Source: Escherichia phage vB_EcoM_ESCO10
Sequence record: OM386655.1
DNA length: 64,000 nt
Strand: one strand, 5' to 3'
Part shown: positions 1 to 64,000 of the stretch, one piece after another
Position numbering within the stretch: position 1 is the stretch's first letter
Layout of the letters: each line of letters starts with the position of its first letter
Program-made: the position numbers and the translations under genes
Notes under the pieces: generated by a model
Databases searched by the model: none
Seen by the model: only the letters and a program-made list of their open reading frames with translations
Told to the model about the DNA's origin: nothing

Positions 1-202
1 TTTGGCCTGATGAATCACGTACATGGAATTCGAGTTCATAGACTTTCATTATGATTTCCTCTATTTTTAAGTTTGCCTACTAAAGGGCCATCCGGAATTT
101 TATTTTCCTGGATGTATTTCTCGTTTTCTTCCATCATTTTACTACCAATTTTAAGAAGCAAATCCAGCGCCTCTTTAGCATGTGCTTCAGCTTCTTCAGT
201 AG

Positions 203-406
203 TCATGATTTATCCCCATAGATATCACGCATTAACTTCAAGGTAGAACGTTCAATACGTTTTTCACGTTCAGCCTGGATACCATTAGCAGCCCATTCTT
301 CAGCTTCGTTCTGCATTTCTTTGTTTACTTGGTCAACCCAACCATCGTCGATATACATACCACTCGGTCGGTCCAACCAATCTTTAAGCCATGATAAAGG
401 TTTCAT
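203..406 (-). CDS. hypothetical small protein (67 aa)
   Basis: ORF in the minus-strand gene run; stop overlaps the start of a further small downstream ORF; no recognisable motif. Confidence 0.4.
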
Positions 407-747
407 TAATCACACGAGCCTGACGAAGAGTCACAGCTTCCTGAATCGTAAGAGGAATAAGACGAATCACCGGTCCATGAACTAGCGACAACTGCCGTAG
501 TCACGATGGTAGAAGTATCCAAATCACTTCGACTCCGCCGTTCATCTAAACGCATCCGTTCTAGACGCTCTTTTAATTTTTCTGAATTCAATGGAAGAGC
601 ATCAGGCCCACGAACCCAGTCAGTAGGACGAATAACTTCTTCCATCGTACCGTCGCCCATGTAGACGTATTCCTTTTTAGGCTTGTTGATAGGAACCATA
701 CCTTGACCTGGGGTGGAAGCAAATAACTCTTTGAGCCACTTAAACAT
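406..747 (-). CDS. hypothetical protein (113 aa)
   Basis: ORF contiguous with neighbours; Ser-rich C-terminus; function unknown. Confidence 0.45.
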   Translation of the reverse strand: MFKWLKELFASTPGQGMVPINKPKKEYVYMGDGTMEEVIRPTDWVRGPDALPLNSEKLKERLERMRLDERRSRSDLDTSTIVTTAVVASSWTGDSSYSSYDSGSCDSSSGSCD

Positions 748-965
748 TATAAGAACCCTCTTACAAATGCAACTTTAAGATGTGGTTCGTCTTCGAAATC
801 ACTACGGATTTCAGCATTAAACTCAACAGAACCGTCAGCATGCATCATGAACGAATGCACAACAACTTCAGCATACCATAGTTGAAGATTGTATTTCTGT
901 ATAACCTGACGAGCAATAACTTCATCTAGACCTTTATTAGGTTTAATCCAACGATTTAACATCAT
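747..965 (-). CDS. hypothetical protein (72 aa)
   Basis: ORF abutting the next gene; function unknown. Confidence 0.45.
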   Translation of the reverse strand: MMLNRWIKPNKGLDEVIARQVIQKYNLQLWYAEVVVHSFMMHADGSVEFNAEIRSDFEDEPHLKVAFVRGFL

Positions 966-1034
966 GTTCTCCTCTATAAGATAAAGCTATCTTAACATGG
1001 TCTACTAAGAAAGTAAACCAATAAAACGAAAAAA

Positions 1035-1052
1035 GGAATCCCGAAGGATTCC
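1035..1052 (-). terminator. intrinsic terminator hairpin (GGAAUCC-UUCG-GGAUUCC followed by U-run) downstream of soc
   Basis: perfect 7-bp inverted repeat with UUCG tetraloop on the minus-strand transcript, followed by T-run. Confidence 0.6.
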
Positions 1053-1058
1053 TAATAA

Positions 1059-1292
1059 TTAAACAATATCAGTAGGCGTAAACATTGCCTCGTTTTTGGT
1101 CTTCCAGTCAGCAGCATCAGTCACTACAGTTGAGTAGGCCGCTACCGCCGAAGGGAAAGTCTGATAATGAGCATTGGCAATACGATGTGCATTAGAATAG
1201 ATTTCAAACGGAACAGAAACCTCGGTACCTTTAACTTCTTTACCTACACCAGCTGCATGCGTGAAGGTTTTAATATTAACGAAACCACCCAT
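1059..1292 (-). CDS. soc: small outer capsid protein Soc
   Basis: 77 aa; GxVNIKTF...AHYQTFPS...AAYSTV matches T4 Soc from memory; RBS AGGAG upstream. Confidence 0.85.
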   Translation of the reverse strand: MGGFVNIKTFTHAAGVGKEVKGTEVSVPFEIYSNAHRIANAHYQTFPSAVAAYSTVVTDAADWKTKNEAMFTPTDIV

Positions 1293-1323
1293 AATTAACT
1301 CCTTTGTTGTTTAATTACAGGTG

Positions 1324-1331
1324 TATTTATA
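1324..1331 (-). promoter_or_regulatory. T4-type late promoter box TATAAATA upstream of soc
   Basis: plus-strand tatttata = TATAAATA on minus strand, about 30 bp upstream of the soc ATG. Confidence 0.55.
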
Positions 1332-1334
1332 TCA

Positions 1335-1856
1335 TTAATAACCTCGGTCCTGACGAGCAAAGTTCTCAGCATTTTTCAGATAATACAGTTTAAAGATTTC
1401 TTCAGCAGTCAGACCAAGGCCTTGGAACATATTCAGAACGAAATGGAGAATATCAATCATTTCAAATTTAATTTCGAGCTGGTCTTCAGGAGACAAATCG
1501 TTAATCAAGGTTTCACGACGTTCAGCATGTTGAGCTTTCCAAGGCTTCCATACTGCTGATGCATCTTTTTCACCATTGCTCATACCACCAAGAGAAGTCA
1601 GAAGTTCACGGAATTCATCATCAATATAATCTTTCTGATTACGCAGCCAATCAACAACTTCACCTGCAGTAGCCAAATCATCAGGGTGTCGGTTATATTC
1701 AGGTTTATCTTTAGCCAAACGGACCTGTAAAGATTTCTGCATATCAAGCATAACCTGCAATGGGTCTTTATCTTCGTGAATCAAGGCATTAAAATAAGCT
1801 TCCTCAGCTTTATCAACGCCAGCAATCAAACCACTACACTCATTAAAATGTGCCAT
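1335..1856 (-). CDS. 56: dCTPase/dUTPase (dCTP pyrophosphatase, gp56)
   Basis: 173 aa; strong similarity to T4 gp56 from memory; partner of gene 42 in hmC DNA synthesis. Confidence 0.85.
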   Translation of the reverse strand: MAHFNECSGLIAGVDKAEEAYFNALIHEDKDPLQVMLDMQKSLQVRLAKDKPEYNRHPDDLATAGEVVDWLRNQKDYIDDEFRELLTSLGGMSNGEKDASAVWKPWKAQHAERRETLINDLSPEDQLEIKFEMIDILHFVLNMFQGLGLTAEEIFKLYYLKNAENFARQDRGY

Positions 1857-1860
1857 TATA

Positions 1861-2517
1861 TTATTTCCTATTAAAGTTTTCTATCATTCGTCGATAACAA
1901 ATATCAGGATATCCATTATCGACAGCTATTTTATTAAATTTGGTGCGTTTAGGTTTATTATTATAAACCCATAATTCATAAAGCGCATCATAACTATCCC
2001 ATATTTCTCCTCGCCTAGGATTTGGTAAACCGTATCGAGGTGAATTTTTACCGCTAAATCTTCCTTTTCGAGCTTTACTCATATTAGCCTTGGCTTCATC
2101 GGATATAATTTTATCTTTATGAGCTAGACGCATTTTGGCTTTAGTTTCTTCTGGGGTCTTTTTGCCTTTAATCCATGACGGCTTGCCATATCTAGGATTA
2201 TTTTCACCTGTAACTAATAGTGAATTATTTTCCCTTAATGATGCTATAGTTCTGCTAGTTAATTTAACTCCTTTATTATATCTCATTAAATTAACGGCAT
2301 GATGCAGACCTTTTACTTCAGGATACATTTTTGTTAAAAGCCTATGGGCTATAAAGTGCTCTCTTGGTAATAAAGCCACTAAATTATTTTTATCATCGGA
2401 ACCATTCATACATTTGGGTACAATATGGTGTTCTTCTGTATAATATGGTAAGGACCGCTTGGTACCTCTTAATTTTCCATTAGATATTAATTCATTGTAT
2501 ATTTTTTCATAGTTCAT
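1861..2517 (-). mobile_element. HNH homing endonuclease (mob/I-Tev-like) with NUMOD3-type repeats
   Basis: 218 aa; HNH motif EEHHIVPK...NLVALLPREHFIAH; repeated NPRYGKP / NSPRYG motifs; visibly AT-rich; sits between genes 56 and 61. Confidence 0.8.
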
Positions 2518-2773
2518 GGGATAATTATAAACTGTTTAGATTAAAGCGAATAAATATTAATTTAACAGGAGGATAACATGGGCAGTATTTTTTATCAAAT
2601 CTGGAAATTGGCCGAAAAGAAGACAAGAAAATGATGTTAGGTTTTCTTGCGCTAGACGTATTCCTTTGGAATCTTTTAGTAGTCCCTGTAGCCGCTAGCC
2701 AAGGTGTAGTTTTACCAGCGGTTACAATGGAGCACGTGTTAAGCATAATTGGATTCTTTAGCGGAATTCCTGC

Positions 2774-3802
2774 CTAAATCTTGGAATATTTTGAAAGTCG
2801 CATTTTTGCCATTAAACCTTGTGCGATATTCTCTTTCATATAAGAAAGGATATCGTTTATATTGGCTTTATCTTTCATAACCATATCATTTATATCTTTA
2901 GAAGGCCATGGAGCCTTGTCCCAGAACAGAACCCTTTCACCGGCATCAACTAGTCGTTGCATACGCTTAATTGTGTCAGGATGACGGGGTTCATTGTCCA
3001 TTACCCATGCTCTTGTTTCTTTACATGGAACTATTGATAAGTCTAACGACCCACCAGTAATTGCTATTGCATTAGGTACAAATAATGAATCGATAGGGCC
3101 TTCCATTACCCACACCAACTGACGTTCGTCAACCGTGTCCATTCCATATATTTTTGTAGCTTGGTCGTGAGCTTTAATTGTAATATATTTTTGTGGGGCA
3201 TCTTTACGTAAAGCTCGACCCTGAAAGCTTTCAATTTGTTTATCTTTATTAAAAATAGGAATAACCAAACGAGGCTCAGGTATTTCTTTAGAATAGGTCC
3301 CGGGATTCACTGAGTTAACCAGCGCCGGCCACTCTTTCGTAAACCATAGTCTATTCCATTTGTTTTCGGGAATGCATCGCAGAGTTACATATTTGATAAT
3401 AGGATGGTCTTTAGGCATTCTATCTAATCGTTCACAGAAATTAAGCTTTTCGATGACAGGCATCTTAGCTTTAATTTTTTCAGATATCTCCACCTTAGGT
3501 GTAGCTTGTCTCCCGAACGATTGCTCTTTATGTTTCTCAAGAATATATTCTCGATATAAATCTGGCTCATATTCGTATAGATACTTCTTAATTCCTGCTG
3601 AATAGTCACAATTAAAACAATGCAACATAATAGAACCATCGTTAGCCGGGTAAGCCCAAAATCGAGCTTTGTTCTCATCTTTTTGTGAGTCACCACATAC
3701 ACGACAACGACAGTTTAATTTAAAATCACTACCGGTTACTTGTCTGAATTTAGGTTGGTAATTCAAGGCACGTACAGCAAATTCTTTATCGACATATGAC
3801 AT
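2774..3802 (-). CDS. 61: DNA primase gp61
   Basis: 342 aa; zinc-binding CRCRVCGD...CFNC N-terminus and length match T4 gp61. Confidence 0.9.
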   Translation of the reverse strand: MSYVDKEFAVRALNYQPKFRQVTGSDFKLNCRCRVCGDSQKDENKARFWAYPANDGSIMLHCFNCDYSAGIKKYLYEYEPDLYREYILEKHKEQSFGRQATPKVEISEKIKAKMPVIEKLNFCERLDRMPKDHPIIKYVTLRCIPENKWNRLWFTKEWPALVNSVNPGTYSKEIPEPRLVIPIFNKDKQIESFQGRALRKDAPQKYITIKAHDQATKIYGMDTVDERQLVWVMEGPIDSLFVPNAIAITGGSLDLSIVPCKETRAWVMDNEPRHPDTIKRMQRLVDAGERVLFWDKAPWPSKDINDMVMKDKANINDILSYMKENIAQGLMAKMRLSKYSKI

Positions 3803-4018
3803 TATTTTTCCTTGGGCTCTAAATTAATAGAGCCATTATATCATTCGTTTTTGGATTTTTCTTTACGCTTTTTAGATGGGATTTGTTCAGGCCCTTTGTT
3901 GACGACTGCGCCTGAGGTAGTTCCGGAGGCAATATTAGATGGATTTCCACCCGCATCACCTGCGACCATATCTTCGTTCATGAACTCTTTATACGTTTTC
4001 ATAGGCTCCTGGCCTTAT

Positions 4019-4210
4019 TTATATTACAAAGATTGCTTTGTCACCATTTGCATCAGTGACTTCATAAGTATCTTCGTGGTACAGTGGGATAATCCAAGTT
4101 ACACCATCACCGGCGATAACATGGATAGCTTCTTGGTCTTGTGACACGATTTCATATTCTTCGAACAGTTCGAATACAGAAATATTAGAGCCCGTACACA
4201 TTGCACTCAT
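4019..4210 (-). CDS. hypothetical small acidic protein (63 aa)
   Basis: ORF in the gene 61-41 accessory block. Confidence 0.4.
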   Translation of the reverse strand: MSAMCTGSNISVFELFEEYEIVSQDQEAIHVIAGDGVTWIIPLYHEDTYEVTDANGDKAIFVI

Positions 4211-4406
4211 ATTGTTCCCTTCTTTTAATCAGTTGACGATGCGCCTTTTTAAGCTTACGAATCTGTCTTTTAGTAGGACGTGCAACGTAAGCTTGTGTAG
4301 TTACTCGTCCGAAAACTCCATACTTTGGAGACGGAGTATCAATGAAGACTTCCCATTGACAAGAGTAGCTATATATTGCTTTAGAAAATTGGGTTAAGAC
4401 AAACAT
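4185..4406 (-). CDS. hypothetical small basic protein (73 aa)
   Basis: ORF; Lys/Arg-rich C-terminus. Confidence 0.4.
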   Translation of the reverse strand: MFVLTQFSKAIYSYSCQWEVFIDTPSPKYGVFGRVTTQAYVARPTKRQIRKLKKAHRQLIKRREQYECNVYGL

Positions 4407-4407
4407 A

Positions 4408-4854
4408 TTAACCTCGATTCATGAAGGCGTTAAAAATCTGGTCGTCAATTGAATAAACCGGAGCTTCAAGAATTTTCAAAAGACTGTTTTTGATGTACTT
4501 GCTAGGGATACCCATATTAACGACCTCGTTATTCAATTCATTGTTTGGATTGATGTCTTTAAATTCAAACCCTTCAAACTCAACCTTGTCAGGAATACCA
4601 TCAGCGAAAAAATAAACCAATTGATGTATTGTATTGTACGAAAATAATTTAGACCTCACTGCAATAAGTTCTTGCCAGTGGTTTAATTCTCTATTAAGAA
4701 GTTTATGGGCAAATACAATCCTATCATCGCTATCAACAATAAAATAACCCAGGTATTGATGGTCGTCGCTCCAATACATCCTGTAGGCCTGTGCATTTGG
4801 ATTTTTACAACGAAGCTTTTTAATAACCAAAGTTCTGTTAATCATTTTATTCAC
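4408..4854 (-). CDS. hypothetical protein (148 aa)
   Basis: ORF abutting spackle. Confidence 0.5.
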   Translation of the reverse strand: MNKMINRTLVIKKLRCKNPNAQAYRMYWSDDHQYLGYFIVDSDDRIVFAHKLLNRELNHWQELIAVRSKLFSYNTIHQLVYFFADGIPDKVEFEGFEFKDINPNNELNNEVVNMGIPSKYIKNSLLKILEAPVYSIDDQIFNAFMNRG

Positions 4855-5140
4855 CTGTCACCTCTTTAACAATATTTTTGTTATCGAAATTGGCATCACA
4901 GTACAGAACATAGTTATACTGCATAACACCACCGGATGCCAATTGGTCGGATACTTCTTTAACCATATCAGGACGGTCGCGTTTAGTGATATTCATGATA
5001 TCAGCGTAAATCTGATGTTCAACTGATTCTTGGTCTGCAGTCATTGACCATTCACAAAGGTCTTTATCCATTCCAGCCGTAACTGGAGCTGTACCACATG
5101 ATGCTACTGTAAGGATTGCTGCGATTAATAACTTTTTCAT
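4847..5140 (-). CDS. sp: Spackle periplasmic protein (lysozyme inhibitor / superinfection exclusion)
   Basis: 97 aa; lipoprotein-like signal; DKDLCEWSMTADQ...GGVMQYNYVLYCD matches T4 Sp from memory; RBS GAGGAG. Confidence 0.85.
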   Translation of the reverse strand: MKKLLIAAILTVASCGTAPVTAGMDKDLCEWSMTADQESVEHQIYADIMNITKRDRPDMVKEVSDQLASGGVMQYNYVLYCDANFDNKNIVKEVTGE

Positions 5141-5152
5141 TTTTAACTCCTC

Positions 5153-5198
5153 GTTAGTTGATAGGTCTATAGTATCTCAACCATAGACCGTTGTAAAC
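5153..5198 (-). promoter_or_regulatory. T4-type early promoter (conserved ~45-bp element, -35 GTTTAC)
   Basis: member of a 13-copy repeat family; minus strand reads GTTTAC-spacer-ATACTATAGACCTATCAAC, directly upstream of sp. Confidence 0.55.
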
Positions 5199-5352
5199 AA
5201 CTATTTTTCGCCTTCGATAGAATAACCTGTTAATTTGTAATATTCTGATCGGGCTTCAACCAGGGCCAATTCAATATCACTAACACAAATGCCTTCTGGG
5301 TTTTTAAGTTGGGTTTCGACAACCAAAATAAGGTATTTTAAAATGTCTTCCA

Positions 5353-5493
5353 TTATTCCTCGCCTTCATGTTTATGAGCAAATTCTTCGTATTCACTGTC
5401 ACAGTCTAAACACGTGGCATTGTCCCAAGCATCAAATACCGCTTGGTCTTCACAAACAGAACAACCACATACTACACATTCAAATTCTTCCAT
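5353..5493 (-). CDS. small Cys-rich zinc-ribbon-like protein (~45 aa; absent from the ORF track)
   Basis: hand translation gives MEEFECVVCGCSVCEDQAVFDAWDNATCLDCDSEYEEFAHKHEGEE; start lies immediately after the dmd stop. Confidence 0.4.
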   Translation of the reverse strand: MEEFECVVCGCSVCEDQAVFDAWDNATCLDCDSEYEEFAHKHEGEE

Positions 5494-5697
5494 TTAGATT
5501 TCCTCTTTACGCCAATCAGATTCAAAAACTTTTACATCGTTGACAAAGGCTTTTACCAACGCTTTATTGATTTCAGCAAATTGCGAAGTAGCCCATTCAA
5601 TCATACTTTGGTCACTAACATCCAGCGCGGTTTCTTTGGTAAACATATTACCATTTTCAAACCAACCAATAAACACTACGTTCTCTAATTTGTACAT
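5494..5697 (-). CDS. dmd: Dmd (discriminator of mRNA degradation; antitoxin against RnlA/LsoA)
   Basis: 67 aa; VVFIGWFENGNMFTKE...WATSQFAEINKALVKAF matches T4 Dmd from memory. Confidence 0.8.
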   Translation of the reverse strand: MYKLENVVFIGWFENGNMFTKETALDVSDQSMIEWATSQFAEINKALVKAFVNDVKVFESDWRKEEI

Positions 5698-6015
5698 TTA
5701 GATTTCCTCACAGAACGCCCATTCAGCATGATATACTGTAGCGCCTTTAGTATCATTTAAACAAACCACATCTACCGGAGCAATTACACGATATAAACGA
5801 GGTTCTCCTCCCACTGAACGTGCTGCACGTCCAGCATAAATCTTAGCCAAACCGATATTTTCAGTAAAGAACACACGATTAAGGTTTTTCTTACGACCGG
5901 TTTCAGACAGAACTCCTGTTTCCTCAGGAGGACAAAGCATATTACTGATATTAGCAACACTACAACTTCCGTGATAATACACTTTATATTCTGCTTTACA
6001 GTCGATGGTTTTCAT
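5698..6015 (-). CDS. hypothetical protein (105 aa from ATG; track start is a TTG extension)
   Basis: ATG with RBS GGAGAA at 6013-6015; the track N-terminus MENK is translation of the conserved upstream leader. Confidence 0.5.
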   Translation of the reverse strand: MKTIDCKAEYKVYYHGSCSVANISNMLCPPEETGVLSETGRKKNLNRVFFTENIGLAKIYAGRAARSVGGEPRLYRVIAPVDVVCLNDTKGATVYHAEWAFCEEI

Positions 6016-6027
6016 TTTGTTCTCCAA

Positions 6028-6068
6028 GTTGATAGGTCTATAGTATCATGTTTATAGACGTTGTAAAC
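6028..6068 (-). promoter_or_regulatory. T4-type early promoter (repeat family member)
   Basis: GTTTAC ... ATACTATAGACCTATCAAC on minus strand. Confidence 0.55.
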
Positions 6069-6085
6069 CCCTAAAAACAAAAAAA

Positions 6086-6099
6086 GGAGCCGAAGCTCC
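6086..6099 (-). terminator. intrinsic terminator (GGAGC-UUCG-GCUCC + U-run) after gene 41
   Basis: inverted repeat with UUCG loop immediately after the gp41 stop, followed by T-run on minus strand. Confidence 0.6.
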
Positions 6100-7539
6100 T
6101 TAAAATTTGATAGATGCTGCTAAATCGTCCAAATCGCTTCTATTAACACGTGTCTGGCGATTGACCTCTGCTTGGCGATTCATTTCACCCGTAGCCTCAC
6201 GAACAGTATTCACTGGACCTGGATTGCTATCGTCTTCAACTTCATACCAACGTTGGTTACCTTTCTTAACACCAATCTTAAATTTGTTGTAGTAGCTCTT
6301 ATCACCATATCGAGATTTAAGCTGCTTAACCATCTGCATACCCATCTGAGCAAACTCTTCTGTCTCGACTACGCCTAACATAAAGTCAGCAGTATGAGCA
6401 ATACCAAAGGATTCAGCAATATCAGCCATGTCAATTTCGGCTGCAACGTTCGCACCACGAGTAGTCTGGGCTGCCGTCCACAACAACAATTTCTTCTCTA
6501 CTGCAAGACCGCGAAGTTCTTCTGCAACCATCTTAATTAAACCATAACTGTTTTCAGAGAAAACTTTAGTACGAGATGAAGCACAGATGGCCAAGTAGTC
6601 AACGATAACGACCTGCGGAACAAAGTTTTGTTTCAGTTTGTATTCGTTTAATAATGCACGGAATGTATCGGCATTAGCGCCGCCTGTAGGATACTGTTTA
6701 ATCTTTAAACGACCCAAAGTAGCAGTTGAACGCCACTTATCCATCTTAGCTTTATATTCAGGCCATGAGACATGTCCATCATCAATATCATCTAGTGATA
6801 CATCCAGAAGATTAGCATCGATACGCTTAGCGCATACTTCCTCAGCCATCTCCATGGAGATATAAAGAACATCGTAACCAGATTGAAGGTAATCAGCAGC
6901 CAATGAACATAGCCCAAGAGACTTACCTACGTTTGTTCCTGCCAACAATACGTTTTCAGTACCAAACTCTGCTCCACCCTTAGTAATCTTATTCAGAATA
7001 TTAAGACGGAATGGAATTTTACGGGCTTTGTCCGAATAACTTTTAAAACGTTCTTCATAGTCATCCATCCAATCGTGGCCTAACTCAGAATCGAAACAAA
7101 TCGATAATGCATCACGCATGATATCTGGGATAGCACCAATACCTGGGAGTTTTCTATTTTGTTGCTCAACCGGAAGGTCGGCATTAGTTTGAATTTCAAT
7201 GATTTTTGAAGTAGCATTATACATCGCTGCCTTCTGAACATATTTCTCTGTCTCTTTAACCAACCATTCTTGGTCTTCAGGGCCAGCGTTCAGTGAACTT
7301 AAAAGCTCTTTAGCTCCTTGGTGTTCGACTTCTGAAAGGGGGGTGTTATCTAATGCAATACTCAAAGCATTTTTAGAAGGCACCGCATTATATTCATTGA
7401 CGTGTTTTTTGATTTCTTTGAAAAGGGTCTTTGCTGGACCCTGGTCAAAATAAGAATCATTCATATAAGGCCAGACCTTAGTGAAATAATCACTATTGCC
7501 TAGCAGTTGAGCCAAAATAGTTTCTACCACTTCCACCAC
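6100..7539 (-). CDS. 41: replicative DNA helicase gp41 (DnaB-like)
   Basis: 479 aa; near-colinear with T4 gp41 from memory; Walker A GTNVGKS. Confidence 0.95.
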   Translation of the reverse strand: MVEVVETILAQLLGNSDYFTKVWPYMNDSYFDQGPAKTLFKEIKKHVNEYNAVPSKNALSIALDNTPLSEVEHQGAKELLSSLNAGPEDQEWLVKETEKYVQKAAMYNATSKIIEIQTNADLPVEQQNRKLPGIGAIPDIMRDALSICFDSELGHDWMDDYEERFKSYSDKARKIPFRLNILNKITKGGAEFGTENVLLAGTNVGKSLGLCSLAADYLQSGYDVLYISMEMAEEVCAKRIDANLLDVSLDDIDDGHVSWPEYKAKMDKWRSTATLGRLKIKQYPTGGANADTFRALLNEYKLKQNFVPQVVIVDYLAICASSRTKVFSENSYGLIKMVAEELRGLAVEKKLLLWTAAQTTRGANVAAEIDMADIAESFGIAHTADFMLGVVETEEFAQMGMQMVKQLKSRYGDKSYYNKFKIGVKKGNQRWYEVEDDSNPGPVNTVREATGEMNRQAEVNRQTRVNRSDLDDLAASIKF

Positions 7540-7859
7540 CTCTTAGATTTAATTTTATCCAGTTCTTCTTGTATTTGCATTGTAACACATTTTTCTACAT
7601 GAAGCGCTAGCTCTTCTTTTCGGTCTTCGGAAGGTGTTCCGAAATCAACCGACACTTTTCCATCTTTCTCAATAATAATATTCATCACATAAACGATGTG
7701 AGCAGTGCCATCGGGTAAAGTAAGCATAATTTCCTGCTTAACAGAACCCATTGACTTACGGATTATATCTAGTGATTTCTCATAATACAGAGGGTCACTA
7801 GGACCCTCTTCAGTATCTTTAACAAAATTATCTAAATCAGATAAATCAGTCATGGTCAC
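7524..7859 (-). CDS. 40: gp40-like head vertex assembly chaperone
   Basis: 111 aa; position between 41 and uvsX as in T4. Confidence 0.6.
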   Translation of the reverse strand: MTMTDLSDLDNFVKDTEEGPSDPLYYEKSLDIIRKSMGSVKQEIMLTLPDGTAHIVYVMNIIIEKDGKVSVDFGTPSEDRKEELALHVEKCVTMQIQEELDKIKSKRWWKW

Positions 7860-9027
7860 TCACAAAATTCATGTTTTCTAAATCGTTTTCGATATCAGCA
7901 GCGCTTTGAGCGTCACCATTCAATTTAACTGCAACGTTCTTAGAGACTCGAGAGTTAATAAGGTCGTTCACTGCATCGTCAACTTCTTTAATAGAATTAA
8001 TTGCACCAAGCTTATACTTATTCTCGATTGCGGTACGGAACGGAGCATGTTTAAACAGTGGTCCCCAGAACTCGACACAATCGGTAGCTTTAGCGCGCCA
8101 TGATTTTTCTTCTTGGACCATTTCACCTGTGGTTTCGTCAAGAAATGCACGATTATACCAACCGGCTTTAGGTTTGACAACAAAACCAATTTCAGTAGCC
8201 ATTTCGAGCAGACCACTAAACGGGTCGATACCGCCTTCAAAGTTCACGGTAATTGGGAACGTTGATTTCTCTTTAACCGTACGAGATTTCTCTGCTTTCA
8301 AGGTAAAGTCATAACCGGTGAGCTCAGTACCATCTTTAACTTGGCGCTTAGAAATAAAGAACACGGTAGAAGCAGAATACAGAATACCAGTACCACCACC
8401 CATAATCTCTTTAGGATACATTCCGCCGATTTCCATAGCCGTATGGTTAATTGCTACACAAGGAATGTCCTTGATAGTCAGATATGGGGTAACGATACGG
8501 AACAAGGATTTCAGAGACTTGGCACGAGTCATATCACCTACAACTTTCTCGTTCAAAGCATCTTCGGTTTCTTTCTTAGAAGCTGTGTTACCAATGGAGT
8601 CGATAAAGATAATAACCTTTTCGCCACGGGTAATTTCTTCTAATTGGTTAGTCATGTCAACCTTCAGTTGTTCGACTGACTGGATTGGTGTGTGGACCAC
8701 ACGTTCCAGGTCCACACCCATTGAACGGAAATAAGATTCTGAAGCACCAAACTCAGAGTCATAGAACAAACAAATTGCGTCTGGATATTTCTTCATATAT
8801 GCCGCGACCATAGTTAATCCAAACAGAGTTTTAAAGTGTTTAGATGGAGCAGCAAAGATTGTCAAACCTGATTGCAAGCCTGCATTCAACGCACCGCCTA
8901 ATGCAATATTAAGCATAGGAATACGAGTAGGAACTTCATCGCGCCCATTAAACAATTTAGATTTGGTCAGGTCGGCGGTCATTTTAGAAGTAGAAGCTTT
9001 AATCAAACGGGATTTTAAATCAGACAT
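7846..9027 (-). CDS. uvsX: UvsX recombinase (RecA-like)
   Basis: 393 aa; N-terminus MSDLKSRLIKASTSK and overall match to T4 UvsX. Confidence 0.95.
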   Translation of the reverse strand: MSDLKSRLIKASTSKMTADLTKSKLFNGRDEVPTRIPMLNIALGGALNAGLQSGLTIFAAPSKHFKTLFGLTMVAAYMKKYPDAICLFYDSEFGASESYFRSMGVDLERVVHTPIQSVEQLKVDMTNQLEEITRGEKVIIFIDSIGNTASKKETEDALNEKVVGDMTRAKSLKSLFRIVTPYLTIKDIPCVAINHTAMEIGGMYPKEIMGGGTGILYSASTVFFISKRQVKDGTELTGYDFTLKAEKSRTVKEKSTFPITVNFEGGIDPFSGLLEMATEIGFVVKPKAGWYNRAFLDETTGEMVQEEKSWRAKATDCVEFWGPLFKHAPFRTAIENKYKLGAINSIKEVDDAVNDLINSRVSKNVAVKLNGDAQSAADIENDLENMNFVSDHD

Positions 9028-9104
9028 TATATTTTTCCATAGGCATCATTATATTTTACTCACGTTTTAAGATAGGGTAATTATATCACTTCACAATTAC
9101 AGCA

Positions 9105-9998
9105 TTAAAGGACCACGTCCTCATAACGTGGCATTTCGTACTCGGAATGAATATGAGCACCAAAATAAATGAATTCAGCCAAACCAGGATGGAATACTAA
9201 ACCAGGGTTCTCATGATAAATGATATGTGGTCTTGATTTCAGAATCTGGTAATATTCAACCTTACTCGGTTTGAATTTAATAATCTCTACATCAGGACGA
9301 TAGTCTCCACGTTTAAATGAATCGTTGGGGTCAGTGATATAGAGTCGAGCACCTTCAGCCGCAGCTCGGTCTACAACTCGTTCGAATTGGTAGCATTTAT
9401 CAGAGATACGAAATGGGTGAAAAATACCATCAATTTTAATAGGCGCTAGACCATCAGAGTAACGCTCAATTACTGCCGGATTAATTACCTTTTGGTCTAC
9501 AAAAATCTTATCAGAGGATGCACCTCGTGACACCAGGACGTCTTTCTGGCATTGATTCAGGACTGTAGTATAAATCGAACGTTCGACTGAAGCCACATCA
9601 ATATCAATGAATTCGTCGATATAATAACGAGGAACTTCAGGGTCCATTGTGATATTAAAGTTGAATTGTACAGTCTGGGCACCATCATAACCTGTGATAT
9701 CAGTTACCAACCCTGAGCAGTCATAGTATTCGATTAATGAATCGACTACGAACTCGTTTTCAGACCAGAAATGTTTACGGGTTTCATAAGCATTTTCTTT
9801 ATACCAAAGTGGCACAAAATTCAGTTCAGGGAATAACTCGATGCACTGGTTGATATCGCTCGAATTTCTAGGATAAGCCAGATAATCACCTGGCCGAGCA
9901 CGGTTTAAATGGAGTTGAAAATTGCCGTCCTTAAGGACAGCATATTCACCCGTTTCGTAACTACGCATACTGAAAATAGGAACGATAAACAGACTCAT
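9105..9998 (-). CDS. hypothetical protein in the beta-glucosyltransferase slot; candidate hmC DNA sugar transferase
   Basis: 297 aa; occupies the uvsX-42 position where T4 has beta-gt but does not resemble T4 Bgt; ATGA-coupled to gene 42; function inferred from position only. Confidence 0.6.
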   Translation of the reverse strand: MSLFIVPIFSMRSYETGEYAVLKDGNFQLHLNRARPGDYLAYPRNSSDINQCIELFPELNFVPLWYKENAYETRKHFWSENEFVVDSLIEYYDCSGLVTDITGYDGAQTVQFNFNITMDPEVPRYYIDEFIDIDVASVERSIYTTVLNQCQKDVLVSRGASSDKIFVDQKVINPAVIERYSDGLAPIKIDGIFHPFRISDKCYQFERVVDRAAAEGARLYITDPNDSFKRGDYRPDVEIIKFKPSKVEYYQILKSRPHIIYHENPGLVFHPGLAEFIYFGAHIHSEYEMPRYEDVVL

Positions 9999-10693
9999 TT
10001 CAGGAAACCTCGGACGTAGTCAAAATCACGTTCAAATACGTGTGCACTAACCATGGTGTGAGAATACGTACCCAAACCAACACCACACTGCTCTGCAATA
10101 AAGGCCATCAGTTTGCCCTGCAGATAGAAATCAAGCTGCATAACAACAGCACAGTTCTGTGAACGCATATGGGTATGTGCATACAAACGACCATCACGAA
10201 TGTAATACGTTACCGAATCAGTACAAGGATATTCTAGGGATTCGTCAGAATCAAGGAGAGCTTGGTCTTGTTCTTGGAGAATCTGGAACACAACTCTTCG
10301 CGAGTTAGGCTTTTCTTTAAGCTCTTTAAGTAGGGCTGGGAGCTGGGCCACAATTCGAGGTCCATAGAAAGTGTTGAAGTTTGCAGGCAATACGTCACTT
10401 TTCGGCTTATCAATGAACTTAGCAACATTAGGGTATTCCTTAAATGCTTCGGCGGCATCAGTACCACCGGAAATCATAAACTTCCAGAAAGATTCGGCAT
10501 AATCATAGTTGATACGATTAATACGAGGGTCAGTGAATTTATAGGTGCTTGCATCCAGTACTTCTACCGAAGCAGAACCAACTTCATAACAACGTCCGAT
10601 ACGAGAATCAACTGCAAACTGCGGAGCTTCCAGGATTTCTTCGTTCATTTGTTTAAATGCATTTTCAAAACTAACAGCGGTAATGTGTTTCAT
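9995..10693 (-). CDS. 42: dCMP hydroxymethylase gp42
   Basis: 232 aa; thymidylate-synthase-like; matches T4 gp42 from memory. Confidence 0.85.
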   Translation of the reverse strand: MKHITAVSFENAFKQMNEEILEAPQFAVDSRIGRCYEVGSASVEVLDASTYKFTDPRINRINYDYAESFWKFMISGGTDAAEAFKEYPNVAKFIDKPKSDVLPANFNTFYGPRIVAQLPALLKELKEKPNSRRVVFQILQEQDQALLDSDESLEYPCTDSVTYYIRDGRLYAHTHMRSQNCAVVMQLDFYLQGKLMAFIAEQCGVGLGTYSHTMVSAHVFERDFDYVRGFLK

Positions 10694-11226
10694 TTATTCA
10701 CCTTATTTTCAATATATTCATTCAGACGTTTTAATTCTACCATATCAACATTAAGCAAATTATTATGGCCATCATGATTTAAGATTTTAAACACGTTTTC
10801 AAAACATGTTTCGTATTGTCTGACAGTTAGGTTGAACTCATCTTTAGTTAATTTAATAAGGTCGTCTTCAAAGTCTTCATCCAACGGATTACGAGTTAAA
10901 ATAACCTCAATGATATTGAACTCTTCTTTGAATTCTTTCCAGTCTTTAAGCTCTTCTAATGGGTCCATTTCACCACGAAGGAATCCTGAGTAAACAATAT
11001 TACTAGGATACCCACGGTCTAAGATATAGACAAAATTTGGGTCTAAAAACTTATACAGAGTTTCAACTAGAGCCTTATCATTATCAGTTCCTAATGAAAT
11101 ACATTTACCGTTAATCTTCTTAGGAAAATCAATAAGCTTAAAATTAGTATTATTAAGTAATTTGTTAATTAAAGTAGACTTCCCGGAATTATCCGGGCCG
11201 TCGATAACAATGATTTTTGGTTTCAC
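10690..11226 (-). CDS. P-loop nucleotide/nucleoside kinase-like protein (dNK/TMK-like)
   Basis: 178 aa; Walker A IVIDGPDNSGKST at the N-terminus and DRGY motif; ATGA overlap with neighbours. Confidence 0.7.
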   Translation of the reverse strand: MKPKIIVIDGPDNSGKSTLINKLLNNTNFKLIDFPKKINGKCISLGTDNDKALVETLYKFLDPNFVYILDRGYPSNIVYSGFLRGEMDPLEELKDWKEFKEEFNIIEVILTRNPLDEDFEDDLIKLTKDEFNLTVRQYETCFENVFKILNHDGHNNLLNVDMVELKRLNEYIENKVNK

Positions 11227-11606
11227 GGATGATATGCCTTATAGGTTTCAAGAGTTCCTTCACGAACCATTTCTTTAAAGTGGTCGGGACGGATTGCTCG
11301 GTCATCAATGATAAAATTATAACTCGGCTTGTGTGTAAGCAAATTGTGATATTTCAATCCAATTTTTTCAAGGTTCTTAACCAATGCAGGAACTACTTCA
11401 ACCAAGATTCGACCAGGGCCACATGAAGTCATACCACGGGCGGTGAACAATGTAATCTCGCACCCTTCATCATAAAGCTTGTTAATCATGGACACCATTT
11501 CAGTGTCCGGTTTAAAGTTTTCATAATCACGGTCATGGTTCCAAATCGTGATTGTGTTATCTATATCAAAACATAAATGCGGCTTATTTTCTACTCGATG
11601 GGACAT
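11223..11606 (-). CDS. HAD-superfamily phosphatase (small, capless)
   Basis: HAD motifs I CFDIDNTIT, II LFTAR, III HKP, IV IIDDR; start chosen as the ATG overlapping the upstream stop (TAATG); track ORF begins 5 codons earlier. Confidence 0.75.
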   Translation of the reverse strand: MSHRVENKPHLCFDIDNTITIWNHDRDYENFKPDTEMVSMINKLYDEGCEITLFTARGMTSCGPGRILVEVVPALVKNLEKIGLKYHNLLTHKPSYNFIIDDRAIRPDHFKEMVREGTLETYKAYHP

Positions 11607-13279
11607 TAAATTTTCTTCCATTGTTTGTGGAGTTCAGTAGAACCTGTAGGTTTATATTTTACACCAGTTTCCTGGTCAAGCAAAACCCACTTATCAGGAC
11701 AACGAGTAATAATTTGTGCCGTAATAGGGTCACGAACTTCATCAACGAATTCACCTGTAATAAGCTTACGCTTACGAGGGTGCCGCTTAAGCAACACACT
11801 CAGTTGGTACAAACCATTGTAATAAGCACCTAGAGCTTTCAGAGGATTATTCTTAAAGTAACCCGCTAGCGCCATCCAAATAACAGCAATCCAGAGCTTG
11901 TGCTTAAATGTACACATCGGAATATCGTCTAAAGGCATGACCTTTTCAATATCAACGAATACGCGAGTTCCATTACGGGTTAAGCCACCCCATAGAGGGT
12001 CTGAGTTAAATTTATCATAGCCATCGATAGAATAAAGAACCTTAGCTTCATCATAAATCGCAGGGCCTTTAGAACTATTGCCGAAATAACCACGTGGGTC
12101 GATGATTTTAATATCACCTTCGTCCGACAGCATAATATTACTGTAGTGCGGGTCGCCATGAATAAGTTGATACGGTTCTTTATGTTCAGACAGAATTTCT
12201 AAGGCATGACGAAGAAGTTTTTCTGGATTACCAACCTTGAAATCGTTAACATGGGTGATGCCCTGTGGAGCAAAGCCTTCAATCAATCCAGCAATAGAAG
12301 CATTACGAATCAGGACCTTGTCCAATACTTCTTTCTTAACATCAGAATACCATTGCTCATCAGATGGGTTATCGATAGTTCCGCCAAATGAACGTAATGC
12401 ACTAATGACCTTATAAACCATGAGGACTTTAGTTTCTTTAGACATAAACCGGTAGGCGTCCGCCATAGTACGGCCAAAAATACGTTCCATCTTAATAAAT
12501 TCACCTGGAGCAAAGTCTACAATGCTCGGAACGAATTCAGAATCAATAGAATTATACCAATTGATTTCTTTAGATTGAATTTCTTTACCTAATTCGTTGG
12601 TTGGTACTTTAATAGCCAGATTCTCAGTGAATTCTAATTTATTAAATTCGCGATTAATTTCAGAATCTTCATGAGCCTTGGCCAGTTTCAGTTTATCGCC
12701 AACATCAACTACAAAGTCCAGCTTACGTTCAGTCAAATAAACCATTGAATCCAGATTGTCCGCAAGGTCTTCGCCGTAATTAGAGCGGTCGAATCCTGTC
12801 CAATTCGCCACCTGATACAAACCAACTACACCACCACCTGTACCAATTTCACGTAAGTACGGTTCTTCAAATGTAAAGCGACAATCGGTCCCATAGGTAT
12901 AACAATAATCATTACCCCACTCAACTTTATGGCCTTCAGGAATTATGTCACACCAGTTAAATAGAACGTTATGCCCGATAATATCTTCAGCAATGCAATC
13001 AATAGCATGAGCTGAACCGTTAGCAACATCCACATTACGAATAGTGAATTTAGGCTTATCACTAGTAATCATGTTAATGGATTTAATATAGCCTTTAACG
13101 AGGTCGTTAAATTTGCTGTGAATAACCAGAATAATTTCATCTGATTGGTTACTATACAAATCATACAAATGCTTTAATACCGTATGTTGTTTATAGTTAA
13201 CCAATACCTTAGGGATTTCATTAGTAATTGGATACAACCGTGAGCCAAGACCTGCGCCTAAAATAACAACCTTTTTCAT
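11606..13279 (-). CDS. bifunctional sugar-1-phosphate nucleotidyltransferase (N-terminal) / APH-choline-kinase-fold kinase (C-terminal)
   Basis: 557 aa from ATG with GAGGAA RBS; N-terminal VVILGAGLGSRLYPIT (GlmU/RmlA-type motif); C-terminal HGDPHYSNIML...IDPRG (Brenner catalytic loop of APH/CK kinases). Confidence 0.8.
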   Translation of the reverse strand: MKKVVILGAGLGSRLYPITNEIPKVLVNYKQHTVLKHLYDLYSNQSDEIILVIHSKFNDLVKGYIKSINMITSDKPKFTIRNVDVANGSAHAIDCIAEDIIGHNVLFNWCDIIPEGHKVEWGNDYCYTYGTDCRFTFEEPYLREIGTGGGVVGLYQVANWTGFDRSNYGEDLADNLDSMVYLTERKLDFVVDVGDKLKLAKAHEDSEINREFNKLEFTENLAIKVPTNELGKEIQSKEINWYNSIDSEFVPSIVDFAPGEFIKMERIFGRTMADAYRFMSKETKVLMVYKVISALRSFGGTIDNPSDEQWYSDVKKEVLDKVLIRNASIAGLIEGFAPQGITHVNDFKVGNPEKLLRHALEILSEHKEPYQLIHGDPHYSNIMLSDEGDIKIIDPRGYFGNSSKGPAIYDEAKVLYSIDGYDKFNSDPLWGGLTRNGTRVFVDIEKVMPLDDIPMCTFKHKLWIAVIWMALAGYFKNNPLKALGAYYNGLYQLSVLLKRHPRKRKLITGEFVDEVRDPITAQIITRCPDKWVLLDQETGVKYKPTGSTELHKQWKKI

Positions 13280-13339
13280 TATCTGTTCCTCAAGTGAATG
13301 TAGGTACATTATACACTATTTTTAATAAATTTCTATTGC

Positions 13340-13840
13340 TTAAATCTTATCTTTACCGTATTCCATACACTGTTCTAATGCGGCAGGCACTTTGGTCTTA
13401 AGCTTGTTGATTTGTTTCTTATAATCACGGGCCTTATCAAAGCTTTCAGTTTCGAGCATTTCGTAATAACGGGCCTCATGGATGGAAATCTGTAGATTGA
13501 TATGATTATAACACATTGAGTACAGTTTCTGTTTCTTATATAGGTCGTCTTGTCGCTTCATTTCTGCCTGGTGTTTGGCAAGTACGGCTTCGCGCTTAGA
13601 CTCTTGTTCACGTTGAAATTCAATTTCACGAGCCGCATATTTACCGCAGTTATTTCCGCATTGGTTATTAGCTCGGGTATAAGTAATTCCCGACCCGGCG
13701 CGGAACTTAACTTCACCATCATACTGTTTCTGTTCAGCTGCAATACGAGCTTTACCTACTTCGTCAGCTGTAATAGCTTCACCGTATTGGACTGCACACC
13801 CAGAGAGTAATAATGATGCTGCGATAATTAGCTTTTTCAC
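13340..13840 (-). CDS. lipoprotein (166 aa)
   Basis: signal peptide with lipobox LLSGC; charged coiled-coil-like remainder. Confidence 0.6.
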   Translation of the reverse strand: MKKLIIAASLLLSGCAVQYGEAITADEVGKARIAAEQKQYDGEVKFRAGSGITYTRANNQCGNNCGKYAAREIEFQREQESKREAVLAKHQAEMKRQDDLYKKQKLYSMCYNHINLQISIHEARYYEMLETESFDKARDYKKQINKLKTKVPAALEQCMEYGKDKI

Positions 13841-13983
13841 GATGGTTCCTTAATTAAAACAGTTATACTTAATTTGTGCTATAAGAATAATCCATCCAAT
13901 GATTAGTGTTGGAATCATCGGTGGAATAGCCACTGCCCAATAAACGGTAAAGGCAGTCATTATAAGAAATAAAATAATTATTT

Positions 13984-14220
13984 TCATTGTTTAACAATAA
14001 TGATTTGTGCATTTGATTTACGTTCAGCGGCGATCGCCCAGATTAAAGCCACTACCCAACCAATCATCGTCCAACCCAACAGGAGATTAAGGAAGAAAAT
14101 TCCTACATTACTACGAGTGCCTCGCAGAAGAGCTAGAATCCATGGTAAGAAGTAACCAATGAACATAACGACCAGAGAACCGAATCCTAAAACACCTGCA
14201 CTAACGATTAAAGCTTCCAT
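13984..14220 (-). CDS. small two-TM membrane protein, Imm-like (superinfection immunity) by position
   Basis: 78 aa; two hydrophobic helices; located between genes 42 and 43 as imm in T4. Confidence 0.5.
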   Translation of the reverse strand: MEALIVSAGVLGFGSLVVMFIGYFLPWILALLRGTRSNVGIFFLNLLLGWTMIGWVVALIWAIAAERKSNAQIIIVKQ

Positions 14221-14238
14221 TGTAATTTCCTCTTAAGT

Positions 14239-14282
14239 AGTTGTTAGGAAGGATAATACCACGTTCCGTGTGGTATGTAAAC
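14239..14282 (-). promoter_or_regulatory. early-promoter-like element (variant of the repeat family)
   Basis: GTTTAC plus TATTAT-type -10 on minus strand, upstream of the imm-like gene. Confidence 0.45.
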
Positions 14283-14284
14283 AC

Positions 14285-16996
14285 TTAAAAGTCGAACATG
14301 TCAAATAATGTCGCTTTTTTCTCATAGTTGATTTTAGCAGACTCGGTAAAACCGGTTAGAGGTTTGATAAAGGTCTTTTGGAACAATACGTTGTAGTCCA
14401 TCCAACGGAGAACTTGGTCGCGAATCTGAACTGGAAGCTCAATACCTGACGGCCACGCCATACAAGCTTCACCGAACGGGTTGCCTTCTTTAAGCGGCAG
14501 TACATATACCTTTTCACCGTCAACGATACGAGGCATAGTCAAATCACCTGCAGAAGCACGCATATAAGCTAAGCAACCTTTGATATGGTATGGGCATTTA
14601 GAACCAGGGAAACCGCCTTCATTATATTTCTCAATGTTGTTAGCACTGGATACTGCAGCAATGCTTACGTAGTCCAGTTCGTTGAATTCTTTATTAAACT
14701 GTTTGAAATATTCTTGTAAAGAAGCCTCGCCTTCTTGAAGCATACGACGGATGCATTCTTTCAGTGCTTTCTGAACTGCTTTAGGTGTACTTGATTTCTG
14801 GGTTTCGAGACCCATGATTTTCAAGTGAGGTTCAGCATAACGGGTGCCTTCCATGTCCCAAACGTTAAGTGCATAACGTTTCTTGCCAGTCCAGAATCCA
14901 CCAAGACCTTTAGAACCAAGTGGAGGTCCTGCGATAGCTTCTCGGTCCATGAACATCAAGTGTTGTTTGTTGTTCATGTATTCACACATCTCACGGAAGC
15001 CTACGTCAATAGCTGGTTCCATACGTTCACGTGCAAATTTATCTAAGAAGTCAACCCAGTGGTTAGTATCACGGAATTTTTCTTCGCCTACTTTATTGAT
15101 GATTGCATCTGCCTTAACATAAATGGAGTCAGTATCACCATAGAGCACGAACTTCTGGTTTTCAGTCTTACACACGCTATTCAGATATTCGTTAACCTTA
15201 CGTTCAATCCATTGGAGGGCCATTTGACCAAACAATGTGATTGCAGTGGCATTGCGCAAATCATAGTAACGGAACCATACGTTACCAAGTGCACCATAAA
15301 GGGAGTTGATAAGCAACTTACGGTTAATCTGAGCCGTCATACCTGCGACTTCAGTACGTTCGGCTTTGAACAACATTTTCTCTAGAACAACCCTACTTAG
15401 ATTGCTGAGTTCTTTTTTAATTTCGTCGTTGAAGTCAAAACGGTAATCAACTTCAGGTTCTTTATTAAGAGAGCGAGAAGGATTTTCTAATGCTTCTTTA
15501 ATTAACTCGCCATTACGTTGGGCTGCAAGCATATAACCTTTATGTTCTTTACGCTGTAAGAACACCTTCGTGATTTCTGTAGGAATCACACCATCGCGGT
15601 CTTTAAAATACATCATGCCGTTAGGAGAGCAACTGTAGGTATCGCTAGGACGCGGAGCAGTTCCGGCAATATATTCATGTATCGGCGCGTTAGCGAATGT
15701 CCCTGCGATGGTCTCTGGGCTAATATTCACCTGTCGAATGATACTCGGGTACAGAGATGTAAGGTCGAAACTCATTACATATTTGTAGGCATTAGGAATC
15801 GGTTCCTTAACGAAAGCACCAGGATAAGGTTGAACCATATGCGACCTAGCCTGAGGAATAACTTTACCCTGTTCTTTAAGACTGTTAAAAATGATAGCGT
15901 CCCAAGTCTTAATAGGGCTGAACACCGACTGAATCTGCATCTTAGCATAGTAACCCATGTCTAGGCTCAGAAGAATGAACTGGCGCTTCATATCAATCTG
16001 CACAACACGATATACGTCGATAATGTTATAGGAAATATATCGTTGGTGGTTAGTCTCACGTAATTTAGAGATCGGGCCATCGTATTTCAACTTACCTACT
16101 TTCAATTCATATTCAGAAACATAATCCAGAGAATAAGATGGTTGGTTGGTAAAGCTGAATTTTTTATAAAGGTCGATATAATCCAGAACACTGATACCGA
16201 ACAGTGTAATGATTTCACGAGCACCATACATGTTCTCGATAACTTTAACACGAGTCTTACGATGTGGGCTTAATCGCTTAGCGGTGTTCTCACCAAACAG
16301 ATTTTTCAGACGGTTATAAACATATGGCACGTCAAATGATTCAACGTTCCAACCGGTCAAAATCACAGGAGTTTTCTGTTGCCAGAAGTTTAGGTATTCA
16401 AGCATCATTTCTTCTTCAGAATTAAACGGAAGATAAACGATTTTGTCAATGATTTCCTGTGGAACTTCGTCACCACCTTCGTCTTGGAGTTTCTCAGCGA
16501 TTTTAATCGACCACTCTTCGACCGTACCATAAGGTGAAACTAAAAGGTCAAATACATAGAATTTATCGTCAATCGAGTCGTAGTGAGTAATGGCATCGAT
16601 CGGATGTTTAGCCTGGGCCGGTTCAGGGAATCCATCAGGAGATGTTACCTCGATGTCGAAGTTAGCAATACGAATCTTAGAAGAATCATACTTGATTTCT
16701 TTACGATAGGTATCGGACAAATATGCCAATTTATAGTCGTCCATACCAAGGGCTTCAAGTCCCATATCGTCCATGCGCTTCATCCACTGAGAGGCGTCAC
16801 GCATTGAATCAAATTCTTTCTTAATACAACCTTTACCATAGATGTCAATATATTTTACGGCTTGTTCTGGGTTGGCATGCATAAACATCGTAGGCTTGTA
16901 AGGAACTTCACGACTACGTTCTTTGCCATTTTTATCGATGTATCGTTCGAGAATATTATCACCGATTTGTTCGACTGTCAAATAGAATTCTTGCAT
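14285..16996 (-). CDS. 43: DNA polymerase gp43 (family B)
   Basis: 903 aa from ATG at 16994-16996 (RBS AAAGGAAA); the track ORF to 17170 is an upstream extension overlapping regA; matches T4/RB69-type gp43 from memory. Confidence 0.95.
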   Translation of the reverse strand: MQEFYLTVEQIGDNILERYIDKNGKERSREVPYKPTMFMHANPEQAVKYIDIYGKGCIKKEFDSMRDASQWMKRMDDMGLEALGMDDYKLAYLSDTYRKEIKYDSSKIRIANFDIEVTSPDGFPEPAQAKHPIDAITHYDSIDDKFYVFDLLVSPYGTVEEWSIKIAEKLQDEGGDEVPQEIIDKIVYLPFNSEEEMMLEYLNFWQQKTPVILTGWNVESFDVPYVYNRLKNLFGENTAKRLSPHRKTRVKVIENMYGAREIITLFGISVLDYIDLYKKFSFTNQPSYSLDYVSEYELKVGKLKYDGPISKLRETNHQRYISYNIIDVYRVVQIDMKRQFILLSLDMGYYAKMQIQSVFSPIKTWDAIIFNSLKEQGKVIPQARSHMVQPYPGAFVKEPIPNAYKYVMSFDLTSLYPSIIRQVNISPETIAGTFANAPIHEYIAGTAPRPSDTYSCSPNGMMYFKDRDGVIPTEITKVFLQRKEHKGYMLAAQRNGELIKEALENPSRSLNKEPEVDYRFDFNDEIKKELSNLSRVVLEKMLFKAERTEVAGMTAQINRKLLINSLYGALGNVWFRYYDLRNATAITLFGQMALQWIERKVNEYLNSVCKTENQKFVLYGDTDSIYVKADAIINKVGEEKFRDTNHWVDFLDKFARERMEPAIDVGFREMCEYMNNKQHLMFMDREAIAGPPLGSKGLGGFWTGKKRYALNVWDMEGTRYAEPHLKIMGLETQKSSTPKAVQKALKECIRRMLQEGEASLQEYFKQFNKEFNELDYVSIAAVSSANNIEKYNEGGFPGSKCPYHIKGCLAYMRASAGDLTMPRIVDGEKVYVLPLKEGNPFGEACMAWPSGIELPVQIRDQVLRWMDYNVLFQKTFIKPLTGFTESAKINYEKKATLFDMFDF

Positions 16997-17056
16997 TTCA
17001 TTTCCTTTATAGACGAGTGATTGTCTTTTGTTTGTTGGTGAATCATTATACTCCAA

Positions 17057-17076
17057 AAAGGGACCGAAGTCCCTTT
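17057..17076 (-). terminator. intrinsic terminator (GGGAC-UUCG-GUCCC + UUUUU) between regA and gene 43
   Basis: perfect hairpin with UUCG tetraloop followed by T5 on the minus strand; GGAGTATAAT follows immediately. Confidence 0.6.
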
Positions 17077-17084
17077 GCTTTATC

Positions 17085-17447
17085 TCAATTGCCAATTGTG
17101 TACTTAGACAACAGTTCCCAATCATTTTTCTGTTTAAAGGAAATGACACGGAAGTTATTAGTGATTTCAAACAATTCAGAATCGTCTACAATATCAATAA
17201 GTCCCCAATCCTTAAGAAGTTGAGCGATAGAATCGCGACGTTGGTAGTCTTCACCATCTATATCTACCTGGCGACCGTCCATACGTAACATTTCTTTAAA
17301 GTGGACAATATAATATAGCCCTTGCTTTTGCAAAATGTGGCAGGATTGATATAGTTTCTTTTCTTTATTATTAGCGATACCCATACGAGTTAGGGTTTCT
17401 TTCACTTTTAGGAAGTCTTCAGGTTGTTTCAGAGTAATTTCAATCAT
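17085..17447 (-). CDS. regA: translational repressor RegA
   Basis: 120 aa; MIEITLK.PEDFLKVKETLTRMGIANNK matches T4 RegA. Confidence 0.9.
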   Translation of the reverse strand: MIEITLKQPEDFLKVKETLTRMGIANNKEKKLYQSCHILQKQGLYYIVHFKEMLRMDGRQVDIDGEDYQRRDSIAQLLKDWGLIDIVDDSELFEITNNFRVISFKQKNDWELLSKYTIGN

Positions 17448-17448
17448 T

Positions 17449-18027
17449 TTACCATTCCAATGCTTGCTTTTTAAATTGTTTTTGTTCTTTCACATTCTTA
17501 GTCACTGTTTTTAAGAATTCGTCCGTAACAATACCTTTAACTCGTTTAAGGAATTCACCGAGTTTATTTTTTGCTGTTAACATTTCACGATACATAACTG
17601 CATCATTGTTATTGATTTTATAAAACTTCATCAGAAGATTATTAATTAATCTATTGTCAACCGTATCTTCAGAAGCTTTAGCCCATTTACCAAAGCGCTT
17701 ACCCTTACTTACAGAATTCAAATAATAATTATAATGAGCTTGGTCATCAAGTCCTGCACCAAGTAAATTCATACGGTTGACTGCAATAATACAATCAACG
17801 TGTTGGCTTAAACTATTATCAAGCCAGAATTTGTTATAGTTATCAGATTTGTCAATATCACGGGTGCCTTTATTAAAGGTAATATCATTCATGATAGCAA
17901 ACAATTCGTTTTCAGGTTTTTCTTTAAATGAATCAGCCAGTTCCTGAATCTTAGCCATATCGCGTGATTTCCACGCGAGTTCGTGTTCGTTGAGTTCAAC
18001 GTCGTCATCAAAAAGACTTATAGCCAT
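17449..18027 (-). CDS. 62: clamp loader small subunit gp62
   Basis: 192 aa; position and size as T4 gp62. Confidence 0.85.
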   Translation of the reverse strand: MAISLFDDDVELNEHELAWKSRDMAKIQELADSFKEKPENELFAIMNDITFNKGTRDIDKSDNYNKFWLDNSLSQHVDCIIAVNRMNLLGAGLDDQAHYNYYLNSVSKGKRFGKWAKASEDTVDNRLINNLLMKFYKINNNDAVMYREMLTAKNKLGEFLKRVKGIVTDEFLKTVTKNVKEQKQFKKQALEW

Positions 18028-18977
18028 TGCAGTTCCATCATCAGAAGAGTAAACATATAGGTCAAATGAATTTCGATGTTCGAAGCTAATCCATGGTATT
18101 GGTTGGATTCACCGACGATTTCATACATACGAATCTTAGATGGGCCTGGGAGTTTATCATAAAGCTCTGTAGTTAGTTTAGCAATAAAGTTGTTGTAGTC
18201 GTTTGCATAACGAGGAGCAAAACCACGTAGAGCTTTAAAGTCCTTGGCCTTCAGTGCATCGATAACTTCATCAATAGGAGTTTTGGTATTGGTAATAGTA
18301 CTCAGAATACCAGCATCGATTTTACCTTTCAAAGAGTACTGGTCTAGTTGGTTAATTACACGACGCATATCAGGAAAGTTTTGTTTAACCAATGCACCGA
18401 CTACCTTAAGGTCTTCGATTTCAACAGATTCATTCTTACAGATTTCAATTGAACGTCGAATCATCTGTTTCATCATATCAGTTTGGTCTGTAGGGGTTGC
18501 TTCACCGAATTTGATTACACGACATCGAGATTGGAGCGGAGTAATAATACCATCAATATTGTTGGCAGTAATAACCACCGAACAGTTATTAGAGTAGGCA
18601 TCGATAAACGAACGCATATACCGTTGAGATTCAGCTACACCTTGTGAATCATATTCGTCGATTACAATTACCTTACGGCGGCCTTCCATTGACAAAGATG
18701 AAGCAAAACGAGTAAGCTCTCCACGAACGAAATCAATACGACAGTCAGAACCTTTAACAAAAAGCATCTCAGCATTTGTATCGTTACATAAAGCTCTGGC
18801 CACAGTAGTTTTACCTGTACCTGGAGAAGAGGAAACAAGAATAAGGTTAGGTACTAAGCCTTTTTCAACGATTGCACGAAAAATATTTTTATCGTGTTCT
18901 GGAAGGATACATTCTTCAATAGTTCCTGGGCGATATTTCAATTCCCACATGAACTCGGTATTATCAATTGTTAACAT
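18018..18977 (-). CDS. 44: clamp loader large subunit gp44 (AAA+)
   Basis: 319 aa; Walker A SPGTGKTT, Walker B VIVIDE. Confidence 0.9.
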   Translation of the reverse strand: MLTIDNTEFMWELKYRPGTIEECILPEHDKNIFRAIVEKGLVPNLILVSSSPGTGKTTVARALCNDTNAEMLFVKGSDCRIDFVRGELTRFASSLSMEGRRKVIVIDEYDSQGVAESQRYMRSFIDAYSNNCSVVITANNIDGIITPLQSRCRVIKFGEATPTDQTDMMKQMIRRSIEICKNESVEIEDLKVVGALVKQNFPDMRRVINQLDQYSLKGKIDAGILSTITNTKTPIDEVIDALKAKDFKALRGFAPRYANDYNNFIAKLTTELYDKLPGPSKIRMYEIVGESNQYHGLASNIEIHLTYMFTLLMMELQWL

Positions 18978-19013
18978 ATTAATTTCCTCAGTTGGTTTTA
19001 GATATTATACTCC

Positions 19014-19034
19014 ATGGGAGGATTCTCCTCCCAT
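19014..19034 (-). promoter_or_regulatory. stem-loop in the 45-44 intercistronic leader (candidate translational operator or promoter context)
   Basis: 9-bp perfect inverted repeat ATGGGAGGA/TCCTCCCAT; GGAGTATAAT immediately downstream on minus strand; same architecture as upstream of gene 43. Confidence 0.4.
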
Positions 19035-19038
19035 TTGC

Positions 19039-19737
19039 TTAAAACGAGTGGCTTGAGCCTGCTTCCATGGCCAATACATAAGAAGCCTGCGCGCCTTCAA
19101 ATTTAGCGGCGAATCGAGCATCTTGGCCTTCACCGCGGGCCCATAACAACACATGATAATCGGCCGGCATCATTTTCATATTAGTTTTGTTAATGATGAA
19201 CTTAAAGTCAGGACCGTCATGATCGGCTACTACCAAAGAATACAGTGGACGAGTTAATTCTTTATCGTCGACTTGTTTATAACCGTTGATAACAATTTTA
19301 CCGTCGTCTACGGTGATTGCAAATGTATCAATAGACAAGCCGTTGGATACACGCATAAGTTGCTGGTAGTCTTCAGCTTTAAGGTCAAAGATAACTTCCG
19401 CTACAGGGAATGGAATCTTTTTACTTGGGAATGCGATTGTGCTTGGGTCTGCAATAGGCCATTTAATTGTTGAACGTTGGTCAGTGATAATCAAAGTAGT
19501 TTGGTCAGAAGAAACTGCAACTTCAGCACTTTCAGATACCAATGACAAAATACTTAAGAAACCGTTCAGGTCGTAAATGGCTGCTTCAATATCAATGGTG
19601 TCAGAGATATCAGCCTCACCATAACTTGCACCGGTAACAGATCGAGTCAGAATGGTGTTGCCGGGTTTAAGCATAATGCCAGGGTTAATACCGGAGAAGT
19701 TTTTAAGAATGTTAAGAGTATCTTTAGAGAATTTCAT
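19039..19737 (-). CDS. 45: sliding clamp gp45
   Basis: 232 aa; matches T4 gp45 from memory. Confidence 0.9.
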   Translation of the reverse strand: MKFSKDTLNILKNFSGINPGIMLKPGNTILTRSVTGASYGEADISDTIDIEAAIYDLNGFLSILSLVSESAEVAVSSDQTTLIITDQRSTIKWPIADPSTIAFPSKKIPFPVAEVIFDLKAEDYQQLMRVSNGLSIDTFAITVDDGKIVINGYKQVDDKELTRPLYSLVVADHDGPDFKFIINKTNMKMMPADYHVLLWARGEGQDARFAAKFEGAQASYVLAMEAGSSHSF

Positions 19738-19760
19738 AATGTTTCCTTTTCAAGTCAAAA

Positions 19761-20216
19761 TTAAGCAATAACGATCATTTGTTTGCGAATGGATTCAGGC
19801 AGAGATTCAATATACTCTGGAATTTGTGAAGCAACAATACCACCGGCTTCAAGCAGTTGTTCGTCAAAATCTACACAATAAGCATCTTCGAGACGTTCAG
19901 AACCATCACGGTCGATAACCAGTTTAGCACCTGCAGCCAGTGAGTCATTATAATGGCGGCGCATAATTTCTACCCACTTATCGGATACGTCGTTATCAAT
20001 GATACCGTAGAGCATGAACTTAGTTTCTTGTGGAAGAGACTGCAGACGACGTGCAGAGTCGGTATCAATGTTCAGTACCCATGATTTGCGGATACGGTTT
20101 TGGTTATGCGGATTGGAATCGGTACGGATGGTTTTAACTTGGATATCTTTAACAGTAATAGTGTTAGCAAACATAATATTTTCTCTCATTTGGTTGGTAG
20201 ATGTATTATAAATCAA
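19761..20216 (-). CDS. rpbA: RNA polymerase-binding protein RpbA-like
   Basis: position between 45 and 46 as in T4; true start may be an internal Met. Confidence 0.55.
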   Translation of the reverse strand: MIYNTSTNQMRENIMFANTITVKDIQVKTIRTDSNPHNQNRIRKSWVLNIDTDSARRLQSLPQETKFMLYGIIDNDVSDKWVEIMRRHYNDSLAAGAKLVIDRDGSERLEDAYCVDFDEQLLEAGGIVASQIPEYIESLPESIRKQMIVIA

Positions 20217-20236
20217 TATTTTAAAGCACTTAACGA

Positions 20237-20428
20237 TTAATCAAAGTATTCATAAACGAACCATGCTGGATTTCTATTTGACATGATTTTATCATATTCT
20301 GACTTAAAAGCATTTCGGAGATAATCTTCAGTAACAAGATGTTCGTCTCCAGAGAAGCTGTTAACTAAAACGTATCTCTTTATTTCTGGGACGGCCAACA
20401 AATGCTGGCCTGTTATAAAATCACTCAT
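20237..20428 (-). CDS. hypothetical small protein (63 aa)
   Basis: ORF ATGA-coupled to gene 46. Confidence 0.4.
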   Translation of the reverse strand: MSDFITGQHLLAVPEIKRYVLVNSFSGDEHLVTEDYLRNAFKSEYDKIMSNRNPAWFVYEYFD

Positions 20429-22107
20429 TCCATCACCGTGAATCGTCCAACTTTCTTCATCTGAAGATGCTGGCCATAAGCTTGTGGGTCATGGTCTCGG
20501 TGAGAGATAATGAACACGTTCGTATCTTCAAGGCTATTCAAGATGGTTGCAATGCTCTTAACGCCTTCAGCGTCAGTTGCACTGTCAAATACCTCATCAA
20601 GAATTAGTGTAGATATATTAACACCGGATACCTTAGAAGCAATATCACGCCATGTAAAAAGAAGTGCGATATCAATACGTGCTTTCTCACCCTGTGAAAA
20701 TGAAGCGTAACTAAAGTCTTCACGTCCACGTGATTTAATCGTCTCATTGAACTCTTCGTCAAGTGTAAAGACGTAGTCGGCTTCCATAATCTTCAAATAA
20801 GAATTTATCTGCTTATTAAAGATTGGAATGTATTTCTTAATAATGGAACCTTTAATACCGGTATCCTTCAACATTTCTGTTAGAATTCCACGATGATATT
20901 TTTCCATTACTAAGGACGATTTGGTAGAGACGATTTTATCAAGCTCTGCTTGAAGCGTAGCAATCTCTTCAGCATTACTTACGAACTCAGCTGCCGCTTG
21001 GTCAATTAATACCTTAACCTTTTTAGCTTTCTCTACAGCAGTAACAGCTTGTTGTTTATGAGTAGCTATCTGAGATTTAATGGCTAACGCCTTATTGCGT
21101 TGTTCTGATACTTGGTCTTTAATGAGCTTGAGTTCTTGGTATTGCTCATTAATCTTATCTAAAGATTTTTGAAGCTCAAAGTTTTTATCCTTAATTTTAG
21201 TAAGGATGTTTCCGTGCTCTTCTAACCCTTGCATACACGTAGGACAATGACCGCCGGTTTCATAAAGCTTAACAACCTTAGTAAAGGTAGCCATATCATT
21301 TTTGATTGCAAATCCTTTATTACTTAGGTCACTCATGGAGTCGCTAGGGTCATTGTCCACGATTACATTGAGTAATTCATCAGTTAGTTTTTCTATGTTG
21401 CTCTTGGCAGTCCTAGCTTCTTTAACTAGCTCGTCATACATTAATTGTAGACGTGCGGCATTTTCACCGGATAATTTACGCTGACGTTCTTCGTTGTCAT
21501 TATAAATTTTAATTTGTTGGGTAATAGAATCTTGTTTAACGTCTATTACTTGGATTTGGCTATTAGTCTCACGAATCAAAGATTTGTTCAACTTATCCAT
21601 ATCCGCTAATACAGAAACCTCTAGCAGGTCTTCGACGAGTTTTCTTCTTGCAGGAGTGGATAGGCCCATAAAAGGGGTATATCCAGCCGTGCCGAGTACG
21701 ACAATCTGTTTGAAGCTTGCATAGGACATTCCGATAAGCTGTTCAAATTCTGCTTGGAAGTCTTTACTGCTGGCAGATTCATCAAGACGTTCACCGCCAC
21801 AAGAGATTTCGAAAACATTAGGTTTTTGGCCTCGTTTGATATAGTATTCTTTGCCATCATATTCCATCCACAATTCGACCAAAAGGTCTTTCTTATTACT
21901 TGAGTTAATCAACTGTCCTTTCTTAACGTCACGAAAAGGCTTACCAAACAAAGCAAATGTAACGGCTTCAAGGAAAGTAGATTTCCCTGCGCCATTCTTA
22001 CCAGTGACTAAGGTCTTTTGGACCTTGTCAAGTTCTACGGTAATGGCCTGTTGGCCTACCGACATAATATTTTTATACGTTACTTTCTTTAACTTAAAAG
22101 TCTTCAT
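20425..22107 (-). CDS. 46: recombination nuclease subunit gp46 (Rad50/SbcC-like)
   Basis: 560 aa from internal ATG (MKTFKLKK...); Walker A GKNGAGKST; matches T4 gp46. Confidence 0.9.
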   Translation of the reverse strand: MKTFKLKKVTYKNIMSVGQQAITVELDKVQKTLVTGKNGAGKSTFLEAVTFALFGKPFRDVKKGQLINSSNKKDLLVELWMEYDGKEYYIKRGQKPNVFEISCGGERLDESASSKDFQAEFEQLIGMSYASFKQIVVLGTAGYTPFMGLSTPARRKLVEDLLEVSVLADMDKLNKSLIRETNSQIQVIDVKQDSITQQIKIYNDNEERQRKLSGENAARLQLMYDELVKEARTAKSNIEKLTDELLNVIVDNDPSDSMSDLSNKGFAIKNDMATFTKVVKLYETGGHCPTCMQGLEEHGNILTKIKDKNFELQKSLDKINEQYQELKLIKDQVSEQRNKALAIKSQIATHKQQAVTAVEKAKKVKVLIDQAAAEFVSNAEEIATLQAELDKIVSTKSSLVMEKYHRGILTEMLKDTGIKGSIIKKYIPIFNKQINSYLKIMEADYVFTLDEEFNETIKSRGREDFSYASFSQGEKARIDIALLFTWRDIASKVSGVNISTLILDEVFDSATDAEGVKSIATILNSLEDTNVFIISHRDHDPQAYGQHLQMKKVGRFTVME

Positions 22108-22357
22108 CGTTATAAGCATCCTTGATGCATGATTCGGCCATATGGATTAATGTTTCCGGGGTATCACCTTCCATTACATTAAAACTAAATTCTACAGCCC
22201 AATCAGTCGCAACGTAAACTTTAATAAGCTCGCCTGTATCACGAGCACTCACTGCTTCAAACCAGAACTTAATAATGTTCGTTTGGTTATCGTCATCGAC
22301 AACCAGGCAATCATGTTCAAGCTCAAGGCCTGATTTTTTGAATTCATCTAAAGTCAT
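22094..22357 (-). CDS. hypothetical protein (87 aa)
   Basis: ORF between 47 and 46. Confidence 0.45.
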   Translation of the reverse strand: MTLDEFKKSGLELEHDCLVVDDDNQTNIIKFWFEAVSARDTGELIKVYVATDWAVEFSFNVMEGDTPETLIHMAESCIKDAYNDEDF

Positions 22358-23373
22358 CGTGTAACCTCATTATAAAGTTGGGCCGCCATAGTCTTAAGGG
22401 CTTTAACGTCATCTTCAGTATGGCCATCAGGAAGAGCATCGATATAATCATACATCATATCCAAGAGCGACTTAACTTCGTCTTCCTCTTCAGAATCATC
22501 AATATCAACGCTGTTATCTACCTTAGACACAATGCGTAAAGAATGAACTACCTTTTCAAGTTCAGATTCAAACTTAGTAAGCCCGTCATCGATTTTATCG
22601 ACTATAACACGAACTGCAATATTTGTAAAATCTTTGTAATCGATGGTTGCATTAGGATAATGAATCTTACGATGCCAACAGGTTTCATTGATAACAAAAT
22701 CCATTTTATGGGTTTCAGTATCGAAAATCCAGAAACCTCGAGGGTCGTTCTCATCACCTGCAGTAAGGGTCCATGGAGTACCGATGTACTTAACGTTTGC
22801 GGCATCAGAAATAGTATGGAAGTGGCCAGACCAAACTTGCTTATACTTTTTAAGGAAATCGGGTTCTAAACCGTGAGATTTCATTCCTTTATAGAAATAG
22901 AAACCATTTAATTCCCAGTGACCGATACAGAAATCTGCTGTAGTATTTTTGATATGTTCCATGATATCAGTCGTGTTTTCTTCACACATCCATGGAATCA
23001 AATCAATTTCGGTGCCATCAAAGTTTACTGTTGTAGGTTTCTCGATAACCTTGATATGGTCATATTTACCGAGAACTTCAGAAGCAGCATTAGGAGTTAA
23101 GGTATTTTTGTAGTGCATATCATGATTACCAACAACGGTATACATGGTAATGCCATTAGCTTTAAGCAAATCAGAGATTTCGCGAGCGAATTCCATACAC
23201 TTATGGGTAATTGCTTTACGAACGTCAAAGATATCACCGTATTGAATCCATACAGTAATACCGTTTGCTTTAGAATAATCAATAGCGTCTTGGATACCTT
23301 GGCGTTGGATATTTTGTACCCACACATCATCGGCTTTCACTCCAAGGTGCCAATCACCTGTGTTTAATATTTT
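22354..23373 (-). CDS. 47: recombination nuclease subunit gp47 (Mre11/SbcD-like)
   Basis: 339 aa from MKILNTGDWHLG; phosphoesterase motifs GDWH, GNHD. Confidence 0.9.
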   Translation of the reverse strand, partial: KILNTGDWHLGVKADDVWVQNIQRQGIQDAIDYSKANGITVWIQYGDIFDVRKAITHKCMEFAREISDLLKANGITMYTVVGNHDMHYKNTLTPNAASEVLGKYDHIKVIEKPTTVNFDGTEIDLIPWMCEENTTDIMEHIKNTTADFCIGHWELNGFYFYKGMKSHGLEPDFLKKYKQVWSGHFHTISDAANVKYIGTPWTLTAGDENDPRGFWIFDTETHKMDFVINETCWHRKIHYPNATIDYKDFTNIAVRVIVDKIDDGLTKFESELEKVVHSLRIVSKVDNSVDIDDSEEEDEVKSLLDMMYDYIDALPDGHTEDDVKALKTMAAQLYNEVTR

Positions 23374-23563
23374 CATAAGCCAAGCACCGTTATCGCAATG
23401 CAAAATAAAATTATTGAAATGAACCCATCAGGAGTAGAAAAGAATCCTATCCAACAAGCTCGTGTGAATGTGTAGAATGCCATGAATAACACGACATATC
23501 CTAAAAATAATTCCATATACTCTCCTCAGTTGGTTCATTTTATCATCCCGAATATAAAGCAAA

Positions 23564-23586
23564 AAAGGAAGCACTAGGCTTCCTTT
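23564..23586 (-). terminator. intrinsic terminator hairpin (9-bp stem, U-run)
   Basis: AAAGGAAGC-loop-GCTTCCTTT with flanking A/T runs. Confidence 0.5.
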
Positions 23587-23805
23587 CCAATTAATACACC
23601 GTACAGAGGTTCATGAGAAGACCTGAACTTGATGGGCTTATAGGTAATAGTACCTTCATTTTCTGCTTTAATACGAGCGGCTTCAAATTGAAGTATCATC
23701 TCATTTTTGTCAGATTTAATCTTATCAAAATCCGTCGAACTCGTCATTCATATGACCTCTTAAAAATCTGGGTGTTCGTCTTTCATTAGCCTGCCGTCCA
23801 TGTTA

Positions 23806-24006
23806 TCATCGCTGCCACCATTTCTTAAGCTGATGTGAATCAACCCAAACCTTGGCTACAGGCTCAATCTGAAAAATACCGTCAGAATACTGGCCAATCA
23901 TTTTGTATTCAGTTTCAGACTGCTTAATACAGATATTACCGTACGAGCGAAGTCTGAAAGCGGCTCCAATAAGAAGCCGTTTAAAGGGTTTATTTACTAG
24001 CGCCAT
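23806..24006 (-). CDS. hypothetical small protein (66 aa)
   Basis: ORF. Confidence 0.35.
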   Translation of the reverse strand: MALVNKPFKRLLIGAAFRLRSYGNICIKQSETEYKMIGQYSDGIFQIEPVAKVWVDSHQLKKWWQR

Positions 24007-24301
24007 TGATAATTTCCCAAATCTGTTTACGTGTAGTTTCCCACATAACTCTAACGATTTCGTCGGTAGTTGGTTGTCGGTAAATACTACGCAATTTAAT
24101 TATAGCATATTTGTAAGCTTCGAAATTGTTTTCGAGAACAGCACCCTGTGCATGTTTATTAAGACGTGTAATTTCACGGGCATTCTTTTTAAGGATTTTA
24201 GCAGCCTGTGAAGAGGCTTCTTTAGCATTGTTCTCTTCTAAACGCTTCTGAGCTTCTTCAATCTGCTTATCAGTCAATTGAGAAATGTCGGTGCTTTGCA
24301 T
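23990..24301 (-). CDS. hypothetical protein (103 aa)
   Basis: ORF; charged helical sequence. Confidence 0.45.
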   Translation of the reverse strand: MQSTDISQLTDKQIEEAQKRLEENNAKEASSQAAKILKKNAREITRLNKHAQGAVLENNFEAYKYAIIKLRSIYRQPTTDEIVRVMWETTRKQIWEIINGASK

Positions 24302-24302
24302 A

Positions 24303-24566
24303 TTAATCCTTGTAATTCAATTTTATATAAAAATCTTCGTCAGTAACGTGATAGTTATAAGTTAATGTTCCTTTTTCAGTTTTAATTTCTACCGAATCAG
24401 GGTGTTTCGGGTCTATTACAATAGGAAGTTTGGCAATATCCTTAAGATACATTTTAAGAACATAAGGAATTGCCGAATACTCTCCATCTACTTCTTCTAA
24501 AAGGCCTACCAGGTTAATCTTGAGTTCCATATAAAAAATCCAGCTCACCAACTTTAGATTCAGCAC
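24303..24566 (-). CDS. hypothetical protein (87 aa or shorter)
   Basis: ORF overlapping the 3' end of gene 55; true start probably internal. Confidence 0.4.
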
Positions 24567-25071
24567 TCTTATCAGACCCTGGTGCTTTAACTAAAGAGGT
24601 TTCATACTGAGTCATTTTGTCGTAAATATCCTGGATAAAAGTTTCATCTGCGATACCTACCATGTCGTCGTCATTAGCGTCATAAACGTTATGGACGAAG
24701 TAGCTATATTTCTTTGCCATTTCTTTACGTTCTTTCTTGATACGCTGAACGAAGGCATTAAAACAAGCCATAGTGATATATGCATGTGGGTTGTCGTATT
24801 TTGTTTCGTCGAAGTTGTGAAGACCTTTAATAGAAGCTTCGATTCCATCAGCAATCATTTCTTGCTTCCAGGATTGGGTATATCCGGAGAAGTTAAAACG
24901 TTTACTTAGGCCTTCAGCAATGAGCATAATAGCCAAGCCGATAACGTCGTTCTGACGAACTATTTTATTAGGGTCGGTATTTTCTCGGAGCTCTGTTTTC
25001 CACTGGGTAATGGCTTTAAGAAGCTCCTTATTATTTACATAGTTATTTTTAGTCAGTTTAATTTCGGTCAT
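24514..25071 (-). CDS. 55: late sigma factor gp55
   Basis: 185 aa; matches T4 gp55 in length and sequence from memory. Confidence 0.85.
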
Positions 25072-25137
25072 TGTTACCTCAGATAACTCAAATCATAGGT
25101 CTATTATATCATAGTATTTGGAGACCCATTTAAAGCA

Positions 25138-25401
25138 TCAACGGAGTAAGCAATAAGCCTGAAATACTGTTTCAAGGATTTTTTTGAACTCTTCGAAGGA
25201 AGGGGCTCCTTCAAATCCTTGGCTTTGAATATAAAGGCAGAATTGTTGATAAAGGACCAAATATTCGGATTGGTTGTATTTGGAAATGTGAGACTTCCAT
25301 ACTTCAGAAGTCTCTCCACAAATAAACTCAACATTCATATAGTTATCTATTAAGAAAAATCCAAGACCTTCATAAGCCAATGTTATGGATACAGGTGTCA
25401 T
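25138..25401 (-). CDS. hypothetical protein (87 aa)
   Basis: ORF; an overlapping alternative frame (25104..25334) also exists. Confidence 0.35.
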   Translation of the reverse strand: MTPVSITLAYEGLGFFLIDNYMNVEFICGETSEVWKSHISKYNQSEYLVLYQQFCLYIQSQGFEGAPSFEEFKKILETVFQAYCLLR

Positions 25402-25670
25402 TGTAGGAATCTGGCTCCTTCTAGTGCATCATCAAGGTTATCAAACTCATCAACATAATCAATACCACCAACTTCATCCTTTGCATACAGCCAGTACTGT
25501 TTAAATTCGTATTCGATAATAAAGTGGTCGCCTTCGATTTGAAGTACACCTACATCATTTTCACATACGGCATAACCAACCAGTCGAATGTCGTTCAAGA
25601 GTTCGTTTTTCATAGTAATTGTTTCCAGGTTCTTCTCATAATTAGAGAGTTTAATTTTAGGTAAAGTCAT
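25398..25670 (-). CDS. hypothetical protein (90 aa)
   Basis: ORF, ATGA-coupled. Confidence 0.45.
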   Translation of the reverse strand: MTLPKIKLSNYEKNLETITMKNELLNDIRLVGYAVCENDVGVLQIEGDHFIIEYEFKQYWLYAKDEVGGIDYVDEFDNLDDALEGARFLQ

Positions 25671-25996
25671 TTCGCAGCCTTAACAATTTTCAGGTCAACG
25701 AATTTTTTCTTACGTTGGTTTTTCATACGTCGAATAGTTTTATCTGTGATTTCACCCGGGTGCCAAGCTTTAGATTCAACACCAAAGGCAGCAACGTCAA
25801 ACTCATCAAGGATATATTGAACCAGGATTTCACGAATACCGTTATGGCCAATTTTTTGGTCTTTAGAGCGCATGATTGGTAACAGTTCAGCAACCCATTG
25901 GTCAAGAATCTGAGGAGTTACAAAGCCAGTTTTCATCAGTTCGTTAACTTTATCGAAAGCGAAAGAGTTCAGTACGTTTTTGATTGCTTGTGACAT
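25667..25996 (-). CDS. hypothetical protein (109 aa from ATG)
   Basis: start at MSQAIKNV with RBS GAGGAAATTATT; N-terminal leader shared with the gene at 32687..33532. Confidence 0.5.
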   Translation of the reverse strand: MSQAIKNVLNSFAFDKVNELMKTGFVTPQILDQWVAELLPIMRSKDQKIGHNGIREILVQYILDEFDVAAFGVESKAWHPGEITDKTIRRMKNQRKKKFVDLKIVKAAK

Positions 25997-26064
25997 AATA
26001 ATTTCCTCAGTTTTAAATTTATAATCCATAGGACCATTATACTCTGGTCCCAAGAGTTTGTAAA

Positions 26065-26265
26065 CTATTTTTGTTTTAGTGCACCTTTCCAGCCTTCATA
26101 CATCATTCCAGCGGAAAGTAATAAAGCTCCTGAACAGCTTGAATATTTGTGATTCCAAAACCAATTCAGAAAAACTTCGTCATCAATACCTTGAGCCATC
26201 ATATTTTCAAAGAACTGACGACGAGCTTCAGCAATTCGCTGCGATAATTTAGATTCAGGATTCAT
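26065..26265 (-). CDS. hypothetical small protein (66 aa)
   Basis: ORF. Confidence 0.4.
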   Translation of the reverse strand: MNPESKLSQRIAEARRQFFENMMAQGIDDEVFLNWFWNHKYSSCSGALLLSAGMMYEGWKGALKQK

Positions 26266-26475
26266 TTAAATTTTCCAGTTACCGTTTTCATCAATGAATT
26301 TAACCCAGTCATTTACTGACCACTTGGTGGTATCGCCTTTTGGAGCAGAATTTAAAGTATACAGTCCTTGCTTAAAAAGCATTCGTTTGATATTCATATT
26401 TTCCTCAGCTATAACGATAACATTCGTTTGATTTACGTTTTGCAACTCGATGAGAAGTATTGTAATCAGGTTCAT
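26266..26475 (-). CDS. hypothetical small protein (69 aa)
   Basis: ORF. Confidence 0.35.
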   Translation of the reverse strand: MNLITILLIELQNVNQTNVIVIAEENMNIKRMLFKQGLYTLNSAPKGDTTKWSVNDWVKFIDENGNWKI

Positions 26476-26698
26476 CGTCGTTGTAAACGTCTTTTTTCAG
26501 CTTTCTCACTTCTTTACGAAGTTGGCGATTCATTTCATTCTTAACTTCAGAATCGACACCGCCCATACGTTTCCACTTGTCAGAACGGAAGATATTTTCT
26601 TCAACTCGTTCCTGACTTACACCGTCAGGTGCTTTACGACGTCCTGAATAACAAAAATCTTTTACAGACAATTCTTTACGACGGATAGTTTTACCCAT
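26405..26698 (-). CDS. hypothetical basic protein (97 aa)
   Basis: ORF; Lys/Arg-rich. Confidence 0.4.
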   Translation of the reverse strand: MGKTIRRKELSVKDFCYSGRRKAPDGVSQERVEENIFRSDKWKRMGGVDSEVKNEMNRQLRKEVRKLKKDVYNDDEPDYNTSHRVAKRKSNECYRYS

Positions 26699-26700
26699 AG

Positions 26701-26955
26701 TTACCTCAGCAGTTTGTATCCAATAAGATTTTTGATATACTGAATATCTTTGATATCCAAATCCAACTTAAGGTCTTTCAGACGTTCACTCAGGGTCAAA
26801 AAGGTTACGTGCTTCCAATTCTTCACTGGGCAACAATAAGTCTTAGGACCATTTGCAATTTCAATATTCTTATCAGTGACGGTGATAAAAATCAAACGCT
26901 CGTCATCAAGATTAAGGGTGATGACATTTTTCATTGCGTGTAATTTCAGGCTCAT
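26701..26955 (-). CDS. hypothetical protein (84 aa)
   Basis: ORF. Confidence 0.4.
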   Translation of the reverse strand: MSLKLHAMKNVITLNLDDERLIFITVTDKNIEIANGPKTYCCPVKNWKHVTFLTLSERLKDLKLDLDIKDIQYIKNLIGYKLLR

Positions 26956-27134
26956 GATTTAATTTCCTTTGCTACTGAACAAAACACAGAACGGTCACAC
27001 ACCATCAACGGGGCATCAGGCAGGCTCAAAGGTTGATACCAGACATCCAGATTTGTAACCTTAGTTACCTGGACAGGATAGCCGTTTACTGAATAATACT
27101 GGTCAACTTTAATTTCTTTATCTTGAATAGTCAT
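26952..27134 (-). CDS. hypothetical small protein (60 aa)
   Basis: ORF, ATGA-coupled. Confidence 0.35.
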   Translation of the reverse strand: MTIQDKEIKVDQYYSVNGYPVQVTKVTNLDVWYQPLSLPDAPLMVCDRSVFCSVAKEIKS

Positions 27135-27193
27135 AATGTTCTCCTCATGTGTTGATAGGATAGACTATAACACACAAGGAGAGGAAGTAAACA

Positions 27194-27511
27194 CTAATCT
27201 TCAATTAAATCTCGGTCATAACCAAGTTCAATCAAAAGTGTCTTAAAAGAAGGAATATTTTCTATTTTCTTATTATCAACAAAGATGACAGGATACCGTA
27301 TAGCTAAGCTCTTGAAGCCTGCACGTTTGGCCAATGATACTATAAGAGGCTTGTCATATACTGCACCTGACGGCGTCTGGTTAATCACAGGATAGAAAGT
27401 ATATTGAATGGAAAGGGAATTTAGGAGCTTCAGAACTGCAATGCACCCTGGACAGCGCATGACTGTCTCAGGGATACCGTAGATTTCGATTTTAGTTGAC
27501 TTTTGGTCCAC
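27194..27511 (-). CDS. glutaredoxin-like protein (NrdH-like)
   Basis: C-terminal part of the track ORF has KIEIYG...CPGC glutaredoxin signature; start placed at a GTG after AAGGAG; uncertain. Confidence 0.5.
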   Translation of the reverse strand: MDQKSTKIEIYGIPETVMRCPGCIAVLKLLNSLSIQYTFYPVINQTPSGAVYDKPLIVSLAKRAGFKSLAIRYPVIFVDNKKIENIPSFKTLLIELGYDRDLIED

Positions 27512-27791
27512 AGGAAATAACTCCTTGGTAGTCCCAAGTTTTGATAACTTCTTCATCATCAACGGTTTTATACGGGACGTAAACCTGAATAAGGAAACCG
27601 GTGTCATCGAAAGAGAAATAAACTGTCGGTTTGATTCCATGAATCTCGGATAGAGCATAGATATCTTTAAGGTCTTCTTCTTTATCAGCAAAGAATTCCG
27701 GGTTAAGGTCGCAGTCATGGAAGTACCAGTCATCACCGAACTTGTCCCATGCGGTCCAATTAGTAGCTACATATTCTTCAAAACGTTTCAT
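27492..27791 (-). CDS. hypothetical protein (99 aa)
   Basis: ORF; acidic. Confidence 0.45.
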   Translation of the reverse strand: MKRFEEYVATNWTAWDKFGDDWYFHDCDLNPEFFADKEEDLKDIYALSEIHGIKPTVYFSFDDTGFLIQVYVPYKTVDDEEVIKTWDYQGVISCGPKVN

Positions 27792-28003
27792 TCTTTCACC
27801 TTCAGCATTTTTGCAATAGTAGAATGGATAGCCTGGATTCGTTTGTTGAATTCAGACTCTTCAAGACCCTTTTCAGTACTCAGCCATCCGATAATCACGA
27901 ACAGCAATCCGAACGGAATAGCCAGGATTAAAAGGCATACGATAAACAAGACCAATGTAATGTTAGCCAGGATATCAGAAGCAGCATTACGAAAATTATT
28001 CAT
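27788..28003 (-). CDS. small membrane protein (71 aa)
   Basis: two hydrophobic segments. Confidence 0.4.
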   Translation of the reverse strand: MNNFRNAASDILANITLVLFIVCLLILAIPFGLLFVIIGWLSTEKGLEESEFNKRIQAIHSTIAKMLKVKE

Positions 28004-28124
28004 AGGACAACCCAGGTATTATTGACAACAAATAACCATAGAGCTGGATACTCTACACCCATACGGCGGATAATATCATTCATAGATTCAGCTAGAGCAT
28101 AGAATGTATAGCCATAAAAATTAA

Positions 28125-28598
28125 TCATTTAAGCGATTTCCTCAGTTGTTTTTTAAATGAATCAACCATTTGTTTCTTAGTGTCGGATTCATTATAAGTC
28201 ATTCCATGTGAAAGCATTTCAGCAATCATTTCTTCCTTACCTAATCTACTGAACTCTTTGGTTTTATCAGGAACGAAATTAGGATGAATATTATTTTCAG
28301 TGTAATCGGTTTTCAGATAGACTAGCAAATTCTCTAACCATTCGAGGTAGTCAACGTTTTGACCTTTCAAACCAGAACGGTTGAACTTATGCTTCATTTG
28401 TCCCTCTGCAGCATTGCACAGGTTACATAGTAAACCACGAACCTTACCAGCTTTTGGCCCGTTCAATTCATGGTCGTGGTCAAGGTGATTACTTTGAACA
28501 TCAGGGTTTAATTCACGTTTACAAATCAAACACTTACCGTGCTGTGCATCATAAAGTTTTTGTTTTTCTTCTTTGTATAATTTGCCAGTCAACAACAT
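28125..28598 (-). CDS. 49: endonuclease VII (Holliday junction resolvase) gp49
   Basis: 157 aa; near-identical to T4 gp49 from memory (MLLTGKLYKEEKQK...HLDHDHELNGPKAGKVRGLLCNLCN). Confidence 0.9.
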   Translation of the reverse strand: MLLTGKLYKEEKQKLYDAQHGKCLICKRELNPDVQSNHLDHDHELNGPKAGKVRGLLCNLCNAAEGQMKHKFNRSGLKGQNVDYLEWLENLLVYLKTDYTENNIHPNFVPDKTKEFSRLGKEEMIAEMLSHGMTYNESDTKKQMVDSFKKQLRKSLK

Positions 28599-29099
28599 AA
28601 TAAACCCTTATCATTATTAGATAAGGGTATTTATTAAATCTTATAAAACGAGCGATGCAACCGTTTAAATTGGCGAATCATCTTTTTGGTAGGACGAGTA
28701 TATAATCCTACGCAGGTGGCCATAAACTGGTCAGTAGGACTTCCTTTAATAAGAAGTTTCCAGACTTTGTCACCATTTAACTTTTCGGTATAAACTAATT
28801 TAGTTTTCATCAGAAGGCCTCATCAGAAAAGCGGAGTTGTGCTTCAAGCCAATGGATATAGTCAGCGGCTGCAAAAATTAAATCAGATTCTTCATCAGAC
28901 AACTTACGAGAATCTGAAAGCTCGTAAAGTGAATGTTCAATTAGACGGCCTTTATGCCGACCTACTTCAATTTTTGTACTCATACCCAAACTCTATATCG
29001 ATTAATTCATTGTTTGAAGGTTCATTATATTCTATTTCGGAATCGTTGTAAACCGGTTCCTCTGGCTCGGTGGTTTCCCACCGAGCGACATACCACGGC

Positions 29100-29408
29100 T
29101 TAACGGTCACACCACCAACTACTTACTTCAAAATCAGGTTCGCCATCGTCCCAATACCAAGGACCAACCGGATGCCAATCACCGTGCTCATCTTCTTCAA
29201 ATTCTTCGGATTCAAGTCCAACATATTGCCATTGGACTTCATAAGCAGTGCCACCAATTACAACTGTGTTCTCACCATACGGGTTAGCCACAACAAAGTC
29301 AATACCTTCTGCTTTAGCTAACCAAACCATATATTCATAGAGCTTATATTCTAGGTCATCTTCCGTGCCATCACCTAGAAAAATAGTTTGTTCATTTAAT
29401 TCAATCAT
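29100..29408 (-). CDS. hypothetical acidic Trp-rich protein (102 aa)
   Basis: ORF. Confidence 0.45.
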   Translation of the reverse strand: MIELNEQTIFLGDGTEDDLEYKLYEYMVWLAKAEGIDFVVANPYGENTVVIGGTAYEVQWQYVGLESEEFEEDEHGDWHPVGPWYWDDGEPDFEVSSWWCDR

Positions 29409-29568
29409 TTAAAGTTCCAGAATGAAGCACCGACCAGAAATAAAGGCCAACAAATCATAGACGTCAGCCACCAACAAAAGTCACCTGCACCGAAATCATC
29501 TAATTTAGCTAGGGTCTTAGCATAGCCAATACCAATGATAAGATACAAAACACCTAACATTAATTCAA

Positions 29569-29832
29569 TCATTTGAAATATTCTCGCAACTCATTAAAAC
29601 CGCCAATATGATTTCCATCAGGCGCAAATACTTGAGGCATAGTCAACCCTACCCGGGACTCACGTCCAAGAGCAGCCAAGAGTTCAGAAATCTTCTCTTC
29701 GTCAAATACACCTTTTTCAGGCATCACGTTAATGAATTCGTAAGGTTGTTTTTTAACGTCAAGCAGACGTTTGGCATTATCACAGAAAACACAACGATGA
29801 ATATTTGAATCATAACCATATACTTTAAACAT
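29569..29832 (-). CDS. nrdC: thioredoxin/glutaredoxin NrdC
   Basis: 87 aa; MFKVYGYDSNIH.CV.CDNAKRLL matches T4 NrdC. Confidence 0.85.
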   Translation of the reverse strand: MFKVYGYDSNIHRCVFCDNAKRLLDVKKQPYEFINVMPEKGVFDEEKISELLAALGRESRVGLTMPQVFAPDGNHIGGFNELREYFK

Positions 29833-29833
29833 A

Positions 29834-30076
29834 TTATTCCTTAATTCCTAATACTTGTTTGAAGGTCTCAGTGTAATCAGAGTATTGACCAGTTTGTTCT
29901 TTATGTTTGTCCATAATATCATAAACTTCTGAACGCATATTATTATACGAACGGGTTAAAGCGGATTTCAATACTGAATAACTATCCGGAAATTTACCGT
30001 GTTCTTTATAATAGGCCAGAGTTAATTCACGGACCGCCTTATCAGCAGTCTCAAGATATTCTTTACGCTTTGCCAT
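29834..30076 (-). CDS. hypothetical protein (80 aa)
   Basis: ORF. Confidence 0.45.
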
Positions 30077-30242
30077 TTTCTTCTCGCTTGCTAATTACAA
30101 GTGATTTACCGTCAAGGGCTTCCCGAATTTCCGACACTAAATTATCCGGCATAGGTTGGACTTCACAAATCCGTTTTGCGAAATCATTGATATCGAAAGC
30201 ACACTTTTCTTTAAGCTTTTTTAATTCGTCCAAATTAATCAT
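30063..30242 (-). CDS. hypothetical small protein (~59 aa from internal ATG)
   Basis: track ORF 30063..30374 overlaps the next gene; internal Met gives an ATGA-coupled start. Confidence 0.35.
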
Positions 30243-30540
30243 TTTCGCTTCTCTCAAATCGGTGTTTACAATGTCTGCATTTATAACGAAGATTACTAGT
30301 CTGCCAATGCACCAGTTGGACTTGTTCGGTTCCACATTCCGGACAGTTAGGAACATTCTTGGAAGCTTGTTCACGGCGATGAACCATAGCCATCACAGCA
30401 TCCCAATTAACAGGACTATAATCATCACAGCCATGAATTTTTCCATTCAATTTAACTTCATCGAGCTCGGCTTCTTTAATAAATTTTAATAAACCTGTAT
30501 TAGAGGCTGCAGCAATATCTTCTCTTAAACGATTTTTCAT
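30235..30540 (-). CDS. zinc-ribbon protein (101 aa)
   Basis: CPECG...CRHCKH four-Cys motif. Confidence 0.45.
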   Translation of the reverse strand: MKNRLREDIAAASNTGLLKFIKEAELDEVKLNGKIHGCDDYSPVNWDAVMAMVHRREQASKNVPNCPECGTEQVQLVHWQTSNLRYKCRHCKHRFERSEND

Positions 30541-31544
30541 TTCAGCAGCTCCAGAGCGTGTTCAAGACGGTCTAAACGATTAGTAGACTCTTCCCAAAGT
30601 TTCTTGGCAGCAGTATATTGTCCAGTCAGTTTTTTGTTAATGGCAAGGGCGTCTTTATACGCTTTTTCCAGAGCAATTACTTCCGGCAACTTGGATTTAG
30701 TAATTGGCGTAGGGGCCATGATAGGGCTATTCAAGTCATTAATCAAGTCTTCTAATGTAGCAGGCTCTTTATCAGTGTTCACAATTTCCTCACATTTTTC
30801 TTGGTAAATTTCGGCATCAGTTTTTGGAACAGCGCATTTGATTTCGCAAACTTTTACTAGGACTTCATATCCTTTCCATCCACGGGAATGGTTGATTTCT
30901 TGAGTCTCATATTTCTCTACCGTATCCATCAGGGCTAAAGCCTGTTCGATGGTATTCAGAGTATCATAAGAAATATCTTGGTACTTTACAACTTCCGCTT
31001 CATCTTTAGGTTTCCGGTTTGGTGACCAGATAATAGAAATAAGCACCCTTCCTTTATAAGCATTTGTTTTAATCATGCAATTCGCCAATGGGTGGATAGT
31101 ACGACCATCACCGGCGACTACGGTTTTAGTGGCTGCTTTGAGAATTAATGCAGAGTTAGCCTTAAATTCAGCGGCCCAACGTTGTGGAAATAGGCCACTA
31201 AGGTCCATACCTTTAATTTTGATATACCCTTTTAAAACATCACCGAACCATTTGTAGTTAACATGAGCCGGACTACGATATTTCTCTTTGCCAAAGTCGG
31301 AAAGGAGGTCCTTATTGACCAAGCGTGAAAGCAAACGAGACCCTTTAAAAGTTTCAATGATATCAGAAATAGACAAACGGCCCGCAATCTTTTCGATTTC
31401 AGATTTAAAACACCGTGACAAATCTTCATCAATTTGGTCAACCCATTTACTGATATTAGAAACTATTACCTCATACGGCGTTAATGGCCGTGTATTGGTA
31501 GTAATATACGTGGTAAAGGCTTTGATATATTCGTTACGGGTCAT
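30537..31544 (-). CDS. hypothetical protein (335 aa from ATG)
   Basis: start MTRNEYIKAF with RBS GAGGAG, directly downstream of an early promoter. Confidence 0.55.
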   Translation of the reverse strand: MTRNEYIKAFTTYITTNTRPLTPYEVIVSNISKWVDQIDEDLSRCFKSEIEKIAGRLSISDIIETFKGSRLLSRLVNKDLLSDFGKEKYRSPAHVNYKWFGDVLKGYIKIKGMDLSGLFPQRWAAEFKANSALILKAATKTVVAGDGRTIHPLANCMIKTNAYKGRVLISIIWSPNRKPKDEAEVVKYQDISYDTLNTIEQALALMDTVEKYETQEINHSRGWKGYEVLVKVCEIKCAVPKTDAEIYQEKCEEIVNTDKEPATLEDLINDLNSPIMAPTPITKSKLPEVIALEKAYKDALAINKKLTGQYTAAKKLWEESTNRLDRLEHALELLK

Positions 31545-31560
31545 GATATTCTCCTCAGTA

Positions 31561-31602
31561 GTTGATAAAAGGATTATACTCCATCCGTCCTTGGATGTAA
31601 AC
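31561..31602 (-). promoter_or_regulatory. T4-type early promoter (GTTTAC ... GAGTATAAT)
   Basis: repeat family variant carrying a canonical TATAAT. Confidence 0.55.
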
Positions 31603-31603
31603 A

Positions 31604-32497
31604 CTATTTTAGAGCTTTTACCGCTGCACGAAGCTTGTCACGCTGGATTTCCATATTCTTGATGCGAATCAATACGTCTTGAATACTCTTTTTCTCATCT
31701 TCGATCTGACCGTTTAAACGGTGGATTGATTCCTGGATGTAGTCCTCATGATACTTCTCGATAGGTTTCATCGTAGGGTTAGTAAATGTCATAGAACTAT
31801 CAGGTGCAATTTTCCACTGATACGGTTTGGAATTGAATGGGCTAGGCACCGCGGTGGTTTTGAATTTGTCATAGGCTGCATACTGGCCTACACTATCACA
31901 TGATACTGCAGAGATACGACGTTCCATTTGTGGTTCCTTTTGTTGGGATTGATAAGGGGCATAAGACAAAAGATATTGTCGAGTTAGTTTAACTCTTATA
32001 TACACGGCATCGGCTCGCCCGGAACAATCAGCATATTCATCGGTTGTAACTTTATATGATTCTACTGCCTTAATACGAGTCATTGCTTCTCTGAATAAGG
32101 TTTCAAATGCTTCACGAAGGGCTTTATTACCTTTTGAGGTAGGACGGAAACGAACTTGGATACCGTCAGCCAGAATATTAATGACTAAGTTACGAGCGGT
32201 AAAATTAATATTCTTGATATTAACAGGAACCGTAACAATGCGCCCTGCTGTAGACAAAAGGTCTTTGATATTAGCTCGTAATGTTGCAGCAAATAAATGA
32301 GCAGGGCTACGGCAGTAATCATTCAAAGAAGAGATATAAGTTCCTTTACGACCTACGCCATAAGTATAACTACCATTACAAATATAGCCAAAGTCAGCTA
32401 GCCGGTCAATAGCGATACGACGAGTCGTGTCATGGTCATATATAGAGTATTCTTTACGTGTTTTAATGTTCATATTAAAGTCCAAATAATTTTTCAT
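31604..32497 (-). CDS. hypothetical protein (297 aa)
   Basis: ORF. Confidence 0.5.
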   Translation of the reverse strand: MKNYLDFNMNIKTRKEYSIYDHDTTRRIAIDRLADFGYICNGSYTYGVGRKGTYISSLNDYCRSPAHLFAATLRANIKDLLSTAGRIVTVPVNIKNINFTARNLVINILADGIQVRFRPTSKGNKALREAFETLFREAMTRIKAVESYKVTTDEYADCSGRADAVYIRVKLTRQYLLSYAPYQSQQKEPQMERRISAVSCDSVGQYAAYDKFKTTAVPSPFNSKPYQWKIAPDSSMTFTNPTMKPIEKYHEDYIQESIHRLNGQIEDEKKSIQDVLIRIKNMEIQRDKLRAAVKALK

Positions 32498-32684
32498 AGA
32501 ATTTAGCGATTGGCCACACTATAGCCATAACAATACCGGTAATCCAGAATATAGGCCAGGCGAGGGTAGTGAACACTGCATCATACTCATCACCTCTTTC
32601 AAAACGACTATCATATTTGTGGAGTAATACGGTAGTAATAAATCCTAAAATGAAGTAAGTAATAATATAAGCAATAATTTCCAT
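32475..32684 (-). CDS. small membrane protein (69 aa)
   Basis: two hydrophobic helices. Confidence 0.45.
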   Translation of the reverse strand: MEIIAYIITYFILGFITTVLLHKYDSRFERGDEYDAVFTTLAWPIFWITGIVMAIVWPIAKFYEKLFGL

Positions 32685-32686
32685 GA

Positions 32687-33532
32687 TTAATCCTTAAGAA
32701 GATTTAGAATATCAAGATATTTTTGTCGTTCAGCCTTGGCTTTATCATTCAGACCGGAAAGTCGGAAAATCTCATCGTCTTGGCGCTGGATTTCAACATT
32801 CAAGCAAGTAATCAAATTAGTAAAATACTCAATCTGGGTCTGGTGTTTCTCATTGCTACGCACTGGTACAGGTTCCGCTTTAGGAGCTTGTTCTGAATGA
32901 TTCTTAACTTCATTGCCTGGCCTAATAAGTTTAATACGCCAACCTGTATTGGTGTGAACATTATCGAAGGTAAGAATACCACTACGTTCAAGTTCGGTCA
33001 ACGCTAATCGGAGATGGAACTTCCAGTTGTCATATTGGCAGCCACTAAAAGTTGAAGTAAGATACTCGTTTTCATTTCCTGGTTGGTTAACAATATTAAA
33101 AATAATCCAATCAGCCGAGCCATTAGTCTTAAATGGCATTTGCTTATCTTGACCTGAAGCCATACGCGCACCTAGTGCTAGTAAACGGCGTTGGTTGGTA
33201 CGAAGGTCTTTAACAACTTCATCAAATGTCATCGCCGGGATTAAACGACCATAGAGGTCATAGCCTTTGTTATAATTTTTAAGAATAATTTTGGCATTAG
33301 CACGAGACAACATACCTGCTCTGTTAAGAGATTTCATGACTCGGTCTTCTAACGTAAATAGGCCTTTAGTCTTGTCAAAGATTTTAGTGAATTCATCTAT
33401 AGCAATAGAAACTTCAAACTTTTCCCACATCATGGCCAAAACCTTTCCAACCACTTCTTTAGTACTTGGAATACTGTTAAATTTAATAGCTTTTTTAACT
33501 TCAGAACGAATTTGATTAATTGCTTGAGACAT
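32687..33532 (-). CDS. hypothetical protein (281 aa from ATG)
   Basis: start MSQAINQI with RBS GAGGAAATTATT. Confidence 0.55.
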   Translation of the reverse strand: MSQAINQIRSEVKKAIKFNSIPSTKEVVGKVLAMMWEKFEVSIAIDEFTKIFDKTKGLFTLEDRVMKSLNRAGMLSRANAKIILKNYNKGYDLYGRLIPAMTFDEVVKDLRTNQRRLLALGARMASGQDKQMPFKTNGSADWIIFNIVNQPGNENEYLTSTFSGCQYDNWKFHLRLALTELERSGILTFDNVHTNTGWRIKLIRPGNEVKNHSEQAPKAEPVPVRSNEKHQTQIEYFTNLITCLNVEIQRQDDEIFRLSGLNDKAKAERQKYLDILNLLKD

Positions 33533-33595
33533 AATAATTTCCTCAGTAAGTAAATAAGAACCTAGAACCATTATACCATCCTTGGTATAAAGCGT

Positions 33596-34120
33596 TTATG
33601 CGAGAACCGTCTTTAAACGCTCTTCAAATTTCTGAAGCAGAGCTTGGCGTTCAGCTCGTTGTGATTTGTACTGCTCGATACGTCCTGAAGTGAGGGCGTA
33701 CTGTTCGTTTACTGATTCCCGCATAAATTCAGGAATTTCTTTACAAGCTTTGATTTCGTCAAACTTGTCAATAACAGCTTGTTGTTCAGCAATCATATTA
33801 TCGAAATAAGCGATATCTGATTTAACGTTTGCCAGGTCAGATTCGGTAGGCATTAAACGTTTGTTACGTTCAGCTTGATAAGCTTGGTTGGTTTCACGAC
33901 TCCAGTGAAGAGTACGTTTTTTGTTAGTATTTTTATAGAGCTCTACAATACCTACTGAATCGATGATAGCAATCCAGTTCCAACGGCTTTTGTAAATCTC
34001 TCCTCCAGATACGGTAATCTCATTTCCACAAGCAACATCGTTAAAGAACTTGCTTTGTTTTTCAGATTTGAAATTACCGTTATTAAAATTAATCAGTGAA
34101 AAAATATCTTTAGCGTTCAT
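33596..34120 (-). CDS. hypothetical protein (174 aa)
   Basis: ORF with RBS GGAGG, downstream of an early promoter. Confidence 0.5.
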   Translation of the reverse strand: MNAKDIFSLINFNNGNFKSEKQSKFFNDVACGNEITVSGGEIYKSRWNWIAIIDSVGIVELYKNTNKKRTLHWSRETNQAYQAERNKRLMPTESDLANVKSDIAYFDNMIAEQQAVIDKFDEIKACKEIPEFMRESVNEQYALTSGRIEQYKSQRAERQALLQKFEERLKTVLA

Positions 34121-34133
34121 GTTAACCTCCAGT

Positions 34134-34174
34134 AGTTGATAGGTCTATAGTATCATTCCTACTGGAGATGTAAA
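34134..34174 (-). promoter_or_regulatory. T4-type early promoter (repeat family)
   Basis: GTTTAC ... ATACTATAGACCTATCAAC. Confidence 0.55.
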
Positions 34175-34177
34175 CAA

Positions 34178-34519
34178 CTAATAGAAACTTTTTTCGCCGG
34201 TTTGTCCGCTAAACCAGGCTGATTGGGTATTAGGTTTCCGTTGTTGCTCAATACGGGTACGATATTCTTTTCTGATGGCACAGAGGTCATCCTGGAAGTC
34301 GCCTGCCAACTTTACCTGCTTACGGTCTAGATTTATTAAGGCCTGAGTCTTAGCGGCCAAGGCCAGTCTCTTGTAGTCTCCTTCTTCACAATCAGTTTTA
34401 TAAACTCTATTAGCGTATCCGTCGATAAATTCTTTATCATAGTCTTTGATAGACTGTTCCATGGCATTAGAGTACTTCAACTCTGCTTTTATAAGGTCAT
34501 AACTAAATTGTTCAAACAT
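34178..34519 (-). CDS. hypothetical protein (113 aa)
   Basis: ORF. Confidence 0.5.
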   Translation of the reverse strand: MFEQFSYDLIKAELKYSNAMEQSIKDYDKEFIDGYANRVYKTDCEEGDYKRLALAAKTQALINLDRKQVKLAGDFQDDLCAIRKEYRTRIEQQRKPNTQSAWFSGQTGEKSFY

Positions 34520-34528
34520 AATTTACCT

Positions 34529-35509
34529 TTATTTTAAAAGTGTAACTTCAGCAATTTCAGCCCAATCATTAGAATCAGTAGCAATGAAATCAGCCAAATA
34601 GAGGGCGGTACGCAATGAAACATTACGCAAACGTGATACATTAGCCTTCATCCATGAGAGTGCCTGGTAAGTCTGAGCGTCAGTCAGACCACGCTTCTGC
34701 ATCATATCTGTAGACAGGATAACGTCTTCAACACGAACCATAATCTCTTCGTTAGAGTGAACACCCAGGTCTAAGTAAACTGAACGTGATACTAAAGCTT
34801 GGAGATGCGGAGAAAGTTTAGTTCCACGTTCCAATTCACGGTCAATATCAACGTTAGTGATGAATACGACGGTGCCTTCATACTCGAATTCTTTATCGAT
34901 ATTTTTATCATCAAGATAAGAACTTGAAGTGCTCCAGCATACCTTACGTTTCTCACCGGTGTCCAATGCCGCTTTCAGAAGGTTCAGGATATCCATGTCA
35001 GAGAATACATCAACATCATCGATAAGAAGAACACTATTAGGGCCGCGGTTATTCCAAAGCTGCTCGTAAAGACCGATTCCACTAATCTTTCCGTTGATTG
35101 ATTTATATTCGATAGTTTCATTTTCGTGGGCATTCTGTAATGCTTTATCCAATGAATATGTTTTACCAATACCTGCGGCACCAGAGATGATAAGGGAACG
35201 AATTTTACCATCGATGATTCCATTAGTCATCATGTTCATTACTTTAAAACGTTTGTTGATGCGGTGTTTCATTTCGTCCTGGGATTCAGTTAAGACGGCA
35301 GGGGTTTCAACACCTTCAGTTTCGATATCAGATTTGAACACCCATACACCACGCTCTACACCATCAATCTGAACAAAGACCTTACCATCGCCGAGGTGGG
35401 CTTCTGATTCATGAATTTTATTAGGGAACCAGGTTTTACCTGAACTCATGAACGTACCAGAGATTTCGTTACCGCGGTAGATGCCTTTGTTGATTTTGAT
35501 AGTTAACAT
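34529..35509 (-). CDS. AAA+/P-loop ATPase (326 aa from ATG)
   Basis: Walker A GAAGIGKT, Walker B VLLIDDVD; ATG with RBS GAAGGA; track start is a GTG extension. Confidence 0.65.
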   Translation of the reverse strand: MLTIKINKGIYRGNEISGTFMSSGKTWFPNKIHESEAHLGDGKVFVQIDGVERGVWVFKSDIETEGVETPAVLTESQDEMKHRINKRFKVMNMMTNGIIDGKIRSLIISGAAGIGKTYSLDKALQNAHENETIEYKSINGKISGIGLYEQLWNNRGPNSVLLIDDVDVFSDMDILNLLKAALDTGEKRKVCWSTSSSYLDDKNIDKEFEYEGTVVFITNVDIDRELERGTKLSPHLQALVSRSVYLDLGVHSNEEIMVRVEDVILSTDMMQKRGLTDAQTYQALSWMKANVSRLRNVSLRTALYLADFIATDSNDWAEIAEVTLLK

Positions 35510-35533
35510 TTTATTATCCTTCACTCATTTGTT

Positions 35534-35573
35534 TTGATAGGTCTATCTTAACACGATTAATCAGGTTGTAAAC
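35534..35573 (-). promoter_or_regulatory. T4-type early promoter (repeat family variant)
   Basis: GTTTAC plus conserved downstream block. Confidence 0.5.
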
Positions 35574-35597
35574 AATTTTTTGCACTAAACCCAAAAA

Positions 35598-35617
35598 AAG
35601 GAACCCGAAGGTTCCTT
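35598..35617 (-). terminator. intrinsic terminator (AAGGAACC-UUCG-GGUUCCUU + U-run)
   Basis: 8-bp perfect hairpin with UUCG loop, just after the stop of 35621..35905. Confidence 0.6.
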
Positions 35618-35620
35618 GTA

Positions 35621-35905
35621 TTATTTCTTACAACCTACATATTTAGGCATATGGCAGAAAACAGAATCGGTAACTACTCGACCTTTGGCCCATGCTTCCT
35701 GTGCTTTACCGTGAGTAGTATTCACATAGCTGGATTTAATATTCTCGATACCTTGAGAATGTGATGCGTGTGCAGAACCATTAGAAGGACCTGCTGACTG
35801 ACTTGAACCTTGACCGCCCGGGCCTGATGTGCCTTCAGTAGCCAGTACACCAAAAGACATAACAGCGGCCAACAGGCCTATAGCCACTTTTAATTTTAAT
35901 TTCAT
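35621..35905 (-). CDS. secreted small protein (94 aa)
   Basis: N-terminal signal peptide MKLKLKVAIGLLAAVMSFGVLA; Gly/Ser-rich mature region. Confidence 0.5.
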   Translation of the reverse strand: MKLKLKVAIGLLAAVMSFGVLATEGTSGPGGQGSSQSAGPSNGSAHASHSQGIENIKSSYVNTTHGKAQEAWAKGRVVTDSVFCHMPKYVGCKK

Positions 35906-36163
35906 ATTTTCACCTTTTATTAACTCAACATTGAGTAAGATTATTGTATACTAAAGTTTTAAAGCATTTAAATAGCGCTCCAATAATTATGGAAGCGGAT
36001 ATCATTGATTGCCCAGTTAACAAACCTGCGAGTTTGCTTGGGAGTTGGTTTACATATGTACTTATTGTTGATTCGTCTGCCGGTTTCCCGACAGACTGCT
36101 TCGAGATACCAGCGCCGACCTTTATTGGGTCTTCCATATGATAAGAAGACCTTCATTTCTTCA

Positions 36164-37174
36164 TTAACGATAATAGGAATTGTGGTTGTCAAGATATACC
36201 TCTTCAACAAACTTGTCCCAGAACTTCATGTCTACCTTATCGGGCATACCGTTCTTAGCCGCCCAGACGGCATTGGTTTCGACTTCATCGACGATTGCTT
36301 CAAGTTCAGCTTGTACATCTTTAAAAGCGTGTAGGCCTTGTTTGATTTCAAGGATAAATGGAGCCGTACGTAAAGGATATTGGAGATCGCCGGTTTGGTA
36401 AATTTCTTTCAACTGGTATCCAGCACGATAAGCATGGCTCAGAGCTTTCCAGTCAATACCTTCATTGGCTTCGGCCTTACGAGCACGCTCACCGTATTCG
36501 GCATCGAGCTTATTCAGAGATTGCTTGAGCTCGATTAATGACAAAGTGGTCTGGTATTTGCGTCCTAAGACAGTATAGAACGTTTGTGGGCCGGTTTTCT
36601 CATGGTTATGGAATACCCATTCACAGAATTCGTTTTCAGGGAGTCGATGCTTAATATCTTCAACTTTAGTACGACGTTGTTTAGTCGAACCATCTTCTTG
36701 GTAGTCAACCCACTGTTCAGGAATCTGGTTAACAATTGACAGTACACCACGTAATGCAGCTAAACGAGAACCCTTAACACCATACTTAGAAGCTTGCTTA
36801 CGGACGTACCCTAAATATGCTTTCATGTTAGTTGTATAGAACCGAGAACGGTTGTCTTGGATAAATTTCCATACATCTGGTAAATCGGATTTGACTACCA
36901 GGTTAGCCGGAGTATGAATCATATCCAGAGCTACAGTTTCACCTTCAGCGGCCAGTTTAAAGAAATATTTAAGGCTGTAAAGCTCGTGGTCAACATCGTC
37001 TTTAGTGTTTTTGGATGCCGTGTTATTCGTGTTCAAGTTGGTATGGTTCATAGCCGTACCCAACAGAATATCACGCGGGTGTGGAACAAAGATTTCCTTA
37101 AAATCGATATCAGATTCCGGAGTACTTGTTCCATAAAGATGGCTACCGAAGTAGCCCTTCATAACTGTTCTCAT
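36164..37174 (-). CDS. Pol-beta-superfamily nucleotidyltransferase-fold protein
   Basis: 336 aa; N-terminal GS...DxD signature (YFGSHLYGTSTPESDIDF); RBS GAGG; substrate unknown. Confidence 0.6.
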   Translation of the reverse strand: MRTVMKGYFGSHLYGTSTPESDIDFKEIFVPHPRDILLGTAMNHTNLNTNNTASKNTKDDVDHELYSLKYFFKLAAEGETVALDMIHTPANLVVKSDLPDVWKFIQDNRSRFYTTNMKAYLGYVRKQASKYGVKGSRLAALRGVLSIVNQIPEQWVDYQEDGSTKQRRTKVEDIKHRLPENEFCEWVFHNHEKTGPQTFYTVLGRKYQTTLSLIELKQSLNKLDAEYGERARKAEANEGIDWKALSHAYRAGYQLKEIYQTGDLQYPLRTAPFILEIKQGLHAFKDVQAELEAIVDEVETNAVWAAKNGMPDKVDMKFWDKFVEEVYLDNHNSYYR

Positions 37175-37623
37175 TTCTTCGCCTCAAAATGGATTACCGG
37201 ACAGACCTTAGATTTACGAGCTTTGATATATTGAATGAAAACGTTTTCTTTAGTTTCTCTGCCTTCACGCTCAGCTTTAATTCGTTCCCATTCCTTTTCT
37301 TCTTTACGTGTATCGTACCAGGACCATAAATTCATCAGACCATACACTAAACCAAATGCTACCGCCAGAATAATAGCCATTGTAGCCAGTCCTAAAATAA
37401 ACCCTAACCCTAAACCAACAGGAATACTTAATACAAAGAACTGGTCTAATACACCAGCACCTGCAACAGTTAAGGCGAAGATTGTACTACCTGCAATCAC
37501 AGAACAAATAAAGCAGGCCCATACAATTTTCCAGAAGTAAGCACATAAAGAGTGTGGTCGAGAATAATGGCTATAAAAACGGTCGTGTAATTTAGTGTGC
37601 CAGGCGTTTTCATTAATAATCAT
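37171..37623 (-). CDS. integral membrane protein (150 aa)
   Basis: several hydrophobic helices; basic C-terminus. Confidence 0.5.
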   Translation of the reverse strand: MIINENAWHTKLHDRFYSHYSRPHSLCAYFWKIVWACFICSVIAGSTIFALTVAGAGVLDQFFVLSIPVGLGLGFILGLATMAIILAVAFGLVYGLMNLWSWYDTRKEEKEWERIKAEREGRETKENVFIQYIKARKSKVCPVIHFEAKK

Positions 37624-37632
37624 TGTAATTCC

Positions 37633-38187
37633 TTAAGAGTTCATAGTTGGGATAATAGTGTTCAGGTATTTTACCAGAACTTTTAATTCGTCTTTAGTGA
37701 ATACTACTTCAGCTTCACCGTCGTGGGTCTGGATGATAGATAACATATCGCGACCTTGATGTTGGTAGACACTGAATTCAGTATTATAATCACCTTCTTC
37801 ATCACCTTCAAAGGTTTCGCTTGAATGCATAATAGCATCACAACCAGGGATTTTCCACTCGAGCTCAGGTACACACTCTTCTTGGAACAGTTTAAAAATT
37901 TTCTCTAAAAATTCTGAACGGTTTTTAATGGATAAACAAGCCCATTCGGTTTCCAGATTAAAGCCATTTTCACCTCGATACAACCAAGCCATATCTTCAT
38001 CGTTAATTTTAAAGACCCGATTATGAGTTCGAATATACTGCTCTGCATCAATAACAGACAAGTCGTACAGGTTCTGAATATCCTGAATGGTCAAAACGAC
38101 TGTATCATCTTCTTGTTTAAGCACGATTGCATTATCAATTACATCGGCAGTCAGGTCACCAAACAACCCAGATTTTTCAATAATCAT
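37633..38187 (-). CDS. hypothetical acidic protein (184 aa)
   Basis: ORF. Confidence 0.5.
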   Translation of the reverse strand: MIIEKSGLFGDLTADVIDNAIVLKQEDDTVVLTIQDIQNLYDLSVIDAEQYIRTHNRVFKINDEDMAWLYRGENGFNLETEWACLSIKNRSEFLEKIFKLFQEECVPELEWKIPGCDAIMHSSETFEGDEEGDYNTEFSVYQHQGRDMLSIIQTHDGEAEVVFTKDELKVLVKYLNTIIPTMNS

Positions 38188-38198
38188 TTTCTATTTCC

Positions 38199-38381
38199 TC
38201 ATTTCACATTTTGTTTAATAAAATTTAGTAATTCTTTAAGGGCCTTATCTTCTTCTTTAGAAAGCCTAGTACAATCATCAACCGAGTATTGGTGACAAAA
38301 TGCGGTTTCGAATCTAGCAACTGTACCTGCATAGGCCTCGATAAGCTCTTCAAGCTTTAAGTGCTTTTCTTTAGTTTTCAT
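38199..38381 (-). CDS. hypothetical small protein (60 aa)
   Basis: ORF. Confidence 0.35.
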   Translation of the reverse strand: MKTKEKHLKLEELIEAYAGTVARFETAFCHQYSVDDCTRLSKEEDKALKELLNFIKQNVK

Positions 38382-38384
38382 AAA

Positions 38385-38669
38385 TCACCGGTTATGTTTT
38401 AAAATACTATAAAGCTCTTCAACTTGGCTCGCATCCAGATAAATGACCTCGTCATCTTGTTCTAGGACAATCCCACCCTTAACAATATTCCACTCTACTA
38501 CTTCAACAGTCATATCATCACCAGAGCCTGCTAATGTTTCAGGTTCTAAAACAATAATACCATCTTCAGAATTACCACTCGGGTCATATAACATTACAGT
38601 TTCCTCGCTAACCATGAAAAGAATAAACCAATTAAAACAGGCCCTACAGCCATTGTTAACCAAGCCCAA
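38385..38669 (-). CDS. hypothetical protein (94 aa)
   Basis: ORF. Confidence 0.4.
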   Translation of the reverse strand: MGLVNNGCRACFNWFILFMVSEETVMLYDPSGNSEDGIIVLEPETLAGSGDDMTVEVVEWNIVKGGIVLEQDDEVIYLDASQVEELYSILKHNR

Positions 38670-38685
38670 GGTTCAAGATAGTAAA

Positions 38686-38943
38686 TCATCTCATGCTCCT
38701 ATGCCAACAGTTACGTGGCTCGCGTTTAAAAATTTCATCATGCATCGCTTGACAACCTACACAGTATATCACACCCTTGATAGCTTGACGTCGTGCTTCA
38801 GGAATCTCTTCATCACAATCAAAACAATATTCAGCGGATTCACGTTCAACCGCTACTTGCTTACGAGCGTGTACTATAGCAGCCTGGACGACGGCTTCCA
38901 TTTCGAGCTGTTCGGCTCCATCCTTCGCAAATCCAACAGCCAT
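38686..38943 (-). CDS. TraR/DksA-type C4 zinc-finger protein
   Basis: 85 aa; CFDCDEEIPEARR...YCVGC motif. Confidence 0.5.
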   Translation of the reverse strand: MAVGFAKDGAEQLEMEAVVQAAIVHARKQVAVERESAEYCFDCDEEIPEARRQAIKGVIYCVGCQAMHDEIFKREPRNCWHRSMR

Positions 38944-39125
38944 TATATTTTTATCTCGTTTAGATAAGCGACCAATTTTTCTTTAGAATTCTTTAAGTCA
39001 CGGTTACATGCCTCTATCCCGGAGTATGAATATCCTTCGCAATGTTCAACAGCCAGTTCATAAGAGGTAATTTCAATATCACGAGCGAGTTTAATAATTT
39101 TTTCAATCTGTTCAGTGGTTAACAT
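38943..39125 (-). CDS. hypothetical small protein (60 aa)
   Basis: ORF. Confidence 0.35.
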   Translation of the reverse strand: MLTTEQIEKIIKLARDIEITSYELAVEHCEGYSYSGIEACNRDLKNSKEKLVAYLNEIKI

Positions 39126-39129
39126 AATA

Positions 39130-39366
39130 TCACCAGTATTTGTTGATGGTAGAAATTAATTCTTGGGCTTGAGTAGTCTTCAGCTTACACCCACATCCAT
39201 TTAATGTATCTTTAAGGAGCCATGGCTCCTTGAGCTCGTCCTTTTCTAGACGAATTCTGTATCCTCGGTAATCAGCAAAGATACTTCGGTCATCAAATAT
39301 CTTAATCTCAAGGAGACGGTTATTGATTTCGTATTCCAACGAAACCATAGTACTTGTAAGTTTCAT
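39130..39366 (-). CDS. hypothetical protein (78 aa)
   Basis: RBS GAGGAG; directly downstream of an early promoter. Confidence 0.45.
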   Translation of the reverse strand: MKLTSTMVSLEYEINNRLLEIKIFDDRSIFADYRGYRIRLEKDELKEPWLLKDTLNGCGCKLKTTQAQELISTINKYW

Positions 39367-39381
39367 AATATTCTCCTCATT

Positions 39382-39422
39382 AGTTGATAGGTCTATAGTA
39401 TCATGTTCCTAGAGGATGTAAA
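39382..39422 (-). promoter_or_regulatory. T4-type early promoter (repeat family)
   Basis: GTTTAC ... ATACTATAGACCTATCAAC. Confidence 0.55.
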
Positions 39423-39434
39423 CACCTAAACGAA

Positions 39435-39460
39435 AAAAGGTCCCACCGAAGTGAGACCTT
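39435..39460 (-). terminator. intrinsic terminator hairpin with UUCG loop
   Basis: AAAGGTCCCAC-CGAA-GTGAGACCTTT (one wobble) after the stop of 39464..39850. Confidence 0.5.
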
Positions 39461-39463
39461 TGA

Positions 39464-39850
39464 TTATTCTAACGTTAACAAATACTTAGTTTGGTAAAAG
39501 ACACCAGTGATGTCGTCCAAAGTCGATTGGATGGCCTTAGGAAGATTTTTGTAGATTTTATCAGATGCTTTAATAAGTTCATCAAGAAAATCTATAGGGT
39601 CTTTAGGCAGTTCTGAAGCAGACGGCAGTGATGCTTTATATTCTTTGCCACTAAATCCTAGATACTGCTCACTGAACTGGTCTAGTGGTCCTTGAACTTC
39701 CGTATAATAGAAGTCGTATGCTTTGTGTCTTGCATAGCTTTTGGTTTCCAAATGGGCTGACTTAAAATAGGCTAAAGAAACCAATAGCCAGCCAATATAA
39801 GAATCTACTTCAGTCCCTCGACTAAGTACGAAATCATTGAATTTCATCAT
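39464..39850 (-). CDS. hypothetical protein (128 aa)
   Basis: ORF. Confidence 0.5.
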   Translation of the reverse strand: MMKFNDFVLSRGTEVDSYIGWLLVSLAYFKSAHLETKSYARHKAYDFYYTEVQGPLDQFSEQYLGFSGKEYKASLPSASELPKDPIDFLDELIKASDKIYKNLPKAIQSTLDDITGVFYQTKYLLTLE

Positions 39851-40127
39851 CTACCTTCATTAGTTTAGCGTATCGTTCTCCGACCGCCCGACCTTCAATC
39901 GAGCAAGACTCTATTGTATTGCAATTTGAAAGTTTCCAAGAAGCAGTTACATAAGCCCAGTAGTCTTCAGAGGCCTTTACGCTAGGTTTACTCATTTGCG
40001 CATAAACTGGCATCGCACTACTAGCAAAGGCGTCCATCAATTTAGGATCGGATTTGTTTGCTAGTGAAACTGTTGGGCTTAAACATCCAATCATAAGGAT
40101 ACAAGCCACTGTACGGAAAATACCCAT
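39834..40127 (-). CDS. rI: lysis inhibition regulator RI-like (antiholin)
   Basis: 97 aa; signal-anchor N-terminus; C-terminal part resembles T4 RI from memory (SEDYWAYV...CNTIESC...RYAKLM); adjacent to tk as in T4. Confidence 0.6.
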   Translation of the reverse strand: MGIFRTVACILMIGCLSPTVSLANKSDPKLMDAFASSAMPVYAQMSKPSVKASEDYWAYVTASWKLSNCNTIESCSIEGRAVGERYAKLMKVDDEIQ

Positions 40128-40220
40128 ACAAAAGTCCTTTGTTATTTTATACGAATTTGCCTTTCGGCCTTAACCGATAGCGTTTTCCAAAAGCAAAAGC
40201 TCTATGGTTAGTAATTGTAT

Positions 40221-40499
40221 TTATAGCTTTTTAAGCTTACTACAATAAGCATAAAATACATCGTTAAAATTTTCAGAAACCCATCCACGCTGTATAGGCG
40301 AAGTAATTGAAAGCAGATAATGTGCTTTAATTAACTCCATCCCATTTTTATTAGGGCATTCTTTATTATTAGCATTATACGTCGCTGCTACAACCTCTAT
40401 CTCTCTTTTGTAAGCCGTATCATCCATGATAGGCAAAAGAACAATATAAGAAATAGCCACAGCTACCGCTAGAATTAAAATCTTTGAATTTAGGTCCAT
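40221..40499 (-). CDS. small membrane protein (92 aa)
   Basis: N-terminal TM helix. Confidence 0.45.
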   Translation of the reverse strand: MDLNSKILILAVAVAISYIVLLPIMDDTAYKREIEVVAATYNANNKECPNKNGMELIKAHYLLSITSPIQRGWVSENFNDVFYAYCSKLKKL

Positions 40500-40506
40500 A
40501 GTACCC

Positions 40507-41079
40507 TCAACTCGTTATTTCTATCCAATGCTTCCTGCACAATGACACGTAAGAATCGTTGCCACCTATAGAAACTTGGTCGCCGTCCTTAATTGCGATA
40601 CCATTTTGGATACGAGCTGTCATAGTAGCCTTACGTCCACAATGGCACACACCTTTGTACTCAACGAGTTTATCTGCTGTAGCTAATAATTCAGCAGAGC
40701 CAGGAAACAGTTTACCCTGAAAATCAGTTCTTAGACCGTAACACATGACCGGTATATTATAATTATCTACTATCTTTGCTAATTGTTTTATTTGCAAAGG
40801 TTCTAAGAACTGTGCTTCATCCACAAACACACAGTGGATATCTTTTTGAGATTCAGCCCAACGATAGAACTCGTATAGGTCCATATCTGGAGTCACTGCA
40901 TTAGCCTCTTGGCTAATCCCTATACGAGACGAAATTCTATGGCTTGATTCTCTATTATCTATCGCAGGCTTTAAAAGGAGTACACCCATACCACGTTCTT
41001 TGTAGTTATGGGCCGCCGTTAGCAATGAAGAGGTCTTCCCAGAATTCATCGCAGCATAATGGAAATAAAGTTGGGCCAT
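40507..41079 (-). CDS. tk: thymidine kinase
   Basis: 190 aa; P-loop MNSGKTS and C-terminal zinc motif CHCGRKA...SLCRKH; matches T4 Tk. Confidence 0.9.
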   Translation of the reverse strand: MAQLYFHYAAMNSGKTSSLLTAAHNYKERGMGVLLLKPAIDNRESSHRISSRIGISQEANAVTPDMDLYEFYRWAESQKDIHCVFVDEAQFLEPLQIKQLAKIVDNYNIPVMCYGLRTDFQGKLFPGSAELLATADKLVEYKGVCHCGRKATMTARIQNGIAIKDGDQVSIGGNDSYVSLCRKHWIEITS

Positions 41080-41088
41080 ATTACCTTC

Positions 41089-41292
41089 TTAAAGACTATT
41101 TACATAAGCAATTAATTCGTTTTCTTTCTCATCAAACTGTTCGGCGATTTTTTCGTAATCTTCAGCGCTCACAGGACCCCATTCATCGTATGATTGCATT
41201 CCAGAATTCTCTTCTAGAAGCTCATGGATAAGCTCAAACAATTTATCTTTTTGTTCTTTACTTAGACTCATAACCATTGCACCTTTAAACAA
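41089..41292 (-). CDS. hypothetical small acidic protein (67 aa)
   Basis: ORF. Confidence 0.4.
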   Translation of the reverse strand: MFKGAMVMSLSKEQKDKLFELIHELLEENSGMQSYDEWGPVSAEDYEKIAEQFDEKENELIAYVNSL

Positions 41293-41480
41293 TATTCATC
41301 TACGTGTTGGACACGTTTGTTTTTGTCAATAAAAGTATATTCAACATACTCGCCAATATACCGCTTATCCACATTGTGAGGACTTTTTATAGGACACTTG
41401 GTTACTCGGGTTTCAGTCCAGTGTCGAATAATTTCTGCTTTGTTTTTAGGGTCAAACGGATGTGGGTAATGGGCTTTCAT
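41268..41480 (-). CDS. hypothetical small protein (70 aa)
   Basis: ORF. Confidence 0.4.
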   Translation of the reverse strand: MKAHYPHPFDPKNKAEIIRHWTETRVTKCPIKSPHNVDKRYIGEYVEYTFIDKNKRVQHVDEYCLKVQWL

Positions 41481-41922
41481 AATCTACCACCACTAAATTA
41501 ATATCAGGAGTAAACAAATTAATCAATTGATAAACATTGTCCCAATCACCACCAGCAATACCACAGCCAATGCGAGGAATATAAATTCTCGGTTTAAACA
41601 AAAGACCCTTTGCAGTACGGTTTAATTCTATCATACAGTTTACTAAAGCACCATAATCAAGATTAGGACCTGGTTCATATTGCGTATAAAGATTATAGCA
41701 AATTTGGCCATTATTGCCTGTGGCTTGAGTAAATGTCCCAAGTTTTGCCGCATCACCTAAATAAGTGGCTTCTCTATCAATGGCAAGAATAGGTGAATAA
41801 GCCTTAGCCAATTGACCTGCTACGCCCGAACCCATAGTATGAAAACAGTTACACCCATGAGCAACGTTATTACCTTGAAGAAACAGGGCGACGATATCGC
41901 CCTTAATATAATCAATAATCAT
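41452..41922 (-). CDS. macro-domain protein (ADP-ribose binding/processing)
   Basis: 156 aa; macro-domain-like motifs VAHGCNCFHTMGSGVAG and IPRIGCGIAGGDW. Confidence 0.65.
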   Translation of the reverse strand: MIIDYIKGDIVALFLQGNNVAHGCNCFHTMGSGVAGQLAKAYSPILAIDREATYLGDAAKLGTFTQATGNNGQICYNLYTQYEPGPNLDYGALVNCMIELNRTAKGLLFKPRIYIPRIGCGIAGGDWDNVYQLINLFTPDINLVVVDYESPLPTSV

Positions 41923-42275
41923 TTAGAGTTTAGTCCTCGGTTGTAAGAGTCAACGAGTCTGTCTACCATAGACGCGCACATTTCTTTATACTTTTTATCA
42001 GATGGAACACATTCAGTAACATTTAGACGTTGCTCGTATCTTTTAGAAAGGGTTTTCTCTTTCATTCGACGATGCTCGACGTCATTCTGCCCGTCTTTAA
42101 AAGCAGCTGTTATTTTTGAACTGAATTCAATAACACATTCAGTATTACTTGGATGACAATAATCTTTTGCTGTACGGGTAGCATACTCGACAATTGAATT
42201 ATTGGTATCATCAACCTGTGACGCTAATACTCCCGGAGCAATCAACATAAGCGCTATAGTCATCTGTTTAATCAT
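41919..42275 (-). CDS. periplasmic protein with signal peptide (118 aa; possibly Vs-like)
   Basis: N-terminal signal peptide; position next to regB. Confidence 0.45.
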   Translation of the reverse strand: MIKQMTIALMLIAPGVLASQVDDTNNSIVEYATRTAKDYCHPSNTECVIEFSSKITAAFKDGQNDVEHRRMKEKTLSKRYEQRLNVTECVPSDKKYKEMCASMVDRLVDSYNRGLNSK

Positions 42276-42815
42276 TTAATATACCGCCTCAAACATCTTT
42301 TTAGATTTTAGGTAATTGGCCTTTTCTAGAACTTCCGAAGCATATTTACTACCTGCTTTGGCATTCCAGCCTGCATTATAAGAAGCAATCGCTTTTCTCA
42401 GGTCACCTTTGTGAACATTAATCCAATACGACAGTTCAATGTAGGCCCAAGAGGCACTGTTCTGTCGGTTTTGGACCATACGAATTATTTCTTTATCTGA
42501 CATCTTCCAACCTACCTGTTTAACACGACTTCTTAACGTAGGCAAGTAATTTTGGAACATGCCATAAGCATGGTGCTTATCTTTATTTAAACCTTGATTA
42601 ATCCCAGCAGATGATTCCTGCCATAATAATCCAGCCATTATATATCCTAATCCTTTTTGATTAGGGGTTTCTTTGAACTTTCCCGACTTTTGGTATTGTT
42701 CACCGAAAGCATACGCGTAATGTAAATTATCGAGTTGTTCATTACTGAAAGTAGGCTCTACGCTATAGGCAGACATACTAACTGTCAATAGTAAAGTGGC
42801 TAATACTTTTTTCAT
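42276..42815 (-). CDS. secreted lytic transglycosylase-like (SLT domain) protein
   Basis: 179 aa; signal peptide; catalytic-region motifs LWQES and AYNAG. Confidence 0.6.
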   Translation of the reverse strand: MKKVLATLLLTVSMSAYSVEPTFSNEQLDNLHYAYAFGEQYQKSGKFKETPNQKGLGYIMAGLLWQESSAGINQGLNKDKHHAYGMFQNYLPTLRSRVKQVGWKMSDKEIIRMVQNRQNSASWAYIELSYWINVHKGDLRKAIASYNAGWNAKAGSKYASEVLEKANYLKSKKMFEAVY

Positions 42816-42827
42816 GAGACCTCATTA

Positions 42828-43286
42828 TTAAAGATAGATTACTTTAGTGCTCGTTTTACCTTCTAAACGTTTAGAGTTAACAAATGCCATACGACATTTT
42901 AATGAATATCCTTTATCAGGATGTTTACGATCTACAGTCATACCTAACCATAAGGTTTTATCGGTAATCTCGAGACGCAGTGGACGATACACTTTACCTG
43001 GGACAATTTCAGATTCTACATCAGGCATAGGTTCCTGGATTAAAAATTCATGGATTTCTTTAACATGGTTATGGAGTTGCTTGAATAAAGCAAAAACGTA
43101 TTTTTCGTCAATTTCACGTTGGATAGCACGGTCCAATAGGTGATTAGAGTACTTAATAAAGAAAGCTGGGACTCCACTCTTAATGGCGGCTTTTTTGATG
43201 GATGTATTCAGTTCACGAAATTCGGTTTCGAACTGACGACGTAATTTGTTGCGGCGGATGAATACTTCTGAATTAATTTCTGACAT
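42828..43286 (-). CDS. regB: endoribonuclease RegB
   Basis: 152 aa; EVFIRRNKLRR.FE.EFR...HLLDRAIQREIDE matches T4 RegB. Confidence 0.85.
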   Translation of the reverse strand: MSEINSEVFIRRNKLRRQFETEFRELNTSIKKAAIKSGVPAFFIKYSNHLLDRAIQREIDEKYVFALFKQLHNHVKEIHEFLIQEPMPDVESEIVPGKVYRPLRLEITDKTLWLGMTVDRKHPDKGYSLKCRMAFVNSKRLEGKTSTKVIYL

Positions 43287-43301
43287 TTTGTTTCTCCTGT
43301 A

Positions 43302-43342
43302 GTTGATAGGTTTATAGTATCATGCCTACAGGAGATGTAAAC
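43302..43342 (-). promoter_or_regulatory. T4-type early promoter (repeat family)
   Basis: GTTTAC ... ATACTATAAACCTATCAAC upstream of regB. Confidence 0.55.
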
Positions 43343-43346
43343 TGCT

Positions 43347-43598
43347 TTATTCTTGGAATGGTGTGAGTTTTCCAGCTATCGAACAAATTTCTACCATTGC
43401 AGGATAAAACTCTTTCACTTGTTCAAGGCGCTGGACAGCGTACCGCATTTCGCCTTCTTCAAGACAAGCAACCTGGTCATCGAGCAAATATTTGTGGTAA
43501 CCGGTACAGGCTTCGCTAATGATACGTTGGAATTCTTGCAAACTTTCAATTTTCACTAGTATTTTTCCTCGGGTCGAAATACTGCACGACATGCCCAC
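43347..43598 (-). CDS. hypothetical protein (83 aa)
   Basis: ORF. Confidence 0.45.
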   Translation of the reverse strand: MGMSCSISTRGKILVKIESLQEFQRIISEACTGYHKYLLDDQVACLEEGEMRYAVQRLEQVKEFYPAMVEICSIAGKLTPFQE

Positions 43599-43819
43599 AT
43601 GCTGGCTTCTTTTAGATGTTGCTTAGCATACTTAAGAGCCTGCACCGCATCCATATCTTCTTTGGTTTGTTGCTCTGTTTCATTTTCTTTCAAGATATAT
43701 GCTTCTTCAATCAGAGCATCAAACATCAATCCAAGACGGACTTCTGCATCTTTAATAGCGTTCACTTTACCGATTTTATCGTCGGTATGCGGCTTGTAAC
43801 CTTTGATGTCTTCAATCAT
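43556..43819 (-). CDS. hypothetical helical protein (87 aa)
   Basis: ORF. Confidence 0.45.
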   Translation of the reverse strand: MIEDIKGYKPHTDDKIGKVNAIKDAEVRLGLMFDALIEEAYILKENETEQQTKEDMDAVQALKYAKQHLKEASMWACRAVFRPEEKY

Positions 43820-44073
43820 TTCACTTCCTCACCAGTTGCGATATCATATTCTACCAAACGAAGCCCATCCGTCCAACCTTGTACGGAGATATAAGTGGTC
43901 GGATAAACCATTTCTTTACCATTCCATTGACCACCGTCCCAGACTTCCAGAAAGTCTTGTTCACCGGGTCCATTAAACCATTCAACGAATCTTTTCAAGG
44001 CTACATCAGAGCCTTCAATCGTCAGTTTAGACATATTTTTTCCAGTCATTAACCATACGAATCTCTTGGTCAT
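43816..44073 (-). CDS. hypothetical protein (85 aa)
   Basis: ORF, ATGA-coupled. Confidence 0.45.
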   Translation of the reverse strand: MTKRFVWLMTGKNMSKLTIEGSDVALKRFVEWFNGPGEQDFLEVWDGGQWNGKEMVYPTTYISVQGWTDGLRLVEYDIATGEEVK

Positions 44074-44323
44074 ATGTCAAGAGGCTACGAGTTATAATAC
44101 CCTTACATGGTCCTGAGATGAACTCTAGAGTGAAGTAAGGAACTTGTTTCATTAATCGGATACTTGGGGCATGGCATCTAAAACGAGAGCCTGTAAATGG
44201 CCCTGACATGAACACGTATTCTAATGGATAGAAATATGCGTATTCAAAATTTATAGTAAGGTCTTCTCTTCGAACCTTACGTGAGAAATAGCAGAACTCA
44301 AAAAGCTCTTCATCAGTCATCAT
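44027..44323 (-). CDS. hypothetical protein (98 aa)
   Basis: ORF. Confidence 0.4.
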   Translation of the reverse strand: MMTDEELFEFCYFSRKVRREDLTINFEYAYFYPLEYVFMSGPFTGSRFRCHAPSIRLMKQVPYFTLEFISGPCKGIITRSLLTYDQEIRMVNDWKKYV

Positions 44324-44910
44324 TGCATTCCAATCACAAAAAATTGAGGTCGAGTATTACCACCAATGCAAAATTTACTATCGCAGCAGTACTGTACAGT
44401 GTCAATATGGGCACTATAAATCTTATCCATATCAGGAGATTTAATAGGCTCATCAATTATATACAAAATTCGCGAAAGCTTTAAACCTCTGAACTTGCTT
44501 CCTTTATTACCGATAAAGCTACGTAATGAATCATGGAAAAGCCGGTAACGAATATCTTCCGCGCTAAAACGAATAAAATCATTTTTGATAGAATCGGATG
44601 AAATTTTAGCGTAAGCTGAAGTATTAGAAAGAACAATAACTGTTCCGCCATCATATAACCAATTGGCAGCAAAGTTAGTCACAGCAATTGATTTACCGGA
44701 TTGACGTCCACCATCTATACGAAGTGTGCAATACTGTTTAAGTACGTCTTCAAATGGCGGGATATAATCGTTTTTACAAAGTTCTTCTATTCGAGCATCA
44801 GAATGGTGGGTAAAAGCATTCATCAGGGATAGATAAGGTCCGGTTAAAAAAGTTCTCATATTGTTTCTCTTAAGGTTTTGGGGCCATTCCTTGGCACATA
44901 ATTCATCCAT
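44320..44910 (-). CDS. P-loop NTPase-like protein (196 aa)
   Basis: Walker A-like GGRQSGKS. Confidence 0.5.
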   Translation of the reverse strand: MDELCAKEWPQNLKRNNMRTFLTGPYLSLMNAFTHHSDARIEELCKNDYIPPFEDVLKQYCTLRIDGGRQSGKSIAVTNFAANWLYDGGTVIVLSNTSAYAKISSDSIKNDFIRFSAEDIRYRLFHDSLRSFIGNKGSKFRGLKLSRILYIIDEPIKSPDMDKIYSAHIDTVQYCCDSKFCIGGNTRPQFFVIGMQ

Positions 44911-45021
44911 GTATCCGTATGTAACCCTTTACCGCACTTGGGCTCGACCTTATTACAGGTAGGGAAAGGTCCATCACTCAGAGGACGCGACGTTCATGAG
45001 GAGAGGGCCGGCTTGCCTTTA

Positions 45022-45321
45022 TTAGAAAGAACCAGAGCCTTTAATTGTATTCTGACGTCCTTTATTTTCTACTTCAGAGTGGTCGATTTCGTAAGCTTGT
45101 GCTACACCAAAGGATTTTTTAATTTTAGCCAATGAGCCTTTAGAAATAACAATGTTAAAGGTGTTGCCTTTAGAAAAATCAACCAACTCTACAGTAACAC
45201 CGTTATTGGTTAAACTATTAACAATAGCATCAACATATTGCTGGTCTAAAGTTCCCTGAACGCCAATTTGAAAAGCTTTAGGTGCTTTAGCTTCAGTGAT
45301 AAATTCTTGATATGTTTTCAT
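45022..45321 (-). CDS. internal protein (IP) with capsid targeting sequence
   Basis: N-terminus MKTYQEFITEAK matches the T4 IP capsid-targeting sequence (MKTYQEFIAEA). Confidence 0.65.
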   Translation of the reverse strand: MKTYQEFITEAKAPKAFQIGVQGTLDQQYVDAIVNSLTNNGVTVELVDFSKGNTFNIVISKGSLAKIKKSFGVAQAYEIDHSEVENKGRQNTIKGSGSF

Positions 45322-45329
45322 ATTATTCC

Positions 45330-45689
45330 TTAAAGATGGTCAAGGGCTGGGTTATGAGGTTTTTCTGCTTTAGTAGTGTTTTTATGCCAATCTGATTTAG
45401 AAACACGGATGGCATCAGCGCCATAAGAACTCTTAAGGAGACCTTTTTTATTGTACACACTTATTGAAGTAAGAGAATCACCATTCCATGTAGCATGAAT
45501 GAAGTTAGATTTAGATTTAAGTTCTTTAGCCAAGCTCTGGTTAGTGGCCATGGAAGCAAAGTCTATACCTGTAACTTTAAAAACTTCAGATGGGTTCAGC
45601 CCTTCTTTAGCCTTAGCCAATTGTTCAGGAGACATACCTTCGTTAATGCGCTGAGTAGATTCAGTAATAAATTGTTTGTAAGTTTTCAT
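45330..45689 (-). CDS. internal protein (IP) with capsid targeting sequence
   Basis: N-terminus MKTYKQFITES. Confidence 0.65.
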   Translation of the reverse strand: MKTYKQFITESTQRINEGMSPEQLAKAKEGLNPSEVFKVTGIDFASMATNQSLAKELKSKSNFIHATWNGDSLTSISVYNKKGLLKSSYGADAIRVSKSDWHKNTTKAEKPHNPALDHL

Positions 45690-45731
45690 ATTATTCCTTA
45701 AGTTGATAGAAGTATTCTATCACGGATTTAA

Positions 45732-46148
45732 TTAAGCGTAAATAGCCTTACCATAATGTTTGTACCAGGTAGGGCGTTGTGCAATTTTTTCGTCTAAACG
45801 GGCTTGTGATATAGCGATAGAAGCTTCATGGGGAATATAATCACCACGGAATTCCTGAGGAATATCACTAATATCCTGGACTGTAGTATCCTTGATATTA
45901 AACCCGCGTTTTAGACATTCGGCTATAAGCTCAATTTGACGTTTACGTAAGAACTCAAGCTTATCGTAAAAGAATGTAACATGACCCGTGCCAAGGATAA
46001 AACCTGAGCTGATTTTAAAATCACGAACACGTTTACCATTAGCAACATGCTTACGAACTGCACTGAAAACACGTGGTAATTCACGATATTCAGCCATTAA
46101 GTGTTGGTCAGCCAATTCAGATACTAAAGTAAGGTTGATACGAGTCAT
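45732..46148 (-). CDS. denV: endonuclease V (pyrimidine-dimer DNA glycosylase) DenV
   Basis: 138 aa from [26 protein letters not shown] (near-identical to T4 DenV from memory); track ORF is extended 59 codons upstream; RBS AGGAG. Confidence 0.9.
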
Positions 46149-46162
46149 TTTTAATCTCCTGT

Positions 46163-46205
46163 GTCGGTATGAGAGTATCATATCACAACTACAGGAGATG
46201 TAAAC
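46163..46205 (-). promoter_or_regulatory. early-promoter-like element (divergent member of repeat family)
   Basis: GTTTAC with conserved spacer; located between e and denV. Confidence 0.45.
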
Positions 46206-46209
46206 AACT

Positions 46210-46704
46210 TTATAGATTTTTATACGCGTCCCAAGTACCAGTTCTAAACGTTGAAATGACTCGCTTAGCTCGGTTGGGGGTCTGTTTGTACCAACGAGAC
46301 TGTGCCAGGTTAACTGCGGCCTCATCCCAACGTTTTTGTTGGAGCATACGAAGAGAGTTAGTAAATCCTGCTACACCAGCTTCACCCATTTGGAAGACCA
46401 TATTAATTAGTGCGCAACGACGAACTTCGTCAAGCACATCATAAACAGGTTTCAATTTAGGATTACGCAGAATAGCTCTACGAGCATTTTCCACTGAACG
46501 ATTAAAGAGTTGTTCTGCTTCAGTCATTGTAATACGACCATTACAAACTCGACCCATAAGTTTATCAAGTTCAGCACGAGCAACATCTTTAGAAGGATTC
46601 TTGGTTATCAATTGACCGATGCCAATAGTCCAATAACCTTCGGTGTCTTTATAAAGATTTAAATCAAGACCTTCGTCTTGACGTAACATATCAAAAATAT
46701 CCAT
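46210..46704 (-). CDS. e: endolysin (T4 lysozyme)
   Basis: 164 aa; colinear with T4 lysozyme including catalytic E11 and D20 context and the C-terminal [19 protein letters not shown]. Confidence 0.95.
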
Positions 46705-46705
46705 A

Positions 46706-46729
46706 ATACCTCCTGAGTATAGGAGGTAT
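46706..46729 (-). promoter_or_regulatory. SD-sequestering hairpin in the gene e leader, with late-promoter-like AATAAATA just upstream
   Basis: inverted repeat ATACCTCCT / AGGAGGTAT; the 3' arm is the Shine-Dalgarno and the ATG follows 2 nt later. Confidence 0.6.
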
Positions 46730-46738
46730 TTATTATTC

Positions 46739-47188
46739 TTAGAACATCGAGCTCAGAACCTTATACATCGACTGGCCCATGACATATTCCCATTGTGGAC
46801 GTTTAATCAAGGCGAAAGCATCGAACTCAGGAATACTACGACCGTCAGGGAACGTATGATAAGCAGTACATTTGCAATTCTTGAACTGCTCGTGTTCCAC
46901 AGGCACAGTATATAAGAACAGGTGTAGATTCTTATTGCTAGAATATTTGAACTCACCTAGGTCTTTCAGGAACGCAGGGTCATATGCAGTGAATCCAATC
47001 TCTTCTTCGGTTTCACGCATAGCGGCTTGAATTGGTTCTTCACCCAGTTCAACATGACCTTTAGGAATGTCCCATTTATGACGCATATTCTCTGGATTAC
47101 GAGAACCTGTTACACGGCCCATGACTAGTTCTTTATCAACGGTCATGAACAAAATACCTGCTGATAGTTCTTTAACTTTCTTACTCAT
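46739..47188 (-). CDS. nudE: Nudix hydrolase NudE
   Basis: 149 aa from MSKKVKEL; Nudix box [22 protein letters not shown]. Confidence 0.75.
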
Positions 47189-47426
47189 CGTCTCGTTTCC
47201 ATGATTGGTTAAAAATATCTTGCATAATAATTTCAAGGCGGGTTTCTGTTGATGGACTTTCACTATTAGATACTTGAACCATATAGTCGGAAATAGGACG
47301 GAACATATCCAAGTCACTTTCTAAATCTTCTTTTATTTTCTCTTCCGATGCTCCAGTATCATAGGAATACAGATAAGAATCGCATGATTCAGATTTAACA
47401 TAAATCGCAATACTCATTTTCGACAT
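47181..47426 (-). CDS. hypothetical acidic protein (81 aa)
   Basis: ORF. Confidence 0.4.
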   Translation of the reverse strand: MSKMSIAIYVKSESCDSYLYSYDTGASEEKIKEDLESDLDMFRPISDYMVQVSNSESPSTETRLEIIMQDIFNQSWKRDDE

Positions 47427-48007
47427 TCCTCAATAAAATCATTTAAATTCTGTTTAGTTTTACCTTCGTCATAAAGACGTTGTTGACGACGTAATCGCCA
47501 TGGCATTTCAATAGCCAAACACCAGATACTTAAAGCAGCACCAGCAGTAAAAAGGTTCATTAACCCAGCGCCAATAATAGTTCGTTCTAACGCATCATTC
47601 CAGTTGACATCAATTAAAAACGAGCTCAGCACTAGCATCGGAAATAAAGTAATAAGATATGCCACTACATATCGTCCAAACGTAAGCCATTCAGTATCAA
47701 TGAGCTTGGCCTTCCCATCTTGGAGGCAAATATACTTATCGTCAGTGCGAGTAATTTTCTTTGCGGGTTGCCATCCATTAACGATATATCCCATTTTATA
47801 TTCCTCAATTAAAAGCTCTTTCATATGACGGTTACAGTGCGACCAATCTACTGTACTGGCTGAAAGACCTTCATCACCATCATCAAGATTTCGCCAGGAC
47901 TTTTTAATAACCATATTTTCACCGCTTGGTACAATGATTCCGGCGTTTTCAGAACGCCGGACGAAGTTCACATCAAGGCCCATACATCCGGGTTCATAAA
48001 GAGCCAT
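47414..48007 (-). CDS. membrane-associated protein (197 aa)
   Basis: C-terminal hydrophobic helices. Confidence 0.45.
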   Translation of the reverse strand: MALYEPGCMGLDVNFVRRSENAGIIVPSGENMVIKKSWRNLDDGDEGLSASTVDWSHCNRHMKELLIEEYKMGYIVNGWQPAKKITRTDDKYICLQDGKAKLIDTEWLTFGRYVVAYLITLFPMLVLSSFLIDVNWNDALERTIIGAGLMNLFTAGAALSIWCLAIEMPWRLRRQQRLYDEGKTKQNLNDFIEECRK

Positions 48008-48693
48008 TACCAGCCCTCCATAGGGAATTCAAGATAAACCTGAGCATTAACACGAATTTCATTGGTAATATTTTTAACACGGTCAGTGTTACGAGATACA
48101 CGACCAAACCAACGCCATCCATTACTTACCGTACGAGAACCAGTATGCCAGGTTTGCCAATCAAACTGCAAGAGTGTACGGTCTGGAGCTTCCCACTGCT
48201 CTAATTCACCTGATTCAATTTTAGCCAAGACTTCTTTGTGCCATTGACGATAAATCAATTCACCTTCCGGGATTTCACTAAAGGTAGCTTCACCTGTAGC
48301 AAAATGGGTAGGACACACATCAGCGTTAACAAGACCAAGAATGTGTTCAGATAAATAGAGAGGATTGTCATAATCAGGTTGTCCTGCAGTAATAAAATGT
48401 TGGCCTGTTGGAATAGGTGGACGAGGAACATCGTCGTGGTGATAACCTGGGATAGCCGGATACCAGCCAGGCATCAACATATGCACACGCGAATCAAACA
48501 CTACTTGGTCATTGTTCCAATCATCAGGCAAGTTCATAATAAAAGAGCGCGTAATAGGGCCGCCATTATTATAAGCAAATTCTAAACTACAGTTGAAGAA
48601 CATCGGTTCGTTCTTGATTTTATCATTAGAAATGCCACCAGCAAAACCACCTACTGCACGAGCTTGACTATTAAAAGTTTTAGGACCGTTCAT
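48007..48693 (-). CDS. hypothetical protein (228 aa from ATG)
   Basis: start MNGPKTF with RBS GAGGAAAA; several His/Asp clusters; function unknown. Confidence 0.5.
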   Translation of the reverse strand: MNGPKTFNSQARAVGGFAGGISNDKIKNEPMFFNCSLEFAYNNGGPITRSFIMNLPDDWNNDQVVFDSRVHMLMPGWYPAIPGYHHDDVPRPPIPTGQHFITAGQPDYDNPLYLSEHILGLVNADVCPTHFATGEATFSEIPEGELIYRQWHKEVLAKIESGELEQWEAPDRTLLQFDWQTWHTGSRTVSNGWRWFGRVSRNTDRVKNITNEIRVNAQVYLEFPMEGW

Positions 48694-48706
48694 AATATTT
48701 TCCTCA

Positions 48707-48919
48707 TTACTTTTTATTGAAAAAGTACATTTTACCTTTAGGAGATAAAGATACACGAAGTGCGTTACCGATACCAACTGAACATTTAACCAGGTCGGCA
48801 GATTTCAATTCACCGAACGCTTGACGAAGGTCACCATCACGAGTGTTAACCATCAGGCATTTAGCACCAGCTGCACGAACTTCGTTTAACATGTTGATTG
48901 CTTGGTTAGAAAGTTTCAT
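48707..48919 (-). CDS. hypothetical small protein (70 aa from ATG)
   Basis: RBS GGAGAA; track start is a leader extension. Confidence 0.4.
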   Translation of the reverse strand: MKLSNQAINMLNEVRAAGAKCLMVNTRDGDLRQAFGELKSADLVKCSVGIGNALRVSLSPKGKMYFFNKK

Positions 48920-48943
48920 TTTATTCTCCATTTCACTCTGTTG

Positions 48944-48984
48944 TTTTGATAGGTCTATAGTATCACACCTATAGACCTTGTACA
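48944..48984 (-). promoter_or_regulatory. early-promoter-like element (-35 GTACAC variant)
   Basis: repeat family member with conserved downstream block. Confidence 0.45.
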
Positions 48985-48997
48985 CTGTTTTGTGCAT

Positions 48998-49957
48998 TTA
49001 TTTTGTGAAAGGACGAATTAAATGATGGTTATCTTGGAACCGCTTGATGTAATCATTTTCACCTAAAGCCTTATACATATTCACTACAGCTTGATAGTTT
49101 TCCCACGCGTATTCGCGGAACCATCCGGAAGTGATAGAGGTACACACTTTCTCAAGAGCCATATAGAAACTTGTGGCCGCCGGAATATTGAAGTCATTAG
49201 GAACCTGTGAACGTTCTAGCGCTAAGACACAAGTTTCTTCGTATACACCAGCCAGTTTAATAGCTTCAGGCAAAGCTTCAAACTTCTCACGAGAGGTCAT
49301 GACTTCAGAGCCTTCTTTAATATAAAAGGTATACGCCGGACGGCCTGCTAGCGCGACGGCTTCATGGATAGAGTCGTGGTCCAGAGTATAAATTGTGTCA
49401 TTAAAGAATGAAGATTTGTTAACGTCCAGTTTAGGATGAGAATAGCTCAACGTTTCTTTCTGACGTTGCAGCATGATTTCTTGGAGCTCTTCGTTCAGGG
49501 TTACACCCTTATTACGAAGGTATTTTATATGGGACATCGTCTTCAGAAAGAATGGGTTGTTCTTTAGGAAACGATGAGAGGTTTTAATAGCCAGACAGAT
49601 ATCAGGAGTAGCCCAATAGAAACCTGTCATACGATCTTTCTTAATATGATTTTCAGCATATTTCAGAAGACGATAGCTTGAGGTGATGTCTTCGTCTTGA
49701 AGCTCATCGGTGATTTCTCGTACGTTAGTAAGGGCCCGTACAATATAAGCTTCGAAATAGGTTTCTTTACCGTTGTGCATGCATTTAAAAGCTTGGACAT
49801 CAGGGTTGTCTACGTGTACATGAGCGCCGAACATCTGCGCTTTAAAGTTATTCCATGACCCTTGGTCAGCAATGAAATCCCAATCAGAATTTTCGATATA
49901 TTTACTTTCGATCAAACCTGCGTGGTGTAGAGCACGAGAACCAATAACTAACATCAT
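48998..49957 (-). CDS. hypothetical protein (319 aa)
   Basis: large ORF of unknown function. Confidence 0.55.
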   Translation of the reverse strand: MMLVIGSRALHHAGLIESKYIENSDWDFIADQGSWNNFKAQMFGAHVHVDNPDVQAFKCMHNGKETYFEAYIVRALTNVREITDELQDEDITSSYRLLKYAENHIKKDRMTGFYWATPDICLAIKTSHRFLKNNPFFLKTMSHIKYLRNKGVTLNEELQEIMLQRQKETLSYSHPKLDVNKSSFFNDTIYTLDHDSIHEAVALAGRPAYTFYIKEGSEVMTSREKFEALPEAIKLAGVYEETCVLALERSQVPNDFNIPAATSFYMALEKVCTSITSGWFREYAWENYQAVVNMYKALGENDYIKRFQDNHHLIRPFTK

Positions 49958-49978
49958 AATATTTTCCTCAGAATTAAA

Positions 49979-50215
49979 TTAAATGTCCCAGCGGGCGCTA
50001 TCATATTCATCCCATAGAGCTTCATGGGAGTTACAAACGATAGGAGCAATGACTCCGTTAATATCTTCGTTGTAAGGGCAGATAGTACAAAATGCATCTT
50101 CGAAACGAACACCGTAATCAGACTTCTTATACGCAATGTCAAAAATCTTTTTAAACTTTTCACGAGTAATGGTTTTAGCAACCACTTCAGTACCAATACT
50201 TTCGTAATAAATCAT
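49979..50215 (-). CDS. hypothetical small protein (78 aa)
   Basis: ORF; an alternative overlapping frame exists. Confidence 0.4.
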   Translation of the reverse strand: MIYYESIGTEVVAKTITREKFKKIFDIAYKKSDYGVRFEDAFCTICPYNEDINGVIAPIVCNSHEALWDEYDSARWDI

Positions 50216-50225
50216 GGTTATCTCC

Positions 50226-50426
50226 TCAGATAGGACCGTAAAGGTATGTCCAACGTTTAACGAAAGAAACTACTTCTTCCAAGGTATCGAAGACCTCTGT
50301 AGTGCCCGGAACGCCATCACCACTGATGGTTACTTTAATGCCATCTGAAACTTCCTGGAGATTAACCTCCAGTCGGTTGGCTTTGGCTTCATTTAGAACT
50401 TTGATTAATTCGTTTGCGATAGACAT
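50226..50426 (-). CDS. hypothetical small protein (66 aa)
   Basis: ORF. Confidence 0.4.
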   Translation of the reverse strand: MSIANELIKVLNEAKANRLEVNLQEVSDGIKVTISGDGVPGTTEVFDTLEEVVSFVKRWTYLYGPI

Positions 50427-50490
50427 TTTTATTCTCCTGTTCTGATAACGTGATTGTCATCAGTTGATAAGAGAATAGTACCACAGTTTT

Positions 50491-50820
50491 CTAGAGTTGT
50501 ACATCACTTCTGCAATATTCTAAAAATAATTTATTGTTGTCAACTGTATCCCAACGTCGCCAAGATGGATTCCAGACCAATGCGTTGTCACCACAATCAT
50601 TGAGCTTAAAATGGTCATAGTACATAGCTATATGTCTAGTCTCGTCACCAGAGAACCCTAGTATAGGCTCGCCGTGGGTGTGATACATATGATGGTGCAT
50701 TGAGAGGTCGCATTTATAAAACATTTCACGTTTACCGCGAATGAACAAGAATGCTTGCCCGTTCATATAAAATTCTTTATCTGTTTTCAAAAGATATTTG
50801 AATACTGAATCTTTGTGCAT
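50491..50820 (-). CDS. hypothetical His-rich protein (109 aa)
   Basis: ORF. Confidence 0.45.
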   Translation of the reverse strand: MHKDSVFKYLLKTDKEFYMNGQAFLFIRGKREMFYKCDLSMHHHMYHTHGEPILGFSGDETRHIAMYYDHFKLNDCGDNALVWNPSWRRWDTVDNNKLFLEYCRSDVQL

Positions 50821-50857
50821 AAGTCCTCCTTCACATCCGTGTGATTATTATATCCTA

Positions 50858-51082
50858 TTAACAGCTACTTGGATACCAGATTTTACCATCAGCTTGAGCA
50901 ACGAAGGTTCGACCAGCTTCTTCACCGTAACAAGAGCTATTCAGCCAATCTTCAAGACGAACTTCACCATCATAATCGTCGAGCTCGACACCAAAATCTT
51001 GAGCAGAAGCCATATCTTTAACTTTCTTATACAATGCGGCCAGTTCAAGAGCTGCTTTTTCTAATTCATTAATATCAGACAT
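50858..51082 (-). CDS. small paralog E of a tandem family (C-terminus ...WYPSSC)
   Basis: shares the terminal W-x-x-SS-C tail and upstream leader with the four neighbours. Confidence 0.55.
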   Translation of the reverse strand: MSDINELEKAALELAALYKKVKDMASAQDFGVELDDYDGEVRLEDWLNSSCYGEEAGRTFVAQADGKIWYPSSC

Positions 51083-51091
51083 TTTTATTCC

Positions 51092-51304
51092 TTAGCAAGA
51101 CATAGAGGAAGTAAACCAAAAACCTTCACCATCATTAATACCATAATCACCGCGAACCCAGCCATAATCTTCGTATTCAGGATTCTTCGGTGAAATATAT
51201 TGCCCACGTCCAGAAACATGGAAATCTTCACCAGTTTCATCAGCCACGCTCTGACCTTTACGTACCAGTTCACGGATTTGTTTTTCAATTTCATCAATAG
51301 TCAT
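51092..51304 (-). CDS. small paralog D (C-terminus ...WFTSSMSC)
   Basis: conserved tail and internal ADxxG..F..G..Y.SP motif. Confidence 0.55.
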   Translation of the reverse strand: MTIDEIEKQIRELVRKGQSVADETGEDFHVSGRGQYISPKNPEYEDYGWVRGDYGINDGEGFWFTSSMSC

Positions 51305-51313
51305 TTTATTACC

Positions 51314-51511
51314 TTAACATTCGTAAGAGGAGGACACCCAAGAGGTACCGCTAATAGTAATGCATCCATTATAAAGCGTAATATGCCTGTCTAAGTCACG
51401 AACACCATCAATATAGATATCAGCTTCTTCACGTTCTTCTTTACAAATCTGGATAACATTTTCAATAGCTGCGGCTGCAGTACGGATTGCACAATCTAAT
51501 TCACGAGACAT
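51314..51511 (-). CDS. small paralog C (C-terminus ...WVSSSYEC)
   Basis: conserved tail. Confidence 0.55.
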   Translation of the reverse strand: MSRELDCAIRTAAAAIENVIQICKEEREEADIYIDGVRDLDRHITLYNGCITISGTSWVSSSYEC

Positions 51512-51520
51512 ATAATTTCC

Positions 51521-51802
51521 TTAACATTCAGAAGAAGAGGACACCCAACCACCTTTTTCAAGGTCTGTGGTGTAGTCGTGGGTGTTAACAATGGCGTATT
51601 GAGGCTCACCATAGTTTTCCCAATGAGCAAGGTCGGCTTTCAGGGCGCCAGGAGAATAATAGTCACCGCCCATACCGCGAGCAGGGTATATATTAAAATG
51701 AGTCTCATATTTGTCTGCAATTTCCTCAGCTCGGCGAATAGCTTTATGGATTTCATTTACTGCGCTGGCCAGTTCTTTATTTTTACTATAATCGTTCATC
51801 AT
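51521..51802 (-). CDS. small paralog B (C-terminus ...WVSSSSEC)
   Basis: conserved tail and IADKY motif. Confidence 0.55.
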   Translation of the reverse strand: MMNDYSKNKELASAVNEIHKAIRRAEEIADKYETHFNIYPARGMGGDYYSPGALKADLAHWENYGEPQYAIVNTHDYTTDLEKGGWVSSSSEC

Positions 51803-51811
51803 AATAAACCC

Positions 51812-52105
51812 TTAACACATCTCAGAAGAGGAGACCCAAGCACCAGAAGTAACGATACCGTTTTCATCGACTTCGCCGCCCTTGTTTTCAATTTCATCAC
51901 GCATCCAGCGAGAGCATTCATAACCAACCGGATAATAGGTACGTCCAGAACCATATTCACCTACGTCAAACGAGACACCATACTTATCTGCAATAATGGT
52001 AGCTTCATTCTCGATATGGTCTTGGGCCCGAAGAAGTTTGCTGATAGCGTCCGTTGCGGTTTGAACGTCATTGTATTCAGGGATTACGATTTCAATTTTA
52101 TTCAT
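51812..52105 (-). CDS. small paralog A (C-terminus ...WVSSSEMC)
   Basis: conserved tail and IADKY motif. Confidence 0.55.
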   Translation of the reverse strand: MNKIEIVIPEYNDVQTATDAISKLLRAQDHIENEATIIADKYGVSFDVGEYGSGRTYYPVGYECSRWMRDEIENKGGEVDENGIVTSGAWVSSSEMC

Positions 52106-52473
52106 GATTTACATTCCTTAATAAAGGTTTCAAGTTCATTACATTTGGTTTGTTTTACATACTCATTATAATTAGCCATCGATACAGCAAATCTCTTTTT
52201 ACGTGGCTTGTTTATTTTATTGGTTTGGATGATATCCAAGACCAATGGGATAAAGTATCCTACTAAAGCAGGAACCCAAAGCCATGCAAGGCCCAGAACT
52301 TCAAATGGATGTCGAGGCATATCATTGATAATACCGCCGACAAGGAATCCAACTATTCCTCCAACCATACCAACAGGAAGTCCCATTAATAATGTAATAG
52401 TGATATCGTAATCGGCTAATGCATAACCTGGATCGGTTTTACTAGGCTTATACATTTTGAACCTCTTTAGCAT
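52102..52473 (-). CDS. membrane protein (123 aa)
   Basis: Gly-rich hydrophobic helices. Confidence 0.45.
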   Translation of the reverse strand: MLKRFKMYKPSKTDPGYALADYDITITLLMGLPVGMVGGIVGFLVGGIINDMPRHPFEVLGLAWLWVPALVGYFIPLVLDIIQTNKINKPRKKRFAVSMANYNEYVKQTKCNELETFIKECKS

Positions 52474-52984
52474 ATTCGCGGCATTCTTTAATAAAACGAT
52501 TAAGCTTACGTTGCTGTTTACGACTTTCTAATGTATACTCGTCGGCCAAAATAGTAAGCTCATCTTTATCATAATTTTTAATATCAGAGTAAGATGGTCG
52601 CCGGTCGACCATACCGAAGAGGTCGCCATTTTCTAACATCAAATAACATACTAAGTGATAATCGTCATCAGCATTAATAAGCTGCTTATAATCGCTAGGT
52701 TCGTTTAAAGCGTATACCGAATATCTTACTCCGGCGAATTCAACTCGCTTTATATCTAATCCAAGGTCAATAATTTCTAAAGCTTCTGCAAAAGAAAGGT
52801 CTTCAGCTAAAGCAAAGATAAAGGGTAATTTAGTAGTATAGCCACGGGTATTTGTTCTGCTTAAGAAATCATTAGAATAACCTAGGTCCTGGCGAATTCT
52901 ATAAAGAACTGCATTAGTTTCATGGGCAAGGCCACTATGTTTAAACCAATCAATATTTGATATAAGGTCATCATATAAGCTCAT
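52448..52984 (-). CDS. hypothetical protein (178 aa)
   Basis: ORF. Confidence 0.5.
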   Translation of the reverse strand: MSLYDDLISNIDWFKHSGLAHETNAVLYRIRQDLGYSNDFLSRTNTRGYTTKLPFIFALAEDLSFAEALEIIDLGLDIKRVEFAGVRYSVYALNEPSDYKQLINADDDYHLVCYLMLENGDLFGMVDRRPSYSDIKNYDKDELTILADEYTLESRKQQRKLNRFIKECREYAKEVQNV

Positions 52985-53032
52985 AATATTCTCCTCTCCT
53001 CCAAAGAGGGAGACTTCGGTCTCCCAGTAACA

Positions 53033-53626
53033 TTACTTAAGTGAATTGATGTAGTCTTCGATATCAGCTGAAGTCGTATCCATTCCAACTTGAGGGCCTT
53101 TAAACGTTTCTACACGCATCAGGGTATCTTCAATATCAATCTTGGTCAGTGCAGCGATTTCAACAACATCATCGGCAGTCGCAATACCAAGGGCAGCCAT
53201 ATTACGAGTTTCACGGATGTATTCCAATTTAACCGCTAGTTCCTGGCGAGAGTCATCAAGTTCCTTGACCTTCAATTTGATTTCGTTACGCATCTCGATA
53301 TAATCGTCAGCTTTCTTACGAAGTTGAGTAGCTGTTCGACGATAAAGGAGACCGAGTTTAGCATGTACCTGGACATCGGCACCTTCAGCAATCAATTTAC
53401 GGATTTCACGTTCTTTAGAACTAGCCAGTTGGTCCTTTTCGTTAGCGAGTTCACGAATACGTTTTTCTTCACTTACAGACTTAACATGAGCAGTCTGGAG
53501 TTCAGTGATTTTATCAATCAGAGTAGAAGCAGCTTTAGTGTATTGGTCTTCAATTGACAGGTTCTGAGCCATTGCGGTGCCAAGTTTAGAGCGGATGAAT
53601 TCAACGATTTTCTTTAAAGTGTTCAT
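53033..53626 (-). CDS. coiled-coil protein (198 aa from ATG), PspA/IM30-like?
   Basis: start MNTLKK with RBS GAAGGAAA; long charged heptad-like helices; family assignment tentative. Confidence 0.45.
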
Positions 53627-53702
53627 AGTATTTCCTTCAGTTAGATGGCATTTTGTAATCCATGAGGGCATTATACCCTGCCCTCGGAGGTTTGTAAACA
53701 TT

Positions 53703-54101
53703 TTATTTCATTTTTGCTAGGCAGATTTCATTGGCTTCCCATTGAGCTTGCTTAATAATAGCTTTGGACACAGGAACCTTTTGACCATAAGTGTTTGACG
53801 TCGAGAGAACAATATATTTGTTTGCCTCATTATGCCATCCCCGTGATTTTTCGCCATGAGTACCTTTAATTACAGCTGACACCTCAACAGAGCAGCCATC
53901 AGAACTAATCTTGGTGTCTACAATCCATTCATTTCTCTCGGCGGCTTCAATTTCCGATCTCATTTTTTCTTCATACACGGCAGCCCAATCAGTTTGTGTC
54001 AATCTTAAACTAAGAGCTTTCTTTAATTCTTTGGCAGCTTTTTGTTGTTCAGGTGTTAATGAATTATATAACTCTCGCATTTCTTTATCTTCGATATTCA
54101 T
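53703..54101 (-). CDS. hypothetical protein (132 aa)
   Basis: ORF. Confidence 0.45.
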
Positions 54102-54158
54102 TATGTTCTCCTCAAATTATGGGCTCATAATATCTCAATCATGAGCCCATGTAAACAA

Positions 54159-54432
54159 TTATTTCATATTATTGAAATATTCTTCTGCGATTTCATCGTT
54201 ATCATGGTAAATTTTAGTAGACAATTTAACATAACCTTCAGCAGCAAACATATTAACCACAACCTTTACAGTATACCACTGACCGTCGTCATTACCCATT
54301 ACTGCATAGGTTTCAAATATGGGATGGTCTTCACCAACAACTTTAATATCGTTAACAGTAGCACCAAATTCTTCCGGAACACATTTCATAAAGAAATTAA
54401 ACAGTTCACCGTAATTATCCATTTCATTCTCC
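54159..54432 (-). CDS. hypothetical acidic protein (87 aa from ATG)
   Basis: ATG after GGAGAA; track start is a TTG leader extension. Confidence 0.45.
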
Positions 54433-54464
54433 AAGTTGTTTTTCTGTATCAGTAGTTGATAGTT

Positions 54465-54506
54465 GTATAGTACCATGGAAGAACAGGGATGTAAACAGTT
54501 TTGTGA
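54465..54506 (-). promoter_or_regulatory. T4-type early promoter (repeat family variant)
   Basis: GTTTAC ... TACTATACAACTATCAAC. Confidence 0.5.
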
Positions 54507-54634
54507 AAAATTTTTTAAAAAGTTTTAGGGAATTCTAGGGAAGGGTGGGGCAATTAAAAGATAGGATAATATATTATAAAGGGTAGAAACTAAATGATGC
54601 CTAGAGAGGCCCAGAAAGGCCTAGATACCAAAAA

Positions 54635-54656
54635 GCCCCAACCTTTCGGTTGGGGC
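54635..54656 (-). terminator. intrinsic terminator (GCCCCAACC-GAAA-GGUUGGGGC + U-run)
   Basis: 9-bp perfect stem with GAAA loop on the minus transcript, a few nt after the stop of 54665..55126. Confidence 0.6.
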
Positions 54657-54664
54657 TAAGAATG

Positions 54665-55126
54665 TTATTTGATTTGTTTAGCAGACCAAATGCGGTCTTT
54701 GATGATTTTTTGGAGGTCTTCAACATACTCTAGGTCATGAGCATGTGGATTATCTTTAAAACTATGAGCTCGCGCAAGTTTCTGGCCTTCAGTCTTAATT
54801 ACCAAAAGTTCTTTAAGAATTGCTTCATATCTAGAGATAATTCCTTTAGCAATATTTTTTTCTTGTGCTGCTTTAGGGTCAGCCTTAGGAGCAGGTTTAC
54901 CAGAAGGTTTTTCGAAAGCCGCCCCAGTAGCAACCAGGCTTTTCCAGGCGGTGGTAACATAGTTACCCACAAAGCCTTCAGCTCTCATATCGTCGTAGAA
55001 CTTGTACCGAGATTCGTCAGAAGCATCTTTATAAGAATATTTACCTGCTTGGATAGCTGCTTGAGCTGCTGCACGAACATCAGAACTAGATGCTTCGGTC
55101 ATTAAAAATTCGTTGTAAGTTTTCAT
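54665..55126 (-). CDS. internal protein (IP) with capsid targeting sequence
   Basis: 153 aa; N-terminus MKTYNEFLMTEA; late promoter box about 29 bp upstream. Confidence 0.6.
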   Translation of the reverse strand: MKTYNEFLMTEASSSDVRAAAQAAIQAGKYSYKDASDESRYKFYDDMRAEGFVGNYVTTAWKSLVATGAAFEKPSGKPAPKADPKAAQEKNIAKGIISRYEAILKELLVIKTEGQKLARAHSFKDNPHAHDLEYVEDLQKIIKDRIWSAKQIK

Positions 55127-55154
55127 TATTGTTTCCTGTGATAATTAACTTATC

Positions 55155-55162
55155 TATTTATA
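55155..55162 (-). promoter_or_regulatory. T4-type late promoter box TATAAATA
   Basis: exact TATAAATA on minus strand upstream of the IP gene. Confidence 0.55.
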
Positions 55163-55166
55163 CCAA

Positions 55167-55194
55167 AAAGGCCCAACCTTTCGGAAGGGCCTTT
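55167..55194 (-). terminator. hairpin terminator (8-bp stem AAAGGCCC/GGGCCUUU with inner GNRA-capped helix)
   Basis: inverted repeat; could terminate in either orientation. Confidence 0.45.
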
Positions 55195-55334
55195 AACCTA
55201 GGGTAACCTTGTCGGGGTTCCACCTGCTAGGCAAGTGTTCGGGGCGCCGTTTCAGCTGTGATATAAGGGGGCATTAACAAAACATAAAGATTTATTAATG
55301 CCAGTCCTTAAACAGGGAACTTCAGTCCGACGAC

Positions 55335-55889
55335 TTACCGGTAGCGACCCGGTTTCTTGTTTGGTATTTCAAATTTTGTAGATTTAATATCTAATTTTTT
55401 AACTATAGAACTTATGTCATGAAAGAAAAACCATTCCCCATTTATATGATCTCTACTATAAATTGAGTGCATATATTTTTCAAGTTCTACCGCATCTTGT
55501 GAATATCTAAATGATACTATTTTAAAACTTCTAAACGGTGAAAATGTGTTGGCCGTTATAGCTCTAATATCAGGTTCTATACTTCTTCCTATTTTATAGT
55601 AATTAGGATTTGTAGTGTCTACCATTATGTATACAAAGGCCTGACGATAACTTTTTTCTATATCGAATTCATCTTTAAATTTCAATAGATTTAGAGCAGC
55701 CGTTCTACAAAATATTCCCCATATCGACGAGCGTTTAGCTTCGGTCATCGAAAAGAATTTTTTCTTATCTATGATTTTAAGAAAAGCCACCTTTTCAATT
55801 AGTTCTTGTGTTATTTCAAAATTACCATGGTGTATTAATCCAGCTTTTATAGCCAAATTAATTTGGTCCCAGTCTACATCACTTCTCAT
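55335..55889 (-). mobile_element. GIY-YIG/T5orf172-like putative homing endonuclease
   Basis: 184 aa; C-terminal VYIMVDTTNPNYYKIGRS...GEWFFF motif; visibly AT-rich; immediately adjacent to the tRNA genes (segB-like context). Confidence 0.55.
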
Positions 55890-55908
55890 AATATTATTCT
55901 CATTAATT

Positions 55909-55985
55909 TGGTCGGGGTGAAAGGATTCTAACCTTTAACCTGCGGTTTAGAGGACCGCTACTCTATACAATTGAGTTACACCCCG
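55909..55985 (-). tRNA. tRNA-Arg (anticodon UCU)
   Basis: hand-folded cloverleaf: acceptor CGGGGTG/CACCCCG, D-stem ACTC/GAGT, anticodon stem GCGGT/ACCGC with loop CCUCUAA, T-stem AAAGG/CCTTT, encoded CCA. Confidence 0.75.
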
Positions 55986-55989
55986 TGTT

Positions 55990-56064
55990 TGGTGGCCCTT
56001 GCTGGTTTCGATCCAGCTACCTATCAGTTATGAGCTGACAGCTCTCCCATTGAGCTAAAGGGCC
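55990..56064 (-). tRNA. tRNA with CAU anticodon (Met, or Ile2 if lysidine-modified)
   Basis: hand-folded cloverleaf: acceptor GGCCCTT/AAGGGCC, anticodon loop CUCAUAA, T-stem GCTGG/CCAGC, encoded CCA; 4 nt from tRNA-Arg. Confidence 0.75.
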
Positions 56065-56071
56065 TTAATTA

Positions 56072-56491
56072 TTAACTTGACCATCCCCAACCTTCGGAAG
56101 GACCATCGTAGTGTACACAAATATCAGGTGAAATATTAAAATTGGCTTCGTTCGAAGAAAAAACACCCAACTTTTTACCAAACTCACTGAAGCAGAATTG
56201 TTCGCCGCCTGGAGCCCAAACATCTTCAAATAAAACAGTGAATAGCCAGCCGGCAATTTCATCTGCATCAAATTCTGTTACACCTGAGCACATTTCATAT
56301 AACTCGTCATCACAGACTGTAGCCACGATATGGGCCGAATGTTCTTCAGATTTTAACCAGATGCGAATTAAATTACCATCAAAACAATTGTAGTTAATTT
56401 CGGATGGCCGGCAGTTATAAAATACTTCTGTAGCGATTTCTGGATTTTCCCAGGTTTCGTCGTTAAAATTGATAAGAATAGGAGTAATCAT
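56072..56491 (-). CDS. hypothetical acidic protein (139 aa)
   Basis: ORF with RBS GAGGAAAA. Confidence 0.5.
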   Translation of the reverse strand: MITPILINFNDETWENPEIATEVFYNCRPSEINYNCFDGNLIRIWLKSEEHSAHIVATVCDDELYEMCSGVTEFDADEIAGWLFTVLFEDVWAPGGEQFCFSEFGKKLGVFSSNEANFNISPDICVHYDGPSEGWGWSS

Positions 56492-56603
56492 ATTTTCCTC
56501 ATTAGTTGATTATTCTATTATGAAAGGCTCTTTGAGGGAAGAACCTTTGGTAATAGAGGGTACTTATTAATAATAACACACTGCTCTTAAAGCATATTAC
56601 TTG

Positions 56604-56984
56604 TTAACCTTCGTCAACAATAGTATGGGTGTTGGCATTAACAATCTGCCACCAGTCAAAACGGTTGGAACCATATTGAGGCTTATTCTCGTTTTCTTTA
56701 ATGATATCACGCAGTTCGTCTTCAGTAGCAGCTTTTGCAATTAAATCTGCATAACCGCCACGGGGATAATAGCTATCGCCAGCAAAGAGTAAAAAGTTTG
56801 TTTTAATATTCTTGAATTCTTCAAGAGTAATAACCGTTCCAGATGGTTGAACAATATCTACGTAACTATATCCTAATTTCTGGGCTTCATTTACTGCTTC
56901 AAGCAGGGTGTCATGGGCCCATCCGATTTGACAATCCGGTTTTTCAGATGGGTTGGCTTGATAATCTGCGTACACTTTATACAT
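56604..56984 (-). CDS. hypothetical protein (126 aa from ATG)
   Basis: start MYKVYADYQ with RBS AAGGTGA. Confidence 0.5.
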   Translation of the reverse strand: MYKVYADYQANPSEKPDCQIGWAHDTLLEAVNEAQKLGYSYVDIVQPSGTVITLEEFKNIKTNFLLFAGDSYYPRGGYADLIAKAATEDELRDIIKENENKPQYGSNRFDWWQIVNANTHTIVDEG

Positions 56985-56985
56985 T

Positions 56986-57171
56986 TTACTCACCTTTAGA
57001 GATTTTATCCATAACGAAAGAGATTGAACCAATTAAAAATGCCACTACTAAAGAGATTGTATTCTCAGAAGTTGAAAGCAAATTCAACATGAATCCTGCA
57101 AACATACTAAAACCAAAAGCAGTAATAGCGACCAGTGCAGTAACATTTCTAATTAATTCACAACGTTTCAT
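56986..57171 (-). CDS. small membrane protein (61 aa from ATG)
   Basis: ATG after GGAGAA; two TM helices. Confidence 0.45.
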   Translation of the reverse strand: MKRCELIRNVTALVAITAFGFSMFAGFMLNLLSTSENTISLVVAFLIGSISFVMDKISKGE

Positions 57172-57193
57172 TTTATTCTCCAATCACTCATTT

Positions 57194-57238
57194 GTTTTGA
57201 TAGGGCTATAGTATCATCACTAGAGCCCGTTGTAAACA
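57194..57238 (-). promoter_or_regulatory. T4-type early promoter (repeat family)
   Basis: GTTTAC ... ATACTATAGCCCTATCAAAAC. Confidence 0.55.
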
Positions 57239-57240
57239 AT

Positions 57241-57465
57241 TTATTCAACACCAGCTGCTTTCAAAAGTTTTTTAAGATTGGCTGTGCCCTGAGCAGAAAA
57301 CGTGACCTTGCCACCTTTTTCACTGATAGAACCAACCAATTTGGCAAGTTTATCATTAGGAATTTTTTTAAAATCGGCCAATGTTCCATCAAAGGTTTTT
57401 GAAACAAAAGGCAGTTCGTCTTCGTGTCTTTTAGCTTCTGTGATAAATTCTTGATATGTTTTCAT
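57241..57465 (-). CDS. small internal-protein-like protein with capsid targeting sequence (74 aa from ATG)
   Basis: N-terminus MKTYQEFITEAK from internal ATG; track start is a leader extension. Confidence 0.55.
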   Translation of the reverse strand: MKTYQEFITEAKRHEDELPFVSKTFDGTLADFKKIPNDKLAKLVGSISEKGGKVTFSAQGTANLKKLLKAAGVE

Positions 57466-57490
57466 TTTGATTTCCATTTGGTTGGTTTGT

Positions 57491-57531
57491 TTTGATAGGG
57501 TAATAGTATCATATTTATAAATGCTGTAAAC
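57491..57531 (-). promoter_or_regulatory. T4-type early promoter (repeat family)
   Basis: GTTTAC ... ATACTATTACCCTATCAAAAC. Confidence 0.5.
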
Positions 57532-57543
57532 AACTTTTTGAAA

Positions 57544-58221
<678 letters not shown>

Positions 58222-58229
<8 letters not shown>

Positions 58230-58980
58230 TTTTATTTCCTAATAATTTATCAATAGTAGTGTATAGTTCAGAAAGGGTTCCGTTATTTTCAATAACAACG
58301 TCACCCGGTAAAATTGGTAGACCCGCTTCAGTAATGTGCGAGTCTTGTACTTGACCGGTATCAGCGCGAACTACGTGAATAATCGTAGCACCCATCGCCC
58401 TGAGCGAATCAATTTCATGTGTTTGACGAACATCAGGTACGACATAGTATTTCGCATCAGAATATATTCTATCAAAATAGTCTAAAGCGAATAACTTAAC
58501 CCAATACATCTTATCAAATTGGTTAACAATAACATCGGTCCCAAGGGTCTGCATGAGACGACGTACTGACCAATTGTTAATATTATTTATTACTTCAAAC
58601 AGGTAGTCTTTTGTTTCTTCAGACAAATACTGGATAGTAGGGCCGTAATGATACTGGGTACAGACATCAATTCCTTTAATAGGAAGTATATTATTCAGTT
58701 TAACGATAGCATGTTCAAAGATGTCAATAACATCATATGGTTTTAAAGGAAGGATTTCTTCGCGGTTGTATCCAATACCTTCAAAACAATTAAAATCTAA
58801 TTTAGGCATATAGCTACGATCGAATACGGGGTCATCAGATATGTATTCGTAAGCTTCTGCTAGATACTTTTTAATAGGCCCAGCGAGCTGGAATTTAACA
58901 GAATCCATATTCTCAATTACATAGTTAGCAACGGTGTCCTTACCGCTACGTTTGAGTCCTACAATTGATATTAGTTTCAT
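58222..58980 (-). CDS. 1: deoxynucleoside monophosphate kinase gp1
   Basis: 252 aa; P-loop GLKRSGKDT; position as T4 gene 1. Confidence 0.85.
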
Positions 58981-59570
58981 TATTTTCTCATAGATGGATG
59001 CATAGACATACGTGCCACACGTTGTTCGGCATACGAATCAATTTGTGGACGACCTGTAACTATTGTACCATCTATTTCTACAGCAAACGACTTGAAGTTG
59101 AATGTTGCTGTGGCAATTATTGCAGGGTCAGAATCTTCTTTATAAGAGTACTGGATCTCGGAAAGGTCCGACGGCCATCCACCATAGTAATGGATGCTCA
59201 TTACGATTTTCTGTTTATTGTTATCAAGGATATGAAGCGTAATCGCTTCAGGCAGGCCTTTAGGATGCCATGCTTCAGATTCATGGGTTACATAGTTGTT
59301 TAATGATAACATCCATTTATAAATGTCCATCCATGATTTCAATTCACGGTCTACAAGAAAGTTTACAATCAAGGGGTCGAATTCTACAGTAGAACCTGGC
59401 AGCTTAGCACGATGTATACCCTGGGTCGATCCTGGGACATCTGAAATCGGAATATGGATACCTGGTAGTGTTACATCTTGCACGTTTAATTTGAATGACT
59501 GAGTCATTCCAGAGTCACTAACCTCTAAGATAAAGTTAGTAGTGTTAGTTTGGTTAAATAAACCGTTCAT
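58980..59570 (-). CDS. 3: tail completion / sheath stabiliser gp3
   Basis: position between genes 1 and 2; an internal Met would give 175 aa. Confidence 0.7.
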   Translation of the reverse strand: MNGLFNQTNTTNFILEVSDSGMTQSFKLNVQDVTLPGIHIPISDVPGSTQGIHRAKLPGSTVEFDPLIVNFLVDRELKSWMDIYKWMLSLNNYVTHESEAWHPKGLPEAITLHILDNNKQKIVMSIHYYGGWPSDLSEIQYSYKEDSDPAIIATATFNFKSFAVEIDGTIVTGRPQIDSYAEQRVARMSMHPSMRK

Positions 59571-59658
59571 AGTATTCCTATATTGCTTAAACCCTAGCCA
59601 GTGTATAATGGTCCTAGGTCTGTTCCATTCAATAACTGGCTGGGATAATAGATTAAGA

Positions 59659-60495
59659 TTATGCGTTCTTCCAAACTTTCTGAGCTGAGTAACGCTTACC
59701 TTTAGACATGAACTGCTGGAGAGGCATCATTACTACATTAGCCCAATCAGATGGTTTTATCTCTACCAAAGGACCTTTTATATTTCCTGGGATATAAGCT
59801 TTAATCATCATGTCGGCACCAGCGAATCCTTTAACTTTACTCCAATCGATTTTTAATTTTGTCGAGTTAGTAATGGTAGGCGTACTCGCGTATTGCTTCA
59901 GCAATTCTTCTAGAAATTGTTGGCGTGCTTTAGGTGGAATATAGTGTAAGTTCAACCCGTACATAAGATTATGCTTACCAAGCCCTAGATAAATGATTAA
60001 AGGATATTTGTCCCAATACGGTAATGTATCCTTGTGTTTGGCATCATAAATATAAGCATAAAGCTTGCCAGGAGACGGTTTAGATACCTGGTGTCCACGA
60101 ATTCCTTTCTTTAACGTTTCTGTAAACCATTTAGCCGATTTATTGTTTACAGCAGCGCCTTCATTAGCAATCTTATCACGAATACTCTTTCTAAAACTAT
60201 TTACCAAAATTAATTGACGTTCAGCTTTGGTTAATTTATTGCCAGGTTTCTTCTGGAGTTTTTCGACTTGTACAGCGGTTTTAATTCGACTCGAGTATCG
60301 AGACATCGCAGATGTAAAGCTAGAATACTTGATGCCTTTATCTTCAGCGAATTTCTTAGCCGAGGCACCTTTAGCCTTAGCTTTGGCATATTCAACACCT
60401 AAAGCTATCCATTGTTGTTCCGAACGAGTAGGCTTAGAACCTTTTGTGGTTTCAGTAGCCTCATTGATGTAGGAAAATATACTCATCCTTTCCAT
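59659..60495 (-). CDS. 2: DNA end protector gp2
   Basis: 278 aa; basic; position as T4 gene 2. Confidence 0.75.
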
Positions 60496-60932
60496 CCTAA
60501 TTTTTTCAGTGAGTTTTCAGTTATCAATCTAAAATTGATTCCCATTTTATCTGCTGTAGCTTTAGCAGCTTTCCATTTATCTTTATTTACACTCCATGTA
60601 TAATGTTCGTTGATATATCTCTTTTTAGCGGCTGTAGTCATTTTAGCAGGCGCCGCTGGAGGATGGGTTTCTTTAAAAGGTTTGACTTCAAAAAAGAATT
60701 GTTGGCCATTATCAAACTTAACCCAGAAGTCCATAAAATAACGACGTTTCTTTCCATCCGCATTACTAAAATATGGGATAACCACCTCTTCAGAGTTCCA
60801 TTGGACCACGTTAGGATGGTTATCAAGCCAACGCATGAGCCATGCTTCCCATGAAGAACGATATTGGATTTTCTTCCAGTCACCTTTATATTTTTGTAAG
60901 TTAGTAGGTTTAAATTTCCCTGAGTAAGCCAT
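60483..60932 (-). CDS. 4: head completion protein gp4
   Basis: 149 aa; position and size as T4 gp4; late promoter upstream. Confidence 0.75.
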
Positions 60933-60943
60933 AGTTGCCTCCT

Positions 60944-60951
60944 TATAAATA
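60944..60951 (+). promoter_or_regulatory. T4-type late promoter TATAAATA for gene 53
   Basis: exact TATAAATA 28 bp upstream of the gene 53 ATG; SD GGAGG. Confidence 0.6.
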
Positions 60952-60958
60952 TTAATAT

Positions 60959-60966
60959 TATTTATA
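60959..60966 (-). promoter_or_regulatory. T4-type late promoter TATAAATA for gene 4 (divergent)
   Basis: plus-strand tatttata about 27 bp upstream of the gene 4 start. Confidence 0.55.
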
Positions 60967-60978
60967 CTCGGAGGCCCT

Positions 60979-61581
60979 ATGCTCTTCTCATTTTTCGATC
61001 CTATCGATTACGAATCAAAAACAGTCAAGCCGGATTCGGGCTCATTAACTAATGCCGATGTATTGAGCGTGCCGATGACTGATATATTTAGAAATTATAA
61101 AGAATATTTTGATAAAGTGGCTAAAAATTATACACTAAAAACTTATTACATCAACGGAGCCCCTCGCCCAGAAGAATTAGCTAATCAACTTTATGGTAAC
61201 GTTCAATTGTATTGGGTCCTTTTGATGTGTAACAATATCTATGACCCATATTACGGATGGATTACAGGACAGGAATCTGCCTATCAAGCGGCCATTCAAC
61301 GTTATGCTACCGCAGGTGGAAACCAAGTCCTTTATCATGTTAATGAAAAGGGTGAGAAATTCTGGAATCTTGTTAACACACCAGAAAATCCATATACTTG
61401 GTATGACAAAGGTGATACAGAAAAACGTTATCCTCAGTACGAAGGCCCATTGGCCGCAGTAGATATTTACGAGGATGCTATTCGTAAAAATGAATATAAG
61501 CGCGAAATAAAAATAATCGACCCTAATGATATTGAGTCTTTTATTTCTGCTCTTATTCGCGAAATGGAGAAAGCCCTCTAA
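60979..61581 (+). CDS. 53: baseplate wedge protein gp53
   Basis: 200 aa; directly precedes gene 5 as in T4. Confidence 0.8.
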   Translation: MLFSFFDPIDYESKTVKPDSGSLTNADVLSVPMTDIFRNYKEYFDKVAKNYTLKTYYINGAPRPEELANQLYGNVQLYWVLLMCNNIYDPYYGWITGQESAYQAAIQRYATAGGNQVLYHVNEKGEKFWNLVNTPENPYTWYDKGDTEKRYPQYEGPLAAVDIYEDAIRKNEYKREIKIIDPNDIESFISALIREMEKAL

Positions 61582-63323
61582 TGATTAACATGTCTGATAA
61601 CGTAAGTTGGTTCGTCGGTGTAGTTGAAGACCGAATGGACCCACTACAACAAGGCCGAGTACGTGTACGTGTATGGGGTATGCATCCGTATGAAAAAGTA
61701 CAAGGCCCTGTAAAAGGCCTTCGTACAGAAGATTTACCATGGATGTCTGTATTGATGCCTACATCTTCTGCATCTGTTTCAGGTATCCAAACTGCCATGA
61801 CAGGCATGGTCCCAGGCACACAAGTTTATGGTCATTTTCTTGATAAATGGAAATTAAACGGGCTTGTCCTCGGTACATATGGGTCTGCTTCAAAACAAAA
61901 AGCAAACCCTAATGAAGGTTTTAGTGACCCTACAGGACAGTATCCACTTTATTTAGGTAATGACGCTGCTGCACTAAACAGAGGTGGTGAAGTTGGATAC
62001 GACGCCACGTCTAATATAATACAAGATGCAAACACCGATGTAGGTATTAATCCTGATGGATTAGACTTAAGCCAAGTCAAGCCTGATGATAATCCTAATT
62101 TCACAATAGAAAACATGCTTCATCGTGATGAGGGCCTTCGTCTTAAGGTATATTGGGACACAGAAGGATATCCTACTATAGGTATAGGCCATCTTATTAC
62201 TCCACAACCTATTAGAGATATGAACCAGATAAACAAAATATTATCTAATCAGGTAGGACGAGAAGTTAAAGGTAACCCCGGTGCAATATCAATGGACGAG
62301 GCTTCTAAATTATTCCAAGAAGACCTTAAAAAAGTCCAAAATGATATAGGCCGGCATAGTGTTGTAGGTCCTGTTTACAATAAAGAAAACCGTTCAAGAC
62401 AAATGGCTCTTGAAAACATGGCTTTCCAAATGGGATTAGGTGGATTGGCTAAATTCCGTGGAATGCTTAGTGCAATGCTAATAGGCGATTATAAAAAGGC
62501 ATTTGAAGAAGCTCGTAATTCAGTGTGGTTTAACCAAACTAAGGGGCGTGCATCAAGGGTGTCAATGATTATCCTCACAGGTAACGTGGAATCATATGGT
62601 ATTATGGCCCCTAAAGAAAGAGAATTTAAAGGGCGCTCATATAGAATGATTCAAACCTTTGCAGCTCCTGCGAATTCCGACCCAGCAGATCCGTGGACGC
62701 CAGAAGATACAAGAATTCTTTTTAAAGAACCTGATTCTAGTTATAAAGGTGAATACCCATATGTCCAAACCATGCAGACCGAAGGTGGACACATCCAAGA
62801 ATTTGATAACACCCCAGGGCAAGAACGTTATCGTTTAATCCATCCAACCGGTAGTTATGAAGAGGTTGCTCCTGATGGTCGTAAAACTTCTAAGACGGTG
62901 GCTGATGGGTATTATATGACCCAAGGCGATTCTAATACTTATGTTGGCGGTAATAATAAAGTCAACATAGGTGGTGATGAAACATATTATAATATGGCAA
63001 ACGTGCGCCGTCAAACTGACGGGTCTGAAAGCATCCATATTCGTGGTAATGAAACCAAAACAGTAGAAGGTGATGGAACCCTTATTGTTAAAGGAAACGT
63101 CACAATTCTTGTTGAGGGTAATGCAGATATAACTGTTAAGGGTGACGCAAAAACATTAGTTGAAGGCAACCATGATTATACAGTAAATGGAAACGTTAAA
63201 TGGTCTGTAAATGGAAACGTTGATATGGCTGTTGCAGGCAATTGGTCTGAAACAATGAGTACGATGAGTTCAATTGCTTCAGGCCAGTACACTATTGATG
63301 GTTCGAGGATTGACATTGGCTAA
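61581..63323 (+). CDS. 5: baseplate hub / cell-puncturing protein with lysozyme domain gp5
   Basis: 580 aa; N-terminal OB-fold region WFVGVVEDRMDPLQQGRVRVRVWG, central T4-lysozyme-like domain (DEGLRLKVYWDTEGYPTIGIGHLI), C-terminal VxGxxxxx beta-helix repeats; TAATG overlap with gene 53. Confidence 0.95.
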   Translation: MINMSDNVSWFVGVVEDRMDPLQQGRVRVRVWGMHPYEKVQGPVKGLRTEDLPWMSVLMPTSSASVSGIQTAMTGMVPGTQVYGHFLDKWKLNGLVLGTYGSASKQKANPNEGFSDPTGQYPLYLGNDAAALNRGGEVGYDATSNIIQDANTDVGINPDGLDLSQVKPDDNPNFTIENMLHRDEGLRLKVYWDTEGYPTIGIGHLITPQPIRDMNQINKILSNQVGREVKGNPGAISMDEASKLFQEDLKKVQNDIGRHSVVGPVYNKENRSRQMALENMAFQMGLGGLAKFRGMLSAMLIGDYKKAFEEARNSVWFNQTKGRASRVSMIILTGNVESYGIMAPKEREFKGRSYRMIQTFAAPANSDPADPWTPEDTRILFKEPDSSYKGEYPYVQTMQTEGGHIQEFDNTPGQERYRLIHPTGSYEEVAPDGRKTSKTVADGYYMTQGDSNTYVGGNNKVNIGGDETYYNMANVRRQTDGSESIHIRGNETKTVEGDGTLIVKGNVTILVEGNADITVKGDAKTLVEGNHDYTVNGNVKWSVNGNVDMAVAGNWSETMSTMSSIASGQYTIDGSRIDIG

Positions 63324-63357
63324 TATTTTACCTATGAGCACAGATTTAGGAGATTCC

Positions 63358-63855
63358 ATGGAAGGAAGCTCTATCGATGTTACGTTTACAGCTCAATTAG
63401 AAACAAACGAAACATTAGTTGAAATAAATATAACAGAATATGAGCCTACAGAAGGCATTATTGTCGATGGAGCTCGTTTATATGGAACCTACGAATCTGT
63501 ATTTGGATTCTCTGAGGATGCATTAAAATACCGATTAGGAGATGAATTTAAAACTGCCGGTTCATGGAAAGACCTACCAACTGATAGTAATGCTCAATTA
63601 TACCTCTGGAAAGCTCCTGGTAATCTTCAGAAGACATTTTCTTACACAGTCACATTAACCTATGACTTTCAAGAAGAGACGTCAGGAGGCGATACAGGGA
63701 ACTCAGGCGGCAGTAACTCTAGGGCTGGCGCTGAAACCGATCCACCTCCTGCTCCTGTAAGAAAAACTCTTACCAAGGTTTATACCAAGGTTATAGTCGG
63801 AAATTGGAGCAAGTGGGCTAACCAATTAAGAGAATATGTATATGCGAGGCCATAA
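63358..63855 (+). CDS. 5.1: gp5.1-like protein
   Basis: ATG at 63358 preceded by GGAGA; an alternative ATG at 63334 is possible; track start is further upstream inside gene 5. Confidence 0.5.
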
Positions 63856-64000
63856 TGTCTGGGTTAAGTTATAACCAATGTGTGACAGCAGGTCATGAAG
63901 CATGGCCTCCTACCATAATTAACGCCACCCAAGGTAAAGTATTTACCGGTGGAATTCCTGTATTAGTTGATGGGGACCCTATTACAGAACATACAGAAAT
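63855..64000 (+). CDS. 5.4: PAAR-like spike tip protein gp5.4 (5' part; truncated by window end)
   Basis: TAATG-coupled start; [49 protein letters not shown] has a PAAR-like character. Confidence 0.6.

Follow-up and report, generated by a model that had tools for sequence, protein, structure and literature searches.

The ORF between genes 56 and 61 (1861..2517, minus strand) is very probably a free-standing homing endonuclease gene of the Mob family that was inserted at the 5'UTR of gene 56, leaving the neighboring interval 2518..2773 out of the mobile element. This interval is ordinary conserved phage DNA, in which a bidirectional promoter region is followed by a small gene. The first-pass annotation had found no convincing gene in 2518..2773; nonetheless, its plus strand holds a conserved gene of 66 codons behind an AGGAGG site, which went unnoticed, its frame being split by a 1-nt deletion at 2619/2620 in the window, i.e. 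in the whole 64-kb stretch of DNA that was analyzed. The window phage is a Dhakavirus (a JS98-like T-even phage), and its nearest relative is vB_EcoM-VR5.

The nuclease gene and its family

The nuclease ORF starts with an ATG, occupies exactly 1861..2517 on the minus strand and encodes 218 residues, in agreement with the first-pass annotation. The protein can be divided in an HNH region (residues ~25-60), a set of NUMOD3 repeats (~105-165) and a C-terminal domain similar to that of T4 MobD (~170-218). The HNH signature, EEHHIVP...NNLVAL.PREHFIAH, whose motif had already been recognized in the first pass, presents the catalytic histidine, the asparagine and the His/His metal ligands in the spacing of HNH domains; its five residues (H30, H31, N45, H54 and H58) are invariant in 38 diverse homologs with identities down to 29%, and can be aligned with the corresponding motifs of McrA and of a group II intron maturase. 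For the nuclease alone, Pfam PF01844 (HNH) gave an E value of 0.004 and 17.7 bits, below the cut-off of 21.4, and it matches 27 of the 38 family members at E <= 0.01. A search of the PDB sequences with the single protein gave nothing significant, and the profiles recovered generic HNH domains only; with the family profile, these were the HNH domains of McrA, of the group II intron maturase and of Cas8-HNH at E ~1e-4. In the AlphaFold2 model, two strands (28-31 and 46-49) and a helix (51-64), with pLDDT above 90, would form a beta-beta-alpha topology. The repeats that had been described as NUMOD-like correspond to Pfam NUMOD3, which scored above its cut-off (28 vs 20.4 bits, E 2e-6), and PHROG 655, 'homing endonuclease', matched the protein with an E value of 1.2e-55. 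The AT-richness of the gene was also borne out, given that its GC content is 32.4% as compared with 38.7 +/- 2.1% in 657-bp segments, a value within the lowest 0.6% of the window.

The nuclease is 100% identical to VR5 gp028 ('MobE homing endonuclease') and 89% identical to IME08 gp026 ('MobE'), which represent the same gene at the same locus and were annotated by similarity only. It shows 43% identity with T4 MobE (BLASTP 7e-29) and 35% identity over the full length with T4 MobD (BLASTP 5e-37). The label 'MobE' reflects the N-terminal similarity, whereas the full-length architecture is nearer to MobD. In T4 MobE the identity spans the HNH and first NUMOD region, and this protein of 141 residues lacks the C-terminal domain that is present in the window nuclease. 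In contrast, T4 MobD (259 residues) has in common with it the domain W..YD.LY.LW...N.PKR..F......GYP...Y...I..F, but it has a longer linker and is encoded at another locus (the nrdC.11 - mobD.1 region); MobD is not known to have been characterized biochemically. As judged from these sequence comparisons, the ORF is a member of the T-even Mob family of HNH endonucleases.

The first-pass annotation had described the gene as typical of mob/I-Tev-like endonucleases; the Mob part of this assignment is supported by homology, whereas the I-Tev analogy is looser, given that I-TevI and I-TevII are GIY-YIG enzymes encoded within introns. The nuclease gene is free-standing: it forms its own ORF between gene 56 and the small gene, its neighbors are uninterrupted, and the group I and group II intron models gave no match in 1300-4000. 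I-HmuI, the intron-encoded HNH nicking endonuclease of SPO1 with NUMOD-like DNA-binding modules, shows the same modular combination of an HNH domain and an extended DNA-binding region, and one member of the nuclease family matches Pfam I-HmuI_NUMOD-like; it differs from the window nuclease in being encoded by an intron, and it was not recovered by sequence (single or profile) or fold searches. Wilson and Edgell regard I-HmuI as the structural paradigm for Mob enzymes (PMC2790892).

The nuclease gene itself carries little weight, since the identical protein of VR5 and the close one of IME08 had already been annotated; it is an ordinary mobile gene, and both its family and the way in which it spreads belong to textbook T-even biology. 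A literature search found no paper on this gene or on the small plus-strand ORF.

Insertion point and promoters of gene 56

The nuclease gene is present in 11 of ~45 Dhakavirus records (about a quarter). The carriers include VR5, IME08, LQ5, UGJNEcP3/4, E33 and ABTNLS3, and the gene is absent from JS98, JS10, WG01, QL01, IME540, dhaeg, CUA3 and AnYang; for JS98 and JS10, no homing endonuclease genes were listed by Petrov et al. (PMC2993671). In an alignment of the junctions anchored on the start of the small gene and on the ATG of gene 56, the insertion spans ~660 bp and has sharp boundaries at 1860/1861 and 2519/2520, with flanks that are conserved among close relatives. In JS98, the spacer between gene 56 and the small gene is 90 bp long. 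This clean presence/absence is the indel pattern expected in the first pass and refutes a universal conservation of the ORF at this position. The distribution is patchy among close relatives and also across three genera (Dhakavirus, Tequatrovirus and Jiaodavirus), with 70 orthologous nuclease genes in total. Together, a real ORF, its Mob homology, the HNH and NUMOD3 regions and the patchy presence support the earlier nuclease call.

The insertion replaces the 5'UTR of gene 56 directly downstream of a conserved MotA-type middle promoter motif, GCTTTA-N12-TATAAT (2524..2547, minus strand), which is the ortholog of the T4 promoter P56/69. T4 middle promoters follow the rule (a/t)(a/t)(a/t)TGCTTtA located 12 +/- 1 bp upstream of a good -10 region, TAtaaT (PMC2988021); the MotA box of the window (2553..2524) reads TTATTCGCTTTA-N12-TATAAT and has one mismatch, C for T before GCTT, and its dependence on MotA is predicted. 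The pattern of MotA-type promoters was found 15 times against 2.9 expected, and none of 100 shuffles reached 15. T4 P56/69 (GCTTAC-N12-TATAAT) is positionally orthologous to this motif, and a P56-type promoter is also found upstream of gene 56 in T4 and in phages without the nuclease gene. The mapped start of T4 P56/69, at 16813, is the 7th nucleotide after the -10 region (PMC2988021). In the window the -10 region ends 6 nt before the nuclease ATG; the predicted start would thus be the A of the ATG at 2517, which would give a leaderless mRNA with no Shine-Dalgarno sequence. The Dhakavirus allele is devoid of the 5'UTR and the Shine-Dalgarno sequence that are retained by the Tequatrovirus and Jiaodavirus alleles, and in consequence it could be poorly expressed or silent.

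A second MotA-type motif, GCTTTA-N13-TATAAT (1960..1984, minus strand), precedes gene 56 by ~100 nt and falls within the 3' part of the nuclease coding sequence. The four nuclease alleles compared, which belong to three genera, all keep it, although synonymous changes have occurred in its spacer, and it would act as a middle promoter for gene 56; however, it lies within the conserved coding sequence LYELWVYN, so that protein constraint may account for its conservation. The Shine-Dalgarno sequence of gene 56, AGGAAA (1864..1869, minus strand), is included in the last nuclease codons, ahead of the nuclease stop codon (1861-1863) and of the gene 56 ATG at 1856. Gene 56 (dCTPase/dUTPase; 1335..1856, minus strand) is the 3' neighbor of the nuclease gene, with which it is predicted to be co-transcribed. 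Between the internal MotA-type motif and the Shine-Dalgarno sequence of gene 56, the nuclease gene has near its 3' end a 16-bp hairpin (1889..1924, minus strand; dG -15.6 kcal/mol, z -3.35); it is kept in the IME08 allele by a change from G-C to G-U, and it is weak in the Tequatrovirus and Jiaodavirus alleles. The terminator scan gave no match on the minus strand and a single one on the plus strand, located inside the nuclease gene, which does not exceed what is expected by chance. At the level of motifs, the nuclease gene would be embedded in a host transcription unit and carry the promoter of the downstream gene in its 3' region.

T4 mobE relies on the transcription of host genes, carries the nrdB middle promoter inside its 3' end and is polymorphic among relatives (PMC2790892). 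The window nuclease gene parallels it in these three features, the promoters being here read as motifs, and both genes are free-standing between two conserved genes of nucleotide metabolism or replication (nrdA and nrdB in T4). [quoted passage not shown] In addition, a terminator is present inside T4 mobE, whose ribosome site is masked by a hairpin; the window gene has no ribosome site, and neither a 5' terminator nor a masking hairpin of the mobE kind was found when looked for. The arrangement would represent a second example of the mobE design, in which a mobile gene carries the promoter and the ribosome site of an essential downstream gene and thereby protects itself from deletion.

Another free-standing homing endonuclease flanks gene 56 in other phages. 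T4 SegF, the subject of work by Belle et al. in 2002, is reportedly a GIY-YIG endonuclease encoded between soc and gene 56. It is found in T4, AnYang, VR26 and others, it is absent from the window, and it differs from the window nuclease in its unrelated catalytic family and in its location on the opposite (downstream) side of gene 56. Since both nucleases flank gene 56, this gene is a recurrent landing zone.

Proposed homing and its alternatives

In the mechanism that we propose, during a mixed infection the enzyme would nick or cut the genomes without the nuclease gene near the insertion point, most likely in the first ~30 nt of gene 56, and recombination-dependent repair would then copy the nuclease gene together with a few hundred bp of its flanks into the cut genome. 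The predicted leaderless mRNA without a Shine-Dalgarno sequence, transcribed from the upstream promoter, would keep the expression of the nuclease low. The candidate nick or immunity site is a polymorphic block at 1829..1835 (minus strand; nt 22-28 of gene 56), which reads AGTGGTT in carriers and TCTCAAC, GCAAACC or TCACAAC in non-carriers. When seven Dhakavirus carriers were compared with nine non-carriers, these were the only positions in 519 nt of gene 56 without a shared base. The block may be the target of the nuclease, but linkage to the insertion alone could yield the same pattern; a nuclease-linked block common to the genera was not found, and the Jiaodavirus carriers equal the non-carriers over the first 40 nt of gene 56. 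This sole nuclease-linked block adjoins the gene 56 side of the insertion (first 30 nt of the gene), opposite to 2518..2773. For the study of Mob-type homing this locus is a clean natural system: it offers Dhakaviruses with and without the gene, two alleles, junctions that are defined, and a candidate immunity block of 7 nt.

Between one Tequatrovirus and one Jiaodavirus, the nucleotide identity is 90.3% for the nuclease gene, 74.7% for gene 56 and 68.6% for gene 61. In addition, the divergence among the window, VR5 and one ENA contig is ~0.4% over the nuclease gene and its flanks (about 1600-2900), as compared with 2-6% elsewhere. A similarity across genera that exceeds that of the flanks, together with a nearly identical tract in three otherwise diverged phages, points to a recent spread. 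A low divergence between the window and VR5 was also observed away from the nuclease gene (3400-3900).

These data bear on two other explanations of the nuclease gene. It could be a domesticated or immobile relic that is kept because gene 56 needs its promoter and ribosome site, both of which, the former as a middle-promoter motif, are inside the nuclease gene; Wilson and Edgell argued that such an arrangement selects against the deletion of T4 mobE (PMC2790892), and the Dhakavirus allele could be translated only from a leaderless mRNA. We consider this explanation unlikely, given that dN/dS between the nuclease alleles is 0.06-0.19 across the whole protein and the catalytic residues are invariant, which indicates that selection acts on the nuclease protein itself, and that the recent spread outlined above does not fit an immobile gene. 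Less likely still is that the gene was ancestral at this site and was inherited vertically, its present distribution being the result of many losses by deletion and not of homing. The presence of the gene in the same slot in three genera would agree with this idea, as would two Jiaodavirus loci without it that share the junction bases of the carriers (AC before the ATG, and CCA as the second codon), which looks like a loss. However, in the phages without the nuclease gene, gene 56 is preceded by P56, a UTR of ~34 nt and a ribosome site, collinear with T4, and this 5'UTR looks like the ancestral empty state and not like the scar of a deletion; moreover, an identity of 90% between genera, when the flanking core genes show about 70-75%, is not expected from vertical inheritance, and in most T-even genera the slot has other content or nothing. 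Insertion of a mobile gene at the 5'UTR of gene 56 is thus the reading that we favor.

A small membrane-protein gene in the interval 2518..2773

Phages that carry the nuclease gene and phages that lack it share the interval 2518..2773 in nearly the same form, and none of its positions is linked to the presence of the nuclease. Its plus strand carries a gene for a single-pass membrane protein of 66 residues (PHROG 2024; 2578..2777), whose stop codon overlaps that of gene 61 (DNA primase; 2774..3802, minus strand), so that the two genes are convergent and overlap tail to tail. An AGGAGG ribosome-binding site (2567..2572) is located 5 nt before the ATG at 2578. Further upstream, a late-promoter-like motif, AATAAATA (2549..2556, plus strand), stands back to back with the MotA box, and the IME08-type allele has the exact TATAAATA. 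Of 16 lineages, 13 have the sequence ATAAATA 12-22 nt upstream of the start of the small gene and every one has TAAATA, with a chance expectation of ~2% per lineage; a late expression of the small gene is predicted from these motifs.

When the sequence of the small gene was repaired, it matched PHROG 2024 with an E value of 4.9e-28. The gene is intact as an ORF of 66 residues in the 11 first relatives that were compared, and also in most of the other T-even loci examined, some of which gave no match; it is conserved across T-even genera, and the T4 copy, an ORF at 17,738-17,938 on the plus strand, lies between dam and gene 61. Its dN/dS is 0.07-0.17 (about 0.1), which denotes purifying selection. 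The product has a basic N-terminus and one hydrophobic helix, in which the pattern W-N-x4-P-x5-G-x3-P characteristic of PHROG 2024 is found, W31, N32, P37, G43 and P47 being invariant; it also agrees with the family in its length (61-74 residues), its convergence with gene 61, its strong ribosome site and the upstream ATAAATA. Searches of Pfam, NCBIfam and PDB with the small protein gave no match, and no second copy of the gene was found elsewhere in the 64-kb window.

The proposal that 2518..2773 lacks a real gene, being either the target of homing or a degraded remnant, has in its favor that the longest ORFs of the interval in the window are poor, with 73 (antisense) and 48 codons, and that Rfam (E up to 10) and ARAGORN detected neither an RNA family nor a tRNA in its vicinity. 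This proposal is now highly improbable, since the interval is nearly the same in carriers and non-carriers, includes the ortholog of the mapped T4 promoter P56, which is the promoter of gene 56, and encodes a conserved protein under selection behind a strong ribosome site and a late-promoter motif. The antisense ORF of 73 codons (2525..2746, minus strand), rightly considered of low quality in the first pass, was rejected as a gene and is spurious: it had no family match, it lies opposite to a gene under purifying selection, and in the relatives the antisense frames are never open for more than 60 codons.

Only in the window is the small gene split, into a stub of 18 codons (2578..2634) and an ORF of 48 codons (2631..2777), by the loss of one nucleotide at 2619..2620 (plus strand), where every relative has GAAAAG[A]AAGAC. 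The TGA of the stub overlaps the next ATG (ATGA), and thus a membrane-spanning product of 48 residues could still be made. The deletion may be an error of sequencing or assembly, the gene being intact in the real phage, an explanation that we take seriously while leaning slightly against it. The missing base is a single A within an A-rich stretch (GAAAAGAAAGAC), the deletion is unique with respect to at least 14 relatives, among them three other contigs that encode the identical nuclease protein and keep the A, the gene is otherwise under strong purifying selection, and an exact-match scan of IMG/VR for the deleted allele gave no match. On the other hand, the run at the deletion comprises just three A's, as opposed to a long homopolymer; the comparison with VR5 over 50 kb brought out no further uncompensated indel of one base, although short ones within or close to intergenic stretches may have gone unnoticed; the Dhaka-type paralog of the small gene in VR20 shows a comparable truncation at its N-terminus; and the ATGA overlap leaves room for the shorter product.

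Our confidence is evenly divided on a reading that joins these observations. According to it, T-even phages would have in PHROG 2024 a conserved late gene that has gone unrecognized and that invariably meets the primase gene tail to tail; the window phage would be a frameshift mutant of natural origin, in which coupled re-initiation yields no more than an N-terminally truncated form of 48 residues. As a separate matter, the gene 56/oriA-type promoter may have been rewired by the nuclease gene, which would be expressed from the old promoter as a leaderless mRNA and would have brought another promoter and ribosome site to gene 56 in exchange.

Finally, these results allow a correction of annotation: a small membrane-protein gene is located beside the primase gene, is missing from the reference annotations of T4 and JS98, and is frameshifted in the window phage. 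In the databases, the small protein is named 'hypothetical protein' throughout, apart from two spurious 'dCTP pyrophosphatase' labels.

The nuclease gene and its protein

In a nucleotide similarity search, positions 1300-3850 of the window matched 670 phage records, and the best match was Escherichia phage vB_EcoM-VR5 (98.1% over the full length), which is a Dhakavirus. The Dhakaviruses are the JS98-like T-even phages. With local gene names taken from the annotations of VR5, IME08 and JS98, the minus strand carries soc (1059..1292), gene 56 encoding the dCTPase (1335..1856), the ORF of the nuclease gene (1861..2517) and the primase gene 61 (2774..3802). An exact TATAAATA is located at 1324..1331 (-), 32 nt ahead of the soc start codon (1292), as expected for the late promoter of soc; its presence shows that this phage uses the T4 late-promoter consensus.

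The first-pass annotation had proposed that the 218-aa ORF between genes 56 and 61 encodes an AT-rich HNH homing endonuclease with NUMOD-like repeats, and our results agree with each of these points, including its exact position. The Pfam NUMOD3 model matches over its cut-off (E 2e-6) and PHROG 655 'homing endonuclease' matches at 1.2e-55, whereas the Pfam HNH model falls just under its cut-off (17.7 bits vs 21.4). Residues H30, H31, P34, G39, N45, H54 and H58 are invariant among 38 aligned homologs with identities as low as 29%, and the profile of this alignment matches the HNH domains of McrA, a group II intron maturase and Cas8-HNH fusions (E ~1e-4). The GC content of the gene, 32.4%, is in the lowest 0.6% of windows of equal size (mean 38.7 +/- 2.1%), and the dN/dS values of its alleles (0.06-0.19) indicate that the protein is under selection.

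The gene was already annotated in close relatives, given that VR5 gp028 (100% protein identity) and IME08 gp026 (89%) are both named 'MobE homing endonuclease'. This label is loose, since T4 MobE has only 141 aa, is 43% identical over the N-terminal 134 residues and lacks the C-terminal domain; in contrast, T4 MobD is 35% identical over the full length, C-terminal domain included. From these comparisons the protein is best read as a member of the Mob family built like MobD, and the gene as a known kind of element with known behaviour, for which activity and a target site are predicted.

Boundaries and predicted transcription of the insert

The nuclease gene is present in approximately 11 of some 45 Dhakavirus records. 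Carriers include VR5, IME08, LQ5, UGJNEcP3/4, E33 and ABTNLS3; it is absent from JS98, JS10, WG01, QL01, IME540, IME341, IME281, dhaeg, CUA3 and AnYang. In JS98 and JS10, Petrov et al. recorded no genes for homing endonucleases (PMC2993671). The insertion boundaries, proposed earlier as a check, were defined by anchored comparison of the junctions in carriers and non-carriers. In non-carriers, a GCTTTA-N12-TATAAT promoter motif is followed by 'tatc', a 5'UTR of ~35 nt with a ribosome site, and then the start codon (ATG) of gene 56. The window also has 'TATAATtatc', but after it come 'cc' and the nuclease ATG; the nuclease gene ends in ...AGGAAATAA, and TATA separates this end from the ATG of gene 56. 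Therefore, the insert spans 1861..2519 and stands in place of the gene 56 UTR; the last nuclease codons supply the ribosome site of gene 56. The same slot holds orthologs in Tequatrovirus (ph0021, ~35 records) and Jiaodavirus (~22 records), at 76-79% amino-acid identity; these orthologs have a GTG start and leave the original UTR and ribosome site of gene 56 in place.

At 2547..2524 (-), the promoter motif agrees with the MotA-box rule, (a/t)3TGCTTtA at 12 +/- 1 bp from TAtaaT, and is the positional ortholog of T4 P56/69 (GCTTAC-N12-TATAAT), whose mapped start, 16813, falls on the 7th nt past the -10 (PMC2988021). By the same count the start site would be the A of the nuclease ATG (2517), and the mRNA from which the Dhakavirus allele is translated would then be leaderless and lack a Shine-Dalgarno. 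In T4 itself, P56 depends on MotA and is regarded as the promoter that primes oriA (T4 annotation; PMC3016281).

The window contains 15 matches to GCTTTA-N11-13-TANNNT (2.9 expected), 11 of them on the minus strand, and the one at 1984..1960, inside the nuclease gene towards its 3' end, is kept in 4/4 alleles. Likewise, the nrdB middle promoter of T4 lies inside the 3' region of mobE, and Wilson and Edgell argued that it guards mobE against deletion (PMC2790892). T4 mobE also has an internal terminator and a hairpin masking the ribosome site, whereas a search for either in the nuclease gene region found none. In the 3' end of the gene, a 16-bp hairpin at 1889..1924 (-) (dG -15.6, z -3.35) separates the internal promoter motif from the ribosome site of gene 56; the IME08 allele preserves this hairpin by a G-C to G-U change, and in other genera the structure is weak.

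A small conserved gene next to gene 61

The interval 2518..2773 had been considered a possible homing target region or remnant, without a convincing gene. Neither view stands, because the same, almost identical DNA is present in carriers and non-carriers, and it holds promoters and a conserved plus-strand frame of 66 codons (ATG 2578, end 2777, overlapping the primase stop). The 73-aa minus-strand ORF was correctly regarded as low-quality; it is antisense to this frame and is not conserved as an ORF. Upstream of the small gene are AGGAGG (2567-2572, +) and the late-promoter motif AATAAATA (2549-2556, +), which is the exact TATAAATA in the IME08 type; ATAAATA is found 12-22 nt before the start in 13/16 lineages.

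The ORF is intact in 11/11 of the first relatives, and most other fetched T-even loci carry an intact homolog in the same place, with no match in some. Across T-even genera the product is a single-pass membrane protein of 61-74 aa, encoded tail to tail with the primase gene, with a basic N-terminus, a single hydrophobic helix, and invariant W31, N32, P37, G43 and P47; dN/dS is 0.07-0.17. It belongs to PHROG 2024 (function unknown), and has no relative in Pfam, NCBIfam or PDB. The T4 homolog lies between dam and gene 61 (MVQKLMALVNAIKGNKKR..., NC_000866.4 17,738..17,938 (+), 3739..3939 of the fetched locus L014); the T4 RefSeq and JS98 reference records have no feature there. Conservation, dN/dS, protein features and the upstream motif argue that the gene is real and presumably expressed as protein, and the interval is a short bidirectional promoter region together with a small, conserved and putatively late gene.

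In the window a single A present in every relative is missing at 2619/2620, leaving an 18-codon stub whose TGA overlaps the ATG (ATGA) of a 48-codon ORF that still holds the membrane helix. The loss may be either a real deletion or a sequencing error; three contigs with the identical nuclease protein all have the A.

The product is named 'hypothetical' everywhere in the source records; 'dCTP pyrophosphatase', the label of the gene in MN850609 (dhaeg), NC_031065 (CGG4-1) and the UniRef entry for IME341, is apparently an annotation transfer from the neighbouring gene 56. The Gapriverviruses VR25, VR20 and VR26 carry two tandem paralogs (~2015..2412 of their loci), one T4-type and one Dhaka-type, and the Dhaka-type copy of VR20 is truncated at the same A-rich stretch as the window frameshift. 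What lies between the small gene and gene 56 is hypervariable among T-even genera (loci L014-L064): the slot can be empty (~90 bp) or contain this HNH gene, dam, a short MazG-like ORF (~94 aa) or ORFs of other kinds; in T4, dam is upstream of P56. On the opposite side of gene 56, SegF (GIY-YIG) is found in T4, AnYang, VR26 and others.

Signs of mobility, candidate target block and differences from VR5

Between ph0021 (Tequatrovirus) and 15882-3-1 (Jiaodavirus), nucleotide identity is 90.3% for the nuclease gene, 74.7% for gene 56 and 68.6% for gene 61. When the window, VR5 and a metagenome contig from ENA are compared, divergence is ~0.4% at ~1600-2900 and 2-6% in the surroundings, with a sharp step at ~1600, inside gene 56; since comparably quiet stretches are present elsewhere in the same comparison, this low-divergence tract is supportive but not decisive. 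At 1400..1600, in the 3' half of gene 56, the window has 27 mismatches to VR5 in 200 bp and matches JS98 and IME281 instead; this is a recombination patch ending at the edge of the tract.

Only six positions of the 519 nt of gene 56 have no base common to 7 Dhakavirus carriers and 9 non-carriers, and all six are in nt 22-28 (window 1829-1835), adjoining a very conserved block at nt 31-120. This arrangement resembles the bipartite site in nrdB that has been proposed for T4 MobE; nevertheless, the carrier-linked pattern may be mere linkage, and the difference at nt 22-28 is not seen in Jiaodavirus.

A second endonuclease gene differs in presence among these close relatives: between tk and tk.2, VR5 carries gp105, a 738-bp gene for a 'site-specific intron-like DNA endonuclease' (40499..41236 of locus L067), with no counterpart at window 40507..41292, where tk (40507..41079) is directly followed by a tk.2-like ORF (41089..41292). 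Approximately 540 bp at window 35621..36137 are absent from VR5 and hold two small minus-strand ORFs, one of 94 aa whose N-terminus resembles a signal peptide and the other of 70 aa. At 45023..46209, blocks matching VR5 denV and ip7 are in the reverse of the VR5 order, as a result of a local rearrangement or replacement.

Follow-up and report, generated by a model that had tools for sequence, protein, structure and literature searches.

The window (the whole 64,000-nt stretch of Escherichia phage vB_EcoM_ESCO10, OM386655.1, that was analysed) represents a Dhakavirus early region, with 95.5% identity to phage VR5. It carries at least 19 good minus-strand copies of a promoter-like cassette (Table 1), with regB, denV, imm, sp, internal-protein and nrdC.x genes lying 3' of them. 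The preliminary description had listed 13 copies, each located by the low-coordinate (3') end of the element. All 13 are present, with a minus-strand GTTTAC, a 17–18-nt gap and a TAnnnT box at every position, but the number was an undercount, as six further cassettes occur at 54156, 53699, 45743, 27192, 26065 and 1018 (numbered by the G that opens GTTTAC). Two extra matches, at 26488 and 29053, are doubtful, lying within or at the end of ORFs. A scan of the window for GTTTAC-N16-18-TANNNT returned 21 matches against 2.93 expected, a count reached in 0 of 100 shuffles, with 19 of the 21 on the minus strand; the 19-mer ATACTATAGACCTATCAAC occurred eight times at ≤3 mismatches against 0.01 expected.

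Table 1. Promoter cassettes of the window, in coordinate order, with the gene that follows each and the predicted hairpin (5' arm/3' arm); SD, Shine-Dalgarno; "missed", absent from the preliminary description.
Cassette	Strand	Gene	Hairpin	Remarks
960..1018	-	mrh.2-like ORF	no spacer hairpin	missed; terminator directly upstream
5138..5198	-	sp (spackle)	class A, GGTCTAT/ATAGACC	VR5 homology stops exactly at -35
6013..6068	-	VR5_038-like ORF (before dmd)	class A, GTCTATA/TATAGAC	VR5 orthologue has class B spacer TTCTCC; terminator directly upstream
14218..14282	-	imm	ATACCAC/GTGGTAT, overlaps -10	
25994..26065	-	55.2-like ORF	class A, GGACCA/TGGTCC	missed
27132..27192	-	55.6-like ORF	class B, 11 bp, CTCCTTGTGTG/CACATGAGGAG, two G·U pairs	missed
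31542..31602	-	nrdC.4	small, intra-spacer, CATCC/GGATG	-10 is TATAAT
34118..34175	-	nrdC.8	class B, CTCCAGTAG/CTACTGGAG	
35507..35573	-	nrdC.10	no internal hairpin	canonical terminator 35598-35617 precedes; synteny breakpoint in 5/5 relatives
39364..39423	-	VR5_100-like ORF	weak class B pairing, TCCTC..TAG/CTA..GAGGA	canonical terminator 39436-39461 precedes
43284..43342	-	regB	class B, TCTCCTGTAG/CTACAGGAGA	loop contains -10 and predicted start site
45687..45743	-	internal-protein-like gene (MKTYKQF)		missed; -35 is ATTTAC; low-coordinate (3') edge of denV module
46146..46205	-	denV	class B, ATCTCCTGT/ACAGGAGAT, predicted to mask SD	hybrid of ipIII-type upstream part and denV leader
48917..48985	-	70-aa ORF	class A, GGTCTATAG/CTATAGACC	-35 is GTGTAC; leader GGAGAATAAAATG, origin of 'MENKMK'
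53624..53699	-	e.6	class A, GAGGGCA/TGCCCTC	missed; relatives GAGGACA/TGTCCTC (compensatory change); different promoter in VR5
54099..54156	-	JS98 orf133-like gene	class A, 13 bp, ATGGGCTCATGAT/ATTATGAGCCCAT	missed; compensatory change in phage dhaeg
54420..54496	-	e.8-like gene		promoter unlike that of four relatives (whole-promoter replacement); SD predicted paired in read-through RNA
57169..57237	-	trna.4-like gene	class A, GGGCTCTAG/CTATAGCCC	leader GGAGAATAAAATG; synteny breakpoint (ip9 absent)
57463..57531	-	internal-head-protein gene (ip8-like; N-terminus MKTYQEF)	no significant hairpin	spacer holds TATAAATA at 57512-57519

The common order within a cassette is GTTTACA, a 16/17-nt spacer (ending in TGn in 14/19), TAnnnT (19/19), aGACCTATCAAc, a GGAG Shine-Dalgarno (SD) and ATG. 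In full, an A-rich UP-like tract, often including the stop codon of the upstream gene, precedes the T4-type -35, the spacer and the -10; after these come aGACCT, a discriminator rich in C, and a 17–35-nt leader. Transcription is predicted to start at the A of ATCAAC, the seventh nucleotide after the -10, a position assigned by rule. The ATG of the next gene lies 53–74 nt after the G of GTTTAC in 19/19 cassettes, which confirms the placement just 5' of gene starts first described. Conservation past the -35 and -10 hexamers, likewise described, is real: the aligned consensus (a.aaAa.tGTTTACAtc ... catGaTA.tATa..cCtATcaA ... aGGAgAatAaaATG) combines a UP-like A-tract, GTTTACA and CC at -3/-2.

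All 19 cassettes are co-oriented with orthologues of T4 early genes and stand in front of their start codons. The T4 denV upstream region contains the same 51 bases as the cassette, the T4 and VR5 denV cassettes being identical over 51 nt. Between orthologues, divergence was 2.6% at the -35 and 3.5% at the -10, compared to 14% at third codon positions, and the UP-like A-tract/GTTTACA/TGn/TAnnnT/CC consensus agrees with the published T4-like early consensus (PMC1524935; PMC2988021). The earlier reading as T4 early promoters is supported on every sequence property that could be checked, and the early-gene positions together with the 51 bases shared with T4 denV are the reason for assigning the cassettes to this type. 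As judged from sequence, the repeats are early promoters of the strong type used by host polymerase, in a T4-like coliphage of the JS98 group, an element kind already known, and the cassettes are recognizable as composite T4-type early promoters of the kind described as PeSLs. Very probably, this T4-type architecture is fired by unmodified host sigma-70 RNA polymerase immediately after infection.

Features common to the cassettes and T4 early promoters (Pe; the 'uber' sigma-70 type, UP/-35/TGn/-10) are a -35 of GTTTAC(A/T), A-richness around -40 to -44, TGn, TAnnnT, C at positions -3 to -1 and placement ahead of unidirectionally transcribed early genes; a regB orthologue has been described with a typical early promoter. 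Unlike T4, the -10 most often reads TACTAT, not TATAAT, and a single -10/discriminator/start variant, TACTATAGACCTATCAA, occurs in 12–17 exact copies per Dhakavirus genome. With the PeSLs (RB49/phi1, PST/T4, nt-1/KVP40; Arbiol 2010, Comeau 2014), whose literature already mentions JS98 as a carrier of similar sequences, the cassettes share an intergenic position, an order that runs from AT-rich tract through early promoter, stem-loop and SD to ATG, stem-loops between -35 and -10 or overlapping the -10, and indels or replacements between close relatives. They differ in that the five published stem-loop positions include no spacer/discriminator-to-SD helix, and in that RB49 stems are G-run/C-run, whereas the window arms are anti-SD (CTCC...) or GGTCTATAG.

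The suggestion that the repeats serve recombination and module shuffling is borne out in part. Against five relatives, synteny breakpoints coincide with 10/19 cassettes, and 12 of 76 breakpoint clusters fall inside cassette footprints, although these make up only 3% of the window (p = 2e-6); relative to ordinary gene junctions, the excess was not significant (odds ratio 2–3, p = 0.06–0.14). At the denV cassette, ~1.07–1.09 kb of the relatives (the JS98 ipIII-orf114 interval) is absent, and a 43-nt overlap is homologous to the sequences on either side of the JS98 segment. A cassette crossover is shown, at the level of sequence, for denV/ipIII, while the case for cassettes as general recombination hot spots is modest. 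It is possible, though on the unlikely side, that the extended similarity stems mainly from recombination, with mobile or gene-converting linkers (PeSL-type shuffling, mini-circles) kept alike through repeated exchange in place of per-base selection. Beyond the breakpoints and the ~1.07-kb deletion behind the denV hybrid, this would fit the many exact TACTATAGACCTATCAA copies (found in T4, over the 7 kb examined, only at denV), the -35 being the end of many orthologue alignments, and the mosaic cassettes and whole-promoter replacements by which close relatives differ (spacer or whole-promoter swaps at 6068, 53699, 54496 and 57237). However, 64 of the 76 clusters lie outside cassettes, the odds ratio over other junctions is low, and reduced orthologue divergence is restricted to the -35/-10 hexamers, as function predicts; recombination would be an added consequence of the repeats, compatible with promoter identity.

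Overlooked in the preliminary description was a complementarity between the promoter spacer and downstream sequence. About two-thirds of the cassettes have the spacer as a 5' hairpin arm (a significant hairpin is absent from 5 or 6 of 19), which pairs either with the end of the -10 and the discriminator (class A) or with the SD region (class B). Shuffling of the spacer only abolished the fold (Stouffer z = -12.2, Fisher p = 2e-13), and pairing with the own leader was better than with permuted leaders (p = 0.0006). Class B includes three arm pairs that covary by Watson-Crick rules on one identical core, and the hairpins at 53699 and 54156 show compensatory changes; single changes that break a pair were seen among close orthologues at 34175 (JS98, dhaeg) and 46205 (dhaeg). 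The hairpin is kept in regB (6 lineages) and denV (~20 lineages) with >12 different arm sequences, counts over related phages that are not phylogenetically independent. Across lineages, the sense strand was more stable than the antisense by 2.2 kcal/mol (G·U pairs, 27 vs 5); in the window alone, the stabilities were equal. The predicted probability that the SD is unpaired (n = 46) was 0.09 in read-through RNA, compared to 0.41 in the gene's own transcript and to 0.30 when the promoter was shuffled (p = 1e-10 and 8e-9 for the read-through contrasts), and at the class B sites of the window it was 0.00 versus 0.26–0.74.

The cassette is probably a composite of early promoter, hairpin layer and occasional crossover point. 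Since the spacer pairs with the -10/discriminator or the SD, the predicted start site falls inside or beyond the hairpin, so that the own transcript would lack the 5' arm, while RNA from an upstream promoter would carry both arms. Given the persistent pairing, with G·U pairs mostly on the sense strand, the ribosome site should be masked in read-through RNA; in class B, the ribosome-binding site and the RegB GGAG target would be paired in such RNA and free in promoter-proximal RNA, and the same would hold for a related arrangement in other lineages, where the discriminator pairs with the SD. Masking of the class B type would tie translation to the gene's own early promoter, a reading that is favoured slightly. 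At cassettes without a hairpin, canonical terminators just 5' of the -35 appear to insulate instead, and terminator-preceded cassettes had weaker hairpins (p = 0.03); likewise, SD masking is lacking in jumbo relatives whose -35 is overlain by a terminator. As direct repeats of 45–60 bp, the cassettes probably also act now and then as crossover points for gene deletion, swap or re-promotion. An upstream stop codon lies 10–20 nt before the 5' arm, and a ribosome terminating there might open the hairpin.

A similar logic is found in the SD-sequestering hairpins of T4 e, soc, 49 and I-TevI, where long upstream transcripts have both arms and are poorly translated, and where, as predicted here, a promoter in or after the 5' arm yields RNA with a free ribosome site; the e gene of the window has a leader hairpin of this type at 46705-46730. 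In those T4 genes, the internal promoter is late, gp55-dependent (TATAAATA) and delays expression, whereas in the window cassettes it is a sigma-70 early promoter and translation is predicted to be limited to the earliest promoter-proximal transcripts. Class A is not explained by masking, because its hairpins do not touch the SD. regB has class A or class B depending on lineage, an alternation that could reflect a common function other than SD masking.

That the stem-loops terminate or attenuate, the role proposed for PeSLs, stopping or damping upstream transcription so as to leave each gene mostly under its own promoter, with SD pairing incidental, is unlikely. One RB49/phi1 stem-loop is reported to have cut lacZ read-through about as strongly as rrnB T1 (PMC2839356), and the interchange of classes at regB, the lack of SD involvement in class A and the weak or absent internal hairpins behind canonical terminators would all suit termination, as would the jumbo relatives, in which a terminator lies over the -35 of the denV promoter. 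Against this, no U-run follows any class A or B hairpin (TATCAAC, ATGGATT and similar do), whereas the published PeSL function is termination, the ~23-nt class B loops would make poor terminators, and termination does not need a 3' arm placed exactly on GGAG in >12 independent arm variants.

Action of the inverted repeats as DNA, either as cruciforms or as palindromic operators for a phage protein (early-promoter shut-off, endonuclease VII targets), is very improbable. The mechanism of T4 early-promoter shut-off is stated to be unknown, a stem-loop-binding recombination protein has been speculated on by the PeSL authors, and the window-only comparison lacks strand asymmetry; yet the arms covary rather than being conserved, which leaves no fixed protein site, stability and G·U pairs are biased to the sense strand across lineages, the 3' arm follows the SD, itself an RNA signal, and cruciform extrusion would be hampered by loops as long as 23 nt.

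Chance matches in an AT-rich genome, or a leader that is coding, can be practically dismissed: a generic sigma-70 scan did resemble shuffles (70 sites vs 61) and the VR5_124 record annotates a start running through the promoter, but the counts for the specific pattern and the 19-mer reject chance, and an upstream frame would need translation across the -35 and -10 boxes. The 'MENKMK' N-termini of the preliminary description exist as mechanical ORF extensions (ATG/TTG-GAG-AAT-AAA-ATG-AAA), some starting with TTG, but are artefacts over SD and RegB-site sequence rather than proteins; GGAG is the SD, at the normal 6–8-nt distance from the second ATG, which is the true start. Leaders GGAGAATAAAATG (48985, 57237) and GGAGAACAAAATG (6068) are candidate RegB sites, fitting the RegB/S1 target consensus of T4 early mRNAs (GGAGRAYARAA), and such sites would account for no more than the 3'-terminal part of the conserved stretch ('MENKMK'), not the promoter. 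A regB gene is present in the window itself (42828-43286). GGAG is known to be shielded from RegB by structure, and the T4 denV SD has been reported to be RegB-resistant.

Nineteen good copies of a cassette made up of a −35 element, a spacer, a −10 element, a discriminator, a Shine-Dalgarno sequence (SD) and an ATG were identified in the window, and each is named here for the coordinate of the G of GTTTAC on the minus strand. All 13 positions listed in the preliminary description hold a minus-strand GTTTAC, a 17–18-nt gap and TAnnnT, with a GGAG-type SD and an ATG a few tens of bases 3′ of TAnnnT (13/13), but the total given there was too low, as a relaxed scan with inspection added six cassettes. 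The 19-mer ATACTATAGACCTATCAAC had eight matches with ≤3 mismatches (0.01 expected) and GTTTAC-N16–18-TANNNT had 21 (2.93 expected; 19 of the 21 on the minus strand), while scanning for generic sigma-70 promoters and terminators gave nearly as many sites in shuffles (61) as in the window (70), so that the T4-specific pattern alone was discriminating. The ATG occurs 53–74 nt past the G of GTTTAC, in keeping with the placement just 5′ of gene starts originally proposed, and the predicted leader is therefore only ~17–35 nt; at the other end, the stop codon of the upstream gene is often 4–10 nt 5′ of the −35. The aligned consensus of the 19 cassettes (a.aaAa.tGTTTACAtc ... catGaTA.tATa..cCtATcaA ... 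aGGAgAatAaaATGaaa) runs through the −10/start region into the leader, so that conservation does extend beyond the hexamers, as had been claimed. Two further matches, both perfect GTTTAC-N17-TA(C/T)AAT, are doubtful and lie inside ORFs or at an ORF end; given its A-rich upstream tract and a VR5 breakpoint ~100 nt away, the one at 26488 may be a genuine promoter within an ORF.

Window cassettes and other features, by coordinate (cassettes are named for the G of GTTTAC; class A, spacer pairs with the −10 end and discriminator; class B, spacer pairs with the SD)
Coordinate	Feature	Class	Predicted P(SD unpaired), read-through RNA	Remarks
1018	cassette			absent from preliminary description; canonical hairpin and T-run terminator immediately 5′
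1324–1331	TATAAATA, minus strand			~35 nt 5′ of soc start
5198	cassette	A		
6016–6028	leader GGAGAACAAAATG			in cassette 6068
6068	cassette	A		canonical hairpin and T-run terminator immediately 5′
14282	cassette	A		
26065	cassette	A		absent from preliminary description
26459–26488	doubtful match, minus strand			
27192	cassette	B	0.00–0.01	absent from preliminary description
29024–29053	doubtful match, minus strand			
31602	cassette			
34175	cassette	B	0.00–0.01	
35573	cassette			canonical hairpin and T-run terminator immediately 5′
39423	cassette	B (weakly)		canonical hairpin and T-run terminator immediately 5′
~41064–41076	site of additional DNA in VR5			between tk and tk.2
42828–43286	regB			
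43342	cassette	B	0.00–0.01	
45743	cassette			absent from preliminary description; −35 ATTTAC
46181–46223	43-nt overlap			aligns with both flanks of a JS98 segment
46205	cassette	B	0.00–0.01	
46705–46730	gene e hairpin, minus strand			
48917–49000	ORF through entire promoter			in-frame ATG 5′ of −35
48920–48932	leader GGAGAATAAAATG			in cassette 48985
48985	cassette	A		−35 GTGTAC
53699	cassette	A		absent from preliminary description
54156	cassette	A		absent from preliminary description
54496	cassette		0.00–0.01	
55909–56064	tRNA-Arg(TCT) and tRNA-Met(CAT)			
57172–57184	leader GGAGAATAAAATG			in cassette 57237
57237	cassette	A		
57512–57519	TATAAATA, minus strand			in spacer of cassette 57531
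57531	cassette			internal-head-protein gene

The window is closest to Escherichia phage vB_EcoM-VR5 (VR5; 95.5% identity), with JS98, IME08, QL01 and other Dhakavirus members at 87–91% identity, and the VR5 and JS98 annotations place it in the T4-type early region. Genes are on the minus strand throughout (modA.x, soc, 56, 61, 41, uvsX, 43, regA, 62, 44, 45, 46, 47, 55, 49, nrdC, mobD, rI, tk, vs, regB, denV, ip, e, nudE, tRNA, 57, 1, 3, 2 and 4), and the late genes 53 and 5 come next on the plus strand. In order of increasing coordinate, the genes directly behind cassettes are mrh.2, sp, an ORF before dmd, imm, 55.2, 55.6, nrdC.4, nrdC.8, nrdC.10, a small ORF, regB, an internal-protein-like gene, denV, a 70-aa ORF, e.6, an orf133 homologue, e.8, trna.4 and ip8. 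The cassettes are co-oriented with and 5′ of regB, denV, imm, sp, ip genes and the nrdC.x, 55.x and e.x ORFs.

The cassettes have all the defining sequence features of a T4 early promoter, along with T4 orthologues of like architecture, which upholds the earlier reading of these elements. The −35 (−36 to −31) is exactly GTTTAC in 17 of the 19 cassettes, TAnnnT follows TTTACA by 16–17 bp in all 19, an extended −10 TGn occurs in 14, and C is found at −3 to −1. An A-rich, UP-like tract precedes the −35 (−40 to −44; mean, 4.2 A per 9 nt; expected, 2.8), and is weak in four cassettes preceded by terminator T-runs. These features are those described for T4-like early promoters (Nolan et al. 2006, PMC1524935) and for the ‘uber’ UP/−35/TGn/−10 promoters with additional consensus regions (Hinton 2010, PMC2988021). 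Given a usual distance of 7 nt to the −10, the predicted +1 is the A of ATCAAC. Divergence between the window phage and five relatives was 2.6% at the −35 and 3.5% at the −10, compared to 12% in the spacer and 14% at third codon positions, as would be expected if the promoters are functional. Upstream of T4 denV the sequence reads AGTTTACATCTCCTGTAGGTATGATACTATAGACCTATCAACTACAGGAGA, identical over 51 nt to the VR5 denV cassette despite genus-level divergence, and the promoters of T4 regB, ipII and ipIII are built alike (T4 AF158101 60500–67500 for denV, ipII and ipIII); the T4 regB promoter is a typical early promoter according to a T4 review. The T4 ipII promoter also has a perfect 14-bp hairpin (TCCTAGAATTGTGA/TCACAATTCTAGGA) across the spacer and −10. 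Early promoter and stable stem-loop occur together within single intergenic cassettes that end in SD and ATG, the arrangement termed PeSL (promoter-early stem-loop) in T4-like phages. Sequence evidence therefore supports assigning the cassettes to T4-type early promoters of this composite sort, a class already known, and JS98 PeSL-like sequences have been mentioned in the PeSL literature.

Shuffling the spacer alone collapsed the fold of the −35-to-ATG region across the 19 cassettes (Stouffer z = −12.2, Fisher p = 2e-13), with p ≤ 0.05 in 12 of them individually. Most of the pairing follows one of two arrangements. Class A cassettes have arms such as GGTCTATAG/CTATAGACC. Class B cassettes have an anti-SD directly after the −35 (for example ATCTCCTGTAG paired with CTACAGGAGAT), with the −10 and predicted start in the loop. 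The 5′ arm falls within the spacer or extends to about −1, with the predicted +1 in the loop or past the arm; by this geometry and the inferred start site, the cassette's own transcript, begun at the cassette promoter, would lack the 5′ arm in both classes, and only RNA entering from an upstream promoter (read-through RNA) would have both arms. Predictions for the class B sites of the window gave a P(SD unpaired) of 0.00 on read-through RNA vs 0.26–0.74 on the own transcript. Internal hairpins were weakest in the four cassettes that are immediately preceded by a canonical terminator (Mann-Whitney p = 0.03).

Selection on the pairing was explored across related phages. Searching IMG/VR for exact copies of TACTATAGACCTATCAA recovered 73 stretches, mostly from 8–9 complete Dhakavirus-like genomes with 12–17 copies each, and on an identical core there were three Watson-Crick covarying arm pairs (CTCCTGTAG/CTACAGGAG, CTCCAGTAG/CTACTGGAG and CTCCATTAG/CTAATGGAG). 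Spacers paired better with their own leaders than with permuted leaders (p = 0.0006). The regB promoter has a hairpin in 6/6 lineages with differing arms (TCCTCTTGAC/GTTAAGAGGA in T4, TTCTCCTCTTTATG/CATAAAGAGGAGAA in another lineage, and the class A arms GGGCTAT/ATAGCCC or GGGCCAT/ATGGCCC in others). Among ~20 lineages, the denV promoter has more than 12 arm variants (for example GATGTCTTCC/GGAGGACATC and ATGTCCTCCTA/TAGGAGGACAT), GGAG being nearly always within the 3′ arm. The 5′ arm occupies the spacer in some and the −10 end plus discriminator in others, and in the latter the predicted start is immediately 3′ of the arm. For 46 distinct denV/regB promoter-leaders, the mean predicted P(SD unpaired) was 0.09 on read-through RNA, 0.41 on promoter-proximal RNA and 0.30 with a shuffled promoter (Wilcoxon p = 1e-10 vs own transcript, p = 8e-9 vs shuffled promoter). 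Throughout these comparisons the p-values overstate independence, as the sequences are related. Sense folds of 22 lineage-distinct leaders were 2.2 kcal/mol better than antisense (p = 0.018) with an excess of G·U pairs (27 vs 5), which points to structure in the sense-strand RNA rather than in DNA, though this asymmetry was specific to the lineage-diverse denV/regB set and was not seen in the 19 window cassettes. Close orthologues have compensatory changes at 53699 (GAGGGCA/TGCCCTC to GAGGACA/TGTCCTC) and at 54156 (T-A to C-G via a T·G intermediate), and also pair-breaking single substitutions. RNAalifold of 13 denV leaders with the discriminator-by-SD arrangement found 3/8 pairs to be compensatory, weak support with several sequences out of register.

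It is possible, though we hold this with rather less than even confidence, that many T4-like early promoters, including those of T4 denV and regB, have an anti-SD arm in the spacer or discriminator, leaving the gene translatable and RegB-cleavable only on RNA from its own promoter and silent on read-through RNA, as a general insulator interchangeable with a terminator, with cassettes shuffled without change in expression. On read-through RNA the hairpin would hide the SD, and the promoter inside the hairpin would yield a translatable RNA, such that cassette genes would be translated only from RNA begun at their own early promoter. GGAG would likewise be open to RegB only on that RNA; in the T4 literature, structure protects GGAG from RegB. 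A live alternative is termination or attenuation of upstream transcription by the stem-loops, especially in class A, where there are hairpins without contact to the SD, and this is the published view of PeSLs, drawn from one stem-loop tested (PMC2839356). However, classical intrinsic termination is disfavored by the sequence, with no U-run found after any of the internal hairpins. An insulating role fits the weak hairpins at terminator-preceded cassettes and the jumbo relatives that have a terminator hairpin on the denV −35, in which the SD is unmasked.

A similar logic is known from the T4 e/soc/49/I-TevI family, in which long transcripts have their ribosome site buried in a hairpin and an internal promoter gives RNA that can be translated. 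There the internal promoter is late (gp55, TATAAATA), whereas the cassettes have GTTTAC/TAnnnT sigma-70 early promoters, and for that reason they would work like this family without being members of it. The window has the known translational block of the e type with an internal late-type promoter, a hairpin directly 5′ of gene e (AATACCTCC-TATACTC-AGGAGGTATT, with AATAAATA 5′ of it) that pairs the lysozyme gene SD. An anti-SD arm within early promoters is undescribed in the PeSL papers, the reviews of T4 transcription and post-transcriptional control and Nolan et al.; older literature, such as the 1989 T4 early-promoter compilation, falls outside that scope and priority is uncertain. The possible novelty is this arm, which covariation shows to be maintained among T4-like genera and which T4 itself has at denV and regB.

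As a class the cassettes are ordinary, and as promoters they are routine but worth annotating, since they delimit the early transcription units of a Dhakavirus, reveal wrongly annotated starts (ORFs that run on through promoters, for instance), and mark swap points of modules, the internal-protein genes and denV among them. The SD-masking sub-feature is moderately interesting and testable. If the hairpin layer is real, it would provide a simple expression rule for the crowded early regions of phages, each gene being insulated from its neighbours upstream by a terminator or a promoter-embedded anti-SD arm, and would explain spacer evolution that is fast yet non-random; the rule is open to direct test at denV and regB in T4, for which the genetic and transcript methods exist.

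Leaders of three cassettes (GGAGAATAAAATG in two, GGAGAACAAAATG in one) fit the published RegB/S1 recognition consensus, GGAGRAYARAA, and regB itself is encoded in the window. The recurrent MENKMK N-termini of the preliminary description are an artefact of a mechanical ORF list, created by an in-frame ATG/TTG overlapping GGAG, and were rejected as genuine N-termini. At cassette 48985, an in-frame ATG 5′ of the −35 opens an ORF through the entire promoter (MHKTVYKVYRCDTIDLSKQQSEMENKMK...). By the same effect, VR5_124 (VR5 locus L002 296–586) has an annotated start upstream of the −35 that is probably an over-extended gene call.

The suggestion that the repeats are recombination sites held in part. 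Alignment against VR5, JS98, FB, E33 and dhaeg gave 76 breakpoint clusters, 12 of which fell within the 3% of the window occupied by cassette footprints (binomial p = 2e-6), touching 10 of the 19 cassettes. Breakpoints gather at gene junctions in general, and relative to other junctions, taken from approximate minus-strand gene calls, the enrichment was non-significant (Fisher odds ratio = 2.0, p = 0.14; 3.2, p = 0.06 for gaps ≥35 nt), so no hot-spot is claimed; in line with the proposal of the PeSL papers, crossovers take place at cassettes now and then. At denV, 1,074 bp of JS98 (the ipIII-orf114 interval) are absent from the window, and the 43-nt overlap that aligns with both flanks of this segment is the mark that a deletion leaves when two promoter repeats recombine. 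In the resulting hybrid, upstream sequence of the e/ipIII type (ACGCGTATAAAAATCTATAAAGTTGTTTAC) is fused to the denV leader, and the denV/ip-like gene order is unlike that of VR5. This hybrid is also the sole, indirect hint of the mini-circles that exchange between adjacent cassettes would produce in PeSL systems. At 6068 (class A in the window, class B in VR5), 53699 (VR5), 54496 (window vs the rest) and 57237 (E33), either the spacer or the entire promoter has likewise been swapped.

Several other observations concern the surroundings of the cassettes. The T4 late-promoter consensus TATAAATA in the spacer of cassette 57531, replaced by GGTCTATAAATATGA in the FB orthologue, suggests that early and late promoters overlap at this gene, the product of which heads require. 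The copy 5′ of soc is the late promoter to be expected there, soc being a late gene within the early region. VR5 has 736 additional bases between tk and tk.2, annotated as a site-specific intron-like DNA endonuclease; the window is without this homing-endonuclease gene, and other relatives have different endonuclease insertions elsewhere. An Rfam search of the window returned two tRNAs and nothing else; JS98 and dhaeg have a tRNA-Asn between the two, and nowhere in the window is rearrangement greater than on either side of the tRNA region.

Follow-up and report, generated by a model that had tools for sequence, protein, structure and literature searches.

The 64-kb stretch of DNA analysed here (the window) is 96% identical to the Dhakavirus phage VR5. 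At positions 9105-13279 it carries five consecutive minus-strand open reading frames, all with the borders given in the initial annotation (Table 1). The unit is separated from its upstream neighbour by a 60-nt gap, which holds a promoter-like site, and from uvsX by a gap of 77 nt.

Table 1. Genes and features of the five-gene unit and accessory genes elsewhere in the window
Feature	Position	Strand	Basis and remarks
GT-B (GT4-like) glycosyltransferase, 297 aa	9105..9998	-	homolog of RB69 gp46:47 and DLP3 gp79
Predicted 5-hydroxy-dCMP synthase (TS homolog), 232 aa	9995..10693	-	TS superfamily; putative flavin/O2-dependent cytosine C5 hydroxylase; T4 gene 42 position
Thymidylate-kinase-like (TMK-like) P-loop kinase, 178 aa, GTG start	10690..11226	-	thymidylate-kinase fold
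AfhF-type HAD phosphatase, 127 aa	11223..11606	-	PDB 9iqw match, HAD motifs
AfhE-type bifunctional enzyme (fusion protein), 557 aa	11606..13279	-	N-terminal sugar-1-phosphate nucleotidyltransferase and C-terminal APH/choline-kinase-fold sugar kinase
Promoter-like site TAGAAA-16-TATAAT	13308..13335	-	consensus scan; ~30 nt upstream of the unit's first gene
gp56-type dCTPase/dUTPase	1335..1856	-	Pfam dUTPase_2, 27.9 bits; accessory, outside the cluster; predicted to supply dCMP and remove dCTP
gp1-type deoxynucleotide monophosphate kinase	58222..58980	-	Pfam DNMK, 300 bits; accessory, outside the cluster

The fusion gene begins at an ATG with GAGGA 8 nt 5' of it. An alternative frame of 567 aa would start at 13309, inside the TATAAT of the promoter-like site, and this overlap favours the start at 13279. 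For the HAD gene another ATG is available at 11621; the start at 11606, also chosen in the initial annotation, is favoured because the HY126 gene is annotated from the equivalent position. Promoter-like sites are not more numerous in the region than expected by chance in the consensus scan, so that the site is suggestive by its position alone. The genes had been described as linked by ATGA/TAATG stop-start overlaps. Read directly from the sequence, all four junctions do overlap (TAATG with a 1-nt overlap between the fusion and HAD genes, ATGA at the kinase/TS homolog and TS homolog/glycosyltransferase junctions), but the HAD/kinase junction is GTGA rather than ATGA. Translational coupling of the five genes is real, yet it is generic for such genomes: 32 of the 63 adjacent same-strand junctions in the closest annotated relative overlap in this way, and runs elsewhere reach six. 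It is the gene content, not the overlaps, that gives the unit its meaning.

The TS homolog had been taken for gp42 dCMP hydroxymethylase, an identification that does not hold. It matches the crystallised flavin-dependent 5-hydroxy-dCMP synthase of HY126 (PDB 9iqu/9iqc/9ir2) with 79% identity (E 1.5e-125), but T4 gp42 (1b49) with only 24% (E 5.6e-6). When aligned with ThyA, its residue C157 corresponds to C146, E154 to L143E, N180 to D169N and D188 to N177D. Of these, D169N has been published as diagnostic (PMC13326640); T4 gp42 retains D at this position. For RB69 and DLP3, 5hodCMP synthase activity has been reported with 18O2 labelling (PMC13326640).

The fusion of a nucleotidyltransferase with a kinase is borne out by Pfam matches to NTP_transferase (34 bits, cut-off 21.2) and APH (24.6 bits, cut-off 23.2), with the motifs of both parts intact (GLGSRL at residues 10-15, PKVL at 23-26, HGDPHYSN at 374-381 and IIDPRG at 392-397). 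The N-terminal domain has LicC (1jyk) as its best PDB sequence match and also matches NCBIfam MurU; over its full length the protein is 43-45% identical to HY126 AfhE. It is therefore predicted from sequence to act as a D-arabinose-5-phosphate 1-kinase and UDP-arabinofuranose pyrophosphorylase, both activities being reported for HY126 AfhE in the summary of PMC13326640, which cites He et al. 2026 and treats AfhF alongside. The small HAD protein is likewise a phosphatase as expected, 64-65% identical (64% by BLASTP) to HY126 AfhF (the sequence of PDB 9iqw, E 1.2e-54), with the DxDxT motif as DIDNT at residues 14-18 and IDD at 100-102. It also matches the capsule-biosynthesis phosphatase TIGR01689 of NCBIfam (E 4.7e-14), and is probably an arabinose-1,5-bisphosphate 5-phosphatase yielding Araf-1-P. 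The sugar route originally suggested, from A5P through the 1,5-bisphosphate and Ara-1-P to NDP-Ara, agrees with the HY126 report as summarised in PMC13326640.

The P-loop protein has the thymidylate-kinase fold and probably acts on modified dCMP, converting 5-hydroxy-dCMP to the diphosphate. The gp1 ortholog of RB69 already phosphorylates 5hodCMP in vitro (PMC13326640), which leaves the need for the TMK-like kinase unexplained. The gp56-type gene corresponds to VR5 gp027, annotated as 'similar to T4 gp56'. The 297-aa protein, in the slot directly downstream of gene 42 where T4 carries beta-gt, has the anticipated glycosyltransferase fold (GT-B), and its matches include the T4 DNA alpha-glucosyltransferase; no homolog of T4 beta-gt was found. 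It is the likely first arabinosyltransferase, with 5-hydroxycytosine as acceptor.

We consider the unit, with a probability of roughly 80%, to be the Dhakavirus version of the arabinosyl-5-hydroxycytosine (5ara-hC, 'Afh') DNA hypermodification system and the most compact one known. The gp56-type enzyme would yield dCMP, which the TS homolog would hydroxylate at C5 with flavin and O2. The TMK-like kinase, the gp1-type kinase or both would make the diphosphate of 5-hydroxy-dCMP, and 5-hydroxy-dCTP would be incorporated by the phage polymerase instead of dCTP. The C-terminal kinase of the fusion protein would phosphorylate D-arabinose-5-phosphate at C1, the HAD phosphatase would take off the 5-phosphate, the N-terminal nucleotidyltransferase would form UDP-arabinofuranose, and the GT-B enzyme would place arabinose on the 5-hydroxyl, giving an ether-linked sugar. 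The activities of these particular proteins are predicted from homology, folds and catalytic motifs; those of the hydroxylase, AfhE and AfhF have been demonstrated for orthologs, as far as PMC13326640 summarises them. The same paper explicitly lists the syntenic cluster for Dhakaviruses and places Dhakaviruses and Marfaviruses among the arabinosylation clusters. Homologs of the glycosyltransferase, fusion protein and kinase occur in 352, 367 and 344 phage records, respectively, largely of the same genera. A literature search turned up no chemically analysed Dhakavirus DNA.

Orthologs of all five proteins are present in HY126 (Mosigvirus, Afh genes; PDB 9iqu/9iqc/9ir2, 9iqw and 9iqz), RB69 (gp45-gp55 and gp3) and Acinetobacter phage DLP3 (gp76-gp83); relative to HY126, identity is 79% (TS homolog), 66% (first glycosyltransferase, GT1), 64% (HAD), 43% (fusion) and 37% (kinase). 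The clusters share their location between DNA polymerase and uvsX, D169N and the catalytic motifs. Four proteins of these phages have no homolog in the window: the A5P isomerase, the 386-aa U32-family protein, the small chorismate mutase paired with it, and the second (RB69 gp3-type) glycosyltransferase. Homologs of the isomerase, U32 protein and gp3 were not found in 145 of the 170 kb of VR5 either, and VR5 has no such annotation for any of the four. The kinase gene lies between the HAD and TS genes, whereas it follows GT1 in the HY126-type cluster. The module is 76-86% identical to that of Marfavirus; the polymerase is 69% identical to that of Marfavirus and closest to Mosigvirus (82%).

The likeness to T4 is one of slot and logic: a TS-superfamily enzyme is followed by a GT-B DNA glycosyltransferase, and the general order is modification of dCMP, replication, and then glycosylation. 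T4, however, uses folate-dependent hydroxymethylation rather than flavin/O2-dependent hydroxylation, draws on host UDP-glucose and requires no genes for sugar activation. The resemblance to the ADP-heptose route (HldE/GmhB) seen in the initial annotation stands for the three-step logic (kinase, phosphatase on a bisphosphate, nucleotidyltransferase, with kinase and transferase fused), but as analogy and not homology. The kinase has the APH/choline-kinase fold, with no PfkB/ribokinase match by Pfam, and lies C-terminal to the transferase. Among families, the HAD protein matches the EcbF/BcbF capsule phosphatase (TIGR01689) best. Foldseek matches of phage HAD proteins to GmhB have been described (PMC13326640). 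AmgK/MurU (MurNAc recycling) and LicA/LicC (phosphocholine) also pair an APH-fold small-molecule kinase with a MurU/LicC-type nucleotidyltransferase. Their substrates are unphosphorylated and receive the phosphate at the anomeric position, and no phosphatase is needed, whereas the substrate here would already carry a 5-phosphate that must be removed.

That a gp42-type hydroxymethylase makes hmC and the sugar is attached to its hydroxymethyl group, giving arabinosyl-hmC, is extremely improbable. The gene-42 position, the TS superfamily, the annotation in many GenBank records and the ara-hmC reported for RB69 by Thomas et al. 2018 (PMC6024577) speak for it. The identities and the D169N residue given above speak against it, and the RB69 assignment is erroneous according to NMR and 18O2 labelling (PMC13326640) and to PMC13390438. 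Arabinose, named in the initial annotation for RB69-like phages, stands as the published sugar of RB69, but its base is not hmC: the sugar is ether-linked to 5-hydroxycytosine (PMC13326640, PMC13390438), and the cluster matches this system. Nor do we uphold the proposal, also made there, that the P-loop protein is a 5-HMUDK-like kinase of the modified base in DNA; action on DNA or on a sugar rather than a nucleotide is very unlikely, even though fusions to HhH-GPD- or UDG-like domains, which are DNA-glycosylase folds, occur in some of its distant metagenomic relatives (P0159, P0160 and P0182).

Unlikely, too, is an arrangement in which the 297-aa protein activates the sugar, or glycosylates 5-hydroxy-dCMP before replication, the TMK-like kinase then phosphorylating a bulky arabinosyl-5hodCMP beyond the gp1 kinase. 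It would give the otherwise redundant second kinase a role, and the TS-GT1-kinase trio is kept even in the hexose-using phage RL38J1. The Thanatos ortholog TH1_063 shows UDP-xylose pyrophosphorylase activity in vitro (PMC12838424), and the glycosyltransferases of DLP3 by themselves failed to arabinosylate 5hoC-DNA in vitro; the authors of that study cannot tell whether mononucleotide or DNA receives the first arabinose (PMC13326640). The fold, however, is GT-B with a DNA alpha-glucosyltransferase match, not that of a pyrophosphorylase, and the canonical nucleotidyltransferase motif is already in the fusion protein. Moreover, every T-even glycosylation known to us is post-replicative. Finally, the sugar could differ, because the fusion protein belongs to a separate branch without adjacent isomerase (Dhakavirus, Marfavirus and Providencia phages), 72-99% identical within and 42-50% to all isomerase-carrying phages. 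Use of another host sugar phosphate, such as ribose-5-P or a xylulose-derived one, would fit the missing isomerase and the hexoses of other 5hoC phages (RL38J1). It is nevertheless unlikely, since E. coli makes A5P itself via KdsD/GutQ (Kdo pathway). The phosphatase and GT1 are each 63-68% identical to those of the enterobacterial arabinose-type phages HY126, LC53 and F48, a divergence not above expectation; the AfhE proteins of isomerase-carrying phages themselves show a divergence of 52-59%; and the published classification is with arabinosylation clusters.

The arabinosyl-5-hydroxycytosine pathway, which supports the initial interpretation in part, is already known from sister phages, in which it was resolved in 2025-2026. 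Given the missing isomerase and second glycosyltransferase, we predict that A5P is supplied by the host and that the product is mono-arabinosylated. What is specific to the present phage is this minimal set, which dispenses with the isomerase, the U32/chorismate-mutase pair and the second glycosyltransferase.

[quoted passage not shown] The phage is T4-like and falls in the genus Dhakavirus; its region 9000..13400 shares 96.3% identity with Escherichia phage vB_EcoM-VR5 and ~93% with JS10 and JS98. By every feature testable, the cluster belongs to the published arabinosyl-5-hydroxycytosine (ara-5hoC) system: it encodes a thymidylate synthase (TS) homolog with the D169N substitution, an AfhE-type fusion protein, an AfhF-type HAD phosphatase, a thymidylate-kinase-like (TMK-like) kinase and, directly downstream of the TS homolog, a GT-B glycosyltransferase of the RB69 gp46:47 type (GT1). 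The accessory arabinose-5-phosphate (A5P) isomerase and second or third arabinosyltransferase (RB69 gp3 type), which serves di- or tri-arabinosylation, are not in the window. This finding is already known, because Dhakaviruses are named among the genera with a syntenic cluster (PMC13326640); chemical analysis of any Dhakavirus DNA was not found in the literature searched.

Features of the window (start..end) and of comparison loci (start-end), with stop/start junctions, protein identities to Mosigvirus HY126 and Marfavirus F48, and public labels of relatives' genes
Feature	Coordinates (strand)	Junction with next gene	HY126	F48	Public labels
gp56-type dCTPase, accessory	1335..1856
MobE-type homing endonuclease gene	1861..2517 (-)
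Extended -10-like site TGATATAAT	9080..9088 (-)
GT1 (297 aa)	9105..9998 (-)		66%	68%	'RNA polymerase binding protein', hypothetical
TS homolog (232 aa)	9995..10693 (-)	ATGA	79%	86%	'thymidylate synthase', 'dCMP hydroxymethylase'
TMK-like kinase	10690..11226 (-)	ATGA	37%	76%
HAD phosphatase (AfhF)	11223..11606 (-)	GTGA (kinase start GTG)	63%	84%	'phosphoheptose isomerase', 'capsule biosynthesis protein'
Fusion protein (AfhE)	11606..13279 (-)	TAATG	45%	82%	'GlmU', 'UDP-glucose dehydrogenase', hypothetical
166-aa protein, lipoprotein signal MKKLIIAASLLLSGC	13340..13840 (-)
45-aa transmembrane-like ORF	13850..13987 (-)
DNA polymerase			82%	69%
gp1-type dNMP kinase, accessory	58222..58980
U32 locus, HY126 (L002)	5845-7005
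U32 locus, F48 (L008)	7675-9077
U32 locus, Providencia phage PSTCR6 (L009)	8493-10102
U32 locus, LC53 (L010)	8681-10191
U32 locus, SdyM_006 (L012)	8826-10735
Two TMK-like kinase paralogs, PSTCR6 (L009)	7021-8265
Distant 5hoC-type cluster (L014)	3129-10512

The TS homolog had been called gp42 dCMP hydroxymethylase. That call does not hold: identity to T4 gp42 is 24% (PDB 1b49, E only 5.6e-6), versus 79% to the HY126 hydroxylase, whose sequence is found in the PDB entries 9iqu, 9iqc and 9ir2 labeled "thymidylate synthase" (E 1.5e-125). In an alignment of E. coli ThyA, T4 gp42, the HY126 enzyme and the window protein, the catalytic cysteine is kept (C157), the position of ThyA N177 is an aspartate (D188), which points to dCMP as the substrate, and the position of ThyA L143 is a glutamate (E154). 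The position of ThyA D169 is an asparagine (N180) in the window protein and an aspartate in T4 gp42. RB69 gp48 and DLP3 gp80 use a flavin cofactor to convert dCMP to 5-hydroxy-dCMP (5hodCMP), O2 being the source of the oxygen (Lee et al., NAR 2026, PMC13326640). D169N marks 5hodCMP synthases, and all nine of the nine further D169N homologs assayed made 5hoC (PMC13326640). Because D169N identifies such enzymes, the TS homolog is assigned from its sequence as a 5hodCMP synthase and not a hydroxymethylase.

The fusion protein matches the Pfam families NTP_transferase (N-terminal) and APH (C-terminal), both above cut-off, in line with the RmlA/GlmU-type and APH/choline-kinase-type domains expected of it. 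Its GxGxRL/PKxL and HxDxxxxN/IID motifs are intact, and it aligns end to end with HY126 AfhE (43-45% identity, E 9e-144). The adjoining gene, rightly taken for a HAD phosphatase, encodes a protein that retains the DxDxT motif and is ~63-64% identical to HY126 AfhF (64% by BLASTP; E 1.2e-54 against PDB 9iqw). HY126 AfhF is a phosphatase that needs Mg and turns the 1,5-bisphosphate into arabinofuranose-1-phosphate, according to the summary of He et al. 2026 in PMC13326640. The HAD phosphatase of the window would likewise convert arabinose 1,5-bisphosphate to arabinofuranose-1-phosphate, and the acceptor of the arabinose would be 5-hydroxycytosine. The sugar route first proposed matches that of HY126 as summarised in PMC13326640, but its acceptor, hmC, has to be replaced by 5-hydroxycytosine. 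The arabinosyl-hmC named for RB69-like phages has also been overturned, as both PMC13326640 and PMC13390438 call the earlier RB69 assignment (Thomas et al. 2018, PMC6024577) wrong.

GT1 was not assigned to a family at the sequence level by Pfam, NCBIfam or other family searches. Its structural model (pLDDT 95.5) has the anticipated glycosyltransferase fold and superposes on GT-B enzymes, with values of 17.8 for 6kih, 14.0 for the HY126 glycosyltransferase (9iqz) and 13.2 for the T4 DNA alpha-glucosyltransferase (1y6f). The entry 6kih is also the published top match for RB69 gp46:47. On this model, GT1 is a GT-B glycosyltransferase, putatively acting on 5hoC-DNA. The Thanatos ortholog has been reported as a UDP-xylose pyrophosphorylase (PMC12838424).

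Two known systems serve as comparisons. The cluster is not of the T4 glucosyl-hmC type: closeness to gp42 with a retained aspartate at D169 is absent, no homolog was found in the window or in 145 kb of VR5 with T4 beta-gt as the query, and only the small ORFs a-gt.2 to a-gt.5 are annotated in the T4 alpha-gt slot of VR5. The description of the GT1 gene as occupying the beta-gt slot is correct, because the T4 interval (segA, beta-gt, gene 42, imm, imm.1) holds beta-gt beside gene 42. The HldE/GmhB route to ADP-heptose is alike in its way of working, as had been suggested, but its kinase and transferase folds are unrelated to those of the window; membership was rejected, as the Pfam domains are of the APH/choline-kinase and RmlA/GlmU types, with none matching PfkB. 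The kinase/transferase pair of the window resembles AmgK/MurU and LicA/LicC. A distant 5hoC-type cluster was detected in a metagenome contig (JAXOUH010003483.1, GCA_034680565.1). Besides a dCMP deaminase and a dUTPase, it encodes a TS homolog of 394 aa in which D169N appears as RSNN, and its TMK-like kinase carries an HhH-GPD-like domain as a fusion. An FMN reductase (PF03358) and a SIS isomerase (48% identity to that of HY126) are also present, as is an AfhE-like protein of 624 aa; the 123-aa ORF that comes next has no similarity to AfhF that could be detected. The dedicated flavin reductase of this cluster fits a flavin-dependent hydroxylase mechanism.

The stop/start overlaps reported as ATGA/TAATG are seen at three junctions; the HAD/kinase junction reads GTGA. 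Overlaps were rejected as a special signal because about half of all junctions overlap in such genomes (in the annotated segment of VR5, 32 of 63 junctions between same-strand genes, with runs of six). The fusion gene start at 13279 has GAGGA 8 nt upstream, and a promoter scan places a TAGAAA-16-TATAAT site ~30 nt upstream of it; an alternative ATG (13309) falls within this TATAAT. The HAD gene start is equivalent to the annotated HY126 start. The absent intergenic space and the one promoter-like site suggest that the five genes form a single transcript, a reading that stays tentative because promoter and terminator counts are at chance level. The unit is flanked by uvsX on one side and by a lipoprotein-like gene, Imm and DNA polymerase on the other. 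The -10-like site in the 77-nt gap between the GT1 gene and uvsX suggests that uvsX has its own promoter, and the five-gene unit may therefore end at 9105. The 166-aa lipoprotein-like protein, whose gene lies after Imm and before the cluster, has a match in PHROG 1754 (unknown function) but none in Pfam and is probably unrelated to the modification pathway.

The TMK-like kinase was compared with 5-HMUDK by occurrence and fold: its fold is TMK-like, and the phages that have it are essentially only cluster carriers. Homologs were detected in 344 of 50,697 phage records (tblastn), which essentially coincide with those holding the other cluster genes. With 71 representatives among 1.84 billion proteins, this is a small family. 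A TS domain is joined to the kinase in one relative, and the gene of another lies next to that of a D169N TS homolog within a metagenomic cluster. Rhizobium phage RL38J1 uses hexoses, yet there too a TMK-like kinase accompanies the TS homolog and GT1. From this co-occurrence, the RL38J1 trio, the small family size and the TS fusion and neighbour, we infer that the kinase is tied to modified dCMP and to neither DNA nor the sugar. As 5hodCMP is already phosphorylated by the gp1-type kinase of RB69 (PMC13326640), the TMK-like kinase could be superfluous or act on another substrate. A PDB search gave no entries for the HY126 TMK-like kinase or the HY126 Peptidase_U32-family (U32) protein. In the cluster of PSTCR6, two paralogous TMK-like kinases (45% mutual identity) are encoded next to each other, and the DNA polymerase gene of this phage is split by an inserted ORF. 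The MobE-type gene of the window adjoins the gp56-type dCTPase gene, as annotated in VR5.

The DNA polymerase is nearer to Mosigvirus, whereas AfhE, AfhF, the kinase and TS are nearer to Marfavirus and GT1 is roughly equidistant. These distances suggest a mosaic ancestry in which lineages horizontally exchanged the block of sugar-activation and kinase genes. In phages without the isomerase (Dhakavirus, F48 and PSTCR6), AfhE forms a separate branch, with 71-82% mutual identity and 44-52% identity to all others. This gives a small probability to the reading that the divergent enzyme uses another sugar in this phage. The gap is undramatic, however, as the divergence among AfhE proteins of isomerase-carrying phages (52-59%) is nearly as large.

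Between polymerase and uvsX, HY126 and LC53 share the order isomerase, small ORF, AfhE, AfhF, U32, small ORF, TS, GT1 and kinase; LC53 has in addition an endonuclease between AfhF and U32, and its small ORF before TS is a chorismate mutase. RB69 gp45-gp55 correspond in function to this order (Table 1 of PMC13326640). The window has only AfhE, AfhF, kinase, TS and GT1. No homolog of the A5P isomerase (SIS domain), the U32 protein or the RB69 gp3-type second glycosyltransferase was found in the 64-kb window or in the 145 of 170 kb of VR5 that lie outside the structural genes at 95,000-120,473, nor one of chorismate mutase in the window. None of the four is annotated in VR5, where the rIIA.1-gp39 slot holds two small ORFs only and no gp3-type glycosyltransferase. 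The isomerase is present in RB69, HY126, DLP3 and LC53; we therefore treat it as accessory rather than defining. It is also absent beside the cluster in F48 and PSTCR6. In the phage collection, GT1 homologs occur in 352 records, isomerase homologs in 276 and second-glycosyltransferase homologs in 212, the last only in Mosigvirus-type coliphages and Acinetobacter phages. The isomerase, the second glycosyltransferase and the U32/chorismate mutase pair are accessory genes of the ara-5hoC system.

An unannotated 45-aa transmembrane-like ORF overlaps the Imm stop and is homologous to the 47-aa ORF that separates the A5P isomerase from AfhE in HY126/LC53 (57% identity, E 1e-12). It may be a remnant indicating that the Dhakavirus lineage lost or replaced the isomerase. 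E. coli makes A5P for Kdo via KdsD/GutQ. Because the isomerase and second glycosyltransferase are missing, we predict host-supplied A5P and mono-arabosylation in this phage.

The U32 protein is ~85% identical among HY126, F48 and PSTCR6. In F48, PSTCR6, LC53 and SdyM_006 a small protein is encoded after it, immediately before the TS homolog; those of F48, LC53 and SdyM_006 match Pfam CM_2 (chorismate mutase) above cut-off, and that of PSTCR6 is homologous by BLAST. At this spot, HY126 carries nothing but an ORF of 40 aa, which is uncharacterised. Chorismate mutase makes prephenate. The U32 proteins TrhP, RlhA and UbiU/V serve in hydroxylations that depend on prephenate and not on O2 (PMC6599085, PMC5727448, PMC10990095), and by analogy the pair could provide a second, O2-independent route to 5-hydroxycytosine. 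PMC13326640 labels the U32 protein "sugar or heterocycle reductase", without mention of prephenate. It is possible, though unlikely (roughly one chance in four), that the cluster of Dhakaviruses represents a naturally minimal system in which five genes suffice, the host A5P pool (KdsD/GutQ) is drawn on, only the mono-arabinosyl form is made and, because the U32/chorismate mutase pair of relatives is lost, O2 dependence is strict. If so, the phage would compete with Kdo/LPS synthesis for A5P, and a gut phage unable to modify its own DNA anaerobically would be unexpected.

JS98/VR5-type coliphages, which are in use in phage-therapy trials, have long been known to have a "gene 42" and no glucosyltransferase (PMC2993671). 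The cluster would account for the protection of their DNA against restriction and CRISPR. The assignment as 5hoC with arabinose, not hmC, matters for predicting how sensitive these phages are to type IV restriction and to DNA-glycosylase defence, and for phage sequencing, engineering and genome annotation, since the current GenBank labels are misleading; public GenBank/RefSeq annotations of the five genes in relatives are inconsistent and mostly wrong. With the pathway already published, the added value is the smallest gene set, found in this genus, which helps to sort essential functions from those supplied by the host.
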